Assembly (NCBI GenBank): GCA_024679065.1
Contig: JAGIQG010000023.1
Location: 10,540,001 to 10,604,000 of the forward strand
Reading direction: 5' to 3'
DNA: 64,000 nt
DNA from: Sphyrna mokarran
Taxonomy: Eukaryota
Below the pieces are notes generated by a model. That model had not been told where the DNA came from and made no database searches. It saw only the letters and a program-made list of their open reading frames with translations. Numbering within the stretch: the first letter of the stretch is position 1; the number at the start of each line of letters is the position of its first letter. This document shows positions 1 to 64,000 of this stretch, one piece after another. The position numbers and the translations under genes are program-made.

Positions 1-900
1 GATTATCTATATCTCTTTGCAAACTTTCAGCATCCGCTGCACACTTTGCTCTGCCACCCCACCTCAGTGTTACCTGCGAATTCTGACACACTACACTTGG
101 TCCCCAATTCCAAATTATCCATGTAAATCATAAACAATTGCGGCCCCAACACTGATCCCTGAACACACCACTAGTCACTGATACCAACCAGAAAAACACC
201 CATTTACCCCCACTCTTTGCTTTCTGTTAGTTAACCAATCTTCTATCCATGCTAGTACATTACCTGAAACACCGTGCACCTTTATCTTATGCAGCAGTCT
301 TTGGTGCAGCACCTTGTCAAATGCTTTCTGGAAATCCAGATATACCACATCCACAGGTTCCTTATTGTCCACTGCACATATAATGTTCTCAAAGAATTCC
401 ATCAAATTAGTCAAACATGTTCTTCCCTTCATGAACCCATGCTGTGTCTTACCAATGGGACAAATTTATATCCAGATGTCTTACTATTTCTCTTTTGATG
501 ATAAATTCAAGTATTTTCCCTACTACAGAAGTTAAACTAAACAATCCATAGCTACCCGCCTTTTATCTACGTCCTTTTTTAAACAGTGGCATCATATTTG
601 CTATTTTCCAATCTGTGGGAACCACCCCAGAATCCAGAGAATTTTGCTAAATTGCCACGAATGTACTTGTTACTTCTGCCGCCATCTCTTTCAGCACCCT
701 GAGATGCATTCCATCAGGACCAGGAGACTTGTCTAACTTTAGCCCTATTAACTTGCCCAACACTAACTCTTGCGTGATAATGAAAGGTTCTAGATTCTCT
801 GCTGCCATAGCCTTCCTGTCATCAATTTTTGGCATGTTATTTAAGTCTTCCACTCTAAAGACCAACACAAAATATCTGTTCAATGCCTCAGCCATTTTCT
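1..900 (-). mobile_element. Degenerate CR1 LINE ORF2 (RT) fragment, part of the block duplicated at 22285-23855
   Basis: ORFs 175..432 (GRTCLTNLMEFFE...VVYLDFQKAFDKV) and 647..895 (KSPGPDGMH) carry CR1 RT motifs; broken by stops and frameshifts. Confidence 0.9.
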
Positions 901-1289
901 CTTCTCATTTCCAGTCTTTACATTCCCCTTCTCATCCTCTAAACGTTCATGGTCATCATTGGATTATAATTACAGTTTTTTTTATTCAATTTAAATTCTG
1001 CCATTTGCTGTGGTGGGATTCGATCATGGGTCCCCGCCAGAATATTAGCTGAGTTACTGGATTAATAGTCTCATGATAATGCCATTGGCCATTGCATCCC
1101 CTAAACTGGAAGTAGCTGGCTGTATTAGTGAGGTTGCTGCCATTGCCAATGACATGTGGCCTCAGGAATACATTGGGTGACCCTCTTGTCACCTCCCACT
1201 ATCATTGCCCAAGTCTTCCTGCCTCCCAGTCCACCACATATACAAAGTACTTTCAATAATAAAATGTTCAACAAATTCCTCTCTTTTAG

Positions 1290-1413
1290 ATCAACCACAA
1301 AGTTCAACAATAAGCACAACAAGAAGTACCAACGCTTTTGTCAATACAATAGGAAAAACCAAAGATTCTGTTACCACATCCTTCATCATTTCAACCATCA
1401 ATGATTTTGACAT
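1290..1413 (+). CDS. Gene A (CD300/pIgR-like, activating type): Ser/Thr-rich stalk exon, phase 1-2
   Basis: ttcctctcttttag acceptor, at|gtaagt donor; encodes (D)QPQSSTISTTRSTNAFVNTIGKTKDSVTTSFIISTINDFD; paralog of 23577-23712, 12 nt shorter. Confidence 0.85.
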
Positions 1414-1577
1414 GTAAGTGCTGCAAAAACTGAATTCAACATATGTATACATACTCTCTGTGATGGTTCACAGAACATTGTTAAGGAGAAGTCCTACTCA
1501 ACTGGCTGCAAACTAGTGCCTCATGCTTCAATCAATGTTAGTTGTCAATATTGAGACTCGGTATATGTATACACACT

Positions 1578-1895
1578 AGAATCATAGAATCCCTATGGTA
1601 CAGAAGGAGGCCATTCTGCCCATTGAGTCAGCACTGACAAAACTTCCCAGGCCCTGTCCCCATAACCCCACATATTTACTCTGATAATCTTCCTAATACT
1701 AAAGGGGAATTTAGCACATCCAATCCATCTAACCTACACATCTTTGGGCTGTGGGCAGAAACAGAGCACCCAGAGGAAACCCACTCAGACCCAGACAGAA
1801 TATGCAAATTCCACACAGACGGTTCAATTCTATGGGCTGGAATTGAACCTAGTCCCTGGTGCTATGAGGCAGCGGTGCAAGCAACTGTGTCACAA
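1578..1895 (-). mobile_element. tRNA-derived V-SINE (HE1-like)
   Basis: Reverse complement of the V-domain core (gggtttcctc...gctc...ttc..cccacag) and CR1-type tail (tagaatcatagaatccct). Confidence 0.8.
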
Positions 1896-2259
1896 ACATG
1901 CACATGCCTTCTTGAATCATTGATGTCCATGTAGTGCAGGTACACCCACAATATTATTAGGGAAGGAGCTTCAGGAATTTGACCCAATGATCTTCAAGGT
2001 ACAGTGATATATTTCCAAGTCAGGGTGGTGAACAGCTTGGAGGGCAATCTCCAGGTGGTTCTACTGTTCTTATCCTTCTACACAGTGGAATTCATGAGAT
2101 TGGAATATGCTGCCAATGAGTTTTGCTGAGAACTTGCTGAGCGTCTTGAAGATGATACACACTGCTGCCTGCTCCTCGGGGGTGGAGGAAGAAAACATTT
2201 TCAGAAGGGACAGTAATTATGCAAGCTGAATTATTCTGGACAGTAGAAAGTAGAAAGCC

Positions 2260-3130
2260 CTTGATGTTCTGCTAAGCTATGTCCAAACCCAAGATCAAGC
2301 TATCCAACTCCCTATCATTCTGGTGTATTCCATGTGTCTATCCAATAACTGCTTGAAAGTTTCTAAAGTGTCTGACTCCACTATCACAGCAGTCAGTGCA
2401 TTTCACACCCCAACCACTCTCTGAGTAAAGAATCTACCTGGGAAATCCCTCCTATATCTCCCACCATGAACCTTATAGTTATGCCCCCCAGTAATAGCTA
2501 CATTCACCCGAGGAAATAATCTCTGCATGTCCATTCTATCTATCCCCCTCATTATCTTATAAACCTCTATTATGTCACCTCTCATCTTCTTCTGCTGTAA
2601 AAAGCCCCAATTCCCTCAACCTCTCCTGATGAGACTTACCCTCCAAACCAGGCAGCATCCTGGTTAATCTCTTCTGCACTCTCTCCAATGCTTCCACATC
2701 CTTCTTATAATAAGGTGATGAGAATGGCACACATAATCGAAATGTGGTCTCACCAAAGTCTGGTATAGTTGCAACATAACCCCACGGCTTGTAAACTTAA
2801 ACCTGTTAATAAACTTAAACCTGTTAATAAATTCTAACACACTATAAGCCTTCTTCACAGCTCTATCCACTTGAGTGGCAATCTTCAGAGATCTGTGGAT
2901 ATGAACCCCAAGATCTCCCTGTTCTTCCACATTCCTCAGAACCTTGCTGTTGAACATGTAATCTGCATTCAAGTTTGTCCTAACACAATGAATCACCTCG
3001 CACTTATCAGGGTTAAACTCCATCTGCCACTTTTCTGCCCAGCTCTGCATGCTATCAATGTCTCTTTGCAGCCTACAGGAGCCCTTCACTTCATCCACTA
3101 CTCCACCAATCTTGATGATCATCAGCAAAT
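2260..3130 (-). mobile_element. CR1 LINE 3' fragment
   Basis: ORFs 2664..3128 (WQMEFNPDKCEV...QTLVRPH) and 2403..2585 (RGDIIEVYKIM...FFTQRVV). Confidence 0.9.
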
Positions 3131-3139
3131 CAACCCACC

Positions 3140-3870
3140 CTTCAGCATGGTGTCAAGCTTCTTGAGTATTCTTGGAACTGCAATCATTCAGGCAAATGGG
3201 GACAATTCCATCACACCATTCACTTGTGCCTCATCAATGATGGATAGGCTTTGAGGAGTCAAGAAGTGAGTTACTTGCTGCAGGATTGCTACCCTCTGAC
3301 CTGCTCATGTAGCCATTGTATTTATATGGCTTGTCGAATTCAGCTTCACATCAATGGTAACCATTCGAATGTTGAAAATGGGGTATTCAAAAATGATAAT
3401 GTCATTGAATGTCAAGCAACAATCATAAGTTTTTGGGATGGTGATTGCCTAGCACTTGTGTGGCATGAATGTTATTTGCCACTTGTCAGCCAAGCTGGAT
3501 ATTGTTCAGGTCTTGCTGCATTTGGACATAGACTGCTTCAGTACCTGAGGCGTCGCGAATAGCACTGAACATTGTACAATCATCAGTGAACATCCCCACT
3601 TCTGACCTTATGATGGAAGGAAGGTTATTGATGAAGCAGCTGAAGAAGGTTGGACCGAGGACACTTCCCTGAGGGACTCCTCTATGGATGTCCTGCAGCT
3701 GAGATGATTGACCTCCAACAATCACAACACCTATGTGCCAGATGTGAATCCAACCAACAGAGGGATTTCCCCCTCATTTCCATTGACTCCCGTTTTGCTC
3801 AGGCTCCTTGATGCCACACCCAGTCAAATGTTGCCTTGATGTCAAAGGCAGTCATTCTCTCCTCACTCCC
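3140..3870 (-). mobile_element. Degenerate CR1/L2-clade RT fragment
   Basis: ORF 3486..3725 GVPQGSVLGPT...MFTDDC. Confidence 0.8.
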
Positions 3871-3986
3871 ATTTGCAGAAAACCAGTCTGATTTTACCAG
3901 TATTTATGGGCAGCTCAAAACCTCCTTGATATGAGTGTTTGTTGGAAAGTCATCTGTTTCTTGCACAATTCCCGGTACATTCAGAA

Positions 3987-4954
3987 TGGTATGTTAGCCT
4001 TCATAGGAAGGGGTATAGAATACAAGAGTGGAAGTCTGATGTTGCAAGTGTATAGAACGTTGGTTAGACCTCACTTGGAGTACTGCGTCTAGTTCTGGTC
4101 ACCGTACTACCGGAAGGATGTGGAGGCCCTGGAGAGAGTGCAGAGGAGATTTACCAGGATGCTGCCTGGTATGGAAGGTCTGTCTTACGAGGAAAGATTG
4201 AACGCACTGGGGTTGTTTTCCCTTGAAAGACGTCAGCTGAGAGGGGATCTATTAGAGGTATATAAGATTATGAGGGGTATAGATAGAGTAAATGGTGGTA
4301 AGCTTTTTCCACCATTAGAAATGGATAGAACGCGGCGTCACAGCCTTAGGGTGAGGGGGGCTATGTATAAGACGAATATTAGAGGGCAGTTTTTCACACA
4401 AAGGGTAGTGGGGATGTGGAATGCACTACCGAGTAAGGTGGTGGGAGCAGGCACGCTAAGGTTGTTTAAGGATCTCTTGGACAGCCATATGAGCAGTCTG
4501 CAGATAGAGGGATATAGCAGGACTGTCTAAATATCTTATTTGTTTCCACAGGATATTAGGTCCGCCTTGTTGACCAACAAGGGCATGCATTCGGCAGGTC
4601 GTGCGAGAGCTGCTCTTGGATGTTGCTTCAGGAGTGGCCTAGTGCTTCACGTCGTTAGTGTATGCTTAAACTGGACCATCTGATGGGCACCATGACAGCT
4701 CAGGGATTATCGCTGTTGCTGTGCAGACACTTGGATTTGGGCCTGTGTCTGTGGGAGTTTGCGCGTTCTCCCCGTGGTTGCGTGGGTTTTCTCCGGGTGC
4801 TCTGGTTTCCTCCCACATCCCAAAAATGTGCTCTTAGGCTGATAGGGACCAATTTGTTACCCAATATGTCATTAAGACGTTAGGACGGCGGCGCGGGCTC
4901 GTTGGGCCGAAGGGCCTGTTTCCCGTGCTGTGTTGTTCTTTGTTTGTTCTTTGT
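3987..4954 (+). mobile_element. CR1 LINE 3' end with a V-SINE core embedded in the 3' UTR
   Basis: ORF 4120..4530 nearly identical to the C-terminus of 60071..62587; 3' UTR contains V-domain (about 4745-4830) then gggccgaagggcctgtttcc stem and (ttctttg) tail. Confidence 0.9.
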
Positions 4955-5065
4955 AATCACATTCCTAGGGAGGCTAAAAGTTTCATGCATGTATGTGATT
5001 GAAATCCTCAACATGGGGTTTAAGCATTTTTCCACTGGATTAATTATAATTTCTTGTTTAATCAG

Positions 5066-5181
5066 AGAGGATGAGCTGAAGATTCTCGGTTTCTGGGCAA
5101 TATTCCGCTGGCTGCTCTTTGCTGCTCTGCCTGTTTGCACCGTGTCAGTCACATATTACATACGTTTTACAAGTGAACCAG
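5066..5181 (+). CDS. Gene A transmembrane exon with charged Arg
   Basis: ttcttgtttaatcag acceptor in phase 2 matching the stalk exon; encodes EDELKILGFWAIFRWLLFAALPVCTVSVTYYIRFTSEP; donor cag|gtataa at 5182, or read-through to stop at 5195. Confidence 0.75.
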
Positions 5182-6862
5182 GTATAATTCTTTAAATCTC
5201 ACGATTCTAATATTCAAAATTATTTCATTCACTTGAAAAGCTCAAGCACTTTGAATGTTGCCTAAAAGAAGGCAGTTAATGCAAAACACTCACTGCGTTT
5301 ATAACAAATTAACTACAGAACACAATGACACCATTAAGTTATGGGCTGAATTAGAATGTCCAGTAACTCTCTATGATCAGTATACATTGTCGACAAGTGA
5401 CGTACATTGTGACACGAGTCTCCTTTAAGAAATGGCCGCTGGATGCTGCTTTTAGTTTTGAAGGTGTATGGACGTAACAGCTTTCTTCCTATGGCCATCA
5501 GGTTTTGAATGGACCTACCTTCCATTAAGTTGATCTTTCTCTACATCCCAGCAACAACTACAACACTACATTCTGCACTCTCCTGTTTCCTTCTCAATGA
5601 ATGGTATGCTTTGTCCGTCCAGAGTGCAAGAAACAATACTTTTCACTGTATACTAATACGTGTGATAATGATAAATCAAATCTTTGATGAAGTCGATGTT
5701 TAATTTGAAGTGGAGATTTTGTAAAGCAAAGAGTTTTTCAGCAGCCTGAGAGATTTCTGGCAGTTGAAGTTCTTGCAGATTTGTGGTGGGGTGGGGTGGG
5801 AGGGGGTGGGAAGCGGTTCATTCTCATCTCCCACTTTCAATCTATTGCTGTTTATTACTTAGCTCCATCAATGTTGGCCTTGTCTTCAGCTGTCTCAGCT
5901 CTGGATTTCTCTCTGACATCTGCGAACCCTTATTACGTTAATGGTGCTCTGTAAATACTCGATCAGTGGAAGTCAAGCAGCAAAGATTTTGGGGAGAAAT
6001 TGTTAACATGCTGTCCTTGGACATACCTCAGACTAGCTTTGCACTCTGATGCCTCTCGGGACATCAGCCTAATTGCCTGATTGGTTTAGTGAAGAGTTCT
6101 AATTAACAGGAACCTTCAGTTAAACACAAGTTCTCTACTCCATCCTATTGCCAAATCTCTTTGGCACCAATAGATTTGGTTTGTAGCAACATGAAGACTA
6201 TGGGGGGTGTGGGGGGGAGCGATCTTGAGCCCGCACTCTCTGAAATGCCAACAGAATCACAATCTGTGATTTGCACTGGCGATCTAATCAGTCTCATGCT
6301 CAAAATGGGCCAGGGGTACGACCCATGGGGGAGGAGAGCAAATATGGGGAATGGTGGGAGTTCCGTGAAGATCAGTGGAGATTGGTGAGATGCTGCCAAT
6401 GATGCAGGGGAACGCTGCTGATGTCTGTGTGATGGTGGGGGCCCTGGAGACCTCGATGGTGGGGAGAAGGTGGAAGTTATATTTGAGAGGATACCCCAAT
6501 CTCAGTGCAACCAATTTTGCCGGTGTGTTTAGGCTCCACCCCTCAACATAAAGCACTGGGCCTGGACCCCTCTTCCCCCACTCCACCTCCCACTCTCTGA
6601 AGCGTCCAGGCTCCAGTGTCAGGAACAGTCTGCATCCCTCCCCTGATCCCCGGCTGGAGGGAACGATGCAGCATTCCTGTCCATTCCAGCAGCACTAAAC
6701 CGTTGCCTGAAAGTTCATCACGTACCAGAATGTGACATTATACTTCATCAATGGGAACTGCAAGGAATATTTCTGATATGGTGTTTCAGGCACCAATATT
6801 GTGAAACTTTGCGCAACAATCTCAGGCTTTGTCATCCATTAACTTCTGTGGTCCCTTTCAAG

Positions 6863-6897
6863 AGACAGAATCTCTGCCAATCACACCAGAGACATAA
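6863..6897 (+). CDS. Candidate terminal exon of gene A (short tail ETESLPITPET*)
   Basis: gtccctttcaag acceptor, phase 1 compatible with the 5181 donor; followed by non-repetitive UTR-like sequence with ATTAAA at 7499 and 7536. Confidence 0.4.
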
Positions 6898-8021
6898 CAA
6901 TGAACAGGAAGTTCAAAAGCACTAAAGAAGGAACTGCTCCAACAGTAAACCACAATCTAAAATTCATGCCTGCATTTAAATACAGACCTGAAATAGTGGA
7001 TAAGAGACAGCTCCAACACTACTCCTGGATCAGACATGGTTGCATTATACAGGCTGGCACTCAAGATGTGCCCCAATGCCATTAGCACCATATGGCGAAT
7101 AGAAAGCTCCAGGAGAGTTGAACACTTACGAGGGTTAGAGGTTATGAGAGAGAAATCCCGCCACTTGGACTAGAATATCCCCACCAACCATCTCACCTGC
7201 GCATTTTTGGCCAGCGAAGTACAATTGAAATTTCAATTTATTCATTTGCTACGGTTCAGTTGTTAAAATTCATTCCTTATTCAGTTCTCCAGGCCAACAA
7301 GTGATGGGTTACATCGAAACAGCAACCATAGTCCAAATGGATCCAAGCTTCATTCAAAGGCTGGTCAGAGGATTCATTAAACTTGAGCTGAACGTCCGGA
7401 ATATTTGCTTTGAGAAGTTACTTTTCGACATTATGGAATTTTATACTTTGGAATACCTTATAAAATTCCCAGAAATTGTGTGAAATACTTCATTTATTAT
7501 TAAAGAAGACAATAAGCACTATTAATATTGTTTATATTAAAGAGCAGTTTGTTTCTGTAATTGTCGCAAATGATTCACCAAAATAAGCAGCTCCATGAAG
7601 TGGCAGCATGGCACCACGTTGGCACAGTGGTTAGCACTGCTGCCTCACAGTGCCAGGGACCCGGGTTCGCTTGCTGGCTCAGTATTCTTCATTATTCCAT
7701 ATGGTGCTTAGTTCTATCCACTGAATAATTATTCAGGAAATCTGCCCAATACTGATGTTTGATTTGTAATTGCTGGGGATTATCTTTACGATCCTTTTTG
7801 AAGAAGCAAGTGACATTTGTAATTCTCCAGTCCTCTGGCACCTCCCCTCAGTCTAGAGGAGCTTGGAAGATTATATCCAATGTCCCTGCAATTTCCACTC
7901 TCACTTCTTTCAATATCCTTGGACATATCACACTCAGTCCCAGTGCTTTATCATTGAAATAATCTGGCCGAGGCCGGTATTCCATCTCTCTGTGTTTACA
8001 GTGGTAATTGAGTGCCACTGC

Positions 8022-8484
8022 AGCCATGCCATCTTTGCACTGCTGCCTTACAGCACCAGTAAAACGGGTTCCATTCCCGACTTGGGGCACTGTCCGTGTG
8101 GAGTCTGCATGTTTCCCCATGTCTGCGTGGGTTTCCTCCGGGTGCTCTGTTTCCTTCCTGCAGATCATCGCTAGATCTCCTCATGACCTCATTGAGTATG
8201 AGATCTCCGATTATGTGAGTAGAGGCTCACCCAATAGGGAAGGAGCAGTGGGGTGTAGAAAACCGACTGGATCCACTCTGATCATCAGTGAATAGACTCG
8301 GGACTGATCTGCATTCTGCAGCCATTGATTTTGGACTGTGGGAGAGTAACAGAGCACCCGGAGGAAACCCACGCAGACGTAGGGAAACATGCAGACTTCA
8401 CACAGACAATGACACAAGTTGGGAATGGAACCCATTTTACTGGCGCTGTGAGTAAAATGCCAGCGGTGTAAAGATGGCATGGCT
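8022..8484. repeat. Inverted pair of V-SINE fragments (8022-8163 + and 8336-8484 -)
   Basis: agccatgccatctttgcactgctg... is the reverse complement of ...cagcggtgtaaagatggcatggct; SINE bodies face each other. Confidence 0.8.
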
Positions 8485-8584
8485 AATGTACAATATCTGC
8501 ACAGAAAGAATTCACCCACCAGAAACACTCAATACAATGGAATTAATTGTTCTCTTGATTCTGATGTCTGTGATAATTCTCTAA
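8472..8584 (+). pseudogene. Orphan copy of the gene B 5' UTR/leader exon
   Basis: Aligns to 12027-12125; ATG at 8537 gives MELIVLLILMSV then IIL*; no gtaagt donor. Confidence 0.8.
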
Positions 8585-8836
8585 CCCCCAGGATAGGCTT
8601 CTGTTTCATGGGATTCCTTAGATTGTTGCCTCCTTGATGGTTCTTGCCTTGTTTTCCACCAGATGAAGGCCCTTTGTCATCTTCCCAATAGCCTGGATAA
8701 TTATTCCTATATTCCTCTGGGATCCCAACTGTATCATAACTGCACTTTGGATCCAATTTTACCACTGCGTTGCGCCTGTTTTTGGGTGCAAAGATTTGAT
8801 AAATTCAGGTGTGAGGCAAATAGCGTGATCCACATA

Positions 8837-9200
8837 AAGAACAAAGAACAAAGAACAAAACAGCACGGGAAACAGGCCCTTCGGCCAACGAGTCCACGCC
8901 GTCACTCCGATGTTCCCACTCCTACCCATGATCTCTGTCTATGTTTATAGATCTATGCATTGGAACCAAATTTGCAATACAATTTAGGAAGAATTTGTTC
9001 TGCCAATCAGCCTAAGAGCACATCTTTGGGAAACCGGAGCACCTGGAGAAAACCCATGCAAGCACGGGGAGAATGCACAAACTCCCACAGACACAGGCCC
9101 AAATCCATGTATCTGCACAGCACAGCAATAGTCACTGAGCTGTTGTGTTGCCCATCAAATGGTCCAGTTCAAGCGTACACTAACGACGTGAAGCACTAGG
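8837..9200 (-). mobile_element. 3' UTR fragment of the CR1/V-SINE chimeric family
   Basis: Reverse complement matches 4636-4950, including the unique agtgcttcacgtcgttagtg segment, V-domain and tail. Confidence 0.8.
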
Positions 9201-9289
9201 ATAGTCTCAAAAAATCCAAGAGCAGCCCTCTCACAACCCATCGCGTGTATGCCCCTGATCAGGACCGAAGTACCTGCAGGATAAAACAC

Positions 9290-11512
9290 ATCCGTGCTGA
9301 TTCCTCCTCTACCAAGGCCCAAAAATGGCCGCATTTGTATGCATTTAAATTGTATTAATGGGCTACCCGTCCATCTTTACCAGCACTTCCCCCTTTACCA
9401 CAGCACTCGCCAATCAAGAAACAGTGTAAGACGGACGTGCTCAATATAAGTCCGCTTCATCAGTGAGGGTTGGGGAAGAGGTAAGTGCATGGCATCCAAG
9501 GCTCTCTTTTGTTATGACCATTTTCTGTCTTGGGTCAGTGGCTGCTTTGCGAGTGTGTTGGGGCGTGGGGAGGCTGTTTCTCTGCAGGGTCTCCAATGTT
9601 TGTCTTGCAGAATGGACCTGGGCCTCAGCACTGACCTTGGGTCTTGTGGTGCTGCTGGGTCCTAGTGCACTCAGCTGATTTCCAGCTGAAGGATGTGCAC
9701 AAAGCCCTTGCAAACTGCACTCCTGCAGCCTCTCAACTTTACCAGGAGCTGTGATTACGGGGAGCATGTGGCTGGGGGAATTGGGGGACTGTGATTTTGG
9801 GGAGCAAGTGGCTGGGGAAATTTCGGGGGTGGGGGCAGGGAGGTCTGTGATTGTGAGGAAAATGTGGCTGGAGGAATCGGGGGGGAGGGGGCGGGCAGGG
9901 AGTCCCATGATTGTGAGGCGCACGTGGTTGGGGGAATTGGGGGGCTGTGATTGTGGGTAGCATATGGCTAGGGAAATTGCGAGGGAGGGGGCGCAGGGAA
10001 GTCCGTGATTGTGGGGAGAATGCGCCTCAAGGAATTGAGAGGGGGCCAGGGAGGTCTGTAATTGTGGGGGCTGCAATTTTGGGGAGCACGTGGGTCGGGA
10101 ATTGTGAGATAGGAGGGCTGTGACTGTGGATGTGCTAGGAGTATCCAGCATTGCATAACCTACACATTTGTTCCTCTCCACCTTCCCATCCTGCACTGCT
10201 CCCACCACATCCCACCATCACCATCTCCACCACTGCCCCCACCCACCCCCTGCCCCCCGCCCTCCCTGCAACCTCCCTCCCGCTTCAGAATGACGAGATG
10301 GCTTTTACAAAGCAACCAATAGATCTCGCTGTTCTTTTGGTTGCTGCTGGCAGCTGGACTCACACCCATGTCGTGGGTAAGGGATCTAAAATCTTCAGAC
10401 AGGGCTCTGAAGCAAGTGGGATGAGGGACTGGAGGGAATCGCTCATGGGGTCTGCGAAAACAATGGCTTCCTTTCCTCAGGGACAGAGTATTGAGGGGCC
10501 TCCCCAACTAATGGATGCATGAGGCATCCATCGGGTGATCATCAATGGGGCAGGAATCATAATCGAGACAAATCAGTCGCAGGTGGATGTTGAAAAAAAA
10601 ACATTTATTTACAATTAAGGTGTTTAGATAAGCCATTGTGACAGAAAAGCTTGTGAACAGGAAATGCTCAGGTGCTTCCATTTCTTTCTCACTAGTGCAG
10701 TTCTTCGCCTGTGTCATCTCAGTGTAACTATTTCCTAACTTTACCTGGCCTACCACTACATCTCAGTGACTCCCCAGAATGTACAGCACAGGTGGAGGAG
10801 GCCAACTCGCCCCGTCGCCTGTGATGCGTGTGGAGGAGCTCCTCAGCAGGCCCTGGACCTTGAGGGCCTGGCCGGTTTCCAGGTGTCTGGGATGTTTTAT
10901 GATATCCCCTTCACCCCATTGCTCCTGAGATGCCCCAGTGTCTGGAACGAGGCGAGTTAGAACTTGTTGCCACAGACACAGGCTCCTGGCTTATAGGTCC
11001 TGGCATAGACTTGAGCTCTTCCTCCTCCTTTGGGGTTCATGTTGGCCTCTGGATCGTTTCACGGGAGAGTTGTGCTTCTGCAGTGATCTCCAGGAGTTCT
11101 GGCATTACTTGGAGTCCTGGAGGACCACCTGCGTCCTATCTACGGTGATCAACCTCTCTGTGATTGCCCACTTGAGTCTGGGGCCATCTCTCAATGGCCA
11201 CTGCAAGTGAGACTGGGACACACTCTGCAAGCCCTCAGCCGTGGCCCTCTCAGACTGGGCCACCATCTCAAGGATTGCTGCCACAGCTCACTGTGCCTCC
11301 ATGCTGTCCCACGGGAGCTCTTGAACCTCTCAGCCATGGGCCGCAGAATCTTGAGAAGCCTGTTCGGTCCCTCAGCTGTGGTCCGTGTGACTCGGCCATC
11401 GCTTGAACCCTGCCAGCCAGAGTGAGGATCCTTTGCCCCAGGCTTTCCACCGTGATCTGCATCTGAATTACACCCAGATTCAGCACTTAGAATCAAAACG
11501 CTAAAATTGCCC
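9290..11512. mobile_element. Degenerate Harbinger-like DNA transposon remnant (tentative)
   Basis: GC-rich interior, atttgtatgcatttaaat motif and ...aaaattgccc end shared with 31055-31852; no intact transposase seen. Confidence 0.35.
9748..10130. repeat. G-rich minisatellite, about 45-50 bp unit
   Basis: About eight diverged copies of ctgtgattgtggggagcatgtggctggggaattg(g)n. Confidence 0.85.
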
Positions 11513-11949
11513 ACAATGTCTTCCTTGCCTTAAGAAAATCAAAATTTCTATCTCATCTTCTAAACAATCTTCACAGACTACAAGGGGTTTCTTCTGGGAG
11601 ATGAGGTGGTGGTGGACAGTGATTCAGGGGCAATTTTGATTAGACGGTTATTTTGTTGCTATGGAGAAAAACTTCCTTAGTTTCCGTTGTCAGGGTGATT
11701 GATGAAAATAGAAGTTTTGGTCAACGTGTGGGTAAAACTGTCAAAGTGTTAATGTGTAAGGAGTGTATAAAATTGGATTGCACAGGAACACTGGGATGGT
11801 CCAGTCCTACTGAATGGGCATGGACTTTCTCCTGGCCCTCCACATCCCCCGGGACAGGACCCTGCACAGCGGGACTGGAAAACAACACAGTGGAATTGAG
11901 GAGCCTGGATGCAGATTCTTCAGTTGACCCCCAACCACATCTGCATTGT

Positions 11950-12012
11950 AAAAGAGGAACTGGTTGATGTGACAGAAATATAAAGAAGGAAATGACATAC
12001 AGAACTGAGGAA
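11950..12012 (+). promoter_or_regulatory. Putative gene B promoter (PU.1/ETS boxes and TATA)
   Basis: aaaagaggaactg at 11950-11962, TATAAA at 11979-11984, GGAA at 11988 and GAGGAA at 12007, 80-140 bp upstream of the ATG. Confidence 0.55.
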
Positions 12013-12091
12013 ACTACTCGAGTGAGAGATAGCACGGCTGAAGTACAATATCTGGACAGAGAGAATTCACTCACCAGGAACACTCAGGGCA

Positions 12092-12131
12092 ATGGAGTTA
12101 ATCGCTCTCTTGATTCTAATGTCTGCATCAA
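12092..12131 (+). CDS. Gene B exon 1: signal peptide
   Basis: gcaATGg start, MELIALLILMSAS, a|gtaagt donor, phase 1. Confidence 0.85.
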
Positions 12132-12436
12132 GTAAGTCCATTAAATTTTTTTAATTGATTTTTAGTATTCATAAAAGGTATTTTTGACTATCTCAAATCC
12201 TGAAGACCAGAAGGAGCAACTCACTCAGGCACCAGTTGGTGTCAGCTAAAGTTGAAGCACTCACAGTTTTGCAGACTGTGGCTGTTATTGTGAAAGCCAT
12301 CCGCTGCTCCAGTATCTTCAGAAAATGGTGGTGTAGGGCTAACGTTTTGAGCTAGTAATCCGGCTAATGTTCTGGGAACTTGGGTTCAAATCCCACTGTC
12401 ACAGCTGGTAGGATTTAAAATTCAATTAAGTTATTT

Positions 12437-12755
12437 GGTGGCACAGTGGTTAGCACTGCAGCCTCAGAGGATTAGGGACCCGGGTTCAATTCTAACCTTG
12501 CATTGATGTCTGTGTGGGATGTGCACATTCTCCCCTTGTCTGCATGGGTTTCCTCCGGGCACTCCAGTTTCCTCCCACATTTCAGAGATGTGTGGGATAC
12601 ATTGATTGGCCATGCTAAATTGACACTAGTATCAAGGGGATTAGTAGGGTAAATATGTGGGTTTACAGGAATAGGGCCTTGGTGGGATCATGGTTGGTGC
12701 AGACTCAATGGGCTGAATGGCCTCCTTTTATGCTGTGGGGACTCTATGACATTCT
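12437..12755 (+). mobile_element. Full-length V-SINE (HE1-like)
   Basis: A box ggcacagtggttagc, B box gggttcaattc, V-domain, gggctgaatggcct tail. Confidence 0.9.
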
Positions 12756-13420
12756 GTGACAATCAGTCTTTGCCTCTTTCTGTGCTTTGCTTCTGCATTC
12801 TCACACTATCTGCCTCACCCTAGCTCTGTCCTCCCTGAAACACCAGCTCCTCATCGACAACAAGGAACAAACTGGGATTTTTTTCCAACTTGTTCCAAAC
12901 AAGTTCTGTTGTGTCGCACCTCGACCAGAAGGAAAACTCTCAAGGAGTTTCACATGGTGCAGGTTGCAGAGAGAAATAGAGAACCTGGAACACATTTGTG
13001 CCTCAAAAGGCACACTACAGCCTTCTGATCTCAATATCAAATTCAACAACTTCAGATGATTTGCTCGACCCCACCTCGATTCCTTTGTTTTCGTTCTATT
13101 TTATTGAATTTTTTACTTTTATTTCTTTATTGTCTTCCTTAATTTTTCACCCCTCCCCTACTCTTTCTCGCTACTTTATCCCTTTTCCCTTCCCCTTTCT
13201 CCCCCTTTGTTTCTCTTTTTCTAAATCTGACCTCTGCCCCATCCATTTTCCTCCTCCCCCAACAACTTCATTTTAGCTTCTCTGTCGTTTGGCCATTCAC
13301 AACTTTTAATCTCTCTGCGGACACTATTACTGCTTTCCCTGGTTTCTGTGGCTATGACCAATCTTTCATTCCCTCATACTGCAGTATAAATATCTCCCAC
13401 TTTCTATGCCTTTTAGCTTT
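12756..13420 (+). mobile_element. Degenerate Penelope-like 3' fragment
   Basis: GTLQPSDLNIKFNNFR resembles the GIY-YIG C-terminus also seen at 41100-41192; followed by a pyrimidine-rich UTR. Confidence 0.6.
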
Positions 13421-13515
13421 CTGTCTTAAAATGTGACTGCTTAGTTTCAAACCGTGACTCCCTACTTCTAGATTCTCTGATAGAGGAAACATCAAATGTA
13501 CATTCACCTTGTCAT

Positions 13516-13893
13516 AGAGTCAGAGAGGTTTGCAGCATGGAGACACGTCCTTCGGCCCAACTTGTCTTTTTTTTAAACTAAGCTGGTCCCGATTAACCAT
13601 GTTTGGCCCATATCCCTCTATATCCATATTATCCGTATAACAATCCAAATGTTTTTTGAAAGACAAAGTTGTACTCGCCTGTACCACTACCTCTGGCAGC
13701 TTCTTCCAGACACTCATCACCCTCTGTGTGAAAAGATTTGCCCCTCTGGACCCTTTTGTTATCTCTCCCTTCTCATCTTAAACCTATGCCCCCTAGTTTT
13801 CAAATCCCCTATCTTTGGGAAAAGCTATTGACTATCTAGCTGATCAGTTCCCCTCATTATTTTATAGATCTTTATAAGATCACCCTTAAGCCT
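13516..13893 (-). mobile_element. CR1 3' end
   Basis: ORF 13520..13720 VWKKLPEVVV...FKKHLD, and CR1 tail. Confidence 0.8.
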
Positions 13894-13929
13894 CACATTG
13901 TAAGGCTGGAAGAAACCTAACTTACCTTT

Positions 13930-14535
13930 TAATTGAAACAATAATTTTTAGTTAATTGCTCAACGCAAACAAAAACTAAGCCACAGAGATTAACTCTTTA
14001 GTGACCCATGTGAGCACCAAGATCGTATTTTACAAGGAGTGGTTAGCAAGATAGAGAAAACCTAATGAGACTGAAATTATCCTGAGAGCCATAGGTGCAG
14101 AACAAAGGCTGGACATTGGTTTCCCACGCGGAGCAAGCCCACATCAGCTAGATGTGTGCAGAGCCGCAGTTTTATACTGAGCAGGTTAGTCCCTCCCCTT
14201 TAATTATCCTTGGGCTCAGAAACAGGCAGACTGAGAAAAACTCATGAGAAAGAATGAAAGGATTCATTTTTTCTTCTCAAGTTTCTTTCCACATTTTCCA
14301 TTGTGACAAAGTCCGGAAGTAAGGAATGTTCTGATTTGGTGGAATCTGGTCCCACAAAAAGCAGATAATCCCACAAAAGCAGATAATCAGAGGGTTGCCT
14401 GTTGGGGAAATTGGGTACAAAAACTGTGCCCACAATTTTTGCCCATCGGGCTCGCCGGGCCAAGGTGTAATTCACCTTCTCAGCCTCAGTCAACGTAATT
14501 TCACATTGGTTGGTCAATTAAGAGTCAGCCAGTGT
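13930..14535 (-). mobile_element. LTR-like repeat, copy A
   Basis: Reverse complement of 15222-15345 plus 16648-17105; has CCAAT, TATAAAA and AATTAA motifs in LTR order. Confidence 0.6.
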
Positions 14536-15221
14536 GAAACACACACATGTAAAGGCACAGCCCTGACAGCGAGGGCGGGAAGAAGGCAGGAGCTGATAAC
14601 AGGGAAGGTGTGGGCTGATGTTTGCAATGCGTTCCCTCAGGGGAATGGTTGGTCTAGAGTTGTTTCAGGGAACTGGCGACCTGTGAAATATAAATATCAA
14701 TGGAAAGAGTGTCGGGCAGAACATTCAAACACAATGTGCATATTAAAATCACCCATGATTACTGCGTACCATGCTTGCAAGCCCCCAGATTTCCTGGTTT
14801 ATACTGTGCTCCACTGAGGAACTACTGCTTGGGGCCTATAGATTACACCTACCTTTACTTCTTCCCTTTACTATTTCACATCTTGATCTCCGGTGCTTGT
14901 GTAATTTCTCATACTGCATTGATCCCTTTCTTCACCAGAAAAGCTTCTCTACCTCCTTTTCCTTTCAATCTATCTTTCCAAAGTGTTGAGTACCCTTGGA
15001 TATTCAATTCCCACACCTGGTCTCCTTGTAACCATGTCTCAGTAATTGCCACCAAACCATATCTTTCTGCTTTTATTTCCAATATTAACTATTAATTTTA
15101 TTCCAAGTGCTTTGTGTGTTCATATGCAAAGCTTTTAAATTTGTTCTATTGGTAAATTTCCCTATTCTTTTATAATTCCTTGGTACATAAAGACTTACAC
15201 CCATTCCGTCTCTCAGTTTTA

Positions 15222-17105
15222 TTGGCTGACTCTTAATTGGCGAACCAATGTGAAATTCTGTTCACTGCGTCTGAGAACGTGACTTTCGACCTCCAGGCCC
15301 GGCAAGCCCGATGGGCAGAAAATTGAGGGCACAGTTTTTGTGTCTGGATGCCTGTGAATCAGACTGCAATTACAAACAGGTGGGCGGATTGGCTGATGCC
15401 AAAATAAAGGCGATTTGATAGCCGATCCCAGTAGCTGTGCGGGTCTTCTGGTTTCTACCACACAGTGAGTCAATCCCTTCCGCGGGAGCCACCTGGTATC
15501 GTCTCCTTGGGCACAAGAGAGGGTATTCTGTGACTGGCCGAGAAACAAATAGCGGGGGCGATGCATGCTAGGTGCACCACCACTACCACCGGACTGCCAG
15601 CCAGGAGCGGTATCGCTGGAATGGACTGTGGTGTGTGTTTCGTAGCTGTGGTATTCTTGGCGTTCTAGACCACAGTGAGTCACTCCTTACCAATGGTCCC
15701 GCAGGGAATTCAGGCCTTCAAGCTGGCAGGCGATGGCCCTGAAGGGAATTTGACTGGCCGAGAACAGCCAACATGCTTCTATACCTATAAACCTATACCT
15801 ATAAACAGCCAACATGCTTCTATACCTATATAATCGGTGAAAAAAAGTTTTGTCTCGACAGGTTCCGGCTTGTCCCGGGGATAGTTGGTGATCCGCTGGC
15901 GGATGCGGTCACACCTATCTAGGTAGTAGAAAGCACCCGCGACCTCCTACCCACACAATTCGGTACAGAGGGTAAGACGAACGAACCAAACCTGGTGTGA
16001 CACGGAGAAAGGACGTAGTGCCCCGTCTTGTCTCTGATGATCACTACCAGACGTTGACGAAAGATAATAACGGCACCGATTTCCACCCAAGGTGTCGCGG
16101 TACGTATGGGCAGCACGTCAGCCCAGTGATTAGCACTGCTGGCTGGCCAGCTATAAGGACCCAGGATCGACTCCCGACCTTGGCCCGTGGCTGGGGGAGT
16201 TTGCACATTCTCCCCGTGTTTGCGTGGGTTTTCCCCGGGTACTCCGGTTTCCTCCCACATCCCCAAAAACGTGCTAACTAGGTTAATTGGCTAAGACAAA
16301 ATTGTCACGTCACCTAATCTGGCTCCCCTTGATTCAGCCTAAATATATCCCCCAAATTCTAAATTCCGTCCCTTGTGCAAGAGAGTCGAGCACCGACCAC
16401 ACAGTACCGACAAAAGGCTCACTAAAATGCCCATAAACATCAGGGATGACCGTAAACAGAGCTAGCTATAAAATCTTAGCTTAGATCCCAGCTCACACCC
16501 CAGCTAATAACATCTTAGCAGGGAATCCAACCGAGCCACAAATTAAGATCAAGTAGACCCTGGTCAGGGTTCTGCTAGTGGTAGACCAAACCGTTGACGA
16601 GCGACGTAAAGACTCGGAAAAGGCACTCACTCGAGTGTATTAAAATAGCCCTCTGATTATCTGCAGTGAGCTTTTTGTGGGGCCAGATTCTGTCAAATCA
16701 GAACATTTCTTATTTACAGACGTTGTTGCTATGGAAATTATGAAAAGTAACTTGAGAAGAAAGAATGAATCCCTTCATTCTTTCTTACGGGTTTTTCTCA
16801 GTCTGCCCATTTCTAAACTATGGACAATTACAGGGGAGGGAGTGGCCTGTTCAGTATAAAACTGTGGCTCTGCACACATATAGCCAATGTGGGCTTGCTC
16901 ACCGTGAGGAACTAATGTCCAACCTCTGTTCTGCACTTATGGCTCTCAGGATAATTTCAGTTTCATAGGTTTTCTATGTCCTAGTAACAACTCCTTGTAA
17001 AATATGATCCTGGTGCTCACACAGGTCGCTAAAGAATTAATCTCTCTCTGTGGTTTAGTTTTTGTTTGCGTTTAGCAATTAAAACTAAAATTTATTGTAT
17101 AATTT
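15222..17105 (+). mobile_element. LTR-like repeat, copy B, with an extra 1.3 kb CpG-rich segment (15345-16648) containing a V-SINE (16107-16305)
   Basis: Inverted homology to 13930-14535; TATAAAA near 16855. Confidence 0.6.
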
Positions 17106-17109
17106 ACAG

Positions 17110-18170
17110 TAACGATCCGTCACATCACTAACCTGCATTCTTACCTCCTCCTTTAATCTGGGTTTTCTGATTTCCTTGACAAGTGAACCCTCCCCCTACC
17201 ATTCAGTTTAAAACCCGATTTACAGTCCTTGTTATGCAGTTCACTCAGACTCTGGTGCCTGCATGATTCAATCCAATCAGAACAGGTCCTTTCTTCCCTA
17301 GTACTGGTGCCAATATCCCATTAACTCTTCTCCCCACACCAATCTTTAAGCTTTGCATTTACCTGCTAATTGGAAACTGTGCCAATTAGCTTGTGGCTCA
17401 CGTAGTAATCCAGAGATTAGTATCTTTTAGGTTTTGCTTTTTAATTTCGCTCCGAGCTGTTCACACTCCCTTACCAGAACTGCTACCCTTGTTTTGTCTA
17501 CCGCATTTGTACCCTCATGGACTACCACAACTGGACCTTTACCGTGCCACTCCAAGTTCCTCTGCAGCTCAGATGAGATATTCCGAACCCAAGCACCAAG
17601 TAGGCAACACAACCTTTGGTACTCTCGATCCTGGTCACAGAGGACAGTGTCAATGTCTCTTAATATACTATCCCCAATTACAACTCCATTTCTTTTCTCT
17701 CCCCCACCTGGATGGCTCCCTGCACCAAAGTGTTGCGCTCTGTTGTCCCCGTTCCCATCCACTGCAGGGAGCAAGAATCTGGAACATGTTGGATAAGGAC
17801 AAGGGCTGAGGCTCCTGCAACCCGACTGCTTGGATCCCTCTACGTTCCTCATTCACTGCCACACTCTTCTATCCCTGACTGATAGCTGAAATCAAGTTAG
17901 TTTGTCTAAAGGGTATGACTGCCTCCAGATAACAAAGAACAAAGAGCAACACAGCACAGGAAACAGGCCCCCTCGGCCGAATGAGCCCGTGCCGCCATTT
18001 TAATCTTCCCCATGCCTGATGTGTTGCAGAATCCGAAGCTCAGAATCCAGCTCATCAACGCTGATTTGGAGCTGCTCGAGCAACAAATATTTACTACAGA
18101 TGTGGTCACTGGGAACCACCAGCTCCCACACCATGCAGGAACAACACATCACCTGATCCTCCACCCGTTT
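17110..18170 (-). mobile_element. CR1 ORF1 (SGNH esterase-like) fragment
   Basis: ORF 17427..17852 VVIGDSILR...CCLLGAWVRNIS...VVVHEGTNAV. Confidence 0.8.
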
Positions 18171-18890
18171 TTTATTTCATTAGTTTTGAATTTGTGTTTT
18201 TTTTTATTTTTTAACTGATTTCATATCTCTGCTTATTATCTCAATCTGAATACAACTTATCACCAGTAATTTAACACAGATACAGATTTAGCAGATTCCA
18301 GATTAGCTAATCAAATCACAGCCTTACTCTGAAGTTACTTTTCAGTTCCCACCAGCTGAAACACTCAGAATGAGAATCCCTTACCGTCTCAGGTTCAACT
18401 CTATCCCGTTCTGTCCACTTCTGAAGTCAGGTCCATTAGTTACCTGGGCTGTGACGACACAGTTTGATTTCTTTTTACCTCTCACTTGCCATCGAGTCTC
18501 CCTCGCAGGTCCATATCTTGGATCCTCCCAAAGACAAGCACCTCATTCCCCTCTGTGCCAAATCCCCAATCAGCTCCAAATTCCCAATACCCTCACTCTG
18601 GCTGAAATCTCACTCAGGCTGCAGTCTCTCTCCCACTGCTGTGCACAGGCTCAGTGGTCGAGTGCACATCCACAGCGAGCAACATTATATTCTGGCCTGT
18701 GTTTGCGCAGTGTTTTGAAGGTGCATTGGTGAAATGAAGCAGCACCACGAATCTGATCTTAACAATATAATTTGATCCATCATTGCAAAGAAGATTGTTA
18801 TAACAATGAAACGGGAGTATTTACTAGGTTATTGTTTTTGTTGATTCTGATCAAACAATTAATAAACTTTCCTCATTAATATCCCAATAG

Positions 18891-19220
18891 GTTCATGTCA
18901 ATTAACTGGACCCAAGGAGATTCATGGACAATTAGGAGGATCAGTCACTGTGAACTGTCAGTATGATCTGAAATACAAAGACAATGTTAAAGACTGGTGC
19001 AGAGGTGATTATTCCTTGCTGTTTAAATGTTCTGTTGTAGTTTCTACTAAAAATCCGAAAAAAGGAAGAATATCACTGACTGATAACAAAACAGAAGGAA
19101 TATTTTCAATAACGATGGATAACATAATGCAGAGTGATGAAGGACAATACCTGTGTGTGATAGAAACATCAACATTTGAATATAATGAAAAGTTTTCTAT
19201 TAATTTGAAAGTTTCTCAAG
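18891..19220 (+). CDS. Gene B exon 2: V-set Ig domain of CD300/pIgR/TREM type
   Basis: cccaatag acceptor, caag|gtaaga donor, phase 1-1; LTGPKEIHGQLGGSVTVNCQY...KDWCRG...C...GRISLTDNKTEGIFSITM...DEGQYLC...LKVS. Confidence 0.95.
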
Positions 19221-19692
19221 GTAAGATGCTGTTTCTGTTTAATTTATTCTGCCTAAATTTAAACATTTTGAAATCAGAAATCCCACCTGTCCAATCAGCG
19301 GGCCAGCTTAACCTTGGCAGTGTCACAATTCCCATGGTCACTGCTGAGGCTACAGGAGGAAGGTGAAGTGACTCCACGCTGAGGCGCCATCAAAGAAAAG
19401 GTTTTTTTTAACCTGGTGAGGAGGCCTCAGTAATCCAGGGAATGCTCACTCCATCAGGAACACTCTCGCATGGAAGGGATCATTACTGATTGGTGGATAT
19501 CTCCATGGGCCATAGAGGAGGCATCTCCTTCCAGTGAAACAATTTCCAGATAAACCCAGGGTTTATCCGGAAATCTCAACATGTGTTAGCAGCTGCTTCC
19601 AATGTCAAAAAATTGCTGATTGCAGCAGTGGACAATTAATTGGTTTAATTGCAGAGAGGCTGTGGCACAGTTGGAATCTTACTGGAGCAGGC

Positions 19693-20660
19693 AAACAAGG
19701 GGTTTCCGACCTGACTATCTGCTCCTATACTACGGTTATATTTGCGGCTGGTTGTCCCTAGAGAGGGAGTATGCAGTGTCCACAGACTCAAGGCCTTTTG
19801 TATCATTGAGCACCACAGGGACTGGGGTGCCTGGTTGATTCCTTTAATCATATTTTAGTTTAATGTTTTAAGTTTAATTTGTGTTTTGTTTTTGTTGAAG
19901 TCAGCATCCCTCTAAGGTGTTGACCTCTTTACTTTCTCCCTCAGTTCGTTTGATTTGGTTTAATTGGTTTATACAAGAGAGTTGCAATCTCACTGGAGGT
20001 TCCCAGTAGAGGCCCCTCTATGAAGCAGTCCTCCCTTAACATTGGGGACCTGAGGTGGAGGGTGCCGCATGTTGCAGACCCACACAACCTGAGGTTGCAT
20101 CGGTTCATAGACTCCCAAGATGCTTGTCCTTTGTGTGACCCTGAGGACTCTGCTTATAAAGGTTGTTTTAGACTGCATTTCCTTTTAGCTATTTAAAAAA
20201 ATCTTCTGTTACAGTTTCGTTTGCATTTCAGCCCCACAGTCCTGATCTGCAGGAACCTGGGGCAGGGAAGGAGGACCTCCTCATGAACCTGCTCCTCGGC
20301 CTGGCCAAACTTGTCCACAACAGGTCCAGGTGGCAAGTGACAAAGGGGGTCATCCGACCTGATTACCTGTTGCTTTACTGCGGCTACATTCACGGCCAGG
20401 TGTCTCTGGGGAGGGAAGATGCAGTGATCAGGGGCACCACCAAATCCTTCCGTGCCCCTTGTGTACCATGGGGGCTGGAGTGCCTCATTGACCCCTTTAA
20501 TTATATTTTAGTTTGATGTTTTAAGTTGCATTTGTGTTTTGTTTTCACTTAAGGCAGTACAGTGACACAATGGTTAGCAGTTTAACCTTTTAAGGTACTG
20601 ACACATTTACTTTGTCCTTCAGTTCATTTAAATCAGTTAAATTGATTTATACAAAAGAGT
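19693..20660 (+). mobile_element. Two tandem Tx1/L1-type 3' end fragments
   Basis: NLLLGLAKL..NRSR (20283..20516) and DLRWRV motifs; 19693-19978 duplicates about 20340-20660. Confidence 0.65.
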
Positions 20661-21689
20661 TAGAATCTGACTGGTCTGGCAATCCAGTGACCCAGAATAT
20701 TGCCCTGGAGATCTGGGTTCAGATCAAACCACAGCACCTGATACAATTTAAATTCAATTAATAAATCTGGATTATTAAATGGTGACCATGACAACTCTCA
20801 TCAAATATTGCAAAACCCCATTTGGTTCATGAAATCAGACAATGTGGAAGAGGCCCTTTGGTCCATCAAATCTGCACTGACATGTCAAAAACATTTGACT
20901 TTCCACTTAATCCCATCTGCCTGCTCTTGGCCTTTAGTCCTGAATGTTGTGATGTGCAAAATCCAAGATGTGAGGCAACCCACTTCTACCAGCCTCCCAG
21001 GCAGCATATTCCAGACAATCGCTACCCTCTGGTGGCTTTATCTCACATCCCACCTAAACCTCCTGTCCCTCACCTTGAATCTGAGCTCCTCATGAGTGAC
21101 CCTTCAACTGAGGGGAACACCTTCTCCTTATCCATTCTCTCCACGTCCCTCATAATCTTGTACACCCCAATGAGGTCACCCTCTCAGTCTTCTCTTCTCC
21201 AATGAAAACACCCAAGTCTATCCAACCTCTCATCATAACGTAGATAATTCCATCCCAGGCAGCATCCTGGTGAATTTCTGGTTCACTGCCACCCTTACAT
21301 CTTACTCCAAAACCATAGTAATGTCATTGACTCCTAACTCCTCTCTGAAATGGCCCAGCAAACCATTCAGTTCAAGGGAAATTAGGAATGGACAACAGAA
21401 AACTGATCTTGCCCCTAATACTCACACACCAAAAAAGAATTTTAAAAACTTGCCACCTATTTTTTTGTTCATTTGTTGTCCATGGACGTCACTAGCTGGC
21501 CAGCATTGATTGCCCATCCTTAGTTGCACAAGGGCATTTGAGAGTCAATCACATTGCTGTGGCTCTGATTTTGGTGAAGGGTCTTCTGCCTCCAAAGACT
21601 TATTACAGGCCAGATCAGGTAAAAACAGCAGATTTCCTCAGGACATTAGTGAAATAGACTGGTTCTTCCAATAATTGGTAATGGTTTCA

Positions 21690-23180
21690 TAAGAACTAGG
21701 AGCAGGAGTAGGTCATCTGGCCCCTCAAGTTTGCCCTGCCATTCAGTAAGACCACGGCTGATTTTTTTGTGGACTCAGATCCACTTATCCGCTCGCTCAC
21801 TATACCCTTAATTCCTTTACGTTTCAAAAATTTATCTATTTTGCTTTAAATGCATTCAGTGTTTCACTGGGCAGGGAATTCCATGGATTCACACTTTGCT
21901 ATGCCACCCATCTTAGTGTTATCTGCAAATTTTGACACACTACACTTGGTCCCCAATTCCAAATCATCTATGTAAATTGTAAACAATTGCAGTCCCAACA
22001 CTGAAGACATTCTTCCTCAACTCAGTCCTAAATCTGCTTCCCCTTATTTTGAGGCTATGCCCCCTAATCTAATTTCACCCATCAGTGGAAACAAATTCCC
22101 TGCAGTTCCCTTCATAATTTTATATTTTATATATTTCTATAAGATTTCCTCTCATTCTTCTGAATGCCAATGAGTATAGCCCCAGTCCATTCAGTCTTTC
22201 CTCTGCTGTTATTCCTACCAAAATAGATGACCTCACATTTACCAACATTGTACTCCATCTGCCAGACCCACGCCCACTCACTTAGATTATCTATATCCCT
22301 TTGCAGACTTTCAGCATCCTCTGCACACTTCGCTCTGCCACTCAGTGTCAACTGCGAATTCTCACGCACTACACTTGAAGCCCAACTCCAAATTATCCAT
22401 GTAAATTGTAAACAATTGCGGCTCCTATACTGATCCCTGAGGCACATGATTAGTCACTGATCGCCAACCAGAAAAACACCCATTTACCCCCACTCTTTGT
22501 TTTCTGTTAGTTAACCAATCTTCTATCCATGCTAATACATTACCTGTAACACCGTGCACCTTTATCTTAAGCAGCTGCCTTTGGTGCGGCACCTTGCCAA
22601 ATGCTTTCTGGAAATCCAGATATACCACATCCACAGGTTCCTTATTGTCCACTGCACATGTAATGTTCTCAAAGAATTCCATCAAATTAGTCAAACATGA
22701 TCTTCCCTTCATGAACCCATGCTGTGTCTTACCAATGGGACAATTTATATCCAGATGTCTTACTATTTCTTCTTTGATGATAGATTCAAGCATTTTCTCT
22801 GCTACAGAAGTTAAGCTAACTGATCCATAGTTACCCATCTTTTGTCTACCTCTTTTTTTAAACAGTGGCATTACATTTGCTGTTTTCCGATCTGTGGGAA
22901 CCATTCCAGAGTCCAGCGAATTTTGCTAAATTGCCACTAGTGCACTTGCTATTTCTCCCACCATCTCTTTCAGTACTCTGGGATGCATTCCATCAGGACC
23001 AGGAGACTTGTCTAACTTTAGCCCTATTAACTTGCCCAACACTAACTCTTGCGTGATAATGAAAGATTCTAGGTCCTTACCTGCCATAGCCTTCCAGTCA
23101 TCAATTTTTGGCATGTTATTTGTGTCTTTCACTGTGAAGACTGACACAAAATATCTGTTCAATGCCTCAGCCATTTTCTC
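21690..23180 (-). mobile_element. Degenerate CR1 ORF2
   Basis: ORFs 22127..22447, 22425..22904 (QHGFMKGRSCLTNL...LDFQKAF) and 22926..23174. Confidence 0.9.
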
Positions 23181-23855
23181 TTCTCATTTCCAGTCATTAC
23201 ATCCCCGTTTTATCCTCTAAACGTTCATGGTCATCATTAGATTATAATTCCAGGTTTTTTTTATTCAATTCAAATTCTGCCATCTGCCGTGGTGGGATTC
23301 GATCATGGGTTCCCAGATTATTAGCTGAGTTACTGGATTAGTGGATAGTGGATAGTTACTGGATAGTGTCATGATAATACCATTGACCATCGCTTCCCCT
23401 AAAGTGGCTTATTGCTGAGGTTGCTGCCATTGCCAATGACATGTAGCATCAGGAATACATTGGGTGACCCTCTTGTCACCTCCCACTACCACTGCCCAAG
23501 TCTCCCTGCCTCCCAGTCCACCACATACACAAAGTACTTTCAATAATAAAACGTTCAACAAATTCCTCTCTTTTAGACCAACCACAAAGTTCAACAATAA
23601 GCCCGACAACCAGTGCAGCAAGAAGTACCAACGCTTCTGTCAACACAATAGGAAAAACCAAGGCTTCTGTTACCACATCTCTCATCACTTCACCTACCAA
23701 TGACTTTGACTAGTAAGTGCTGCAAAAACTGAATTCAATATATGTATACACACTATCTGTAGTGGTCCACAGAACATTGTTAAGGAGAACTCCTACTTAA
23801 CTGGCTGAAAAGTAGTGCTTCATGCTTCAATCAATGTCAGTTGTCATTATTGAGA
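22285..23855 (+). repeat. Segmental duplication, copy 2 (partner 1-1556)
   Basis: Direct alignment by eye to the window start. Confidence 0.95.
23577..23712 (+). CDS. Gene B exon 3: Ser/Thr-rich (mucin-like) stalk
   Basis: ctcttttag acceptor, ta|gtaagt donor, phase 1-2; (D)QPQSSTISPTTSAARSTNASVNTIGKTKASVTTSLITSPTNDFD. Confidence 0.85.
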
Positions 23856-24994
23856 TGAGCTCCAACTTCATTTTCCAGATTTATTAATTGAATTCAGTTC
23901 CACTAACTGCTGTAACGGGATTTGAATCCATTTCTCTACGCCTATATCCTAGGATTACTAGTCAACTATTGGCACTGAGCTTAGACCTACAGCCTCTATT
24001 GCCTGGGCAGCACATGATTGGGAACATCATTTCTAACCTTGTGTTGGAGGATATTTCATTGATGAAAGAGATAGTTGGGCTTAGGACATAAGGAATTCCT
24101 GCAGCAATGTCCTGGGACCCAAGTTGACAGGGTTCAAAGAACAACAGCCATATTCCTTACTGCTGAACATGACTTCAATCAGAGGAAGGTTTCTCTCCCA
24201 ATTCCCCGCTAAAATCAAAATCAATACTGTGCATCTTTACCATAAATATAGAACTATTCTGCAAATATCTCACCAAGACCTTTTTAAAATGCTGAAACGA
24301 AGAGACACACATAGTATATAAATTTACTTCCATTCCGCAAAACTTAAAATAGATCCTTTTTTGGCTCTGACATTGAACAGATGAACATGAATTGCTGATA
24401 GTCTATATTTTTCTTAAGATGATTAAATAAAACTTATTGAATTATATCTTCCCCCTTCCCTTTGCACAGTGCCATGTTGTGATGTTCTAAATCTATCCTC
24501 TGTAGGATCTCCATGGGCTAATCTGCCAGGGAGAACTATTGTAAAGCACACCAAAAGTAAGCTTCAATATACCCTCATATTCAGCATTTAATCTTCCTCA
24601 GAAGCAAATGGGGACAAGTTCAGGAAATGGAAAACATTTAGTCTGTGTAAAATCAATCCCAGTCACTTACAGCAGTGCTGTCTATCATGGTTAATGGCAG
24701 AATTGCCCAACTCTCTGTCCTGCGTTGGCATTGTGTACAGCCAAATAAATGTAACAGCGTTCTACATGCGTGTGTATGTTCGTATGTCCCACTCGACAGG
24801 AGGGGTAGCCATTGCAACATCCAATTATTCGCATCCTGGATATCAGCTTTTGAACAACCCTTGCTAGTGTTGTAGGAAAAGGAATTTAGCAAGAACACAT
24901 TAAATATCCACGCACCAATCTTTGCACTGCATAGTTCCATGGGCACTGAGTTCTCTTAAATGGCATCAGACAGTATAGCGGGACAGTGATGAGC

Positions 24995-25302
24995 AGGGTG
25001 ACACAGTGGTTGGCACTGTTGTCTTACAGCATCAGGGACTCAGGTTCAATTCCAGCCTCAGCTGACTGTCTGTGCAGAATCTGCAATTCTCCACCTGTCT
25101 TTCTCCAGGTGCTCAGGGTCCCACCCACAGTCCAAAGGTGTACAGGTTAGGTGGATTGACCATGCTAAATTGTCTCTTTGCATCATGGGGACTAGAAGGG
25201 TAAATACATGGGGTCAGGAGATAGGGCCTATGTAGGATTGAGGTCGGTGCAGGCTTGATGGGGCGAATGGGCCCTTCTGGCTGTAAGTGTTCTATGATTC
25301 CT
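24995..25302 (+). mobile_element. V-SINE (HE1-like)
   Basis: A/B boxes, V-domain, ttctatgattc tail. Confidence 0.8.
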
Positions 25303-25691
25303 TCCAAACTCTATCAGGCTGGAATAGATGCTAGTATGGATTAATGTAGCATCATTGTATTTCTCATTTATACTAGATCAGGTTAGAACGGAATCTGTGG
25401 AATTCACTACCCTAAAGTGCAGTGGATGCTAAGACAGTGAGTAAATTTAAGGAGGAGTTAGACAAATTTTTAATTGGGAATGGGTTGAAAGGGTATAGGG
25501 AGAAGGCAGGAAAATGGGGATGAGGAGCATATCAGCCATGATCGAATAGTGGAATGGACTCGATGGGCTGAACGGCCTAATTCTGCTCCTATATCTTATG
25601 AAATTATGAAAAATGAACTTAGGAGGAATGTTGTATAATGATATCAAACCTGTCTGTCTCATGCTCCATATATCACAATTGTATTTTGTAG

Positions 25692-25798
25692 TGACACGGG
25701 CTGGCATGTGATTCTATCGACAGTTATGGGGCTAATTATCCTACTGTTCATCACTGCTCTTATTCTTTATGTGAAACTAAAGCAGCAGAAGAAAAGCG
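25692..25798 (+). CDS. Gene B exon 4: uncharged transmembrane segment
   Basis: attttgtag acceptor phase 2, g|gtaagt donor phase 1; (Y)DTGWHVILSTVMGLIILLFITALILYVKLKQQKKS. Confidence 0.9.
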
Positions 25799-26217
25799 GT
25801 AAGTTCTGTCCAAATCAAAATGTAAAATTACCGGGAAACGTTTTTAATATAACTGTGAAAATTAATTTGCATTTATTTATTCAGTGCTTTCCAGGAACTC
25901 TGGATGCCCCTGAATCACTTAACAGCCAATTAAATATTTTGAAGTGCAGTTACTGTCATGACGTCAGAACTGCATCTAATTTGCGCACAGCAAGATCCCA
26001 CAGACTACAATGATCAAAGCTGGAGAGGGGATGGCCCAGTGGTATTATCGCTAAATCAATGGATTCTATAATCCAACAGGACTTGCTAAGCATGTGATAA
26101 GGAACTACTTAAATCCAAAAATCTATCTTTCAGAAGAAAAATATCCCCATCGAACATATAATAAACTGGTTTCATGCAGTTATCCATGAAACATACATCA
26201 AATATCAATTAAATTTC

Positions 26218-26555
26218 ATAGAATCCCTACAACAGGCCATTTGCTCATTGAGTCTGCACTGACTCTGACAGAGCACCATACCCCGGCTCTCTCCCTCACC
26301 TTCTTCACAAAACCACACACATTTTCATAGCTAACTCATTGAACCGACATGTCTTGAGACACCAAGGGATAATTTATCATGGTTAATCCATCTAACCCGC
26401 ACATCTTTGGACGGTGGGAGGAAACCAGAGCACTCAAAGGAAACCCACGCAGGCACAAGGAGAATGTGCAAATTCCACACACACAGTCACCCAAGGCCAG
26501 AATCGAACCCAGGACCCTGGGGCTGTGAGGCAGCAGTGCTAACCATTGCGCCCCC
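26218..26555 (-). mobile_element. V-SINE (HE1-like)
   Basis: Reverse complement of A/B boxes and V-domain. Confidence 0.85.
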
Positions 26556-26915
26556 CGATAAGTAAATGAAATCCAACAGGAATTCTTGCATGTTTGAATT
26601 CAGTAAAGTTCTGATTATAAACGGATGTTTTGATTATTTTAGAGTCATAGAGATTTACTGCACAGAAACAGGCCCTTCTGCCCAGCTTGTCTATGCCATC
26701 ATTTTTTTTAAACACCTAAGCTAGTCCCAATTGCCCATGTTTGGCCCATATCCCTCTATACGCATCTTACCCATATACCTGTTTAAACACTTTTTAAAAG
26801 ATAAAATTATCTCTACAACTATCTCTGTCAGCTCTCTGTGGAGTCAGTGTCTGGAACATTATAATTATAATTTATAATTATTAATGGTAATTAAAATTAT
26901 AATTTTATTTTACAG

Positions 26916-26947
26916 GCATTGGTGAGGAGAATCCTGGAGTCTGTCAG
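26916..26947 (+). CDS. Gene B exon 5: short cytoplasmic exon
   Basis: ttttattttacag acceptor, cag|gtgaga donor, phase 1-0; (G)IGEENPGVCQ. Confidence 0.8.
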
Positions 26948-28459
26948 GTGAGATGAGGCCACGTCAGGGTCACATGGTAGACCCAAAGAGATAATTGACA
27001 GCTGATTGGATAGATCCTGACGTGACATTCTGAGCACATGGCACTACGGTTACGTGACTCTGGTCCCATGATGTTCAATCATGTGACAAATGCAAACATG
27101 AATGAATTTACTTTATAAAGATTTGGTCATCTGAAGATGCCTGTGAGTTTGAACCAGGTGCTGGTGTCTATGCAGCTCAGAGAGCCAGCAAGTTACTCAT
27201 GAGCAAGCAGACAGGGGCAACACAGGACAGGGAACACTCAGGCACCCCTGAATAAGTGCAAGGAATTCAAATAACTCACTGATAGCTTTCTTTATTCCTT
27301 CACGGTGTGAGGGTCTCACTGGCTAGTCCAGCTTTTTTTGACCATCCTCATTTCCCTTGAGAAGGTGCTGAGGGTGAGGTGCCTTCTTGAATGGCTGCAG
27401 TCAGTGTGGCGATAGTTACACCCATCATGCTGTTGGGGACAGAGTTCCAGGACTTTGACCCAATGACAGTGGAAGGACAGTGATATACTTCCAAGTCAGA
27501 ATGGTGTGTGTCTTGGAAGGGAGCTTGCTGGTGGTGGTGCTCTTGTATTTCTAGGGACTGAAGGTTGGTGCTGTCTAAGGAGCCTTGGTGAGATGCTGCA
27601 GTGACTCTTGCAGGTGGTGCACACGCTACCACTGTGCATCTGTGGAAAAGGGAGTGAATGTTTAAATTGGTGGCAGTTTTCAGTCAAGCGGACTGCTTTG
27701 TCTTGGGTGATGTTAACTTCTTCATGTTGTTGGAGACATAATTAACCGGGCGAGTGGAGACCATTCCATCACACTCCTGACTTGTGCCACATACATGATG
27801 TTCTCCATTTTTAATAGACCTGCTCTCTATCCCTATCTCCTTGGACTATGGTTCAGTCTCTGGTTCCCTGTCAAGATGACAACTCCTTTGGAATTCAGAG
27901 CCGACCTTATTTGCACTATGTCAAAACTGACTGACACAAATTCACCTGAAGCGAACTGAGAAATCACGCAAAGGGCAGTAATCTTAGTACTTGGCACATT
28001 TCTCACAAGGCATCTGAAATGCTGAGCAGTCTCCTGGATTGAAGCTTGTGACAGTGCCCAGTCGATCCAAGTTTTGGGGGAAATGCAGGGTGCTCGCCAA
28101 CTGGACCCAGGATTGGTTGTAAACTGTCCAAGATCATCAGGGAGCCAGTGTGTTGGGAATGAGAGAGAGCATTGAAAACTAAATAGCTTGAGTAGTGGGT
28201 GTGAGAGGTGGAAACCATTATTGGTTGATTAGAGCAGCTAAAGTCCAGGGAGGTAAGACATATGGGGGCAAATGAGTCAAGGGAACCCAAGGTCAGGGCA
28301 AAAGATTAGAACATAAGAACTAGGATCAAGAGTAAACCCTGCTCAGCCATTCAATAAAATCATGGCTGATTTTTTTCAGCTCCATTTACCCACTCATTCA
28401 CCTTTAATTCCTTTACTGTTCAATTAATTGGAAAGTGCGAGAATATTAGTGGCATTAGA

Positions 28460-28612
28460 TTGGGGTAGGCACAGTCAGTAGTCTCACAACACCAGGTTAA
28501 AGTCCAACAGGTTTATTTAGTAGCACAAGCTTTCAGAGTGCTGCTCCTTCATCAGGCACTCAGAAAGCTCGTGCTACCAAATCAACCTGTTGGACTTTAA
28601 CTTGGTGTTGTA
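28460..28612. mobile_element. Palindromic Penelope pLTR remnant with a hammerhead motif on the - strand
   Basis: caacaccaggttaaagtccaacagg / cctgttggactttaacttggtgttg inverted arms; - strand CTGATGA aggagcagcactct GAAA gctt at about 28524-28558. Confidence 0.8.
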
Positions 28613-28629
28613 AAAGACACAAGATTGTG

Positions 28630-28955
28630 GACGGTATGGTGGCACAGTAGTTAGCACTGCTGCCTTGCAGTGCCAGGGACCCGCGTTCAATTCCAACCTC
28701 GGGTTACTCTCTGTGTGAAGTCTGTACATGCTTTCCGTGTCTGCACTGGTCTCTTCCGGATGCTCCGGTTTCCTCCACACATTCCCAAGATGTGTGGTTG
28801 ATTGATGGTTAACTGGCCATGCTAAATTGCCCCTTAATGTTAGGGGGTTTAGGAGGGTAAATATGCAGAGATACTGGGATAGGGCCTGGGTGGGATTGTA
28901 GTCAGTGTGTGCTTGATGAGCTGAATAGCTTCCTTCTGCACTGTTGTGATTCCAT
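28630..28955 (+). mobile_element. V-SINE (HE1-like)
   Basis: A/B boxes, V-domain, tail. Confidence 0.85.
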
Positions 28956-28989
28956 GCAAATTCCTTTTTCCTTTTTCCTTTACTTTTTT

Positions 28990-29480
28990 ATGTAATTCAG
29001 AACAATTCCAAAAAGTCATGACAGATCTCGGAATTCCCTTTTCCTGACTGTTTCCAAATCCCTTAATTCCCTGAGAGACTAAAAGTTTGCCATTCACAGC
29101 CTTAAATTTGATTAGTGGTAGAGCATCCACAACTCTCTGGGATGGAAAATCCCAAAGATTCAAAACCGTTTGAATGAAGAAGTTTCTCTTCTTAGTGCTA
29201 AATGATCGGCCTTTCATTCTGAGAATGTGCCCCTGAGTTTTAGATTTGCCACCCAGCAGAAACCATCTCTTGAGTGCCCACCCATCAAGCCCCTTCTCAA
29301 TTTTGTATTTTTCAATGTGCTGGCCTCTCATCCAGAAGCACAACTTACTCAGCCCCTTATTATTGAGCATCCCCCTCATTCCGGGGACCAATGTAGTGAA
29401 CTGTTGCTGTCTTGCCTCCAATACAAGTATATCCTTTCCTTAATGTGGAGGTGAAAAATGCGTTCAGCACTCCAGATTCA
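28990..29480 (-). mobile_element. Old CR1 3' fragment
   Basis: ORF 28849..29421 has degenerate CR1 C-terminal motifs. Confidence 0.7.
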
Positions 29481-30707
29481 ACCTTTAAACAATAGCAAAA
29501 ATTTCTTTATTCATGTTGTCCAAACCTCATGCTTAACCTTGAGCCTTGATTCAAGTTCCTCAACTTAAAACAGAACAACAGATCAGAAGAACAATGGACA
29601 ACAACAGAACATTTGCAGCTCTAATACTTATTAGTTATGATAAAATCTGTAAGCAGAATTTAATGTCCTTCCCCATGGCAACCATAATGATGGAGGGAAG
29701 GTACAATCACGGGGGAGTCTGCGGTCCCCATTGTCTCCCCCCCCCATCTTCCCCTCCCCCTCAATTGAGTCTGAGGCTGAAAAGCCTGGGAGCATTTTTC
29801 CTAATTCCAGCAGTCGGTTGTGAAGGAACTGTGCTTTTATTGCACAAAATGAAAATAAATAATAACCATAAGCCTGCAGTGAACACAACAGGTCTCAACT
29901 GGGACTAAGAGGTTAATGGATCGTCTTAAGGTCTTACTTTATAAAAGGCTTGGTATACGAGCTCCACCTGGTTGGTTAATTATCAATCCCCAGGGAGCTC
30001 GTATTAAATGAGCCCAACTAGGAGGTCAATTAGTGACTCCCCATTCAGATCATGGAAATTATCACACTGTCCCACTGCTAACTGAGGCTCTCCTGAGTCA
30101 CATCCTGCCACCCAGTGCCTTAGTGGGGTGATTGCCGTGCGGGGAATGTGACAAGCAAAACTATGCAGGGCTGCACGTGAGCTTGGGAAGAGGCAAGGTG
30201 GTTGTTGTCCTTATTTAAAGGCGTTCAGTGCCTGATGGAGGGGCCAGTTGAGAGCTACCCACCTATCTTTGATGCTCCCTCTCCCCATGAGCCCAAACTC
30301 CATTCATCCACATGCTGGAGTCCAGCTACTATACTAGGGCGGGGGTCTCCAAACTATGGCCCGCGGGCCACATCCAGATCGGAGTTTGGAGCCCGCTGTA
30401 CTAGGCCACAAGTGGAGATCTTACCAATAGCAGCCATCACTTCTCCATTCAGTGGAGCTACCAGCATCTGATTGGCTGGTAGCTCTCAGCAGATGGCACT
30501 TCCGCCCCTGGGGTCCTTGATCCCAAGGAAGATCCTCCACTGTCCAGTAAAGTGCCTGACTGACACCTAACACAGCAGCAAAGATGATTCTTGCTGGGTC
30601 AGCATCAGATGGGAGAAACTCCCTTCGCCTTCATCAGACCCCATATGATTTTGGTTAATATTGTACATAATTATGGTGACAGTTTTCCTTTGTTTCAATT
30701 TCCTAAG

Positions 30708-30860
30708 GAAAATCAAGAGCTGATGTATTCCAGTGTGACCGTGGTACCCAAACCTGACATGGAAAATACTTACCTTAATCTTCAGGATCTTACAGCTCAA
30801 AGAAGAGCCAGAAACCAAGAGTCTTCAGAAACTGTGGAATATTCTGCAATTCTTGTCTGA
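30708..30860 (+). CDS. Gene B exon 6: ITIM-bearing tail (completes a 265-aa CD300-like inhibitory receptor)
   Basis: tttcctaag acceptor phase 0; ENQELMYSSV...NTYLNL...TVEYSAILV*; six exons total 798 nt with no internal stop. Confidence 0.9.
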   Translation, partial: ENQELMYSSVTVVPKPDMENTYLNLQDLTAQRRARNQESSETVEYSAILV

Positions 30861-31035
30861 TTATAATGAAATGAACAAACAAAGGAACCATGTTTGTGTT
30901 TTTTTCTACACATTTTTTGTACCAAAAAAATGGCGAAGTGTTGTTTCTGGTGGGAAAACCCAGAAACAGCACTCTGGAGCTTTCTCCCCAGAGTATCACA
31001 CCAGTTTTCTCCAGATCTTAGAACATTCTACCTAA

Positions 31036-31041
31036 AATAAA
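31036..31041 (+). terminator. Probable polyadenylation signal of gene B
   Basis: AATAAA about 175 nt after the stop codon. Confidence 0.5.
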
Positions 31042-31054
31042 TCAAGGAGGTGTG

Positions 31055-31852
31055 TCTCACACTGTCATGCAGGGGAACGGGACCTCAACTCGCCAGCAAA
31101 AGCTGACTGCACTGAGATTGGGGTGCTATATTTATAGGGCATCCCAATCATAACAGGCATAAACCTCCCACCCCCGCCAGACCACCACAGAGATTTTAAG
31201 GGCTCCTCTCCCTGCCCTCGCATGTAGTCGGCACTTTTTCACACCTCCCCCCGATCATCAATCCCCTCTCTAATCCCAGATCATCAGCCACTTCAACCCC
31301 ATAGTCAGGGTTGGCATCCCTCCCTGCCCCCCTCCCAACAGCCATCTCCAGCATACCCTGCTCCTCAGTCTGCTCCTGCCCCACAACCAAATCTGAATGA
31401 ATTCCTCCTCCCTTCACCACTCCCTATAAAACTCCCCCTGGGGCCTGTCTCTTGGCACAGGTTGGCACTGCCAAGTTGGTGTGGGCATGATGCCAATCTG
31501 GCAATGACAAACTGTGACAAGAGGCACTGCCAAGGGGGCACTGCTTGGCCATGTCCCACTCCCCCAGCAGTGTATTCACTTTTACACCCCCACATCTAGG
31601 TGAACCTGTTATAAATGGTGCCGGTGTGATATCACACTGACAGCCCCTGAATACCCACTGACAGTGTTCTCGCTAATGGCATGCTAATGTGTTTGAATGA
31701 GCTTTCTGTGGTCCCATGACATGTTCCACGCTTTCCCACTGGTGAGGGGCCAGTAAGATCAGAACTCGGAAACTCGCTGCGAATCGCGCTTTCCGGATTT
31801 TGAGCGTGCGCTCCCATCTTGCAAACGGAGCATGCGGGCTCAAAATTGCCCC
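31055..31852. mobile_element. Non-autonomous Harbinger-like remnant (tentative)
   Basis: Ends caaaattgcccc like 11512; CpG-rich subterminal region. Confidence 0.35.
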
Positions 31853-32659
31853 GAGACCGTTTTCTTTTGTTGCTGCAGTTTCCCTGCCTGTTCCAACAAC
31901 ACTTTAGGTCCATCCTAAGTGTGGCACAAAAAGTACAGTGGCCAACAAGGAGAAAGACACAAAGAACAGGAAATGTACATGAGCCACAGTGCCTGATTAT
32001 ATTATAGCGTGTAACATAGATTGTCATAAAAGGTTAGATGCCAGTCTTGTTTCATTAATAAGTATAAATATGTATAAGTGTGCATAATGATGTATACAGA
32101 GTTTGTGAATGCAAATAAATCAAAAATATTCAGCGTAAAGTTGAAGCTAGTTACTTATGATATACAACACTGACGCACAGATATCTGTCTCATTCCATGC
32201 ATATCATATGAGAGCATTCAAATAACATAAGTCTACTTTAATACTGACTTTTCTGCAATGTTAAATTATTGACCCCATAGAATCCCTACCGAAGAGAAGG
32301 AGGCCATTCAGCCACCGAGTCTGCACCGATCACAATCCCACCTACACGCCATTCCGAGAACTCCACACCTAGCTAGTCCCCCTGACATTAAGGCGCAATT
32401 GAGCACGGCCAATCAACGCATCTTTGGACTGTCGGAGGAAACCGGATGATCAACTCACTCCGTTTCTCAGAGAATTTATATACATGATATACCCATGGAG
32501 TATTGTTCTAAATAGAAAAAAACTTGTATTTATACAGATCCTTTCTTGACCTCAAAATGTCCTGAAGCATTTTACATGCAATGTAATATTTTGAAGTATA
32601 GAAATATAGTCATTATCAATTATTTCTCCTTCTATACAGCTTGCACTTAAGTAGTAAAA

Positions 32660-32985
32660 CACACATACTAGTATACAAAGATACACAAATACATACAGAC
32701 ACATGCACAAACATACACACACATGCACACAAACATTAACATATGTGGACAGAGACACACACACAAATATACATGCATAGACATACTCACAACTAATATA
32801 CACAGTCACACACAAATATACTCACACACAGTTACATACAGACACGCACACACACAAATACACACACTAATATACACAGTCTCTCTTTCACACACACACA
32901 CACTCACAAACACAGATTAATATACACAGTCTGGCACTCACACACACAAATACACAAACACACTAATGTACAGAGTCACACACAA
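32660..32985. repeat. Degenerate (CA)n microsatellite
   Basis: CA/TA-rich low complexity. Confidence 0.9.
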
Positions 32986-33782
32986 ATTTTTCCCTCTGGA
33001 GCACAGAAAGTTGAGGGGTGACCTTATAAGGTCTATGAAATAATGAGGGGCACAAATCAGCTAGATAGTCAATATATTTTTCAAAGGTTGGGGAGTCTAA
33101 AATTAGACAGCATAGGTTTAAGGTGAGACGGGAGAGATACAAAAGTATCCAGGGGGAAAATCCTTTCATACAGAGGGTACTGAGTGTCTGGAACAAGCAG
33201 AATTAAGATGGAGGAGAAAGATCACAGACTAAAGTTGTTGAATGCAATGTTGAACAATTTTAGACCTTGACCATTCTCCCATATGTTAATCCCCTTTCTT
33301 AATCCCTTTGTTTTTAGCTCAATGAAAAAACTGTCGCTTCCCCACTGGGTTACTTGCCATTTGCTTTTAGATTTGCCAGATCTTTGCTGAAATCTTTTCT
33401 AGCCCTCACTAATCACTGCTCCACCCTTCAAATACAGAATAATCTCAAACCCATTCTCCCTCTCCTTTCGTTTTGAAGAAGAGACAGGCAGACTTGAGAC
33501 GTTAACTCTGTTTTCTCTGCTTAAGGATTCTGTCAGATGTGTTCAGTGAGTTCTCCAGCCTCCCAGCCGTGTGCTTCCCACCAGAGAATTCCGGCTCCTG
33601 AGATTTTCCAACATTCTCTGATTTTTGTTAGCAATTCCCTGTACGTGAGAAAACCTAACAGAGTGAAGAACTGCCGCTAACAATGAGATCATCTGAAAAC
33701 TAACTTCATGGAAATGCAGCGACCAGCCTGCTAAGAATCCTTCCCCTAACAAGAACGTCAATCCGACCTTAAATCATCCCCT

Positions 33783-33862
33783 TCATCTCAGAAAATGCAG
33801 TATGGGCCTGCCATGAAATAGGTAACTGTCAACTGTGACCATATACTCCATCTCTGTCTCAT
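33783..33862 (-). CDS. Candidate terminal exon of an unidentified - strand gene
   Basis: Long pyrimidine tract ending ttcattcacacag; phase 1 gives (N)ETEMEYMVTVDSYLFHGRPILHFLR*. Confidence 0.35.
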
Positions 33863-34719
33863 CTGTGTGAATGAAGGACAATGTGTGAGAGAGTGAGAGA
33901 AAGGCTGCATTATTTTGGGGGTAAAAGTGTGAGAATAAACAGGCTCCTTTGTGCCTTAACTTCACAAAAGCTGGCTGCTAAAATTATTTAATCTGGATAA
34001 GCACGTACTCATAGATACAAATTTAAAACAGAGCACTGGGAGAAAGCACTTCTCCCAAAGGGTTGTAAATCTGTGGAATCCGCTACCCCAAAGCGTAGTG
34101 GATGCTGGAAAGAGTGAGTAAATCTGAGGAGTTAGACAGATTTTTAATTGGAAAAGGGTTGAAGAGTTATGGGAAGAAAGCAGGAAAATGGGGATAAGGA
34201 GCATGATCAAATGGCAGAACGAATTCGATGGGCTAAATGGCCTAATTCTGCTCCTACATCTTATGAATTTATGAACTATATAGACGTCTTCATCATGGAC
34301 AGTTAAGGAAACACATACATTTTGTATTGACAACTGATTGGACCTTGAATAAATATCTCACCAAAAATATATAACTGCACTTTCAAGCTCACTATAGATG
34401 ATGGAAATGCATGGTAATTTGAAACAAGTTTAGCAACGTATCTCCTTAAACACTGTCGGCAGACTTTACCAGTCTTTCATGGCAGGATTCTCTCATCCTG
34501 CTGCAATGAACGGAGATTTGGCTGAATGCCATGTTCTCCATCCTCGCTGGCAGCAGCAGTGAGGCATGAGCAGCTGGAAAATTCCAGCCTCTACGTTATT
34601 TCTTGGGCTAGAATAAAGGATATGCCTCTGTGTACCAAGCCTGCGCACTCTGAGGCTATCTGTCAAGATACGTACAGTTGGAACACAGAGGAAATGCATT
34701 GATAAACTCTGCCCCTTAC

Positions 34720-34789
34720 TTGCTGGGAGAGTACATACAACGTAGTCAGTGCCATCGCCACAGGCACTCCAATATGGCAATTTGCCAAG
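34720..34789 (-). CDS. Candidate internal exon of the same - strand gene
   Basis: tgtttcccag acceptor, caa|gtaagg donor, 70 nt, phase 0-1; LGKLPYWSACGDGTDYVVCTLPA. Confidence 0.35.
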
Positions 34790-34801
34790 CTGGGAAACAA
34801 T

Positions 34802-37480
34802 AACATAGAACATAGAACATAGAACAGGCCCTTCGGCCTTCGATGTTGCGCCAACCAATATAAAAAGCAATGCACCTCCAAACTAAACCATTCCCTTCTC
34901 TTCCATATACTTATCAACTAAACTCTTAAACGCCACCAAACTTGGCGCATCTACAACTGCTGCAGGCAGGGCATTCCACTCCCGAACCACCCTTTGGGTA
35001 AAGAACCTGCCTCTGATATCCGTCCTATAACTATCACCCCTTAATTTAAAGCTGTGTCCCCTCGTGCTAGCTTTTTCCATCCTAGGAAAAAGGCTATCAC
35101 TGTCCACCCTATCTAAACCTCTAATCATCTTATATGTTTCGATTAGGTCCCCTCTTAGCCGCCTCCTTTCTAACGAATACAACCTCAAATCCCTCAGCCT
35201 CTCCTCATAAGACCTGCCCTCCATACCAGGCAACATCCTGGTAAACCTCCTCTGTACCCTCTCCAATGCCTCCACATCTTTCTTATAATGTGGGGACCAG
35301 AACTGCACACAATACTCCAAGTGCGGCCGCACTAGAGTTTTGTACAGTTGCAACATGACGTTGCGGCTCCGAAATTCAATCCCTCTACCAATAAAAGCCA
35401 AGACTCCATATGCCTTCCTAACAACCTTCTCGACCTGACTGCCTACTTTCAGGATCTATGCACATACACACCAAGATCCCTCTGTTCATCTAGACTACTA
35501 AGAATCCTACCATTTGCCCTATACTCTACACATTTATTATTTCTGCCATAGTGCATTACCTCACACTTTTCCACATTAAACTCCATTTGCCACCTCTCGG
35601 CCCAGCTCTGCAACTTGTCCAAGTCCCTCTGCAAACTATAACACCCCTCTTCACTATCTACCACTCCACCGACTTTAGTGTCATCTGCAAATTTACTAAT
35701 CCATCCTTCAATACCCTCATCCAGATCATTTATAAAAATTACAAACAGCAGGGGCCCCAAAACAGACCCCTGAGGTACACCACTTGTCACCGAACTCCAA
35801 GATGAATATCTCCCATCAACCACCACCCTCTGTCTTCTATCTGCTAGCCAATTCCTAACCCAATTAGCTAAATCACCCTCTATCCCATACATCTGCATTT
35901 TCTGCAGAAGTCTTCCATGGGCCACCTTATCAAACGCCTTACTAAAGTCCATATATACCACATCAACCGCCTTACCCCCATCCACCTCTTTAGTCACTTT
36001 TTCAAAAACTCAATGAGGTTAGTAAGGCACGACCTACCCTTCACAAAACCATGCTGACTATTTCCAATCAATTCATTACTCTCTAAATAAGTATAAATCC
36101 TATCCCTAATTATTCTCTCCAATACTTTGCCCACCACAGAAGTAAGACTCACTGGCCTATAATTCCCTGGAAGGTCTCTCTTCCCCTTCTTGAACAACGG
36201 GACCACATTCGCTATCCTCCAGTCCTCCGGAACCACACCCGTAACCAACGACGACCTGAAGATCAGAGCCAGAGGCTCTGCAATCTCCTCTCTTGCCTCC
36301 CAGAGAATCCTAGGGTAAATCCCGTCCGGCCCAGGGGACTTATCCAACTTCAAACCCTCGAGAATATCTAGCACATCCTCCCTATCTACTTCGATACTTT
36401 CCAGTTTGCAACCCTGTACCTCAGTGTTCTCCATAACTACATTTACATCACCCTGCGTGAATACCGAAGAGAAATATTTATTCAGTGCCTCTCCAATCTC
36501 TTCAGTCTCCACGCACAACTTCCCACTGCTGTCTATGACTGGCCCTAATCTTGCCCTAACCAATCTTCTATTCTTAACATATCGAAAGAAAGCTTTAGGA
36601 TTCTCCTTAATCCTATCAGCCAACATCTTCTCGTGTCCCCTCTTAGCTCTCCTCAATTCACTTTTTACCTCCTTCCTAGCTAATCTATAGCTATCCATTG
36701 CACTACCTGAGCCTTCAAGCCTCATCCTGACATAAGCCTCTTTTTTCTTCTTAACCAGCAAATCAACTCTTTTCGTACACCAAGGCTCTCTTACTCGTCC
36801 ATTTCCTCCCTGCCTGACAGGGACATACTTATCAAGGACTCGCAGCAGCTGCTCCTTGAATAAGCTCCACATTCCAGATGTTCCCAGTCCCTGTAGTTTC
36901 CTAGTCCAATCTATGCACCCTAATTCTCTCCTGATGGCCTCATAATTACCCTTCCCCCAGCTATAACTACTGCCCCCAGCTTCATGCCTATCCCTATCCA
37001 TCACTAAGGTGAACGTAACCGAATTGTGGTCACTATCACCAAAATGTTCACTAACTTCCAAGCCTAACACCTGGTCTGGCTCATTGCCCAGCACCAAATC
37101 CAATGTAGCCTCACCTCTAGTTGGCCTATCTACATACTGAGTCAAAAAACCTTCCTGCACACTTTGTACGAAAACTGACCCCTCTAACGAGCTAGAGCTA
37201 TAGCTATTCCAATCAATATTAGTAAAGTTAAAGTCCCCCATTACAATTACCCTATTACTTTCACTCCTGACCAGAATTGACTTTGCAATCCTTTCCTCAA
37301 CCTCTCTAGAACTTTTAGGAGGTCTATAAAAGACTCCCAACAGGGTGACCTCTCCTTTCCTGTTTCTAATCTCAGCCCATACTACCTCAACAGACAAGTC
37401 CTCATCAAACTTCTTCTCTGTCACTGTGATACAGTCTTTGACTAATAATGCCACTCCTCCCCCCCTTCTACCTCCTTCTC
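34802..37480 (-). mobile_element. Young 5'-truncated CR1 LINE (partial endonuclease plus RT), two 1-nt frameshifts
   Basis: ORFs 35994..37454, 35449..35997 and 34883..35401 join into ORF2 (MGDFNF, SDHN, QHGFVKGRSCLTNL, KFADDTK); (ttctatg)n tail. Confidence 0.97.
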
Positions 37481-37759
37481 TACTCCGATAACATGGAATG
37501 TTATCCTACCGGCTGGTATTATGCCATGTCCATATGACTATACCATGCTCATGTGCCAACACGCCGCACCAGCCACTAATAATTGTAAATATCTTGCAGC
37601 TTACAATTACACTTGGGCACTCAAAAATAATGTATAGTATTATCCCATTTTACAACGGTAGGTTTGCCTAAGTTAATGAATTATTTTTCTTGCCCTAGTA
37701 ACACCTGGTAGAGTTTACAATGGGCGTTGTAGAATTATATAATCCTTCCAATTAGTCAA

Positions 37760-38280
37760 ATAACAAAGAACAAAGAAAATTACTGCACAGAAACAGACCT
37801 TTTGGCCTTCCAAGCCAGCACTGACCATGCTGCCTGACTGAATTAAAACCCTTATCCTTTCGGGGACCACATCCTCCACTCCCATTCTATAGATGCGTTT
37901 GCCAAGACCCCCCCCCCTTAAAAGATACTATTATATCTGCTTCCACTGCCTCCCCAGCAGTGGTTTTGGCACCCACCACACTCTGTGTAAAAAAACTTGC
38001 CTTGTACATCTCCTTTAAACATTGCTCCTCGCATCTTAAACCTATACCCCCTAGTAATTGACTCTTCCACCCTGGGAAAAAGCTTCTTGTCCCTCTGTCT
38101 CATAATCTTGTAGACTCCTATTAGATCACCCCTCAACTTTCTTTGTTCCAGTGAGAACAAAGTTTCTCCAACCTCACAGCTAATGTCTTCCATGCCAGGA
38201 AATATCCTGGTAAATCATTTCTGTCTCCACATCCTTATGCTAGTGTGGCAACCAGAATTGAACACTATATTCCAAGTGGG
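37760..38280 (-). mobile_element. CR1 3' fragment
   Basis: ORF 37918..38193 LFSLEQRKLRGDLIGVYKIM; tail. Confidence 0.85.
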
Positions 38281-39479
38281 AAAAGACCTAATTCCAAAGC
38301 AATTTATTTATTTAACATCAAACAGCTCATTGGCAAAATAAATATATTTGTATATTTGTGTGACCATTGATCCAAAATTATTCTTAGTTGCTATTGATAC
38401 GCAGTCTAAACCAGAGTCTTTCCAAAAATGCACACAATGCTCCTTGACACACAGAGAAAAACTTCAACAAGGCTGCTTTCCATATGGAGTGCTAGAGAAA
38501 CTGAGTGGATTAAAAATTGACCAAGATCTTTGTCAATTGTCTTCCACATCCTAATCATCACAGCAATAAGTGTACAACACGGCTGACTGATTTCAATAAC
38601 ATGCTAATTTTGATTTTGATTTGATTTGATTTATTATCGTCACATACATTAGTATATAGCACAAATTGTTGTTTCTTGCATATTATACAGACAAAGCATA
38701 CGATTCACAGAGAAGGGAAGGAGAGGGTGCAGAATGTCATGTTACATCATAGCTAGGGAGTAGAGAAAGATCAACTTTGTGCGAGGTAGTTCCATTCAAA
38801 AGTCTGAATGGCAGCAGGGAAGAAGTTATTCTTGAGTCAGTTGGTACGTGACCTCAGGCTTTTAATCTTTTTCCCAAAGGAAGAAGGTGAAAAAGAGCAT
38901 GTCCAGATGCCTGAGGTCCTTGATTTTGCTGGCTGTTTTTCTGAGAGAGCAGAAAAATGCAGACAGAGTTATTAAATGGGAGTTTAGTTTGCATAATGGA
39001 CTGGGTTTGATTCATGATCCTTTGTCATTTCTTGATATCTTGGGCAAAACAGGAGCCATACCAAGCTGTGATACAAACAGAAAGGATGCTTCTATGTTGC
39101 ATCCATAAAAGTTGGTGAGAGTCATAGCTGACATGCCAAATTTCCTCAGTCTTCTGAGAAAGTAGAGGCATTGATGGGCTTTCTTAACTCAACGCTGGAC
39201 GTCAAAGAATACCAGAGAAGGCAGCATCTGTGGAGGGACCCAATGGTCAACACTTAGATAGAATATTAATACAAATATAATAAATAACACAGAGCCCAAG
39301 TAGGGGAGCATCTTAATGAGATGGGATGCAGATGTCACTATCGGTGTATAGCAGTGTCTGCTAGCAAAACACTGTCAGAAACATGCTCAAAGGTGAGGGA
39401 TGGTGAAGGGGAGAGAACAGGTGGTGAGGGTGGTTAGTTTGTTTGATGTGGTAGGTGGGAGGAAACCAGGGTGATTTTC

Positions 39480-41650
39480 ATGTTTAAACCTCAGCATTGG
39501 CGCTTACCTGAGGTGGGTCGGCAGTGAGGGGGAAGATATGTTGGATAGTGATATCACGGTGGACTTGATGGAAATAGTGGGAGATGATCCATTGAACGTG
39601 GAGACTGGTGGGGTGAAAAGTGAGGACAAGAGGGACGCTACCTTGTTCTGAGAGGGAGGGGTGGGGATGAGAGAAGTGGACCGGGGGTTGAGCTGGACAC
39701 AGTTGAGAGCCCTGTCAACCACAGTGGGTGGAAAACCATGATAAAGGAAGAAGGAAGACATATTGGCAGTGCTGTATTGAGAAGCAACATCATCTGAACA
39801 GATGCGCGGATGTGTAAGAAATGAGAGAATGGGATGGAGTGCTTACAGATGTGGGGTGTGAAAAGCTGTAATCAAGGTAGTTGTGGGAGTCAGTGGGTTT
39901 GTAATGGATACTGGTGAACGGTCTATCACCAGAAATGGAGACAGAGAAGTCAAGGAAGGGAAGAGAAGTGTCAGAGATGGACTATGTGAAGGTGGAAATC
40001 AGAAGCAAACTTGATACATTTATCTAGGTCTTGACGAGAACATGAAGTTGCATCAAAATTGACATCGATGTTTCATAAAGAAATTGTGGGGGGGGGGGGG
40101 GGGTTCAGAGTAGGACTGGAACAGGGAATGCTCCAAATAACCCATAAAAAGACAGATATAGCTGGGACCCATGTGAGTGCCTATACAGGAAACCCATAGC
40201 CATGTCTTCAATGCAGAGGATGTATGATGAGTTAAAAGAGAGATTGTTGAGCAAAAGAACCCATTTGGCCAGAGGGAGGAGAGTGGCGGTGCATGGGATG
40301 ATTCAGACCTCTGTTTGAGGAAGAAGCAAAGGGCTAAGAGACCAACCTGTGGAGAATAGAGATGTAGAGGGATTGGACATCCATGGTGAAGAGGAGGCGG
40401 TTTGTGCCAAGGAACTGGAAGTCACTGATACGGTGTAGATCATCAAAGGAATCGCAGATGTAGGTGGGAAGGGACTGGACAAGATGACAGAAAATAGAGT
40501 TAAGAGAGGAGGAAATGAATGTGGTGGGGCAGGAACGGGCTGATACAATGGGCGGATCAGTGCAGTCTTGTTTGTGGATTTTGGGAAGGAGATAGAAGGT
40601 TGTCCATGGTCAGGAGCCTATGAGATTGGAGGCTGTGAAGGTAGGTTCTCCAGAGGAAATGAAGTCATTGATAATCCTGGAAATGGTGGCTTGATGTTCG
40701 GTGGTCGGGTCACTTTCCAAAATGGAACTAGCCCACTCTGACTCACACTAGTCCATTCCTCCATCACACCCAACACCTCACCCACTGCCCACGGCACCAT
40801 GCCATGCAATCATAGAAGCTGTGACACCTGCCCCTTTACCTCCTCCTTGCTCACCGCCCCAGGTCCTTAACGCCCCTTTCAGGTGAAGCAGTGCTTCACA
40901 CGCACCTCCTCCAATCTGGCCCATTACATTTGCTGCCTTCAACGCTGTCTACTCTAAATCAAACGCAGACTGGGCAACTGCTTTGGGGAACACCTTTGGT
41001 CCGTCTGCAAGTAGAACCCTGACCTTCCTGTCGCTTGCCCTTTCAACACACCGCCCTGCTCTCCTGTCCACATGTCCGTCCTTTGGCAATGTTCTAGCAA
41101 AACCCCAATGCAAACTGAAGGAACAGCACCTCATCTTCCAATTGAGCACTTTACAACCTTCTGAACAGAACATTGAGTTCAACAACTTCAGAGCACAAAC
41201 TCTCCCCTCCACCTTCACTCTTTTCTATTTACTTTATTACCTATCATTTCATTCAACCATTTTATCATGCTTCTTTTTCACTTCTATTTTTCCACTGCTC
41301 CATTCCAGCTCTCCTTCTTTCCCACTTCACTCCCCCACCCCTTTCAGTGAAACTGCCACATTCCTCAGGCTGTCCTTTTAATAATCTGTGCCGCTGTTCC
41401 GTCATTCTCACATTCTGATCACTGAATGGACACTCTTAGCATTTTCTCAGCCTTTTGTACTGTCATTTACATTTCCTTTGTCCCACCCACTCCAATCTCT
41501 ACTGATTAGAACATAGAACACAGAACACTACAGCCCAAACAGGCCCTTCGGCCTACAAGGCCTCTTTCTCTCACCTCTGACCAAGGATCATCCAAACTGG
41601 AAACATTGGGCTCTGTTCTCTCCCCACAGATGCTGTTAGACCAGCTAAGA
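39480..41650. mobile_element. Old rearranged Penelope-like element: RT part on - (about 39480-40720), GIY-YIG end and 3' UTR on + (about 40730-41650)
   Basis: MSSFFLYHGFPPTVVDRAL (-) and LKEQHLIFQLSTLQPSEQNIEFNNFR (+). Confidence 0.7.
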
Positions 41651-42111
41651 TTTTGCAGCATTTTCTGTTTTTTTTGTACTAACTACTGTGTCACCATACC
41701 ACCCTACAGATCCTAGCCTAGACCCTTTACTGTATATGTGCAAATCCTTCCAATGAATACTTGCAGTTAACCAATGGAAGAACATGGAGTCTTTTTCAAA
41801 ACTGATGCCTTTCCAACAGTTCTATCTTTGCAGATCCATCACAAAAAAAAGAGAAACTCCTTTTGTCAATTAAAGTTATATAGTGGTTCTACTGACCAAT
41901 TGGATGGTGATTTATATACATCATTTGCATGAGCAAGAGGGTTTGGAGTCGAGTGCTAAGGTACACACGTCATACTGATTCACTTCATATACTTCAAGCA
42001 TCTTTCTGAACATCAGCCGAGTTCCGTATCTCAGGTTCTCCAGCCATATCCGTCATGTTGCTCAGTGGAAGGAACATTTATATTCTTAATGGCTCCACGG
42101 CACAGCAAGGA

Positions 42112-42250
42112 GACTCATAACACCGGATTAAAGTCCACCAGGCTTATTTGGTAGTGGCTTGTGCTACCAAATAAACCTGCTGGACCTTAGACTGGTGTTG
42201 TGAGACTTCCTACTGTGTGCTAACCCCAGTCCAACACCAGCATCTCCACC
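42112..42250. mobile_element. Palindromic Penelope pLTR remnant
   Basis: Inverted arms like 28460-28612; ends ccccagtccaacaccagcatctccac. Confidence 0.75.
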
Positions 42251-42603
42251 CCACGACAAAGCCCAGTGTCTCGTGTTAGCATCCGAACAAAGCAGACTGC
42301 ACAGGCTAACTTTAACATGAATGAAAAGGGGAAAGTGCTGGAAGTGCGGACTCTGCACAGACAGTGACCCAAGCCAGAAATCCAACCTGGATCCTGTGTG
42401 CTAATCTGACAAATAACGACACACGGTAAATTTTGAGGCATGAATATAGTTCTAAGCTTTGAAATGTAATGACTGTAATTTGTATATTACTGTAAAAATG
42501 TTTTATTCTGCACTGTTTGCAATTTGTAGACATGTAGGTTTGCAATAGCTTAACTGAAATTTTTATGAATAAAGTATATTTTTGGAAAAGAAAACAGTGA
42601 GGC

Positions 42604-42725
42604 CATGATATGGAGATGCCGGCGTTGGACTGGGGTAAGCACAGTAAAGAAGTCTCACAATATCAGGTTAAAGTGCTACCAAAAAAACGTGTTGGGCTTT
42701 AAACCTGACATTGTGAGAGTTTTTA
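42604..42725. mobile_element. Palindromic Penelope pLTR remnant
   Basis: catgatatggagatgccggcgttggactgggg start as at 55204, with a short inverted arm. Confidence 0.75.
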
Positions 42726-44349
42726 TCGTGGCAGCAGTGCTAACCATGTTCTCCTGTCCATATCACAATTTGCTGCTGCAGCCAAGATTGGAACCAATTG
42801 AACTAAAATGAACCAAATCTTTTGTTAAAAGAATAAATTGTGAACAAGAAGGTAAAATGCAGCAGCTGAAAGTGCTTCTTTGAAATGAAAAGCCTCGAGC
42901 AGCATGTTTTGTGCGTTTGTTACCACGAGAGGGTGGAGTGGCTCGATTCAATGTAAATTCATTGGTGGAAGTGTAGGATTTAACTCAGCAAAGGTTACCA
43001 GCCCCAACAACAGAGCAGCTTCAAGCAATAACTAGCCCAAAGGGACTCACTGTGAGGAAGTGGGTACAATATACTGAGCAACTAGAAATGCTGGCTGAGC
43101 AGCTTGGCCTCAACTGGAACAGACAGAAGACACAAACCCAACATGGACCAGGTTACCCTCGGCAAGATTAAGCTGGAGGAGCAGAGGCAAGAGTTAGAGT
43201 TTGAGGCAGGGAAGGAAAAGGGGGATTCCAAGAAAGAGAGTTGGAGTGAGCCTTCCTGCTGGAGAAGCTTGAGGATGAATTACAAGCACCAAATGAGCGG
43301 GAACTAAAGCAGATTGAACAGCAAAGAAGAAATTGTCTTTACCCCACGGGGACATCACTTGGCTGGCACCACATCCTCAACCATCCACTCCCCTCCCCCC
43401 CCCCCCCCCCAACGTTCAGTAGCAGCAGTGTACACTATCTACACAGTACACTACAGCAATTCACCAAAGATCCTTAGACAGCATCTTCCAAACCCAAAAG
43501 CTCTTCCAGCTAGAAGAACAAGGGCAGCCGATACACGGGAATGCCATCACCTGCAAGTTCCCCTCCAAGCCACTCACCCACCCTGACTTGGAAATATATC
43601 GCTGTTCCTTCACAGTTGCTGGGGTCAAAATCCTGGAATTCCCTCCCAAACAGCTGGTTAGGTGGTCTCACTAAATGTTACATGTCAGATATTGAATGTA
43701 GCACTGAGGAGAGGTTTGACAACAGAGTTTCAACATGTTGGATCTAATTGAAAACACGATTAGATTTCAGAGGAATGAAGAGCCCCTGCAATTGATTTGA
43801 TTTCTTTTTATTTATTATTCTCACATGTATTGGGATACAGTAAAAAGTATTGCTTCTTGCACTCTACACAGACAATGCATACCATTTACAGAGAACTTAG
43901 GGACAGTGGAAAGAAGAGGGTGCTGAATATAGTATTACAGTCATGCCTGGGGTGTAGAGAAAGATAGAGCTCTAAGAATAAATGAATAGAAATCTGATAA
44001 GCTTGGTCTCTCTTTGGATCTCGTAAACCTGAGGGAGCAAACACCTCAGTTCTAAATACTACGTATGTGCCTTAATTTAAAACACCGTCAGTCCTGTTTC
44101 TCTTTACACTTCCTGAAAACTAATTCAAACTGATTCCCATCCCTCCAATTAAATTGTTGATCATGACCCAAACAGAATGCATTGGAATTAATTTCCGATG
44201 TAAAGCACCAAGGAGGGTAGATTTATTTCTTCAACACACATTACAGCAAAAAGTAGAGCAACCAGAAGTTCAAGCTGAAAATGTATTTACAAAGAAGATG
44301 TCTTTCCTTTGATAACATCTTTATGTAACATTACATTTGGACAACAGTT

Positions 44350-44470
44350 AACCAATCATTTCCTGAAATTAACATCAACACAAACTATGTTGTTAAAGAG
44401 TGTGGTTGGTCAACTTCCTTGATCCTGTGGGTGTGGAGGAGATAGTTCCACTGCTATCAGGAAGTAAATG
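44350..44470 (+). promoter_or_regulatory. Putative gene C promoter (CCAAT, RUNX, ETS)
   Basis: CCAAT at 44352, TGTGGTT at 44401-44407, ACTTCCT at 44413-44419, CAGGAAGT at 44458-44465. Confidence 0.55.
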
Positions 44471-44540
44471 ATGTAGTGCAGACCTTCTGAGTGATTTGGA
44501 GACACTTGTGCTGAAAACTGTGGATACTTTCGCCAGGACT

Positions 44541-44580
44541 ATGACGTTCAGCGCATTCCTGATCCTCACTTCGATATCAA
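44541..44580 (+). pseudogene. Gene C leader exon with mutated splice donor
   Basis: MTFSAFLILTSIS+a, exactly 40 nt like gene B exon 1 (AxLILxSxS conserved), followed by ttaaga instead of gtaag. Confidence 0.7.
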
Positions 44581-45145
44581 TTAAGATTTTTCCAGTGGAT
44601 GACTAAACGTGGAATGACTGTTCAAGTTTATGTAGAATCTTCATCTGAGGAAAATGGCTCAAAGTTCTTTACACAGGAGTAAAGAAACACAGACTCAGGG
44701 CCAAAGGAGGGCAGGTTGAAAGGGTGAACCTAAAACTCAGTCGAAGAGATGGGTTTTAAAGAGGGGGAAGAGGGATTTAACGAGGAGGAGAGGTTTGACA
44801 ACAGAGTTGCAAAATGTTGGATCTAATTGAAAACACGGCCAGGAATGGTGGGGCACTTGATTTCAGAGGAATGGAGAGACTCCTCTGGGAGGGGGATAGT
44901 GGAATATCGGAGTACATTACAGGAATGTGAACAATTGAGTGTAATTTATAAATTAATCTAGAAATCCACATGGTGCTCACTCCTGCCACCCAGAGATAGC
45001 GACAGGAAAAGAATCCATCATACCTTTCATGCCTGAAGTAAAGAAAGAGAGGAAGATGGGGAATAAGGACAGCCTAGATAGATCTCCCTGAGAGTTCTGC
45101 AGTTACAATAATGGGCAGTAGAGTTTCTTTCTGTGCTGTGAAATA

Positions 45146-45442
45146 CGGGAGTGACAGTGTGATTAGCACTGCTACCTCACAGCGCCAGGCGCTTGGGTTC
45201 AATTCACAGCTTGGGTCACTGTCTATGCAGAGTCTACACACTCTCCCCAGGTCTGTGGGTTTCCTCCGGATGCTCCGGTTTCCTCCCACAGTTCGAAAGA
45301 TGTGCAGGTTAGATGCATTGGCCACGCTAAATTCTCCCTCGGTGTATCCAAACAGGCATCTTAGTTGGCAACTGGGGGATTTTCACAGTAACTTCATTGC
45401 AGTGTTAATGTCAGCCTACTTGTGACATTAATAAATAAACTT
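45146..45442 (+). mobile_element. V-SINE with aataaataaacttt-type tail
   Basis: A/B boxes, V-domain; same subfamily as 48224-48523 (+) and 54310-54510 (-). Confidence 0.85.
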
Positions 45443-46139
45443 TGCTACGTTGCCCACATGGAAATCAAATATTTCAGGATACAGATTAAACCCATTACTT
45501 CCCAAATGTCATGTCGAAGAAATTCTTGCCTGCGCCCTCAAATATCTTTCCTGCCATGCTATCTATTGAATAAGATAACACATCCTCACTTCTGACCAAT
45601 TAACATCCCTTCATAATATAGATCAACTTTACATTTTAGATATTGTGTTTCTGCTTCAAATACGATTAAAGAAACACAGACAAAACTTCTGGGGTCTAAA
45701 GGAACCTCTATATTCAGAGAGAATGTGGCTCCACCTCACCCAGGTTTTTATCTTTATAAAATATTTACCAGGCTGGGAAGGCGAATGAGATTACAGTCCT
45801 GGTGCTGAGATTCTATAGTGGAGGCCATTTCCTTATTCACTCCTGCTCGCGATGACACAAAGGCAGAAAGGACGTTACTCAAAAAGCTGGATATATTGCT
45901 CCTGCTGGAAGTGTACAGGCTTCAAGTTCACTGGCTTGGCCTCACCTCAGTGCCAGGATGAGGGGCTTACCTGCAGAATGTGCTTCTCTCTCTCAGTGAG
46001 TTGGTGTCACATTCCTGTACCCCACTCCCTACTGCAATGGCAGCTGTCCCAGAACACATCCAGTCACCAAATGCATCACAAAGATGGCCACTGTCACAAT
46101 TGGCTCAATCCTGAAGGAGCTGCTCCAAAGTATGTGTGT

Positions 46140-46640
46140 ACTTGGAATATTATGTTCAATTCTGATCATCTCACTACCAGAAGGATGTGAAGGCTTTGGA
46201 GAAGGTATAGAAAAGATTTACCAGGCTGATGTCTGATGTGAAGGACATTAGCTATGAGGAGAGGTTGGAGAAACTTGGTTTGTTGTCACTGGAACGAGAG
46301 AGGTTGAGGGGAGACCAATAGAAGTCTACAAGATTATGAGAGACATGGATAGTCAGTGGATAGTCAGAAAGTTTTTCACAGGATGGAAGAGTCAATTACT
46401 TGGGGGCATAGGTTTAAGGGAGATCTACAAGGCAGATTTTTTACTCAGTAGGTGGTGGGTGCCTGGAACTCATTGCCAGGGGAGGTAACGGAAGCAGATA
46501 CGGTAGTGGCTTTTAATGGGAATAGAGAGATATGATCCCTGGAAGAAAGGGAGTTTTAGTTCAGTTGGGCAGCATGATCGATGCAGACTTGGAGGGCCAA
46601 AGGGCCTGATCCTGTGCTGTAATTTTCTTTGTTCTTTGTT
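46140..46640 (+). mobile_element. Degenerate CR1 3' end
   Basis: agaaggatgtgaaggctttggag...gggccaaagggcctg...ttctttgttctttgtt tail. Confidence 0.8.
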
Positions 46641-46647
46641 CCGTATT

Positions 46648-47930
46648 CACATGCACACACACGCACGCACGTGCACGCACACATGAAAACATGCACATAC
46701 ACATGCATACACACACAAGCACGCACACACATAGGCATATGCACACACACATGCACATACACGCATACAGACATGCATGCACAGATACACAAGCACATAC
46801 ACACCTACACTCACACAAATACAAGCACACACACTCTCACACACATATACGTACATACACATGCACACACATGTATACACATTCAAATAAACATGTGAAC
46901 ACACATACACACACTCACACAAACCCACACATACTCACATACGCACATATACAGAAATAAATACACACACCTATATGCACATTCACACATTTACATAACA
47001 CACATGCATGCAAGTACATACATATATGCACATGCATACACACACACTTCCATACACAAGTGCACACAGTCATACACACACACATACGCACACACACAAG
47101 CACAAATACACACACACATACACAGACACAGACACATACAAACGCATGCACACATGCACAGCATTCACGAACGTACATGCATACACACACATTCACATAC
47201 ACAAATGCGCACATGCATATACACACAAACACACAAAAACACGCACAAACACACATGCACATACAGACATACACATGCACAAGCACACGTGGAAACACGC
47301 GTGCACACACATTCACATACAGATGCCTGCATACACACTCGCACATACACGCATGCATAGACACTCATACACATGTGCGTGCACACACACATGCATGCAC
47401 GTATGCATGCAAACTCACATGCATATATGCATACACACACATGTACTTACATAAACACACATGCATACACATGCATGCATGCACACACACACTCACATAC
47501 ACATGCACCCATGCAAGCACATACATATGCATACACGCACACATACATAAACAAGCACACACATACACATGCATTCACATACACAAGCACGCACATACAT
47601 TCACACACACAAACACACACTCATACACATACACAAGCACGCATAAATATACATGCCTACGCACATACACAAACACACACATGCACGCACATACACGTGC
47701 CTCTCTCCCATACAGACACACACACTCTCACTCCCAAGGACACACACCCACACAATCCCTCATAGACATGCATACAGACTCACACATTCCCTTACACGTA
47801 CACCCTCAATTTCTCTCTTACTCTCTCTCTCTCGCACACACACATATGCACACATTCTCTTTTTCTCCTTCTCACTCTCTCTCCCACAAAATCACTATCC
47901 TCTCTCACTCCCACAAACACTCACTCACAC
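46648..47930. repeat. Large degenerate (CA/TG)n microsatellite field, about 1.3 kb
   Basis: Alternating purine-pyrimidine CA/CATA/CATG repeats ending in a CT-rich tract. Confidence 0.95.
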
Positions 47931-48984
47931 ATATGGGGCTCTGCTCAACAGAGTCTCTCTCCTGGGCCTTGTGGCCAGCTCTCTTCCCCAGGCCCTCCTC
48001 ACCCTTGTCCCCAGGCCCAGTTTGGGGATGCTGGATTGGGTTCTGTGCACTCGAAGAGTAACACCCCACTGGTGGAAGGGCAGATTGAGAGGCAGTTGTG
48101 CAATTCTTGGGATTTTAAATATGAATACTAATTATAAAAATGAGGAGTTACATTAAACCTTTACTGCTCACTTGTTAGGTCTTTGCTGGAGTATTGGGTA
48201 CTTCAATATGGGGATATAGAAAGGGGCAGCACGGTGTCACAATGATTAGCACTGCTGCCTCACAGCACCAGGGAATTGGGTTCGATTTCTGGCTTGAGTT
48301 ACTGTCTGTGTAACGTCTGCACATTCTCCCTGTATCTGCGTGGGGTTCCACAGGGTGCTCCGGTTTCCTCCCACAGACTGAAACTCTTGCTGGTTAAATG
48401 CATTCTTCCTCAGTGTGCCCAAACAGGTGCCACTGTGTGTCGATGAGAAGATTTTCACACAAACTTCATTGCACTGTTGCATTACATTGTAATGTAAGCC
48501 TATTTGTGACTAAAAATAAACTTTACAATTTTGGTCACCACACCCAAGAAACGAGGCAAAGGCACAGGGTGGATTTACTGGAAAGGTGCCAGGGATGAGG
48601 GAATTTGATTATGTGAACAGATTGGAGAAACTGGATTATTGTTCTTGGGACAGAGAACATCAAAGAGAAATCTAATCAATGTATTGAAAATGAAGAAAGG
48701 ATTTAAAACGTAGTTGGATATGTGTTTGGAGGGGACTAATGTGCACGCTTATGGGGGAAGCTGGGCTGTGGGATTCAATTGGACAATAATTTTTCAATGA
48801 GCTGGCACAGACATGACAGGCCGAATGTCCTCCATCTCTGCTTTAAGATTCTTGATTCCAGTCCCACCCAGAACTTGTGTGTGTCCCCTTGTGAAGCACT
48901 AGCTAGCATTGCACCAAAAGGATTGTCTACAATTGGGTGTTGGGATATTTCCAGCTTTCTTAAAACGTTATGTTTCACCAACAG

Positions 48985-49311
48985 TTTTATGGACACAAAC
49001 TGCCTCGATAGAGATGAAAGCTGCAGTGGGACAAACCATCACTGTGGAATGTCCAGGGGTAACACGGTACAAACACCGAGAAATCTGGTGGTGTAAGAAA
49101 ACTTCAAATAATTCTTGCAATCATGTATCAAGCATTTCTAGAGATGGTATCAGGAATGCTGACGCAAGAACCTTGATTGCGAATACCAATGGTAAAATTT
49201 CTGTAACCATAAAACAACTTCAGGAGACAGATACAGGAACATACTGGTGTGGAATTCAACATGAAAACTCTATCCGTATTTTCGATGTTGTAACACTGAA
49301 GGTTTTCACAG
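48985..49311 (+). CDS. Gene C V-set Ig exon 1 (CD300/pIgR type, intact)
   Basis: caccaacag acceptor, cag|gtaaga donor, 327 nt, phase 1-1; GQTITVEC...WWCKKTSNNSC (Cx7C)...LQETDTGTYWCGI. Confidence 0.9.
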
Positions 49312-50563
49312 GTAAGAATATTTCAGAAGATTGATTTTATCTTTGATAATGTGATCTGGCTGCAATAACACAGGGCTGCTGCTGTGTGAACTCAGATTAA
49401 TAAAATATCACAACTCCTCATGTACAAGTAGTGACCTCCCATTTCTATCCATTTCCATTAACCTATTTCCACATCCTTTCTGTTTATATTCTTCCAAATC
49501 AAAAATCATATTCCACCCAAGGCTCCTTTATTGATTCTTTCATGCAATGTGAGTTTCTGGAACAGTATTTATTGCACATCCCCAATGATCCTTAAATGCC
49601 TTCTTGAATCACTGCAGCTCATGAAGTGTACGTACATCCACAGTGCTGTTAGGGAGGGAGTTCCAGGATTGAACCAGTGACAACGAAGGAACAGAGATAG
49701 ATTCCCCAGGCTGGATGGTGTGTGTTTTGGAGGGAAGATTGTCAGTGGTGGTGTTCCCATGTTCCCGCTTCTCTCCTCCTTCTAGGTGTTAGATGTTATA
49801 TGTTTGGAAGGAGATGCTTTGTGTCTTCATAGTAACTTCTAATAGATCGAAGATGACTTAATGTGGTTTGAATCAATAAATGTTTTATTGCCAACAATAT
49901 TGCATGCTTGCCTTCATCGGACTGGGCATCGAGTATAAAAGTTGGCAAATTAAGTTACAATTGTTTAAAACATTGGTGAGGTCACATTTTGAATACTGTG
50001 TCCAATTCTGCTTAGCACAACATTAGAAGGATGTAGAGGCTTTGGAGAGAGTGCAGAAGAAATTGCTGGTATGGGGGTATTCACTATGAGGAGAGATTGA
50101 ATGAACTGGAATTGTTCTCGCTGGAAAGATGGAGGCTGAGACAAACTGGTAGAAATTTATAAAATTATGACAGGTATAGATAGGGTGAACATTTGGAAGC
50201 CTTTTCCCAGGGCAGAAAGGACAATTACAAGTGAGAACGAGTTCAAGTTAAAGGGGAAAAGGTTCAGTGGAGATGTGCGGGGGAAGTCTTTTCACACCAG
50301 GGATGATGGGGGCCTGGAATGCACTGCCAAGTGAGTGATTGAGGCAATTACTTTAGTCGAATATAAGACGTATATCGATAGGCATAGAAACAAACAGGGA
50401 ATAGAGGGAGATAAGCAATTGGTTTATTTAGGTAAACATGCACAAGCTTGGAGAGCCGAAGGGCCTGTTCATGTGCTTACTGTTCTTTGTAATAAGAATA
50501 TATATATCTATACAACAAAGTCAGAACGAATTACAATGTGAATCTACTACTACTCGACTCCCA

Positions 50564-50602
<39 letters not shown>

Positions 50603-51545
50603 CAGTCTTCCTCTTCTGCCCTCCATCCTGATCTTGGGCTTTGCTCAGCAAAGTCTCTCTCCTGGGCCTTGTGCCCAATTCTTCTCCCCAGGCCCTCGTC
50701 ACGCTTGTCCTCTGGCCAGTTTGGAAGTGCTGGAGTTGGATTCCAAGCACTCTGATAGCAATACTTCACTGGTGGAAGGGCAGGTTGGGAGATAGTTGTG
50801 GGATTCTTGGGATTTTAAATGGGAATATTAGTTATAAAAATGAGGAGTAACACTACACCTTTACTGCTCACTGGATAGCTCTCTGCTCGAGTATTGGATT
50901 TAATTCTGGGCACCATATCAAGGAAGGAGGTTAATGCCCTGGCAAGCGCACAGAGCAGATTCACCAGGATAGTGCCAGGGATGAGGGAGTTTGGCTATGT
51001 GAACAGATTGGAGAAACTGGGATTATTGTCCTTGAAACAGAAAAGATTAAAGGGAAATCTAATCAATATATTGAAAATGAGGAAGAGAGAGAAATATGAA
51101 GAGAGAAATTATTTCCTCTCACTGGTGGATTGGTAACCAGAGATCATAGATTTCAAATAGTTGGAATACAAACCAGTGGATAAATGAGGGGAAATTATTT
51201 CATGCAGAAGATTGTTATGAAGCGGAATTCACCATTTGCAATGGTGATGGAATGAGATTAAAAAGGAACTTTCAAAAGGACATGTGTTTGGAGGGGACTA
51301 ATGTGCAAGGTTGTGGGGGAGGCTGGGCCATGGGATTCAATTGGACAATAAATTTCCAATGAGCTAGCAGAGACATGACAGGCCGAATGTTCTCCATCTC
51401 TGCTTTAAGATTCTTGATTCCAGTCCCACCCAGAACTTGTGTGTGTCCCCTTGTGAAGCACTGGCAGCATTGCACCAAAAGGATTGTCTACAATTGGGTG
51501 TTGGGATAATTCCTGCTTTCTTAAAACGTTATGTTTCACCAACAG

Positions 51546-51872
51546 TTTTACGGAGACTAACTGCCTCAACAGTGATGAAAGCTGCAGTGGGAGAAACCAT
51601 CACTGTGGAATGTCCACAAACAACACGGCACAAACAACGAGAAATCTCGGGGTGTAAGAAAACTTCACAAACTTATTGTAATCATATACCGAGCAGGTAT
51701 AGATACAGAGTTAAGAATGTTGATGCAAGAACATCGATCGCTAATACCAACAGTAAAATTTCCATAACCATAAAACAACTTCAGGAGACAGATACAGGAA
51801 CATACCGGTGTGGAGTTCTACATGTAAACTCTCTCCATGTTTTAGATGTTATAACACTGAAGGTTTTCTCAG
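51546..51872 (+). CDS. Gene C V-set Ig exon 2 (open but lacks conserved Trp residues)
   Basis: Same splice sites and length; ISGCKK replaces IWWCKK and YRCG replaces YWCG. Confidence 0.75.
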
Positions 51873-52359
51873 GTAAGAATATTTCAGAAGATTGATTATA
51901 ACTCTGATAATGTGATCTGGCTGTAATAACACAAACAGCTGCTGTGTGCTGTGTGAACGCAGATTAATAAAATATCACAACTCCTCTTGTACAAGTATTT
52001 CCATTTCTATCCATTTTCATTAACCTGCTTCTGCATCCTTTTCATACATACTTTTACAAATCAAAAATCATATTCTTCCCAAGGCTCCTTTACTGATTAT
52101 TTCATGCGACGTGGGTGTCTGGAACAGCATTTATTGTACATTTCTAATTATCCTTGAACTGCCTTCTTGAATCACTGTAGCTCATGAAGTGTCACAGTGC
52201 TGTTAGGGAGGGAGTTCCAGGATTGAGCCAGTGTCATATTCCCCAGTCTGGATGGTGTGTGTTTTGGAGGGAAGTTTGTCAGTGGTGTTCCCATGCATTT
52301 GCTTCTCTTCTTCTAGATGTTAGATATTGCAGGTTTGGAAGGAGATTTAATTGCTCGCT

Positions 52360-54290
52360 TTCTATCTCCATAGTAACTTGGAATAAATCAAGGGTGACTC
52401 AATATGGTTTGAATCAATAAAGGTTTTATTGCCAACAATATGACATTCTTTCCTTCATCAGACTGAGCATTGAGTATAAAAGTTGGCAAATTATGTTACA
52501 GTTGTTTAAAACATCGGTTAGACCACATTTTGAAGACTGTGTCCAATTCTGGTTACCACACCATCAGAAGGATGTGGACGCTTTGGAGAGAGTGCAGAAG
52601 ATGTTTACCAGGATGTTACCTGGTATGGAGAGTATTAGCTATGAGAGATTGAATAAACTGGGATTGTTCTCTTTGGAAAGACAGAGGCTGAGGGATAACC
52701 TGGTAGAAGTGTATAAAGTTATGACAGGTATAGATAGGGGAACTTTTGGAAGCTTTTTCCCAGGGCAGAAAGGACAATTGCAAGTGAGCACAAGTTCAAA
52801 TGAAGGAGAGAAAGGTTCAGTGGAGATGTGTGGGGGAGGTTTTTACACAGAGGGTGGTGGAGATCTGGAATGCACTGCCAGTGAGGTGATTGAGGCACAT
52901 TTAAGAATTATATCGATAAGCTTAGGAACAAACGAGAAATGGAGGGATATAAGCAGTTTGTCTACATAAGTAAAGATGATCGGTGAAGGCAATAAGGTCA
53001 GAATGAATTACAATGCAAATCTACTAATTGGCTCCCTGGCTCCAACTGCAAAATGTTCCTCAACATTCTCTTGCTGATTGGCTCAGTTCCAGGCTTGAGA
53101 ATCCACAGGGCCTGACACAATCACATGACCTCGTATACAGTCTCCCATCCCAATTAAAGGGCCTTCCCTCTAAAATCTGAAATACAGCAATGGAGGAATA
53201 AAGAACAGGAAAACTCATCAAAGATTTAATCAGTCTGGAGGAATCCGGTCTCTGGTAGAGTTCCTCAATTCAGTGGTTTGCTCTCCTAAGTTTAAAGGGC
53301 TAGACGGGACAGAAAGGCAGATTCATTAATCCAGGATCTGGTGGATCTTTAGCAGCTTCTGGTTCCTCAGCCTCCACAGCCAGCGGTTGCTGCACTCCCA
53401 CATTCTCCAGCAAAATCCCAGTAACCAACTCCGGCAAAGTTTAACCAACTACAGGGAGCGCCTGTTGATCCTCTGTGTCCATCACTCTCTCCCCCTTCGA
53501 TAGTCTACCTACTTCCTGAGCCGACAGCCTTGTATCTCCACAACTTTACCACCCATTCAGGACAGGCCTGGTGTAAAATTTGGAAACAAGACTGCATCCC
53601 CGATTAAAACACTGTTTCCTTTTCTCCTTCTGAAAGACTAGCCTAGCCTGCACACTCTCTGCAAAATTTTGGAAAATCATGTCCAGTTGTGTTTTTAACT
53701 GGCATTGCATCAGCAACTCTGCTAGAGTCACCCCTGTGGTCACATTTGGGGTGCTGTTACAAAACAACAAAAAACTGTCCATACATAAAGGAAGAGGATA
53801 GTTTACTTGTTTTTTTATCAATGACTTGAATGCTTGTACCGCACACTTCACTGGTCCATTTGAAGCTGGATGGGAATGTGTTGACCTCACATGGTGAATG
53901 CTATTGGGCTTGAGGAATTTTTGGAATTCTTCCATAGTGAATGATGTGCCATTGTCTGACACAACCACTTCCGGAATGCCCTGGATAGCAGAGAATTTCC
54001 TCAATCTATCAATGGTGTCCATGGCTGTTGGGGAATTCATTAACTGCACATCCAACAACAACTAATATAAGAAACATATGACCCAGAAATGGCCCGGGCA
54101 AAATCTACATGTAACTTCCACCAAGATTGACGCCATTCCCAATGACGCAAATTCACCTGTGATGGTAAAGCCCGGTGATCTTCGTAACTCGGGCATTGAC
54201 GAACCATCGGTTCTGTTTCCGTGTCAATGCCTGGTGAAAACACATATGCCTGGGGCCCTCATTCTACTTTGACCAGGATGAGAGTGGTGT
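52360..54290 (-). mobile_element. Gypsy-type LTR retrotransposon remnant: integrase, PPT and 3' LTR (interrupted by a CR1 piece)
   Basis: ORFs 54040..54243 (WWKLHVDFA) and 53546..54061 (GIPEVVVSDNGTSF...HPASNG); purine tract ttttagagggaagg on - at about 53162-53175. Confidence 0.8.
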
Positions 54291-54540
54291 AGTCCTTCTA
54301 ACAGGAATTAAAGTTAAAGTCACAAGTAGGCTTACATTCACACTGCAATGGAGTTACTGTGAAAATTCCCTAGTTGCCACAATGAGGCGCATGTTTGGGT
54401 ACACAGAGAGAATTTAGCGTGGGCAATTCACCTAACCAGCACATCTTTGGAGTGTAAAGGAAATTGGAGCACCTGGAGGAAACCCATACAGACATGGGAA
54501 GAACATGCAGCTTTCTTAAAACGTTATGTTTCACCAACTG

Positions 54541-54867
54541 TTTTACGGACACAAACTGCCTCGATAGTGATGAAAGCTGCAGTGGGAGAAACCATCACTG
54601 TGGAATGTCCACAGACAACACAGCACAAACAACGAGAAATCTGGTGGTGTAAGGAAACTTCAGATAATAATTGCAATCTGATATCGCGCACTCATGGAGA
54701 TAGCATCAGAAATGATGATGGAAGAACATCGATTGTTAATACCGATGGCAAAATTTCTGTAAATATATTACAACTTAAGGAAACCGATACAGGAACATAC
54801 TGGTGTGAACCTCCATATCAAAACACATCACAGATTTCAGATGTTATATTACTGAAGGTTTTCTCAG
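54541..54867 (+). CDS. Gene C V-set Ig exon 3 (open, canonical acceptor mutated)
   Basis: caccaactg instead of caccaacag; WWCKETSDNNC, DTGTYWC; donor cag|gtaaga intact; in-frame AG at 54509-54510. Confidence 0.7.
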
Positions 54868-55203
54868 GTAAGAATCTTTCAGAAGATTGATTTTAGCTCT
54901 GATAATGTGATCTGGCTGCAATAACACAGGGCAGCTGCTGTGTGAACTCAAATTAATAAAATATCACAACTCCTCATGTGCAAATACTGACCTCCCATAT
55001 TCCCATTTCTATCCATTTCCATTAACCTATTTCTGCATCCTTTCCTTCTTTATTATCTTCCCTTTATACTCTTACAAAGCAAAAATCATATTTATCTAAA
55101 ACCTCTTTTATTCTTTCTTTCATGGGATGTGCCTAAAACACCTTTTATTGCCTATCTGTAATTACCCTTCAGAAGGTTGTGGTGAGCTGCCTTCTTCAAC
55201 TGC

Positions 55204-55451
55204 CATGATGTAGAGATGCCGGCGTTGGACTGGGGTAGTAAGAACTCAGTAAGAATTTAGCAACACCAATTTTAAATCCAACCGATTTATTTGATGATAA
55301 ATTTGTGAACTTTCGACACTCTGTGTCTTTGTCAGGCAAATGCAGTGTTCTTTGCCTGACAAAGACACAGAGTGTCGAAAGCTCGCAAATTTACTATCAA
55401 ATAAATCGGTTGGATTTAAAATTGGTGTTGCTAAATTCTTACTGAGTTCTT
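55204..55451. mobile_element. Inverted (palindromic) Penelope pLTR insertion with a 12-bp flanking direct repeat
   Basis: About 100-bp near-perfect inverted arms 55240-55340 / 55351-55451; ttcttcaactgc at 55192-55203 and 55447-55458; same family as 55982-56090. Confidence 0.9.
55351..55389 (+). ncRNA. Minimal type I hammerhead ribozyme motif (core G8 mutated)
   Basis: TTTGC CTGACAA A GACAC-aga-GTGTC GAAA GCTC GCAAA: stem I, core, stem II, palindromic AGCT stem III. Confidence 0.6.
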
Positions 55452-56044
55452 CAACTGCTGCAGCCCACGTGGTGTATGTACACCCACAGTGCTGTTAGGG
55501 AGGGAGTTCCAGGATTGAGCCAGTGACAGTAAAGGAACAGAGATAGATTCCCCAGTCTGGATGGTGCATGTTTTGGAGGGAAGCTTGTCAGTGATGATGT
55601 TCCCATACACCCACTTCTGTCCTCCTTCTAGGTGCTAGATTTGGAAGGAGATTTAATTCAATGCTGCGTGTCTCCATAGTAACTTTGTAATAAATTGAGG
55701 GCGACTCAGTGTGACTTGAACCAATAAATGCTTTATTGCCAACAATACAGATATATATACATGACAAGGTCAGACTGAATTACAATGACTCAACAACTTG
55801 GCTCCCTAGCTCCAACTGCGAGATGTTTCTCAACCCATGGTATAAACCTTCTTGCTGACTGGCTCAGCTTCTGGCCTAGACAATCCATAGTGTCCGGCAG
55901 GATCACATGTCTCTCGGGAATGCTTTTCCCCCTAACGAGACACCCTGCTCCAAAATTATCCCTAACTTCTGTTGGTATTCAAAGAACTCAGTAAGAATTT
56001 AGCAACACCAATTATTAATCCAACCGATTTATTTGATAGTAAAA

Positions 56045-56082
56045 TAGCGAGCTTTCAACACTCCCGTGTCTTCATCAGGCAA
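56045..56082 (-). ncRNA. Minimal hammerhead ribozyme motif in the 3' pLTR of the intact Penelope element
   Basis: - strand ttgc CTGATGA a gacac-ggga-gtgtt GAAA gctc gcta. Confidence 0.6.
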
Positions 56083-56295
56083 GTGCAGTGTTCTGGTCTG
56101 CAATAGCACACATCAGCACAGACAGTCAGAGATTGCTGATTAGAATGCGAATCCTTACATCTAACCTGCTATTCAAGTGTTAAAGTGGCTAACAATGTGT
56201 GTGAAGGGGATCCTGAGCATTGTTAGAGAGTTGTGTATTTTCTCCAGACAGCACAGTAAGTGAGGTTTTTTGCTAACCCAGGCAAGTTACGGGGG

Positions 56296-58977
56296 TTACA
56301 GATAGTGTGTCATGAAGCCAAGATCCCTGTTAAGACCGTCCTCATGTGTGCGGAGCTTGGCTATCAGTCTCTGTTCAGCGACTCTGCGCTGTCGTGTATC
56401 ACGAAAGCCCCCTTGAAGAACATTTACCCGCAGGTCGGAGGCCGAATGCCCATGACTGCTGAAGTGTTCACCCACAGGAAGGGAACTGTTTTGCCTGGTG
56501 ATTGTTGAGCGATGCTCATTCATCCGCTGTCGTAGTGTTTGCATGGTCTCCCCAATATACCATGCTTCGGGACATCCTTTCTTGCAACGTATTAGGTAGA
56601 CAACGTTGGCCGAGTTGCAAGAGTATGTACCGTGCATCTGGTGAATGGTATCCTCACGTTTGATGATGTCGTCCATGTCTATGATCCGGCATGTCTTGCA
56701 GAGGTTGCTGTGGCAGGGTTGTGTGGTATTGTGGTCACTGTTCTCCTGAAGGTTGGGTAGTTTGCTGCGAACAATGATCTGTTTGAGGTTGTGCGGTTGT
56801 CTGAAAGCAAGAAGTGGGGGGGTGGGGATGGCCCTAGCGAGATGTTCATCGTCATCAATGATATGTTGAAGACTCCGGAGAAGATGTCGTAGCTTCTCCG
56901 CTCCGGGGAAGTACTGGACAACAAAGGGTACTCTGTCCACCGTGTCCCGTGTTCGTCTTCTGAGGAGATCAGTGCGGTTTATCGTTGTGGCACGTTGGAA
57001 CTGTCGATCGATGAGTCGAGCGCCATATCCTGTTCTCACGAGTGCATCCTTCAGTGTCTGGAGGTGTCTGTCACGATCCTCCTCATCTGAGCAAATTCTG
57101 TGTATACGGAGGGCTTGTCCATAGGGAATGGCTTCTTTAACGTGTCTAGGGTGGAAGCTGGAGAAGTGGAGCATTGTGAGGTTGTCTGTCGGTTTGCGGT
57201 ACAGTGAGGTGCTGAGGTGACCGTCCTTGATGGAGATGCGTGTGTCCAAGAATGCAACTGATTCTGGAGAATAGTCCATGGTGAGTCTGATGGTGGGATG
57301 GAACTTGTTGATATCATCATACAGTTGTTTCAATGATTGTTCACCATGAGTCCAAAGGAAAAAGATGTCATCAATGTATCTAGTATATAACCTTGGTTGG
57401 AGATCTTGTGTGGTGAAGAAGTCTTGTTCGAACCTGTGCATGAAGATGTTGGCATACTGAGGTGCGAATTTGGTCCCCATGGCTGTTCCGTGTGTCTGGA
57501 TGAAAAGCTGATTGTTGAAGGTGAAGACATTGTGGTCCAAGATGAAGCGGATGAGTTGTAAAATTGCATCTGGAAACTGGCAGTTGTTGGCATTGAGTAC
57601 TGAGGCAGTTGCAGCAATACCATCGTCGTGGGGGATGTTGGTGTAGAGCGCCGAGACATCCATTGTGACAAGGAGTGTCCCTGTTTCTACTGCTCCATGT
57701 GTGCTGAGTTTCTGCAGGAAGTCCGTAGTGTCAAGACAAAAGCTGGGGGTTCTTTGTACGATGGGTTTCAGGATGCCCTCGATATAGCCGGAGAGGTTCT
57801 CACACAGGGTCCCGTTGCCCGATACGATGGGACGGCCGGGTATGTTTGCCTTGTGTATCTTTGGAAGGCAGTAGAGATCTCCAATGCGGGGAGTACGTGG
57901 AATGAGAGCCCGGAGGGTGTTCTGAAGGTCCGGATCAAAGGTTTTGATCAGAGTGTTGAGTTGACGAGTGTGTTCTTTGGTTGGATCTGCTGGTAACTGT
58001 CTGTAGTGTTTCTCATTGTTTAGTTGTCGGTACACTTCTTCACAGTAATCCGTTCTGTTCAGTATGACGGTGGCGCCTCCTTTGTCTGCTGGTTTGATGA
58101 CAATGTTGCGGTTGGTCTTGAGAGCACGGATGGCCTTGCTTTGTGCTTGGGTGATGTTCGGGACTGTCTTGTAAGTGCGGTTGATGAATCTGGTGTTCAC
58201 ACACCTCCTGATGGCTTGGGCATACATGTCCAGTCGGGGGCAGCGGCCTTCCGGAGGAGTCCAATTGGATTCATTCCTCTTCGGTTGCTGCACTGCGGAT
58301 CCCTCTGTCGGCTGTTCTGGTTCATTCGCTATCTCATTGAGTCCACTATTGGCCTCTTGGGGTTTGTGGAAGAACTCACGCAGCCTCATTCGCCTGATGA
58401 ATTCCTCTGTGTCCGCTGCGAGACTGATGGGATCCATTTTGGTGGTGGGACAGAAATTGAGCCCTCGGCTGAGAACTTCGATTTCCTCTGATTGAAGTGT
58501 GTAGTCCGACAAGTTAACAATGGACCTCCCTGCGGTAGTGTTGTTTTCTACTGTGGTGCCAAGGGAGGTTTGGTTGTTGCTGGTGGCGATGCCGAGTTTT
58601 TCAAGTTTCCTGTTCTTGGTGTGCATGTAAATGGTGTAGTTTCTTTGTCTCATCTGCTTGGCAAAGTTTCGCAGCTGGTCTGCGTCCTGAGTGCAAGTTG
58701 AGAATATGTATTCCATTTTACTTTCCAGGGTGCGGCGTTTGCTATAGAGCTGGTGTATGAGGTGATTGAGGAGTGTGAGAGAGGTGCGACGGCAAAGCCT
58801 CTCAGCGTAGTCCGTGTTATAGGTTGACCTGAGTGGGTTCGTGATCTGTAGTCCCTTTGGTATCCTGTCTGCTTTCTTGCATCTCTGTAGAAACTTGATG
58901 TCTGTGTCGATATGTGCAATCCTCTTGGAGATCCTCTCCACTTGGATCCGGCAGTATGCGGTGTCGATAGTAGTCAT
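56296..58977 (-). CDS. Penelope RT plus GIY-YIG endonuclease polyprotein, 893 aa
   Basis: IKPADKGG, LPKIHK, PGRPIVS, MDVSALYT, GTAMG, RYIDDIF; linker CHSNLCKTC; NVVYLIRC...WYIGET...RMNEH...GLN. Confidence 0.97.
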   Translation of the reverse strand: MTTIDTAYCRIQVERISKRIAHIDTDIKFLQRCKKADRIPKGLQITNPLRSTYNTDYAERLCRRTSLTLLNHLIHQLYSKRRTLESKMEYIFSTCTQDADQLRNFAKQMRQRNYTIYMHTKNRKLEKLGIATSNNQTSLGTTVENNTTAGRSIVNLSDYTLQSEEIEVLSRGLNFCPTTKMDPISLAADTEEFIRRMRLREFFHKPQEANSGLNEIANEPEQPTEGSAVQQPKRNESNWTPPEGRCPRLDMYAQAIRRCVNTRFINRTYKTVPNITQAQSKAIRALKTNRNIVIKPADKGGATVILNRTDYCEEVYRQLNNEKHYRQLPADPTKEHTRQLNTLIKTFDPDLQNTLRALIPRTPRIGDLYCLPKIHKANIPGRPIVSGNGTLCENLSGYIEGILKPIVQRTPSFCLDTTDFLQKLSTHGAVETGTLLVTMDVSALYTNIPHDDGIAATASVLNANNCQFPDAILQLIRFILDHNVFTFNNQLFIQTHGTAMGTKFAPQYANIFMHRFEQDFFTTQDLQPRLYTRYIDDIFFLWTHGEQSLKQLYDDINKFHPTIRLTMDYSPESVAFLDTRISIKDGHLSTSLYRKPTDNLTMLHFSSFHPRHVKEAIPYGQALRIHRICSDEEDRDRHLQTLKDALVRTGYGARLIDRQFQRATTINRTDLLRRRTRDTVDRVPFVVQYFPGAEKLRHLLRSLQHIIDDDEHLARAIPTPPLLAFRQPHNLKQIIVRSKLPNLQENSDHNTTQPCHSNLCKTCRIIDMDDIIKREDTIHQMHGTYSCNSANVVYLIRCKKGCPEAWYIGETMQTLRQRMNEHRSTITRQNSSLPVGEHFSSHGHSASDLRVNVLQGGFRDTRQRRVAEQRLIAKLRTHEDGLNRDLGFMTHYL

Positions 58978-59047
58978 GATGTAAAGATGCCGGTATTCAA
59001 AGAAACAGGTCTACAATTCTTTAAGACACATAAGCACCTGAGTAATA

Positions 59048-59080
<33 letters not shown>

Positions 59081-59582
59081 CTACCATATCTGAACTCAGC
59101 AAGACTTTCCCATTCCCCAAACAACCTCCACCTAAAACAAATTTATAAGCAAAATCCAGCCTGTTATTACCACTCAATACCAGGAGGGTGATCCAGTTTG
59201 GGAATTGCCTGCCTGGTTTAGCAAAGACAGATAAACTGCCTTTATGAAGGTTTCTGCAATAAGTTAGCTGTATCACTTTAGAAGTGGCTTCCTTTATTAG
59301 CTAGTTTGCTGTTGGATGTTATCCTGGCCTTCCTGTGACATGTTAAAACCAATCTTCCTGTGACACATTAAAAATCACGTTCCTATAAGTGTTAAAACTG
59401 ACCTGTCTGCTTTTGAGAGTTGGTGATTATACCCTGGTTATCTTTGATCCTGCTCACTGTATTATGGATTGTCTGTCTATCCCACATTCCTTGATCCTCG
59501 AAAATTAGGATCTGTATGCCACTCCTGATACCACAGATATTTCGGTAAACAATTTCCTAATAGGGCCATTTACGTCTGATCT

Positions 59583-62500
59583 TATTATTATTATTATTAT
59601 TATTTTTTTTTTTATTAAGCAACACAGCACGGGAAACAGGCCCTTCGGCCCAACGAGCCCGCGCCACCGTAATACCAAATACATTATCCTATTTTAATAT
59701 TCCTATATAATAATATATATATTAATCCTAATTTGGAAAATTTTCACCATAGGGACAATTTGTTACCCAATCAGCCTAAGAGCGAATTTTTGGGTTGTGG
59801 GAGGAAACCGGAGTGCCCGGAGAAAACCCACGCAACCACGGGGAGAACGCGCAAACTCCCGCAGACACCGGCCCAATTCCAAGTGTCTGCACAGCCACAT
59901 CGATAGTCTCTGAGCTGTCATGGTGCCCTTCAGGTGGTCCACATAAAGCACTCATATACGACATGAGGTACCAGGCAACCCATGAATCAACATCCAAGAG
60001 CTGTACCCGCACCACCTGCCGAATGCGTGCTCAAATTATGGACCGAATTACCTGTGGAAAAAAGCCGTAGTTAAACAGTCCTAATATATCCCTCTATCTG
60101 CATACCGCTCATGTGGCTGTCCAAGAGACCCTTAAACAGCCCCAGCGTGCCTGCTCCCACCACCTTACTCGGCAGTGCATTCCACACCCCCACTACCCTT
60201 TGTGTGAAAAACTGCCCTCTAATATTCGTCCTATACATAGCCCCCCTCACCCTATGGCCATGACCTCTCGTCCTATCCATTTCTAAAGGTGGAAAAAGTT
60301 TACCTCCATTTACTCTATCTATACCCCTTATAATCTTATACACCTCTATGAGATCCCCTCTAAGCCGACGTCTTTCAAGGGAAAACAACCCCAGTCTATC
60401 TAATCGTTCCTCATAGGACAGTCCTTCCATACCAGGCAGCATCCTGGTAAACCTCCTCTGCACTCTCTCCAAGGACTCCACATCCTTCCGATAGTACGGA
60501 GACCAGAACTGGGCGCAGTATTCCAAGTGAGGCCTAACCAAAGTTGTATACAACTGCAACATCAAACTCCTACTCTTATATTCTATACCCTTTTCTATGA
60601 AAGCTAACATACTATACGCCTTCTTTGTCACCTTCTCCACCTGTGAGGACACCTTCAGAGACTTGTGAACCTGCACCCCCAAGTCTCTCTGCGTCTCTAT
60701 GCTCCTTATAGTTTTACCTTTTATCCTATAATTCTCTTCTACATTTTTCCGGCCAAAATGCATCACCTCGCATTTTTCCGGATTAAATTCCATTTGCCAT
60801 CTATCTGCCCAATCTACCAACCTGTCTATGTCCTGTTGTATTGCCTGACACTGCTCTTCTGTACCCGCCAATCCAAGCATCTTGGTGTCATCAGCAAATT
60901 TGCTGATCTCACCACCTACCCCTACTTCCAAGTCGTTTATGTAGACCACAAATAGAAGAGGACCTAGTACTGAGCCTTGTGGCACTCCACTAGTGACAGG
61001 CTTCCAGCTGGAAAAAGAGCCTTCCACTACTACCCTCTGTCTCCTCCTTCCGAGCCAGTTTTCGACCCATCTACATACCCGACCCTGTATCCCATGCGCC
61101 TTCACCTTCTCTATCAGTCTACCATGAGGAACCTTGTCAAACGCCTTACTGAAATCCATGTAGACGACATCAACAGCCTGTCCTTCATCAACTGTTTTTG
61201 TCACTTCTTCAAAAAATTCCACCAGATTCGTAAGACAAGACTTCCCCTTGACGAAGCCATGCTGCGTATCCCTGATCAGATCGCAGCGCTCCAGATGCTC
61301 ATACATCCTGTCCCTAAGGATCCTCTCCATTAGCTTACCTATAACTGAAGTCAAGCTCACCGGCCTATAGTTCCCTGGGTGATCCCTCTGACCTTTTTTA
61401 AACAACGGTACTACGTTTGCTATCCTCCAGTCCTCTGGGACCTCACCTGTGTCCAAGGAAGAGACAAAGATTTGCGTCAGAGGCCCAGCCAAGTCTTCCC
61501 TCAACTCCCTTAGCAGCCTGGGGTAAATGCCATCAGGCCCCGGAGCTTTATATGTCTTTAAGCTGCCTAACAGCCCCAACACCTCTTTCCTCGTAATCCT
61601 TATTTCCCTCAACCAATCCTCAACTTTGTCAACATCAGGCACAGACATCTGTCCAGTCTCCTGCGTGAATACCGACGCAAAGTATTCATTCAGGATCTCC
61701 CCCATTCCCTCAGGCTCTAAGCATAGATCCCCTCCACTGTCCCTAAGAGGTCCAATCTTGCCTCTAACCATCCTTTTGCTCCTTACATAGGTGTAAAATG
61801 CCTTTGGATTTTCTTTAATCCTACCTGCCAGAGCCACCTCATGGCCCCTTTTTGCCTTTCTAATACCCCTTTTTAGATCCCGTCTACACTCTCTATAAGC
61901 TTCCAGCGCTATCTCAGTCCCTAGTTGCCTAGATCTAATGTAAGCCTCTCTCTTTTTCTTGATCAAGTCCTCAATCTCCCTGGTAAGCCAAGGTTCTCTA
62001 ATCCTACCTTTCCCATCCTTCCTCCTTGCCGGCACATATCTTTCCTGCAGAGAGTTTAGTTTTCCCTTGAAAGACTCCCACATGTACCTCGTCGACCTGC
62101 CCTCAAAAAGCTTATCCCAATCCGTATCTTTAAGATCTTGCCTAATCTGGCCGTATCTAGCCCTCCCCCAGTTAAATACCCTCCCTTTTGGGCCAGTCTC
62201 ATCCTTTTCCATTAATATCCTAAAGCAGACAGAGTTGTGATCACTATTTGACACCTGCTCTCCTACCTCGACGTCAACCACCTGGCCTGGCTCATTCCCC
62301 AGAACCAAATCCAGTATAGCCCCCTCTCTAGTCGGGCCATCCACATACTGCTCCAAGGACCCTTCCAAAACACACTGTACAAATTCCTCCCCATCCACTC
62401 CTACAGCCCTGGGCACACTCCAATCTACTCCAGGAAAATTGAAATCTCCCACCACTACCACCCTATTTTTCCTACACTTATCTAAAATGTCCCTGCATAT

Positions 62501-62598
62501 CCCTTCTTCCACAGCCTGCGGGCTGTTGGGCGGTCTGTAGTAAACACCCAACAGAGTAACCACTCCCTTCCTATTCCTCAACTCCACCCATAGAGACT
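59583..62598 (-). mobile_element. Young 5'-truncated CR1 LINE with V-SINE core in the 3' UTR and an A/(TAA)n tail
   Basis: Uninterrupted ORF2 remainder; V-domain at about 59790-59870; tail 59583-59616. Confidence 0.97.
60071..62587 (-). CDS. CR1 ORF2 (partial APE endonuclease plus reverse transcriptase), 838 aa
   Basis: VGDFNF, SDHN, KAPGPDG, QHGFVKGKSCLTNL, GVPQGSVLGP, KFADDTK; no stops. Confidence 0.95.
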   Translation of the reverse strand: MELRNRKGVVTLLGVYYRPPNSPQAVEEGICRDILDKCRKNRVVVVGDFNFPGVDWSVPRAVGVDGEEFVQCVLEGSLEQYVDGPTREGAILDLVLGNEPGQVVDVEVGEQVSNSDHNSVCFRILMEKDETGPKGRVFNWGRARYGQIRQDLKDTDWDKLFEGRSTRYMWESFKGKLNSLQERYVPARRKDGKGRIREPWLTREIEDLIKKKREAYIRSRQLGTEIALEAYRECRRDLKRGIRKAKRGHEVALAGRIKENPKAFYTYVRSKRMVRGKIGPLRDSGGDLCLEPEGMGEILNEYFASVFTQETGQMSVPDVDKVEDWLREIRITRKEVLGLLGSLKTYKAPGPDGIYPRLLRELREDLAGPLTQIFVSSLDTGEVPEDWRIANVVPLFKKGQRDHPGNYRPVSLTSVIGKLMERILRDRMYEHLERCDLIRDTQHGFVKGKSCLTNLVEFFEEVTKTVDEGQAVDVVYMDFSKAFDKVPHGRLIEKVKAHGIQGRVCRWVENWLGRRRQRVVVEGSFSSWKPVTSGVPQGSVLGPLLFVVYINDLEVGVGGEISKFADDTKMLGLAGTEEQCQAIQQDIDRLVDWADRWQMEFNPEKCEVMHFGRKNVEENYRIKGKTIRSIETQRDLGVQVHKSLKVSSQVEKVTKKAYSMLAFIEKGIEYKSRSLMLQLYTTLVRPHLEYCAQFWSPYYRKDVESLERVQRRFTRMLPGMEGLSYEERLDRLGLFSLERRRLRGDLIEVYKIIRGIDRVNGGKLFPPLEMDRTRGHGHRVRGAMYRTNIRGQFFTQRVVGVWNALPSKVVGAGTLGLFKGLLDSHMSGMQIEGYIRTV

Positions 62599-63358
62599 AT
62601 CTAGATGGTTGCTAGGCAACGTGCCTCATCAGCCCCTTTGAACGTGAGTTCCTGTGGTTGCCAGGCAGATTCTCCCTATTTTGCCAATGGCACTGCACCC
62701 CAAACACCCAGGAGGCTTCAATGGCCTCCAATCCCACCAGCGAGGCGATCACATCTTCCCTGTTGATGGAGAATCATACCTGATCCTTGCAAGTAAAGAC
62801 CTCGGCTGGTGTAAGGTAAGGGCAAGTGAGCCCAGACAATAGCATGTGGTACTCACTAATTACACACTCAGTCTCAAAGATTCCTCTCACTCCAATCACC
62901 GCTCTGCCCAACCCCTCCATCCAGACACCACTTCCCCCACTCTTGGATTGTGTCAGTCTTCTTCCCTCATAAGGGCCACGGGCCCAGTGCAGGAATGGGT
63001 TACAAAGTGAACCTGGGTGTCCTCCGGCTGGCACGGGCAAGATGGGCCAAACGACCTATTTCTGTGCTGTAATTTTCTGATGGTTCTTTCCCACTTCCTC
63101 CTCCCTCTATTCCCCTCTCCTGCACCCCACTCTTCTTCTCTCCTGTCTCCATCTCCCACTCAACACCAGGGCCACTGACACTCGATCCTGCCATCCTGAA
63201 TACAGCGTAATAGTAATGCATATTTTAATAAAATGAACGAAGAACTACTGGGGATCTGGTGGTGATTTTGAACACCTAGACTGATGGCTTTTTTGTACTA
63301 AATAAAAGAAAATTAAATTCAGGTTTTATTTAATTCATTTCCTTGAGTTTTGGTGCAG

Positions 63359-63471
63359 GTTTTCTGAGCGATTCGATGCATTTGATCACTTTTGACATCA
63401 AATGTCTGTTGATCATTTTTTGTGCAAAAGTAATGTTAACATTTTTTGTAGCTTTTGATCTCAATGGATGA
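63359..63471 (+). CDS. Candidate Lys-containing TM terminal exon for gene C (tentative)
   Basis: ttttggtgcag acceptor, phase 1; (G)FLSDSMHLITFDIKCLLIIFCAKVMLTFFVAFDLNG*. Confidence 0.25.
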
Positions 63472-64000
63472 AATTTAACCAGTCTGGGGTTTATCATTGA
63501 CCAGAATCTGTACTGGACTAGCCATGTAAACACTGTGGCTACTAGAGCAGAACAAAGGCAAGGAGGAATCCTAAAGCAAGAAACCGACCACCTAATTCCC
63601 CAAGGCTGACCATAGAACCGTAGAAATGATACAGCACAGAAGGGGGCCATTCAACCCATCTTGTCCATGCCAACCCAAAGATACTCAGATGCTTTTTCTG
63701 ATCCCATCTTCATGCACACAGCCCATAGCCCTGTATCTTACAGCACAGAAGTGCAGATCCAGGTACTTGTTAACAAATTTAGGATTCCTGTCTCCATCAC
63801 CAACTCAGGCACTGAATGCCATACCCAACATCTACAGGCCGCAAGTCACGAATGAGATGTAATATTCTCCATTTGCCTGGATGAGTGCAATGCCAACAAC
63901 ATTCAAGAAAGTCAACACTATCCAGGACAAAACAACCCACTTGTTTGCTATCCCTTCCAGAAAACACTCAATACCTCTCCCGTTGATGAACAGTGGCAGT

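Follow-up and report, generated by a model that had tools for sequence, protein, structure and literature searches.

Two neighbouring immune-receptor genes of Sphyrna mokarran, here called gene A and gene B, share an ectodomain and carry unrelated transmembrane (TM) segments and tails. The window analysed is a stretch of 64,000 nt of contig JAGIQG010000023.1, in which contig position equals window position plus 10,540,000; local contig DNA was also taken in, without the stretch 10,130,001–10,140,000. A sequence-only reading of the window had proposed that an ectodomain cassette was copied onto a different TM/tail module, or that it is kept homogenised by conversion. The second half of that proposal has stood and a one-off recent copy onto a new tail has not. 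Judged from the sequences, and held with good confidence, A and B would be tandem receptors with unrelated tails, likely an activating/inhibitory pair, whose ectodomains have been re-matched repeatedly, probably mostly by gene conversion.

Extent and limits of the shared block

The match first seen between positions 1–1556 and 22285–23855 was recovered by self-BLAST at 87.9 % identity over 1593 columns, with 133 mismatches in the 1534 ungapped columns (8.7 %). Similarity stops 143 bp past the stalk-exon donors at 1413 (gene A) and 23712 (gene B), close to the 140 bp first estimated. Of the block as originally delimited, the 3′ edge holds and the left edge does not, position 1 being the mere edge of the window. 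With upstream DNA added, the homology extends to window position −6240 versus 11538, in five pieces of 77–93 % identity, and its 5′ limit lies approximately 550 bp ahead of both start codons. Positions 1–1556 are just the 3′ end of a longer stretch shared by A and B from promoter through stalk. On the gene A side (1..1556, plus strand, block start at −6240) this end comprises intron 2 with a LINE relic, the stalk exon and 143 bp of intron 3, and on the gene B side the block (11538..23855, plus strand) runs from the promoter to 143 bp past the stalk exon, with gene-specific insertions between.

The decayed retroelement common to both genes, also seen in the first reading, is a LINE endonuclease-reverse transcriptase (RT) fragment on the minus strand at 1..901 (tblastn E 1e-86), with the gene B copy at about 22208–23180. 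The A and B copies are 90 % alike, versus 68–71 % for the next-best copies in 864 kb. Residual intronic homology past 1556/23855 after repeat masking had been named as the sign that would speak against a break at this point. None was found, the score of 13 being equalled in 97 of 200 shuffles; non-repeat sequence makes up 420 of the 3509 bases of gene A's remaining intron (88 % repeat), and a repeat begins at 1577, just past the 3′ limit of the gene A block, so this test has little power and the true A/B break could lie further 3′.

Gene structures and predicted signalling

Both genes are on the plus strand. The gene A model is intact, with GT-AG introns, and comprises signal, Ig, stalk, TM and last exons. 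Its signal exon (−5689..−5650) and Ig exon (−2660..−2331) lie upstream of the window, followed by a Ser/Thr-rich stalk exon (1290..1413, phase 1 to phase 2), a TM exon (5066..5181, phase-2 start) with an arginine near the outer end of the helix, putatively of activating type, and a last exon (7285..7483) with alternative acceptors at 7285 and 7293. Acceptor 7293 joins the TM exon to the last exon to give 266 aa without an ITIM. Acceptor 7285 permits in-frame skipping of the TM exon to give 230 aa without a hydrophobic segment, a form predicted to be soluble, and the TM-skipped form is also present in the database models P0004 and P0024 (Mustelus and Heterodontus). The last exon (7293–7483) is open for ~63 codons here and in Mustelus and meets a stop after a few codons in catshark models. 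Additionally, a 170-bp match of 70 % joins the last intron of gene A to DNA upstream of gene A; a relic of an older A was considered.

Gene B is likewise intact as a model of 265 aa with GT-AG introns, and matches Mustelus P0003. Its exons encode the signal (12092..12131), a V-set Ig domain of CD300/pIgR type with an extra cysteine pair (18891..19220), the stalk (23577..23712, ending in phase 2), an uncharged TM helix (25692..25798, phase-2 start), a short cytoplasmic segment (26916..26947) and a last segment (30708..30860) with the tyrosine motifs LMYSSV, NTYLNL and VEYSAI. All three tyrosine positions are conserved in 10 of the 10 B-type tails examined. In run X24, which is RNA only by guess, a contig over 18970–19220 ends at the Ig-exon donor, and the stalk exon has some depth, with none at the listed neighbouring intron sites; of the about 1300 splice joints in that run, the 15 shown include no Ig-stalk joint, and no run is on record as RNA, so that the signal is too slight to count as expression. 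The TM exons of the two genes proved to be non-homologous and both phase-2 compatible, as first read, with TM peptides 6 % identical and GT-AG sites. The linked pair thus combines similar ectodomains with opposite motifs, an Arg-type TM without ITIM in gene A and a neutral TM with ITIMs in gene B. Between the genes, at 8470..8570 (plus strand), lies an orphan copy of the signal exon, without splice donor and 84–85 % identical to both genes, perhaps the relic of a third copy.

Family identity and cluster context

The Ig domain is of the V-set (Pfam E 2.6e-17) and is a single domain with a second cysteine pair. Its best single-domain PDB match is CD300f (E 5e-17), the closest solved structures are CD300f and pIgR, and the closest named relative is from Mustelus asterias (79 %). 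Identity to skate MDIR2, a distant paralog that carries a second Ig-like domain, is 35 %. By these matches the pair most plausibly belongs with the MDIR/CMRF35-like receptors, MDIR having reportedly been first described by Cannon et al. in 2006. In the 864 kb around the pair, some 60 matches to related Ig exons form a cluster (62 rows, one listed twice), with both TM types.

The human CD300 locus adjoins TTYH2/NHERF1. No Tweety or EBP50_C (NHERF) match was found on the A/B contig, such matches being located on contigs C749, C783 and C1104, and orthology to mammalian CD300 was rejected on this synteny. IL10-family and SARG matches occur on the A/B contig about 6 Mb from the pair; in the human gene order these belong to the PIGR neighbourhood. 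Contig 16.27–16.99 Mb brings together an IL10-family match, SARG and, at 16.42 Mb, a V-set exon, and is thereby a candidate for the PIGR/FCAMR-like position in this shark.

Several further features of the cluster were apparent. A second set of genes, with multiple Ig domains, extends from window 48975–54869 on to +145,600 (contig 10.589–10.686 Mb); two of them have identical Arg-type TM exons (66,672 and 96,550), and one has a neutral TM and a tyrosine-motif tail (138,426 and 145,441). A 30–35 kb tandem duplication at 98–99 % spans this set; either a recent unequal crossover or a duplication made in assembly may lie behind it. Another tandem duplication, of 16–20 kb at 96–98 %, lies at contig 10.32–10.37 Mb and includes an Arg-type TM exon. 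On the minus strand at contig about 10.05–10.08 Mb and 10.16–10.20 Mb (L075–L077 and L046–L049) are two arrays of tandem Ig exons, with 9 and about 13 members at ~2.5 kb spacing, suggesting very long multi-Ig receptors. Two retroelement ORFs were also noted on the minus strand, an endonuclease-RT LINE ORF of 841 aa (window 60074–62596) and a Penelope-like RT ORF of 904 aa with a weak GIY-YIG match (window 56299–59010).

Layered identity between A and B

Over 5951 aligned A/B columns, identity falls into layers, with a background divergence of ~10 % that drops to 1.2 % near the Ig exon. That exon lies at the centre of a 973-bp tract, at 18570..19542 (plus strand) in gene B and −2981..−2009 in gene A, with 12 mismatches and no indel, versus 497 mismatches in the other 4978 columns, as would fit a young conversion tract. 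The tract limits were placed by eye, but every position was open to the permutation test, in which none of 20,000 rounds came down to 12 mismatches, the minimum being 43; the longest identical A/B run is 292 versus a permutation maximum of 179. Automatic segmentation recovered the same tract (11 mismatches in 920) together with two 170-bp patches. One of these patches, at 320..490 (plus strand) with 2 mismatches in 170, lies in the 1–1556 block and is possibly a short conversion tract. The 1–1556 block itself is the older layer, about 9 % diverged, and the recent tract is on the Ig exon, its gene A copy being upstream of the window. Several stalk-exon residues are common to A and B and different in both Mustelus genes, so the 1–1556 block has likely been homogenised too, earlier.

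Purifying selection on an old duplicate could be invoked for the Ig match, as the best-matched region holds the ligand-binding exon. It is, however, contradicted by the intronic flanks, which are matched equally well (7 mismatches in 643 intronic columns of the tract); moreover, four of the five A/B differences in the Ig exon change an amino acid, and the domain is 22–47 % different from that of other species. This explanation is scarcely credible.

An assembly artefact, whether haplotype duplication or consensus bleed between A and B, was weighed against short-read run X1, which may be from the source individual. It assembles A and B as separate contigs on both flanks (depth 8.9/10.6 and 17.6/16), and its A-like contig departs from the shared sequence at 23855. 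Over 18577–19679 there is a single contig at depth 27.2, about the summed depth of A and B. That collapsed contig mixes A and B letters and the run is possibly from the same individual, both of which leave some room for an artefact; the copies are nevertheless ~10 % different with distinct insertions. The haplotype artefact that the first reading had allowed for was not borne out, and an artefact of either kind is highly improbable.

Comparison with two other organisms bears on the age of the tract. Over the Ig region 68 of 539 and 42 of 432 bases differ from gene B, with 8–9 % in the 3′ flank, in contigs that may be their A or B gene; thus the tract is likely younger than those splits. At the few listed sites that bear on the direction of conversion, derived letters occur in both A and B. 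All four protein differences of the window pair are changes on the gene A side. That the activating copy changes faster as a protein was considered and rejected, the count over five pairs being 23 versus 13 (3 unresolved; p = 0.13).

The pair in other sharks and rays

Three protein searches found both receptor types in six further species, as automated protein models of which several are fused or garbled (P0001, P0002, P0007, P0008 and P0026); the Mustelus A model is without TM. Seven species of sharks and rays thus show both types; in six of these, all but S. torazame, the Ig domains are 85–98 % identical within the species, versus 53–78 % between the window Ig and other species. Within-species A/B values are 98.1 % in Carcharodon, 96.2 % in the window, 95.1 % in Heterodontus, 88.6 % in Mustelus, 84.5 % for A2/B in S. 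canicula and 63.1 % in S. torazame. In Hemitrygon, 239 of 247 residues are identical over two Igs and the stalk, with divergence exactly at the expected start of the TM exon. In the window, Mustelus, Carcharodon, Heterodontus and Hemitrygon the stalks agree as far as the junction with the TM, and catshark stalks are unmatched. Given the 63 % of S. torazame and the 58 % of S. canicula A1 to B, homogenisation is not universal. Pristiophorus, Cetorhinus, Hemiscyllium and Chiloscyllium gave one receptor type each.

Trees of the two halves of the protein group in opposite ways, Ig domains by species and TM segments by type. Their rows are close matches, P0029 (a TM-less Chiloscyllium model) and distant paralogs being left out. 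In the Ig tree, sequences cluster by species or family; an A-type Ig clade is rejected (AU test, p-AU 5e-41, 8 versus 8 rows, in groups set by tail type after the Ig tree had been seen). Each of five pairs has 2–8 residues private to its species, and A cannot be told from B by any single column. In the TM tree the A and B types form separate groups (98/93; 96/89); at about 40 columns this tree is short, and it places a paralog from the window's cluster among the A-type TMs, so one-to-one orthology of A is not proven. The within-species Ig match together with TM grouping by type likely reflects an old pair homogenised repeatedly, rather than a recent graft, and the sequences suggest that the pair has likely been kept matched since before the shark/ray split.

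A single recent partial duplication, placing the ectodomain on a different tail in this lineage only, would fit the sharp 3′ boundary, the common LINE relic and the compatible phases. Such a graft does not survive the comparison: other sharks and a stingray have counterparts of both tail modules, ectodomains match within species (S. torazame excepted), and genes of both types, with ectodomains that match, are present in lamniform, heterodontiform and batoid species, with the A-then-B order retained in the fused models of Carcharodon and S. torazame. Layered identity is also not obtainable from one event. Unless the database models are chimeric the single graft is contradicted, and it must be considered very improbable.

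Serial module swapping is a stronger competitor, if still an unlikely one. Unequal crossover within the shared block would give a new gene with the 5′ end of B and the 3′ end of A, the old A would be lost, and the process would be repeated per lineage. S. canicula has two A genes with near-identical stalk, TM and tail, of which A2 has a B-like signal peptide and Ig and A1 does not, so that A2 resembles the 5′ end of B on the 3′ end of A1. The tandem duplication in the next gene set, which doubles an Arg-type TM, and the orphan signal exon between A and B also fit. Against this, it takes conversion or double crossovers to give a young 1-kb tract flanked by older sequence on either side, together with the two 170-bp patches, and upstream of A there is no copy of the A–B intergenic DNA, repeats aside. 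Such an internal tract of 1 kb speaks for conversion; in the long old layer, conversion and unequal crossover are indistinguishable. Unequal crossover probably contributes alongside conversion.

Proposed mechanism

Under repeated homogenisation, ectopic recombination between copies ~21.5 kb apart would copy tracts from one gene to the other. Intron 3, where homology ends past the stalk exon, would set the limit of exchange and so place the TM and tail beyond the reach of the tracts. Selection would likely retain tracts that cover the ligand-binding domain. ITIM-phosphatase and TM arginine-adaptor coupling are known from mammalian receptors; accordingly modelled, the gene B ITIMs would recruit SHP-type phosphatases, and the gene A arginine would pair with an ITAM adaptor, most likely FcR-gamma, which is assumed here by analogy with LILRA, PIR-A and GPVI. 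A literature search returned no support for an adaptor assignment of gene A. Gene A may also be secreted via TM-exon skipping. The two receptors could track one ligand, and where pathogens engage gene B, a matched copy, activating or soluble, would act against them.

Relation to known receptor pairs

Primate CD300A/CD300C are inhibitory/activating partners whose ectodomains cluster by species via gene conversion (PMC12447643). Likeness to A/B extends to the single CD300-type V domain, the opposing partners and the species-wise clustering of ectodomains. The TM residue of CD300C is a glutamate, whereas that of shark gene A is an arginine; the time depth is that of primates, whereas the A/B pair is found in sharks and rays; and the shark cluster lies off the Tweety/NHERF contigs. 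‘Merohomogenization’ of the KLRC/NKG2, KLRI, KLRB and PIR pairs, in which signalling parts are older than speciation and ligand-binding parts are homogenised within species, is described in PMC3210942. Those pairs resemble A/B in patchy tracts that reach into flanking introns, but belong to other receptor families, in rodents and primates. SIGLEC11/SIGLEC16 likewise are similar over a long 5′ stretch that starts ahead of the gene and takes in the ectodomain, with a smaller, repeatedly converted tract on the V-set exon (PMC5701461). Their common ligand preference was shown by experiment, whereas for the shark pair a common ligand is a prediction. The modular domain immune-type receptors (MDIR) of skate and zebrafish form a multigene family, CD300/TREM/pIgR-like and with both activating and inhibitory members, that is likewise present in cartilaginous fish; CD300/pIgR-like V domains are common to it and A/B (PMC3031540).

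Homogenised opposing pairs are thus already known (primate CD300A/C, Siglec-11/16 and NKG2), the receptor family is known from skate, and the mechanism is established. A literature search, with most subscription papers and supplements outside its scope, found no paper on the A/B pair or on conversion in shark CD300/MDIR-like genes. With the present pair, cartilaginous fish join the groups in which opposing receptors evolve in concert, probably from the common ancestor of sharks and rays onward (a split put at about 300 Mya in PMC12318234); the likely age and the common boundary are what it adds. A stricter form of the argument, that conversion has maintained a ligand match in one opposing pair ever since the ancestor of sharks and rays (~300 million years), the limit of exchange staying fixed at the stalk/TM intron, is evenly poised. 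If true, the pair would be far older than the mammalian pairs compared and would imply a lasting, pathogen-exploited ligand, with an activating gene that also gives a secreted decoy by TM skipping.

Among the ~60 Ig exons of the cluster, those of A/B are the most promising start for a search for ligands. A natural comparison is offered by the catsharks, in which some activating copies are matched and others are not. As a separate observation, the cysteine of the extra disulfide is replaced by arginine in the A-type Ig of Heterodontus and of S. canicula A2 (P0014 and P0012).

What the first reader, a model, noticed from the sequence alone, without database searches (positions are those of the whole stretch)
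1290..30860. Paired activating/inhibitory CD300/pIgR-like receptor system in a cartilaginous fish
Seen: two adjacent + strand genes share a near-identical stalk exon, but it is followed by unrelated TM exons. Gene A: FWAIFRWLLFAALPVCTVSV with an intramembrane Arg and a short tail with no Tyr motif. Gene B: uncharged TM plus LMYSSV, TYLNL and VEYSAI. Known: in CD300, LILR, SIRP and PILR families a basic TM residue recruits ITAM adaptors (FcRgamma/DAP12) and ITIMs recruit SHP-1/2. Inference: A and B are an opposing-signal pair with similar ectodomains, implying this paired-receptor logic exists in the oldest jawed-vertebrate lineage.
Basis: partly seen in the sequence, partly recalled or inferred. 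Interest (0 to 1): 0.9.

Follow-up and report, generated by a model that had tools for sequence, protein, structure and literature searches.

The report
Paired shark CD300-like immune receptor genes
Two neighbouring shark genes encode look-alike immune receptors, one built to switch cells off and one apparently built to switch them on; this design is already known from skates and is annotated in other sharks and rays.

Summary
The sequence features are real. Gene B (12092-30860, + strand) is a complete six-exon, 265-codon receptor. It has a CD300/pIgR-type V domain, a Ser/Thr-rich stalk, an uncharged TM, and a tail with two ITIMs and a YxN motif, all kept in 9 elasmobranch relatives.

Gene A is only partly in the window: stalk exon, a 116-nt TM exon, and a last exon giving a 6-codon tail. 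Its V exon lies upstream and was not seen. The Arg-containing TM exon belongs to a conserved W-x3-R-W-x2-F-x2-L module found in 16 of 180 related proteins (sharks, rays, one sturgeon).

"Near-identical" overstates the stalk match: 87% nt plus a 12-nt indel, no better than the flanking intron at 91%.

In five other species, activating-type and inhibitory-type V domains pair within species (82-98% identity), the mark of paired receptors.

The nearest annotated relative (Mustelus asterias) skips the TM exon in its model.

The evolutionary claim is not new (skate MDIRs, 2006). This is a new member of a known kind. Unchecked scan notes report similar receptors elsewhere in this genome.

The parts
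1..1556 (+). Gene A copy of the shared block: intron before the stalk exon, the stalk exon, and about 140 bp after it. It holds a reverse-transcriptase fragment on the minus strand.
   Evidence: Self-BLAST 1-1556 vs 22285-23855, 88.2%. MAFFT gives 1397/1534 identical, 91.1%. The alignment shows where homology ends.
1290..1413 (+). Gene A stalk exon, Ser/Thr-rich. It enters in phase 1 and leaves in phase 2.
   Evidence: 87.1% nt identity to the gene B stalk with a 12-nt indel. tblastn with P0024 gives 62.8% over 43 aa.
5066..5181 (+). Gene A TM exon (116 nt) with the intramembrane Arg: ..GFWAIFRWLLFAALPVCTVSV..
   Evidence: blastp to P0061 59.5%/37 aa, E 4e-11, and to P0002 63%/30 aa. Profile hit E 1.6e-13, unique in the window. 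Alignment.
7285..7483 (+). Gene A last exon. After the TM exon it reads VLQANK, stop at 7302-7304. If the TM exon is skipped it reads a 66-codon tail, stop at 7481-7483. ATTAAA at 7499 and 7536.
   Evidence: sequence. P0024 tail matches 7256-7480 at 78.7%/75 aa, E 1.3e-34. No Pfam family for the long frame. Poly(A) candidates.
12092..12131 (+). Gene B leader exon, MELIALLILMSAS, phase 1 out.
   Evidence: P0152 residues 1-14 match at 92.9%.
18891..19220 (+). Gene B V exon: a CD300/pIgR-type V-set domain with Cys22-Cys88 and an extra pair Cys36/Cys46.
   Evidence: Pfam V-set E 2.6e-17. PDB: CLM-1/CD300LF 5e-17, pIgR 1.9e-36 over 5 stretches. P0152 78.4%/111 aa.
22285..23855 (+). Gene B copy of the shared block.
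23577..23712 (+). Gene B stalk exon (136 nt).
25692..25798 (+). Gene B TM exon, uncharged helix followed by KLKQQKKS.
   Evidence: blastp to P0002 71%/31 aa and P0051 65.6%/32 aa. Profile hit E 2.7e-15.
26916..26947 (+). Gene B exon 5 (32 nt), reading G-IGEENPGVCQ. Phase 1 in, phase 0 out.
   Evidence: Found by pattern and read on the ruler. It corresponds to IGAESPATCK in P0152.
30708..30860 (+). Gene B last coding exon: ITIM LMYSSV, YxN motif TYLNL, ITIM VEYSAI, stop at 30858-30860. AATAAA at 31036.
   Evidence: Tail alignment of 10 rows. Profile hit E 1.7e-27. P0152 84.3%/51 aa.

Best explanation
The stretch holds the 3' half of an activating-type gene (A) and a complete inhibitory-type gene (B). 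Both belong to the elasmobranch CD300/pIgR-like (CMRF35-like, MDIR-like) receptor cluster.

Shown:
- B encodes a type I receptor: signal peptide, one V domain, a mucin-like stalk, an uncharged TM, and a tail with two ITIMs and a YxN motif.
- A carries a related stalk, then an unrelated TM exon with Arg in a conserved W-x3-R-W-x2-F-x2-L helix, then a tail of about 16 residues without signalling motifs.

Inferred:
- After ligand binding, B's phosphorylated ITIMs recruit SHP-type phosphatases and damp the cell. The YxN motif may add Grb2-type input.
- A's buried Arg docks to an acidic TM residue of an ITAM adaptor and activates the cell. The identity of that adaptor is open.
- The two genes share a block at about 91% identity that stops about 140 bp after the stalk exon. 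Relatives show within-species pairing of V domains. Gene conversion or unequal crossing-over therefore probably keeps the ligand-binding halves alike while the two signalling modules stay separate.
For: - Exon structure, splice sites and phases were read directly.
- V domain: Pfam V-set E 2.6e-17. CLM-1/CD300LF 5e-17 and pIgR 1.9e-36.
- Gene B matches Mustelus asterias CMRF35-like molecule 8 (P0152, 265 aa) exon by exon.
- Both ITIMs and the YxN motif are present in 10 of 10 aligned tails.
- The Arg TM exon matches 9 proteins by blastp at E 4e-11 to 0.007. It is the only hit in the window to a profile built from other species (E 1.6e-13).
- 16 of 180 collected proteins carry the module. They come from Carcharodon, Scyliorhinus, Hemiscyllium, Mobula, Hemitrygon, Hypanus, Leucoraja, Rhinoraja, Narcine and Acipenser.
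- S. canicula XP_038675621.1 (P0061, 198 aa) is modelled as V-stalk-Arg TM-short tail.
- Activating and inhibitory V domains are sister within 5 species, 82.2-98.2% identical.
- Fused models in Carcharodon (P0002) and Mobula (P0013) place an activating-type unit just before an inhibitory-type unit, as here.
Against: - The one run found is not on record as RNA.
- The closest annotated relative of gene A (P0024, Mustelus asterias) joins the stalk straight to the last exon. That gives a TM-less protein, and the same frame is open for 66 codons here.
- A word search with the S. canicula TM and tail found only the 2 S. canicula proteins among 2 candidates. No Mustelus model of 109-346 aa with this TM was seen.
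- FcRgamma was reported absent from sharks (PMC4016189).
- Within-species pairing of V domains can also come from repeated recent duplication plus module exchange.
- The Mustelus and Mobula sister pairs have only moderate support (83/72 and 85/75).
Confidence: 0.65

Rival explanations
1. Gene A mainly makes a secreted decoy. The 116-nt TM exon is skipped, the last exon is read in its other frame, and the product is V-stalk plus a 66-residue tail with no membrane anchor. The pair would then be decoy plus inhibitory receptor, not activating plus inhibitory.
For: - NCBI's model for the nearest relative (P0024, Mustelus asterias CMRF35-like molecule 5, 234 aa) has exactly this join.
- Its tail matches 7256-7480 at E 1.3e-34.
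- The frame is open for 66 codons here.
Against: - The TM exon is intact, with AG/GT sites and compatible phases, and it keeps the conserved W, R, W, F, L positions.
- In S. canicula the models include the TM exon, and the long frame closes after 9 codons (P0061/P0156).
- The long tail has no Pfam family.
- Both isoforms could coexist.
Confidence: 0.18
2. Gene A is a dead or truncated copy. It would be a partial duplicate of gene B's intron and stalk exon that landed upstream of an orphan TM exon, with no intact V exon or no expression.
For: - Only the 3' half is visible.
- The stalk exon is no better conserved than the intron (87.1% vs 91%) and has 8 non-synonymous to 4 synonymous codon changes.
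- The intron is full of retroelement fragments.
- A leader-like relic without a donor site lies at 8537-8572, so this locus does hold gene debris.
Against: - The shared block runs to position 1 and so continues upstream.
- All three visible exons have open frames, consensus splice sites and matching phases.
- The TM exon scores E 1.6e-13 against a profile from other species.
- Stalks of such receptors evolve fast in general (established knowledge, not tested here).
Confidence: 0.1
3. The TM Arg is not an ITAM-adaptor dock. The conserved W-x3-R-W helix would serve another partner or role, such as assembly with a different membrane protein or retention and sorting. Gene A would then be neither activating nor a decoy.
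For: - The motif differs from the Lys-type TM of the mammalian CD300 proteins in the hit list, FLK.P.FL in P0091, P0119 and P0129.
- FcRgamma was not found in sharks in 2014.
- No adaptor was examined here.
Against: - A lone basic residue in the TM together with a very short tail is the standard signature of adaptor-coupled immunoreceptors (established knowledge of KIR, LILR, CD300, TREM).
- The module sits next to ITIM-bearing partners with like V domains in 5 species.
Confidence: 0.07

Closest known systems
CD300 / CMRF35-like molecule family (CD300A and CD300LF inhibitory; CD300C, LB, LD, E activating)
   Same: - A single V domain that is the best single-domain match in the PDB: CLM-1/CD300LF E 5e-17, 65 bits; CD300A 4.2e-13.
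- An extra Cys pair next to the WC motif, a Ser/Thr-rich stalk, and either an ITIM tail or a charged TM with a short tail.
- Clustered genes.
- NCBI names the shark relatives CMRF35-like molecules.
   Different: - The activating TM here uses Arg in a W-x3-R-W motif. The mammalian members in the hit list carry a Lys-type FLK motif.
- Orthology or synteny with the tetrapod CD300 locus was not tested.
- Adaptor and ligand are unknown.
MDIR, modular domain immune-type receptors of the clearnose skate (Cannon et al. 2006)
   Same: - An elasmobranch multigene family of activating/inhibitory receptors with domains like CD300, TREM/TLT and pIgR (PMC3031540, passages read).
- From recall of the 2006 abstract only: MDIR1 has a basic TM residue, and MDIR2 and MDIR3 have ITIMs.
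   Different: - No direct comparison was possible. The 2006 paper is not held.
- No protein named MDIR came back.
- MDIRs have one to six domains (recalled); genes A and B have one.
Polymeric immunoglobulin receptor (pIgR)
   Same: The V domain type. The total score is highest against pIgR because all five of its domains match (1.9e-36, best stretch 34.6 bits).
   Different: - Gene B has one V exon between leader and stalk.
- It has ITIMs rather than a transcytosis tail.
- pIgR itself was reported absent from sharks (PMC4016189).
Paired receptor families KIR, LILR/PIR, SIRP, PILR, Ly49
   Same: Neighbouring genes with like ectodomains and opposite signalling modules. The ectodomains are kept alike within a species.
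   Different: These families have different domain types and separate origins. Coupling to adaptors and phosphatases is shown for them and only inferred here.
TREM / TLT / NKp44
   Same: A related single V domain and a basic TM residue in the activating members. Weak matches: NKp44 4.6e-6, TLT-1 4.5e-5, TREM2 1.1e-4.
   Different: Much more distant than CD300. Their TM residue is Lys (recalled).

Membership tests
CD300 / CMRF35-like | Single membrane-distal V-set Ig domain most similar to CD300 V domains | tested here: met
   Gene B V exon: Pfam V-set E 2.6e-17. The best single-domain PDB match is CLM-1/CD300LF at 5e-17. There is one V exon only between leader and stalk. Gene A's V exon was not seen.
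CD300 / CMRF35-like | Second disulfide (Cys after the conserved Trp, paired with a Cys in C'), as in CD300/pIgR domains (feature recalled) | tested here: met
   Gene B has Cys36 (DWC) and Cys46 (FKC). Both align with the Cys pairs of pIgR domains 3 and 4 in the printed alignments.
CD300 / CMRF35-like | Either an ITIM-bearing tail or a charged TM residue with a short tail | tested here: met
   Gene B has LMYSSV and VEYSAI, conserved in 10 of 10 tails. Gene A has a TM Arg and the tail ..TSEPVLQANK.
CD300 / CMRF35-like | Activating TM of the mammalian type (Lys or Glu) | tested here: not met
   Gene A has Arg in W-x3-R-W-x2-F. The mammalian hits P0091, P0119 and P0129 show FLK.P.FL.
CD300 / CMRF35-like | Orthology or conserved synteny with the tetrapod CD300 locus | not tested
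   There are no flanking marker genes in the window, and no tree with tetrapod CD300, pIgR and TREM was built.
MDIR (skate) | Sequence kinship with the MDIR1-5 cDNAs | not testable with these tools
   No MDIR-named protein was returned. The paper is not held.
MDIR (skate) | Elasmobranch multigene family with activating and inhibitory forms and CD300/pIgR/TREM-like domains | tested here: met
   The family description comes from passages of PMC3031540.
Paired receptors (kind) | Neighbouring genes on one strand | tested here: met
   Gene A exons lie at 1290-7304 and gene B at 12092-30860, both on the + strand.
Paired receptors (kind) | Highly similar ligand-binding ectodomains | tested here: inconclusive
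   Only the stalk (87.1%) and the intron (91.5%) can be compared. Gene A's V exon is outside the window. In relatives the feature is met: 82.2-98.2% in 4 species pairs, plus a Hemitrygon sister pair.
Paired receptors (kind) | Opposite signalling modules that are unrelated in sequence | tested here: met
   No homology remains after about 140 bp past the stalk exon. Each profile hits only its own exon.
Paired receptors (kind) | Both genes expressed and spliced as modelled; physical coupling to an ITAM adaptor and to SHP phosphatases | not testable with these tools
pIgR | Two to five tandem V-like domains and a transcytosis tail | tested here: not met
   Gene B has one V exon and an ITIM tail.

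The most novel reading that the evidence does not exclude
The W-x3-R-W-x2-F-x2-L helix may be an adaptor-docking module older than the split of cartilaginous and bony fishes. It is kept in sharks, rays and at least one sturgeon pIgR-like protein.

In each lineage it would be re-paired again and again with an ITIM partner, by gene conversion of the ectodomain exons.

FcRgamma was reported missing from sharks, so the module may dock to a different or still undescribed ITAM chain.

In addition, gene A may toggle between an activating receptor and a secreted decoy by skipping a 116-nt exon, which shifts the reading frame of one shared last exon.
Probability: 0.2. Interest if true: 0.6.

Novelty: new member of a known kind. 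Interest (0 to 1): 0.35.

Why it matters
If both genes are expressed as modelled, this locus is one more clean case of the activating/inhibitory pairing of innate immune receptors in a cartilaginous fish. It shows that the logic, and the homogenisation of ligand-binding exons between the partners, operates in sharks and rays.

That point was made for skate MDIRs in 2006. Related genes are already annotated in several shark and ray genomes, so the locus itself adds little.

Three things may deserve a specialist's follow-up:
- the strongly conserved Arg-Trp TM module, which is distinct from the mammalian CD300 Lys type;
- the open question of its adaptor in animals where FcRgamma was not found;
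- the possible switch between a membrane-bound and a secreted form, using two frames of one exon.

Tried and rejected
- RNA test of the junctions. Splicing is therefore untested.
- Word search with the S. canicula TM and tail. It found 2 proteins among 2 candidates, both S. canicula, so it gave no wider range.
- Protein atlas on the TM and tail. The best score was 0.77 (a TLT-1 cluster), below the level that means anything.
- Looking for a protein named MDIR with a skate query (29 hits). None carried the name.
- Cannon 2006 and Cannon 2010 are not held. What I say of MDIR1-3 is recalled from the abstract.
- Literature searches. Only 4 held papers name both CD300 and cartilaginous fish, and only 1 names MDIRs. 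I found no held paper on shark CD300-like paired genes or on the Arg-Trp TM module. Subscription journals are mostly not held, and supplements were not asked for.
- ITAM-like exon downstream of the gene A TM exon: none on the + strand between 5183 and 12000.
- pIgR reading: rejected. There is one V exon and an ITIM tail.
- The conserved R, W, F and L of the TM alignment were partly forced by the pattern used to pick the rows. Only the upstream Trp, the blastp hits, and the four proteins that the profile search added beyond its own training rows are free of that choice.
- Scan notes by sequence and by words were blank, which means nothing.

Full report
WHAT IS THERE

The window has no N and about 41-51% G+C. 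On the + strand, gene B can be read in full from the rulers:
- leader 12092-12131 (MELIALLILMSAS, one base carried over);
- V exon 18891-19220;
- stalk 23577-23712;
- TM exon 25692-25798;
- a 32-nt exon at 26916-26947;
- last exon 30708-30860, with AATAAA at 31036.

All introns start with GT and end with AG. The phases fit, and the exon lengths add up to 265 codons.

Gene A is only partly in the window:
- stalk exon 1290-1413;
- TM exon 5066-5181 (116 nt, CAG|GT);
- a last exon starting at 7285.

After the TM exon the last exon reads VLQANK and stops at 7302-7304. The tail behind the helix is therefore about 16 residues with no ITIM or ITAM. No ITAM-like exon lies on the + strand between 5183 and 12000.

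Each exon was searched on its own, and the joined step was left out.

THE SHARED BLOCK

- Self-comparison gives one long match between the genes: 1-1556 against 22285-23855, 88.2% with gaps counted. By MAFFT, 1397 of 1534 aligned bases are identical, 91.1%.
- The block reaches position 1, so it continues upstream of the window. It ends about 140 bp after the stalk exon.
- Beyond that point the only similarities between the two genes are interspersed repeats.
- The stalk exon is the least conserved part: 108 of 124 aligned bases (87.1%), a 12-nt indel, and 8 non-synonymous against 4 synonymous codon differences in 40 codons. The intron scores 91.5% upstream and 90.9% downstream.

"Near-identical stalk exon" is therefore too strong. 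The block looks like a neutral duplication or conversion tract.

WHAT THE PARTS ARE

V exon of gene B:
- It is a V-set domain (Pfam E 2.6e-17).
- Against solved structures the highest total score goes to pIgR (1.9e-36), because all five of its domains match. The best single stretch there is 34.6 bits.
- The best single-domain match is CLM-1/CD300LF (about 5e-17, 65 bits). CD300A follows at 4.2e-13. FcmuR, NKp44, TIM, TLT-1 and TREM2 lie between 4e-6 and 1e-4.
- The extra Cys pair (Cys36, Cys46) aligns with that of pIgR domains 3 and 4.

Relatives of the V exon:
- A full HMMER scan of 1.84 billion representatives gave 2282 proteins at E up to 0.001, of which the best 150 were listed.
- The closest single-V proteins are from sharks: Mustelus asterias CMRF35-like molecule 8 (P0152, 265 aa, 79%) and molecule 5 (P0024, 234 aa, 77%), both on one 58.7-Mb contig. 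Others come from Scyliorhinus, Heterodontus, Pristiophorus and Pristis.
- No protein is identical to the window's, so its species is not in these collections.
- P0152 maps exon by exon onto gene B: leader 92.9%, V 78.4%, stalk 74.4%, TM 78.8%, last exon 84.3%. Its short IGAESPATCK segment corresponds to the 32-nt exon.

THE TWO SIGNALLING MODULES

The last exon of gene B aligns with the tails of 9 relatives from 9 species. Across all 10 rows:
- the first ITIM, [LV]xYxxV, is present in 10 of 10;
- the YxN motif is present in 10 of 10, with Thr before the Tyr in 9 of 10;
- the C-terminal VxYSx[ILV] is present in 10 of 10.

TYLNL is not an ITIM. It fits the Grb2-type pYxN pattern (established knowledge, not tested here).

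The TM exon of gene A matches 9 of the 150 proteins by blastp. The best are S. canicula P0061 (59.5% over 37 aa, E 4e-11) and Carcharodon P0002 (63% over 30 aa), and the weakest has E 0.007.

A pattern search found the module in 10 of 156 proteins. A profile search found it in 16 of 180. The carriers are Carcharodon, Scyliorhinus canicula, Hemiscyllium, Mobula, Hemitrygon, Hypanus, Leucoraja, Rhinoraja and Narcine. One sturgeon protein, Acipenser oxyrinchus P0036, matches more weakly (E 3.6e-5 in that small set).

A profile made from 12 such segments, none from the window, hits one place in the window: the ORF that holds the exon.

One caution applies. The rows were picked with a pattern that demands R, W, F and L, so only the upstream Trp, the independent blastp hits, and the four proteins that the profile search added beyond its own training rows are free of that choice.

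The mammalian CD300 proteins in the list carry a different, Lys-type TM.

PAIRING IN RELATIVES

- Carcharodon P0002 and Mobula P0013 are fused gene models. In each, a V-stalk-Arg TM unit is followed by a V-stalk-uncharged TM-ITIM unit, the same order as A then B.
- S. torazame genes scyTo_0008610 and scyTo_0008611 are numbered consecutively. The first (P0092) reads the Arg-type TM exon in a wrong frame, and the second (P0153) is inhibitory.
- I built a maximum-likelihood tree of 19 V domains, all the rows I chose, with none dropped. Activating-type and inhibitory-type domains are sisters within Carcharodon (100/100, 98.2% identical), S. canicula (99/94, 85.0%), Hemitrygon (99/97), Mustelus (83/72, 89.0%) and Mobula (85/75, 82.2%).
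- Gene B groups with the two Mustelus proteins (97/97) but is only 77-79% identical to them.
- Not every activating gene is paired in this way. S. canicula P0156 and S. torazame P0092 form their own clade and are only 60-65% identical to the inhibitory genes of their species.

The simplest reading is that ectodomain exons are exchanged between neighbours within each lineage while the TM and tail modules stay apart. Repeated recent duplication with module swapping would give the same tree.

WHAT SPEAKS AGAINST THE ACTIVATING READING OF GENE A

- The nearest annotated relative, P0024, joins the stalk directly to the last exon and has no TM. Its 66-residue tail matches 7256-7480 (E 1.3e-34).
- Because the TM exon is 116 nt long, skipping it shifts the frame. 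In the window that frame is open to 7481-7483. The long tail has no Pfam family.
- In S. canicula the corresponding frame closes after 9 codons, and the models include the TM exon.
- I could not test which form is made. I worked beside that part afterwards.
- Gene A's V exon, expected about 3.1-3.4 kb upstream of the window by analogy with gene B, was not seen.

ADAPTOR

A 2014 survey reports no FcRgamma, pIgR or FcRL in several shark genomes (PMC4016189; abstract and passages read). That survey used the limited data of its time and I could not repeat it. The partner is open.

WHAT IS KNOWN

[quoted passage not shown] 2006. That paper is not held. From recall of its abstract, MDIR1 has a basic TM residue and MDIR2 and MDIR3 have ITIMs.

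So the claim that paired-receptor logic exists in cartilaginous fish is about twenty years old, and NCBI already annotates such genes in many elasmobranchs. In the held library, only 4 papers name both CD300 and cartilaginous fish. None that I listed treats the Arg-Trp TM module or within-species pairing of V domains. Most subscription journals are not held, and supplements were closed and not asked for.

Unchecked scan notes report further CD300/pIgR-like genes and Arg-TM receptors up and down this chromosome piece.

VERDICT

An inhibitory receptor next to an adaptor-type partner is the best reading (0.65). A secreted-decoy form (0.18) or a dead copy (0.10) cannot be excluded without RNA and the upstream V exon.
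- It is a new member of a known kind. Interest is modest (0.35).

Noticed in passing
window 48975-49316, 51530-51892, 54519-54887 (+): Three tandem V-set exons (Pfam E 6.7e-14, 1.2e-11, 1.7e-13) sit in repeats of about 2.6-3 kb that are 82-85% identical. The middle copy reads ISGCKK where the others read IWWCK, so it lacks the conserved Trp, and it may be a pseudo-exon. No Arg-type TM, inhibitory TM or ITIM-tail exon for them lies in the window.
   Followed up: partly
window 8472-8572 (+): A copy of gene B's 5' UTR and leader (84.8% to 12027-12125) reads MELIVLLILMSV but has no GTAAGT donor. It is probably a relic first exon between genes A and B.
   Followed up: partly
P0036 (Acipenser oxyrinchus KAK1138222.1), residues 273-295 and 402-425: A sturgeon pIgR-like protein carries IWSYLRWILF..., a weaker match to the elasmobranch Arg-Trp TM profile (E 3.6e-5 and 3.9e-4 in a set of 180; name). 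This hints that the module predates the split of cartilaginous and bony fishes.
   Followed up: no
P0002 (Carcharodon carcharias) and P0013 (Mobula hypostoma): These public gene models run an activating-type receptor into the next inhibitory-type receptor. They are probably fusions of two neighbouring genes. P0092 (S. torazame) reads the Arg-type TM exon in a wrong frame.
   Followed up: partly
window 7285-7483 (+): One last exon can be read in two frames, depending on whether the 116-nt TM exon is included: 6 codons or 66 codons. The long frame is the one used in the Mustelus model P0024.
   Followed up: partly
window 56299-59010 (-) and 60074-62596 (-); also 178-904 (-) and 22428-23183 (-): Two long retroelement ORFs of 904 and 841 codons with reverse-transcriptase-like text lie on the minus strand. 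Shorter fragments of the same kind sit inside the block shared by genes A and B, so the block was copied after that insertion. They were not scanned against Pfam.
   Followed up: no
window about 46560-48150: A long low-complexity stretch rich in CA/TG-type repeats gives spurious ORFs full of His, Thr and Cys on both strands.
   Followed up: no
The tool describes the filter as one that also trips by chance. I left the stretch out of all later searches.
   Followed up: no
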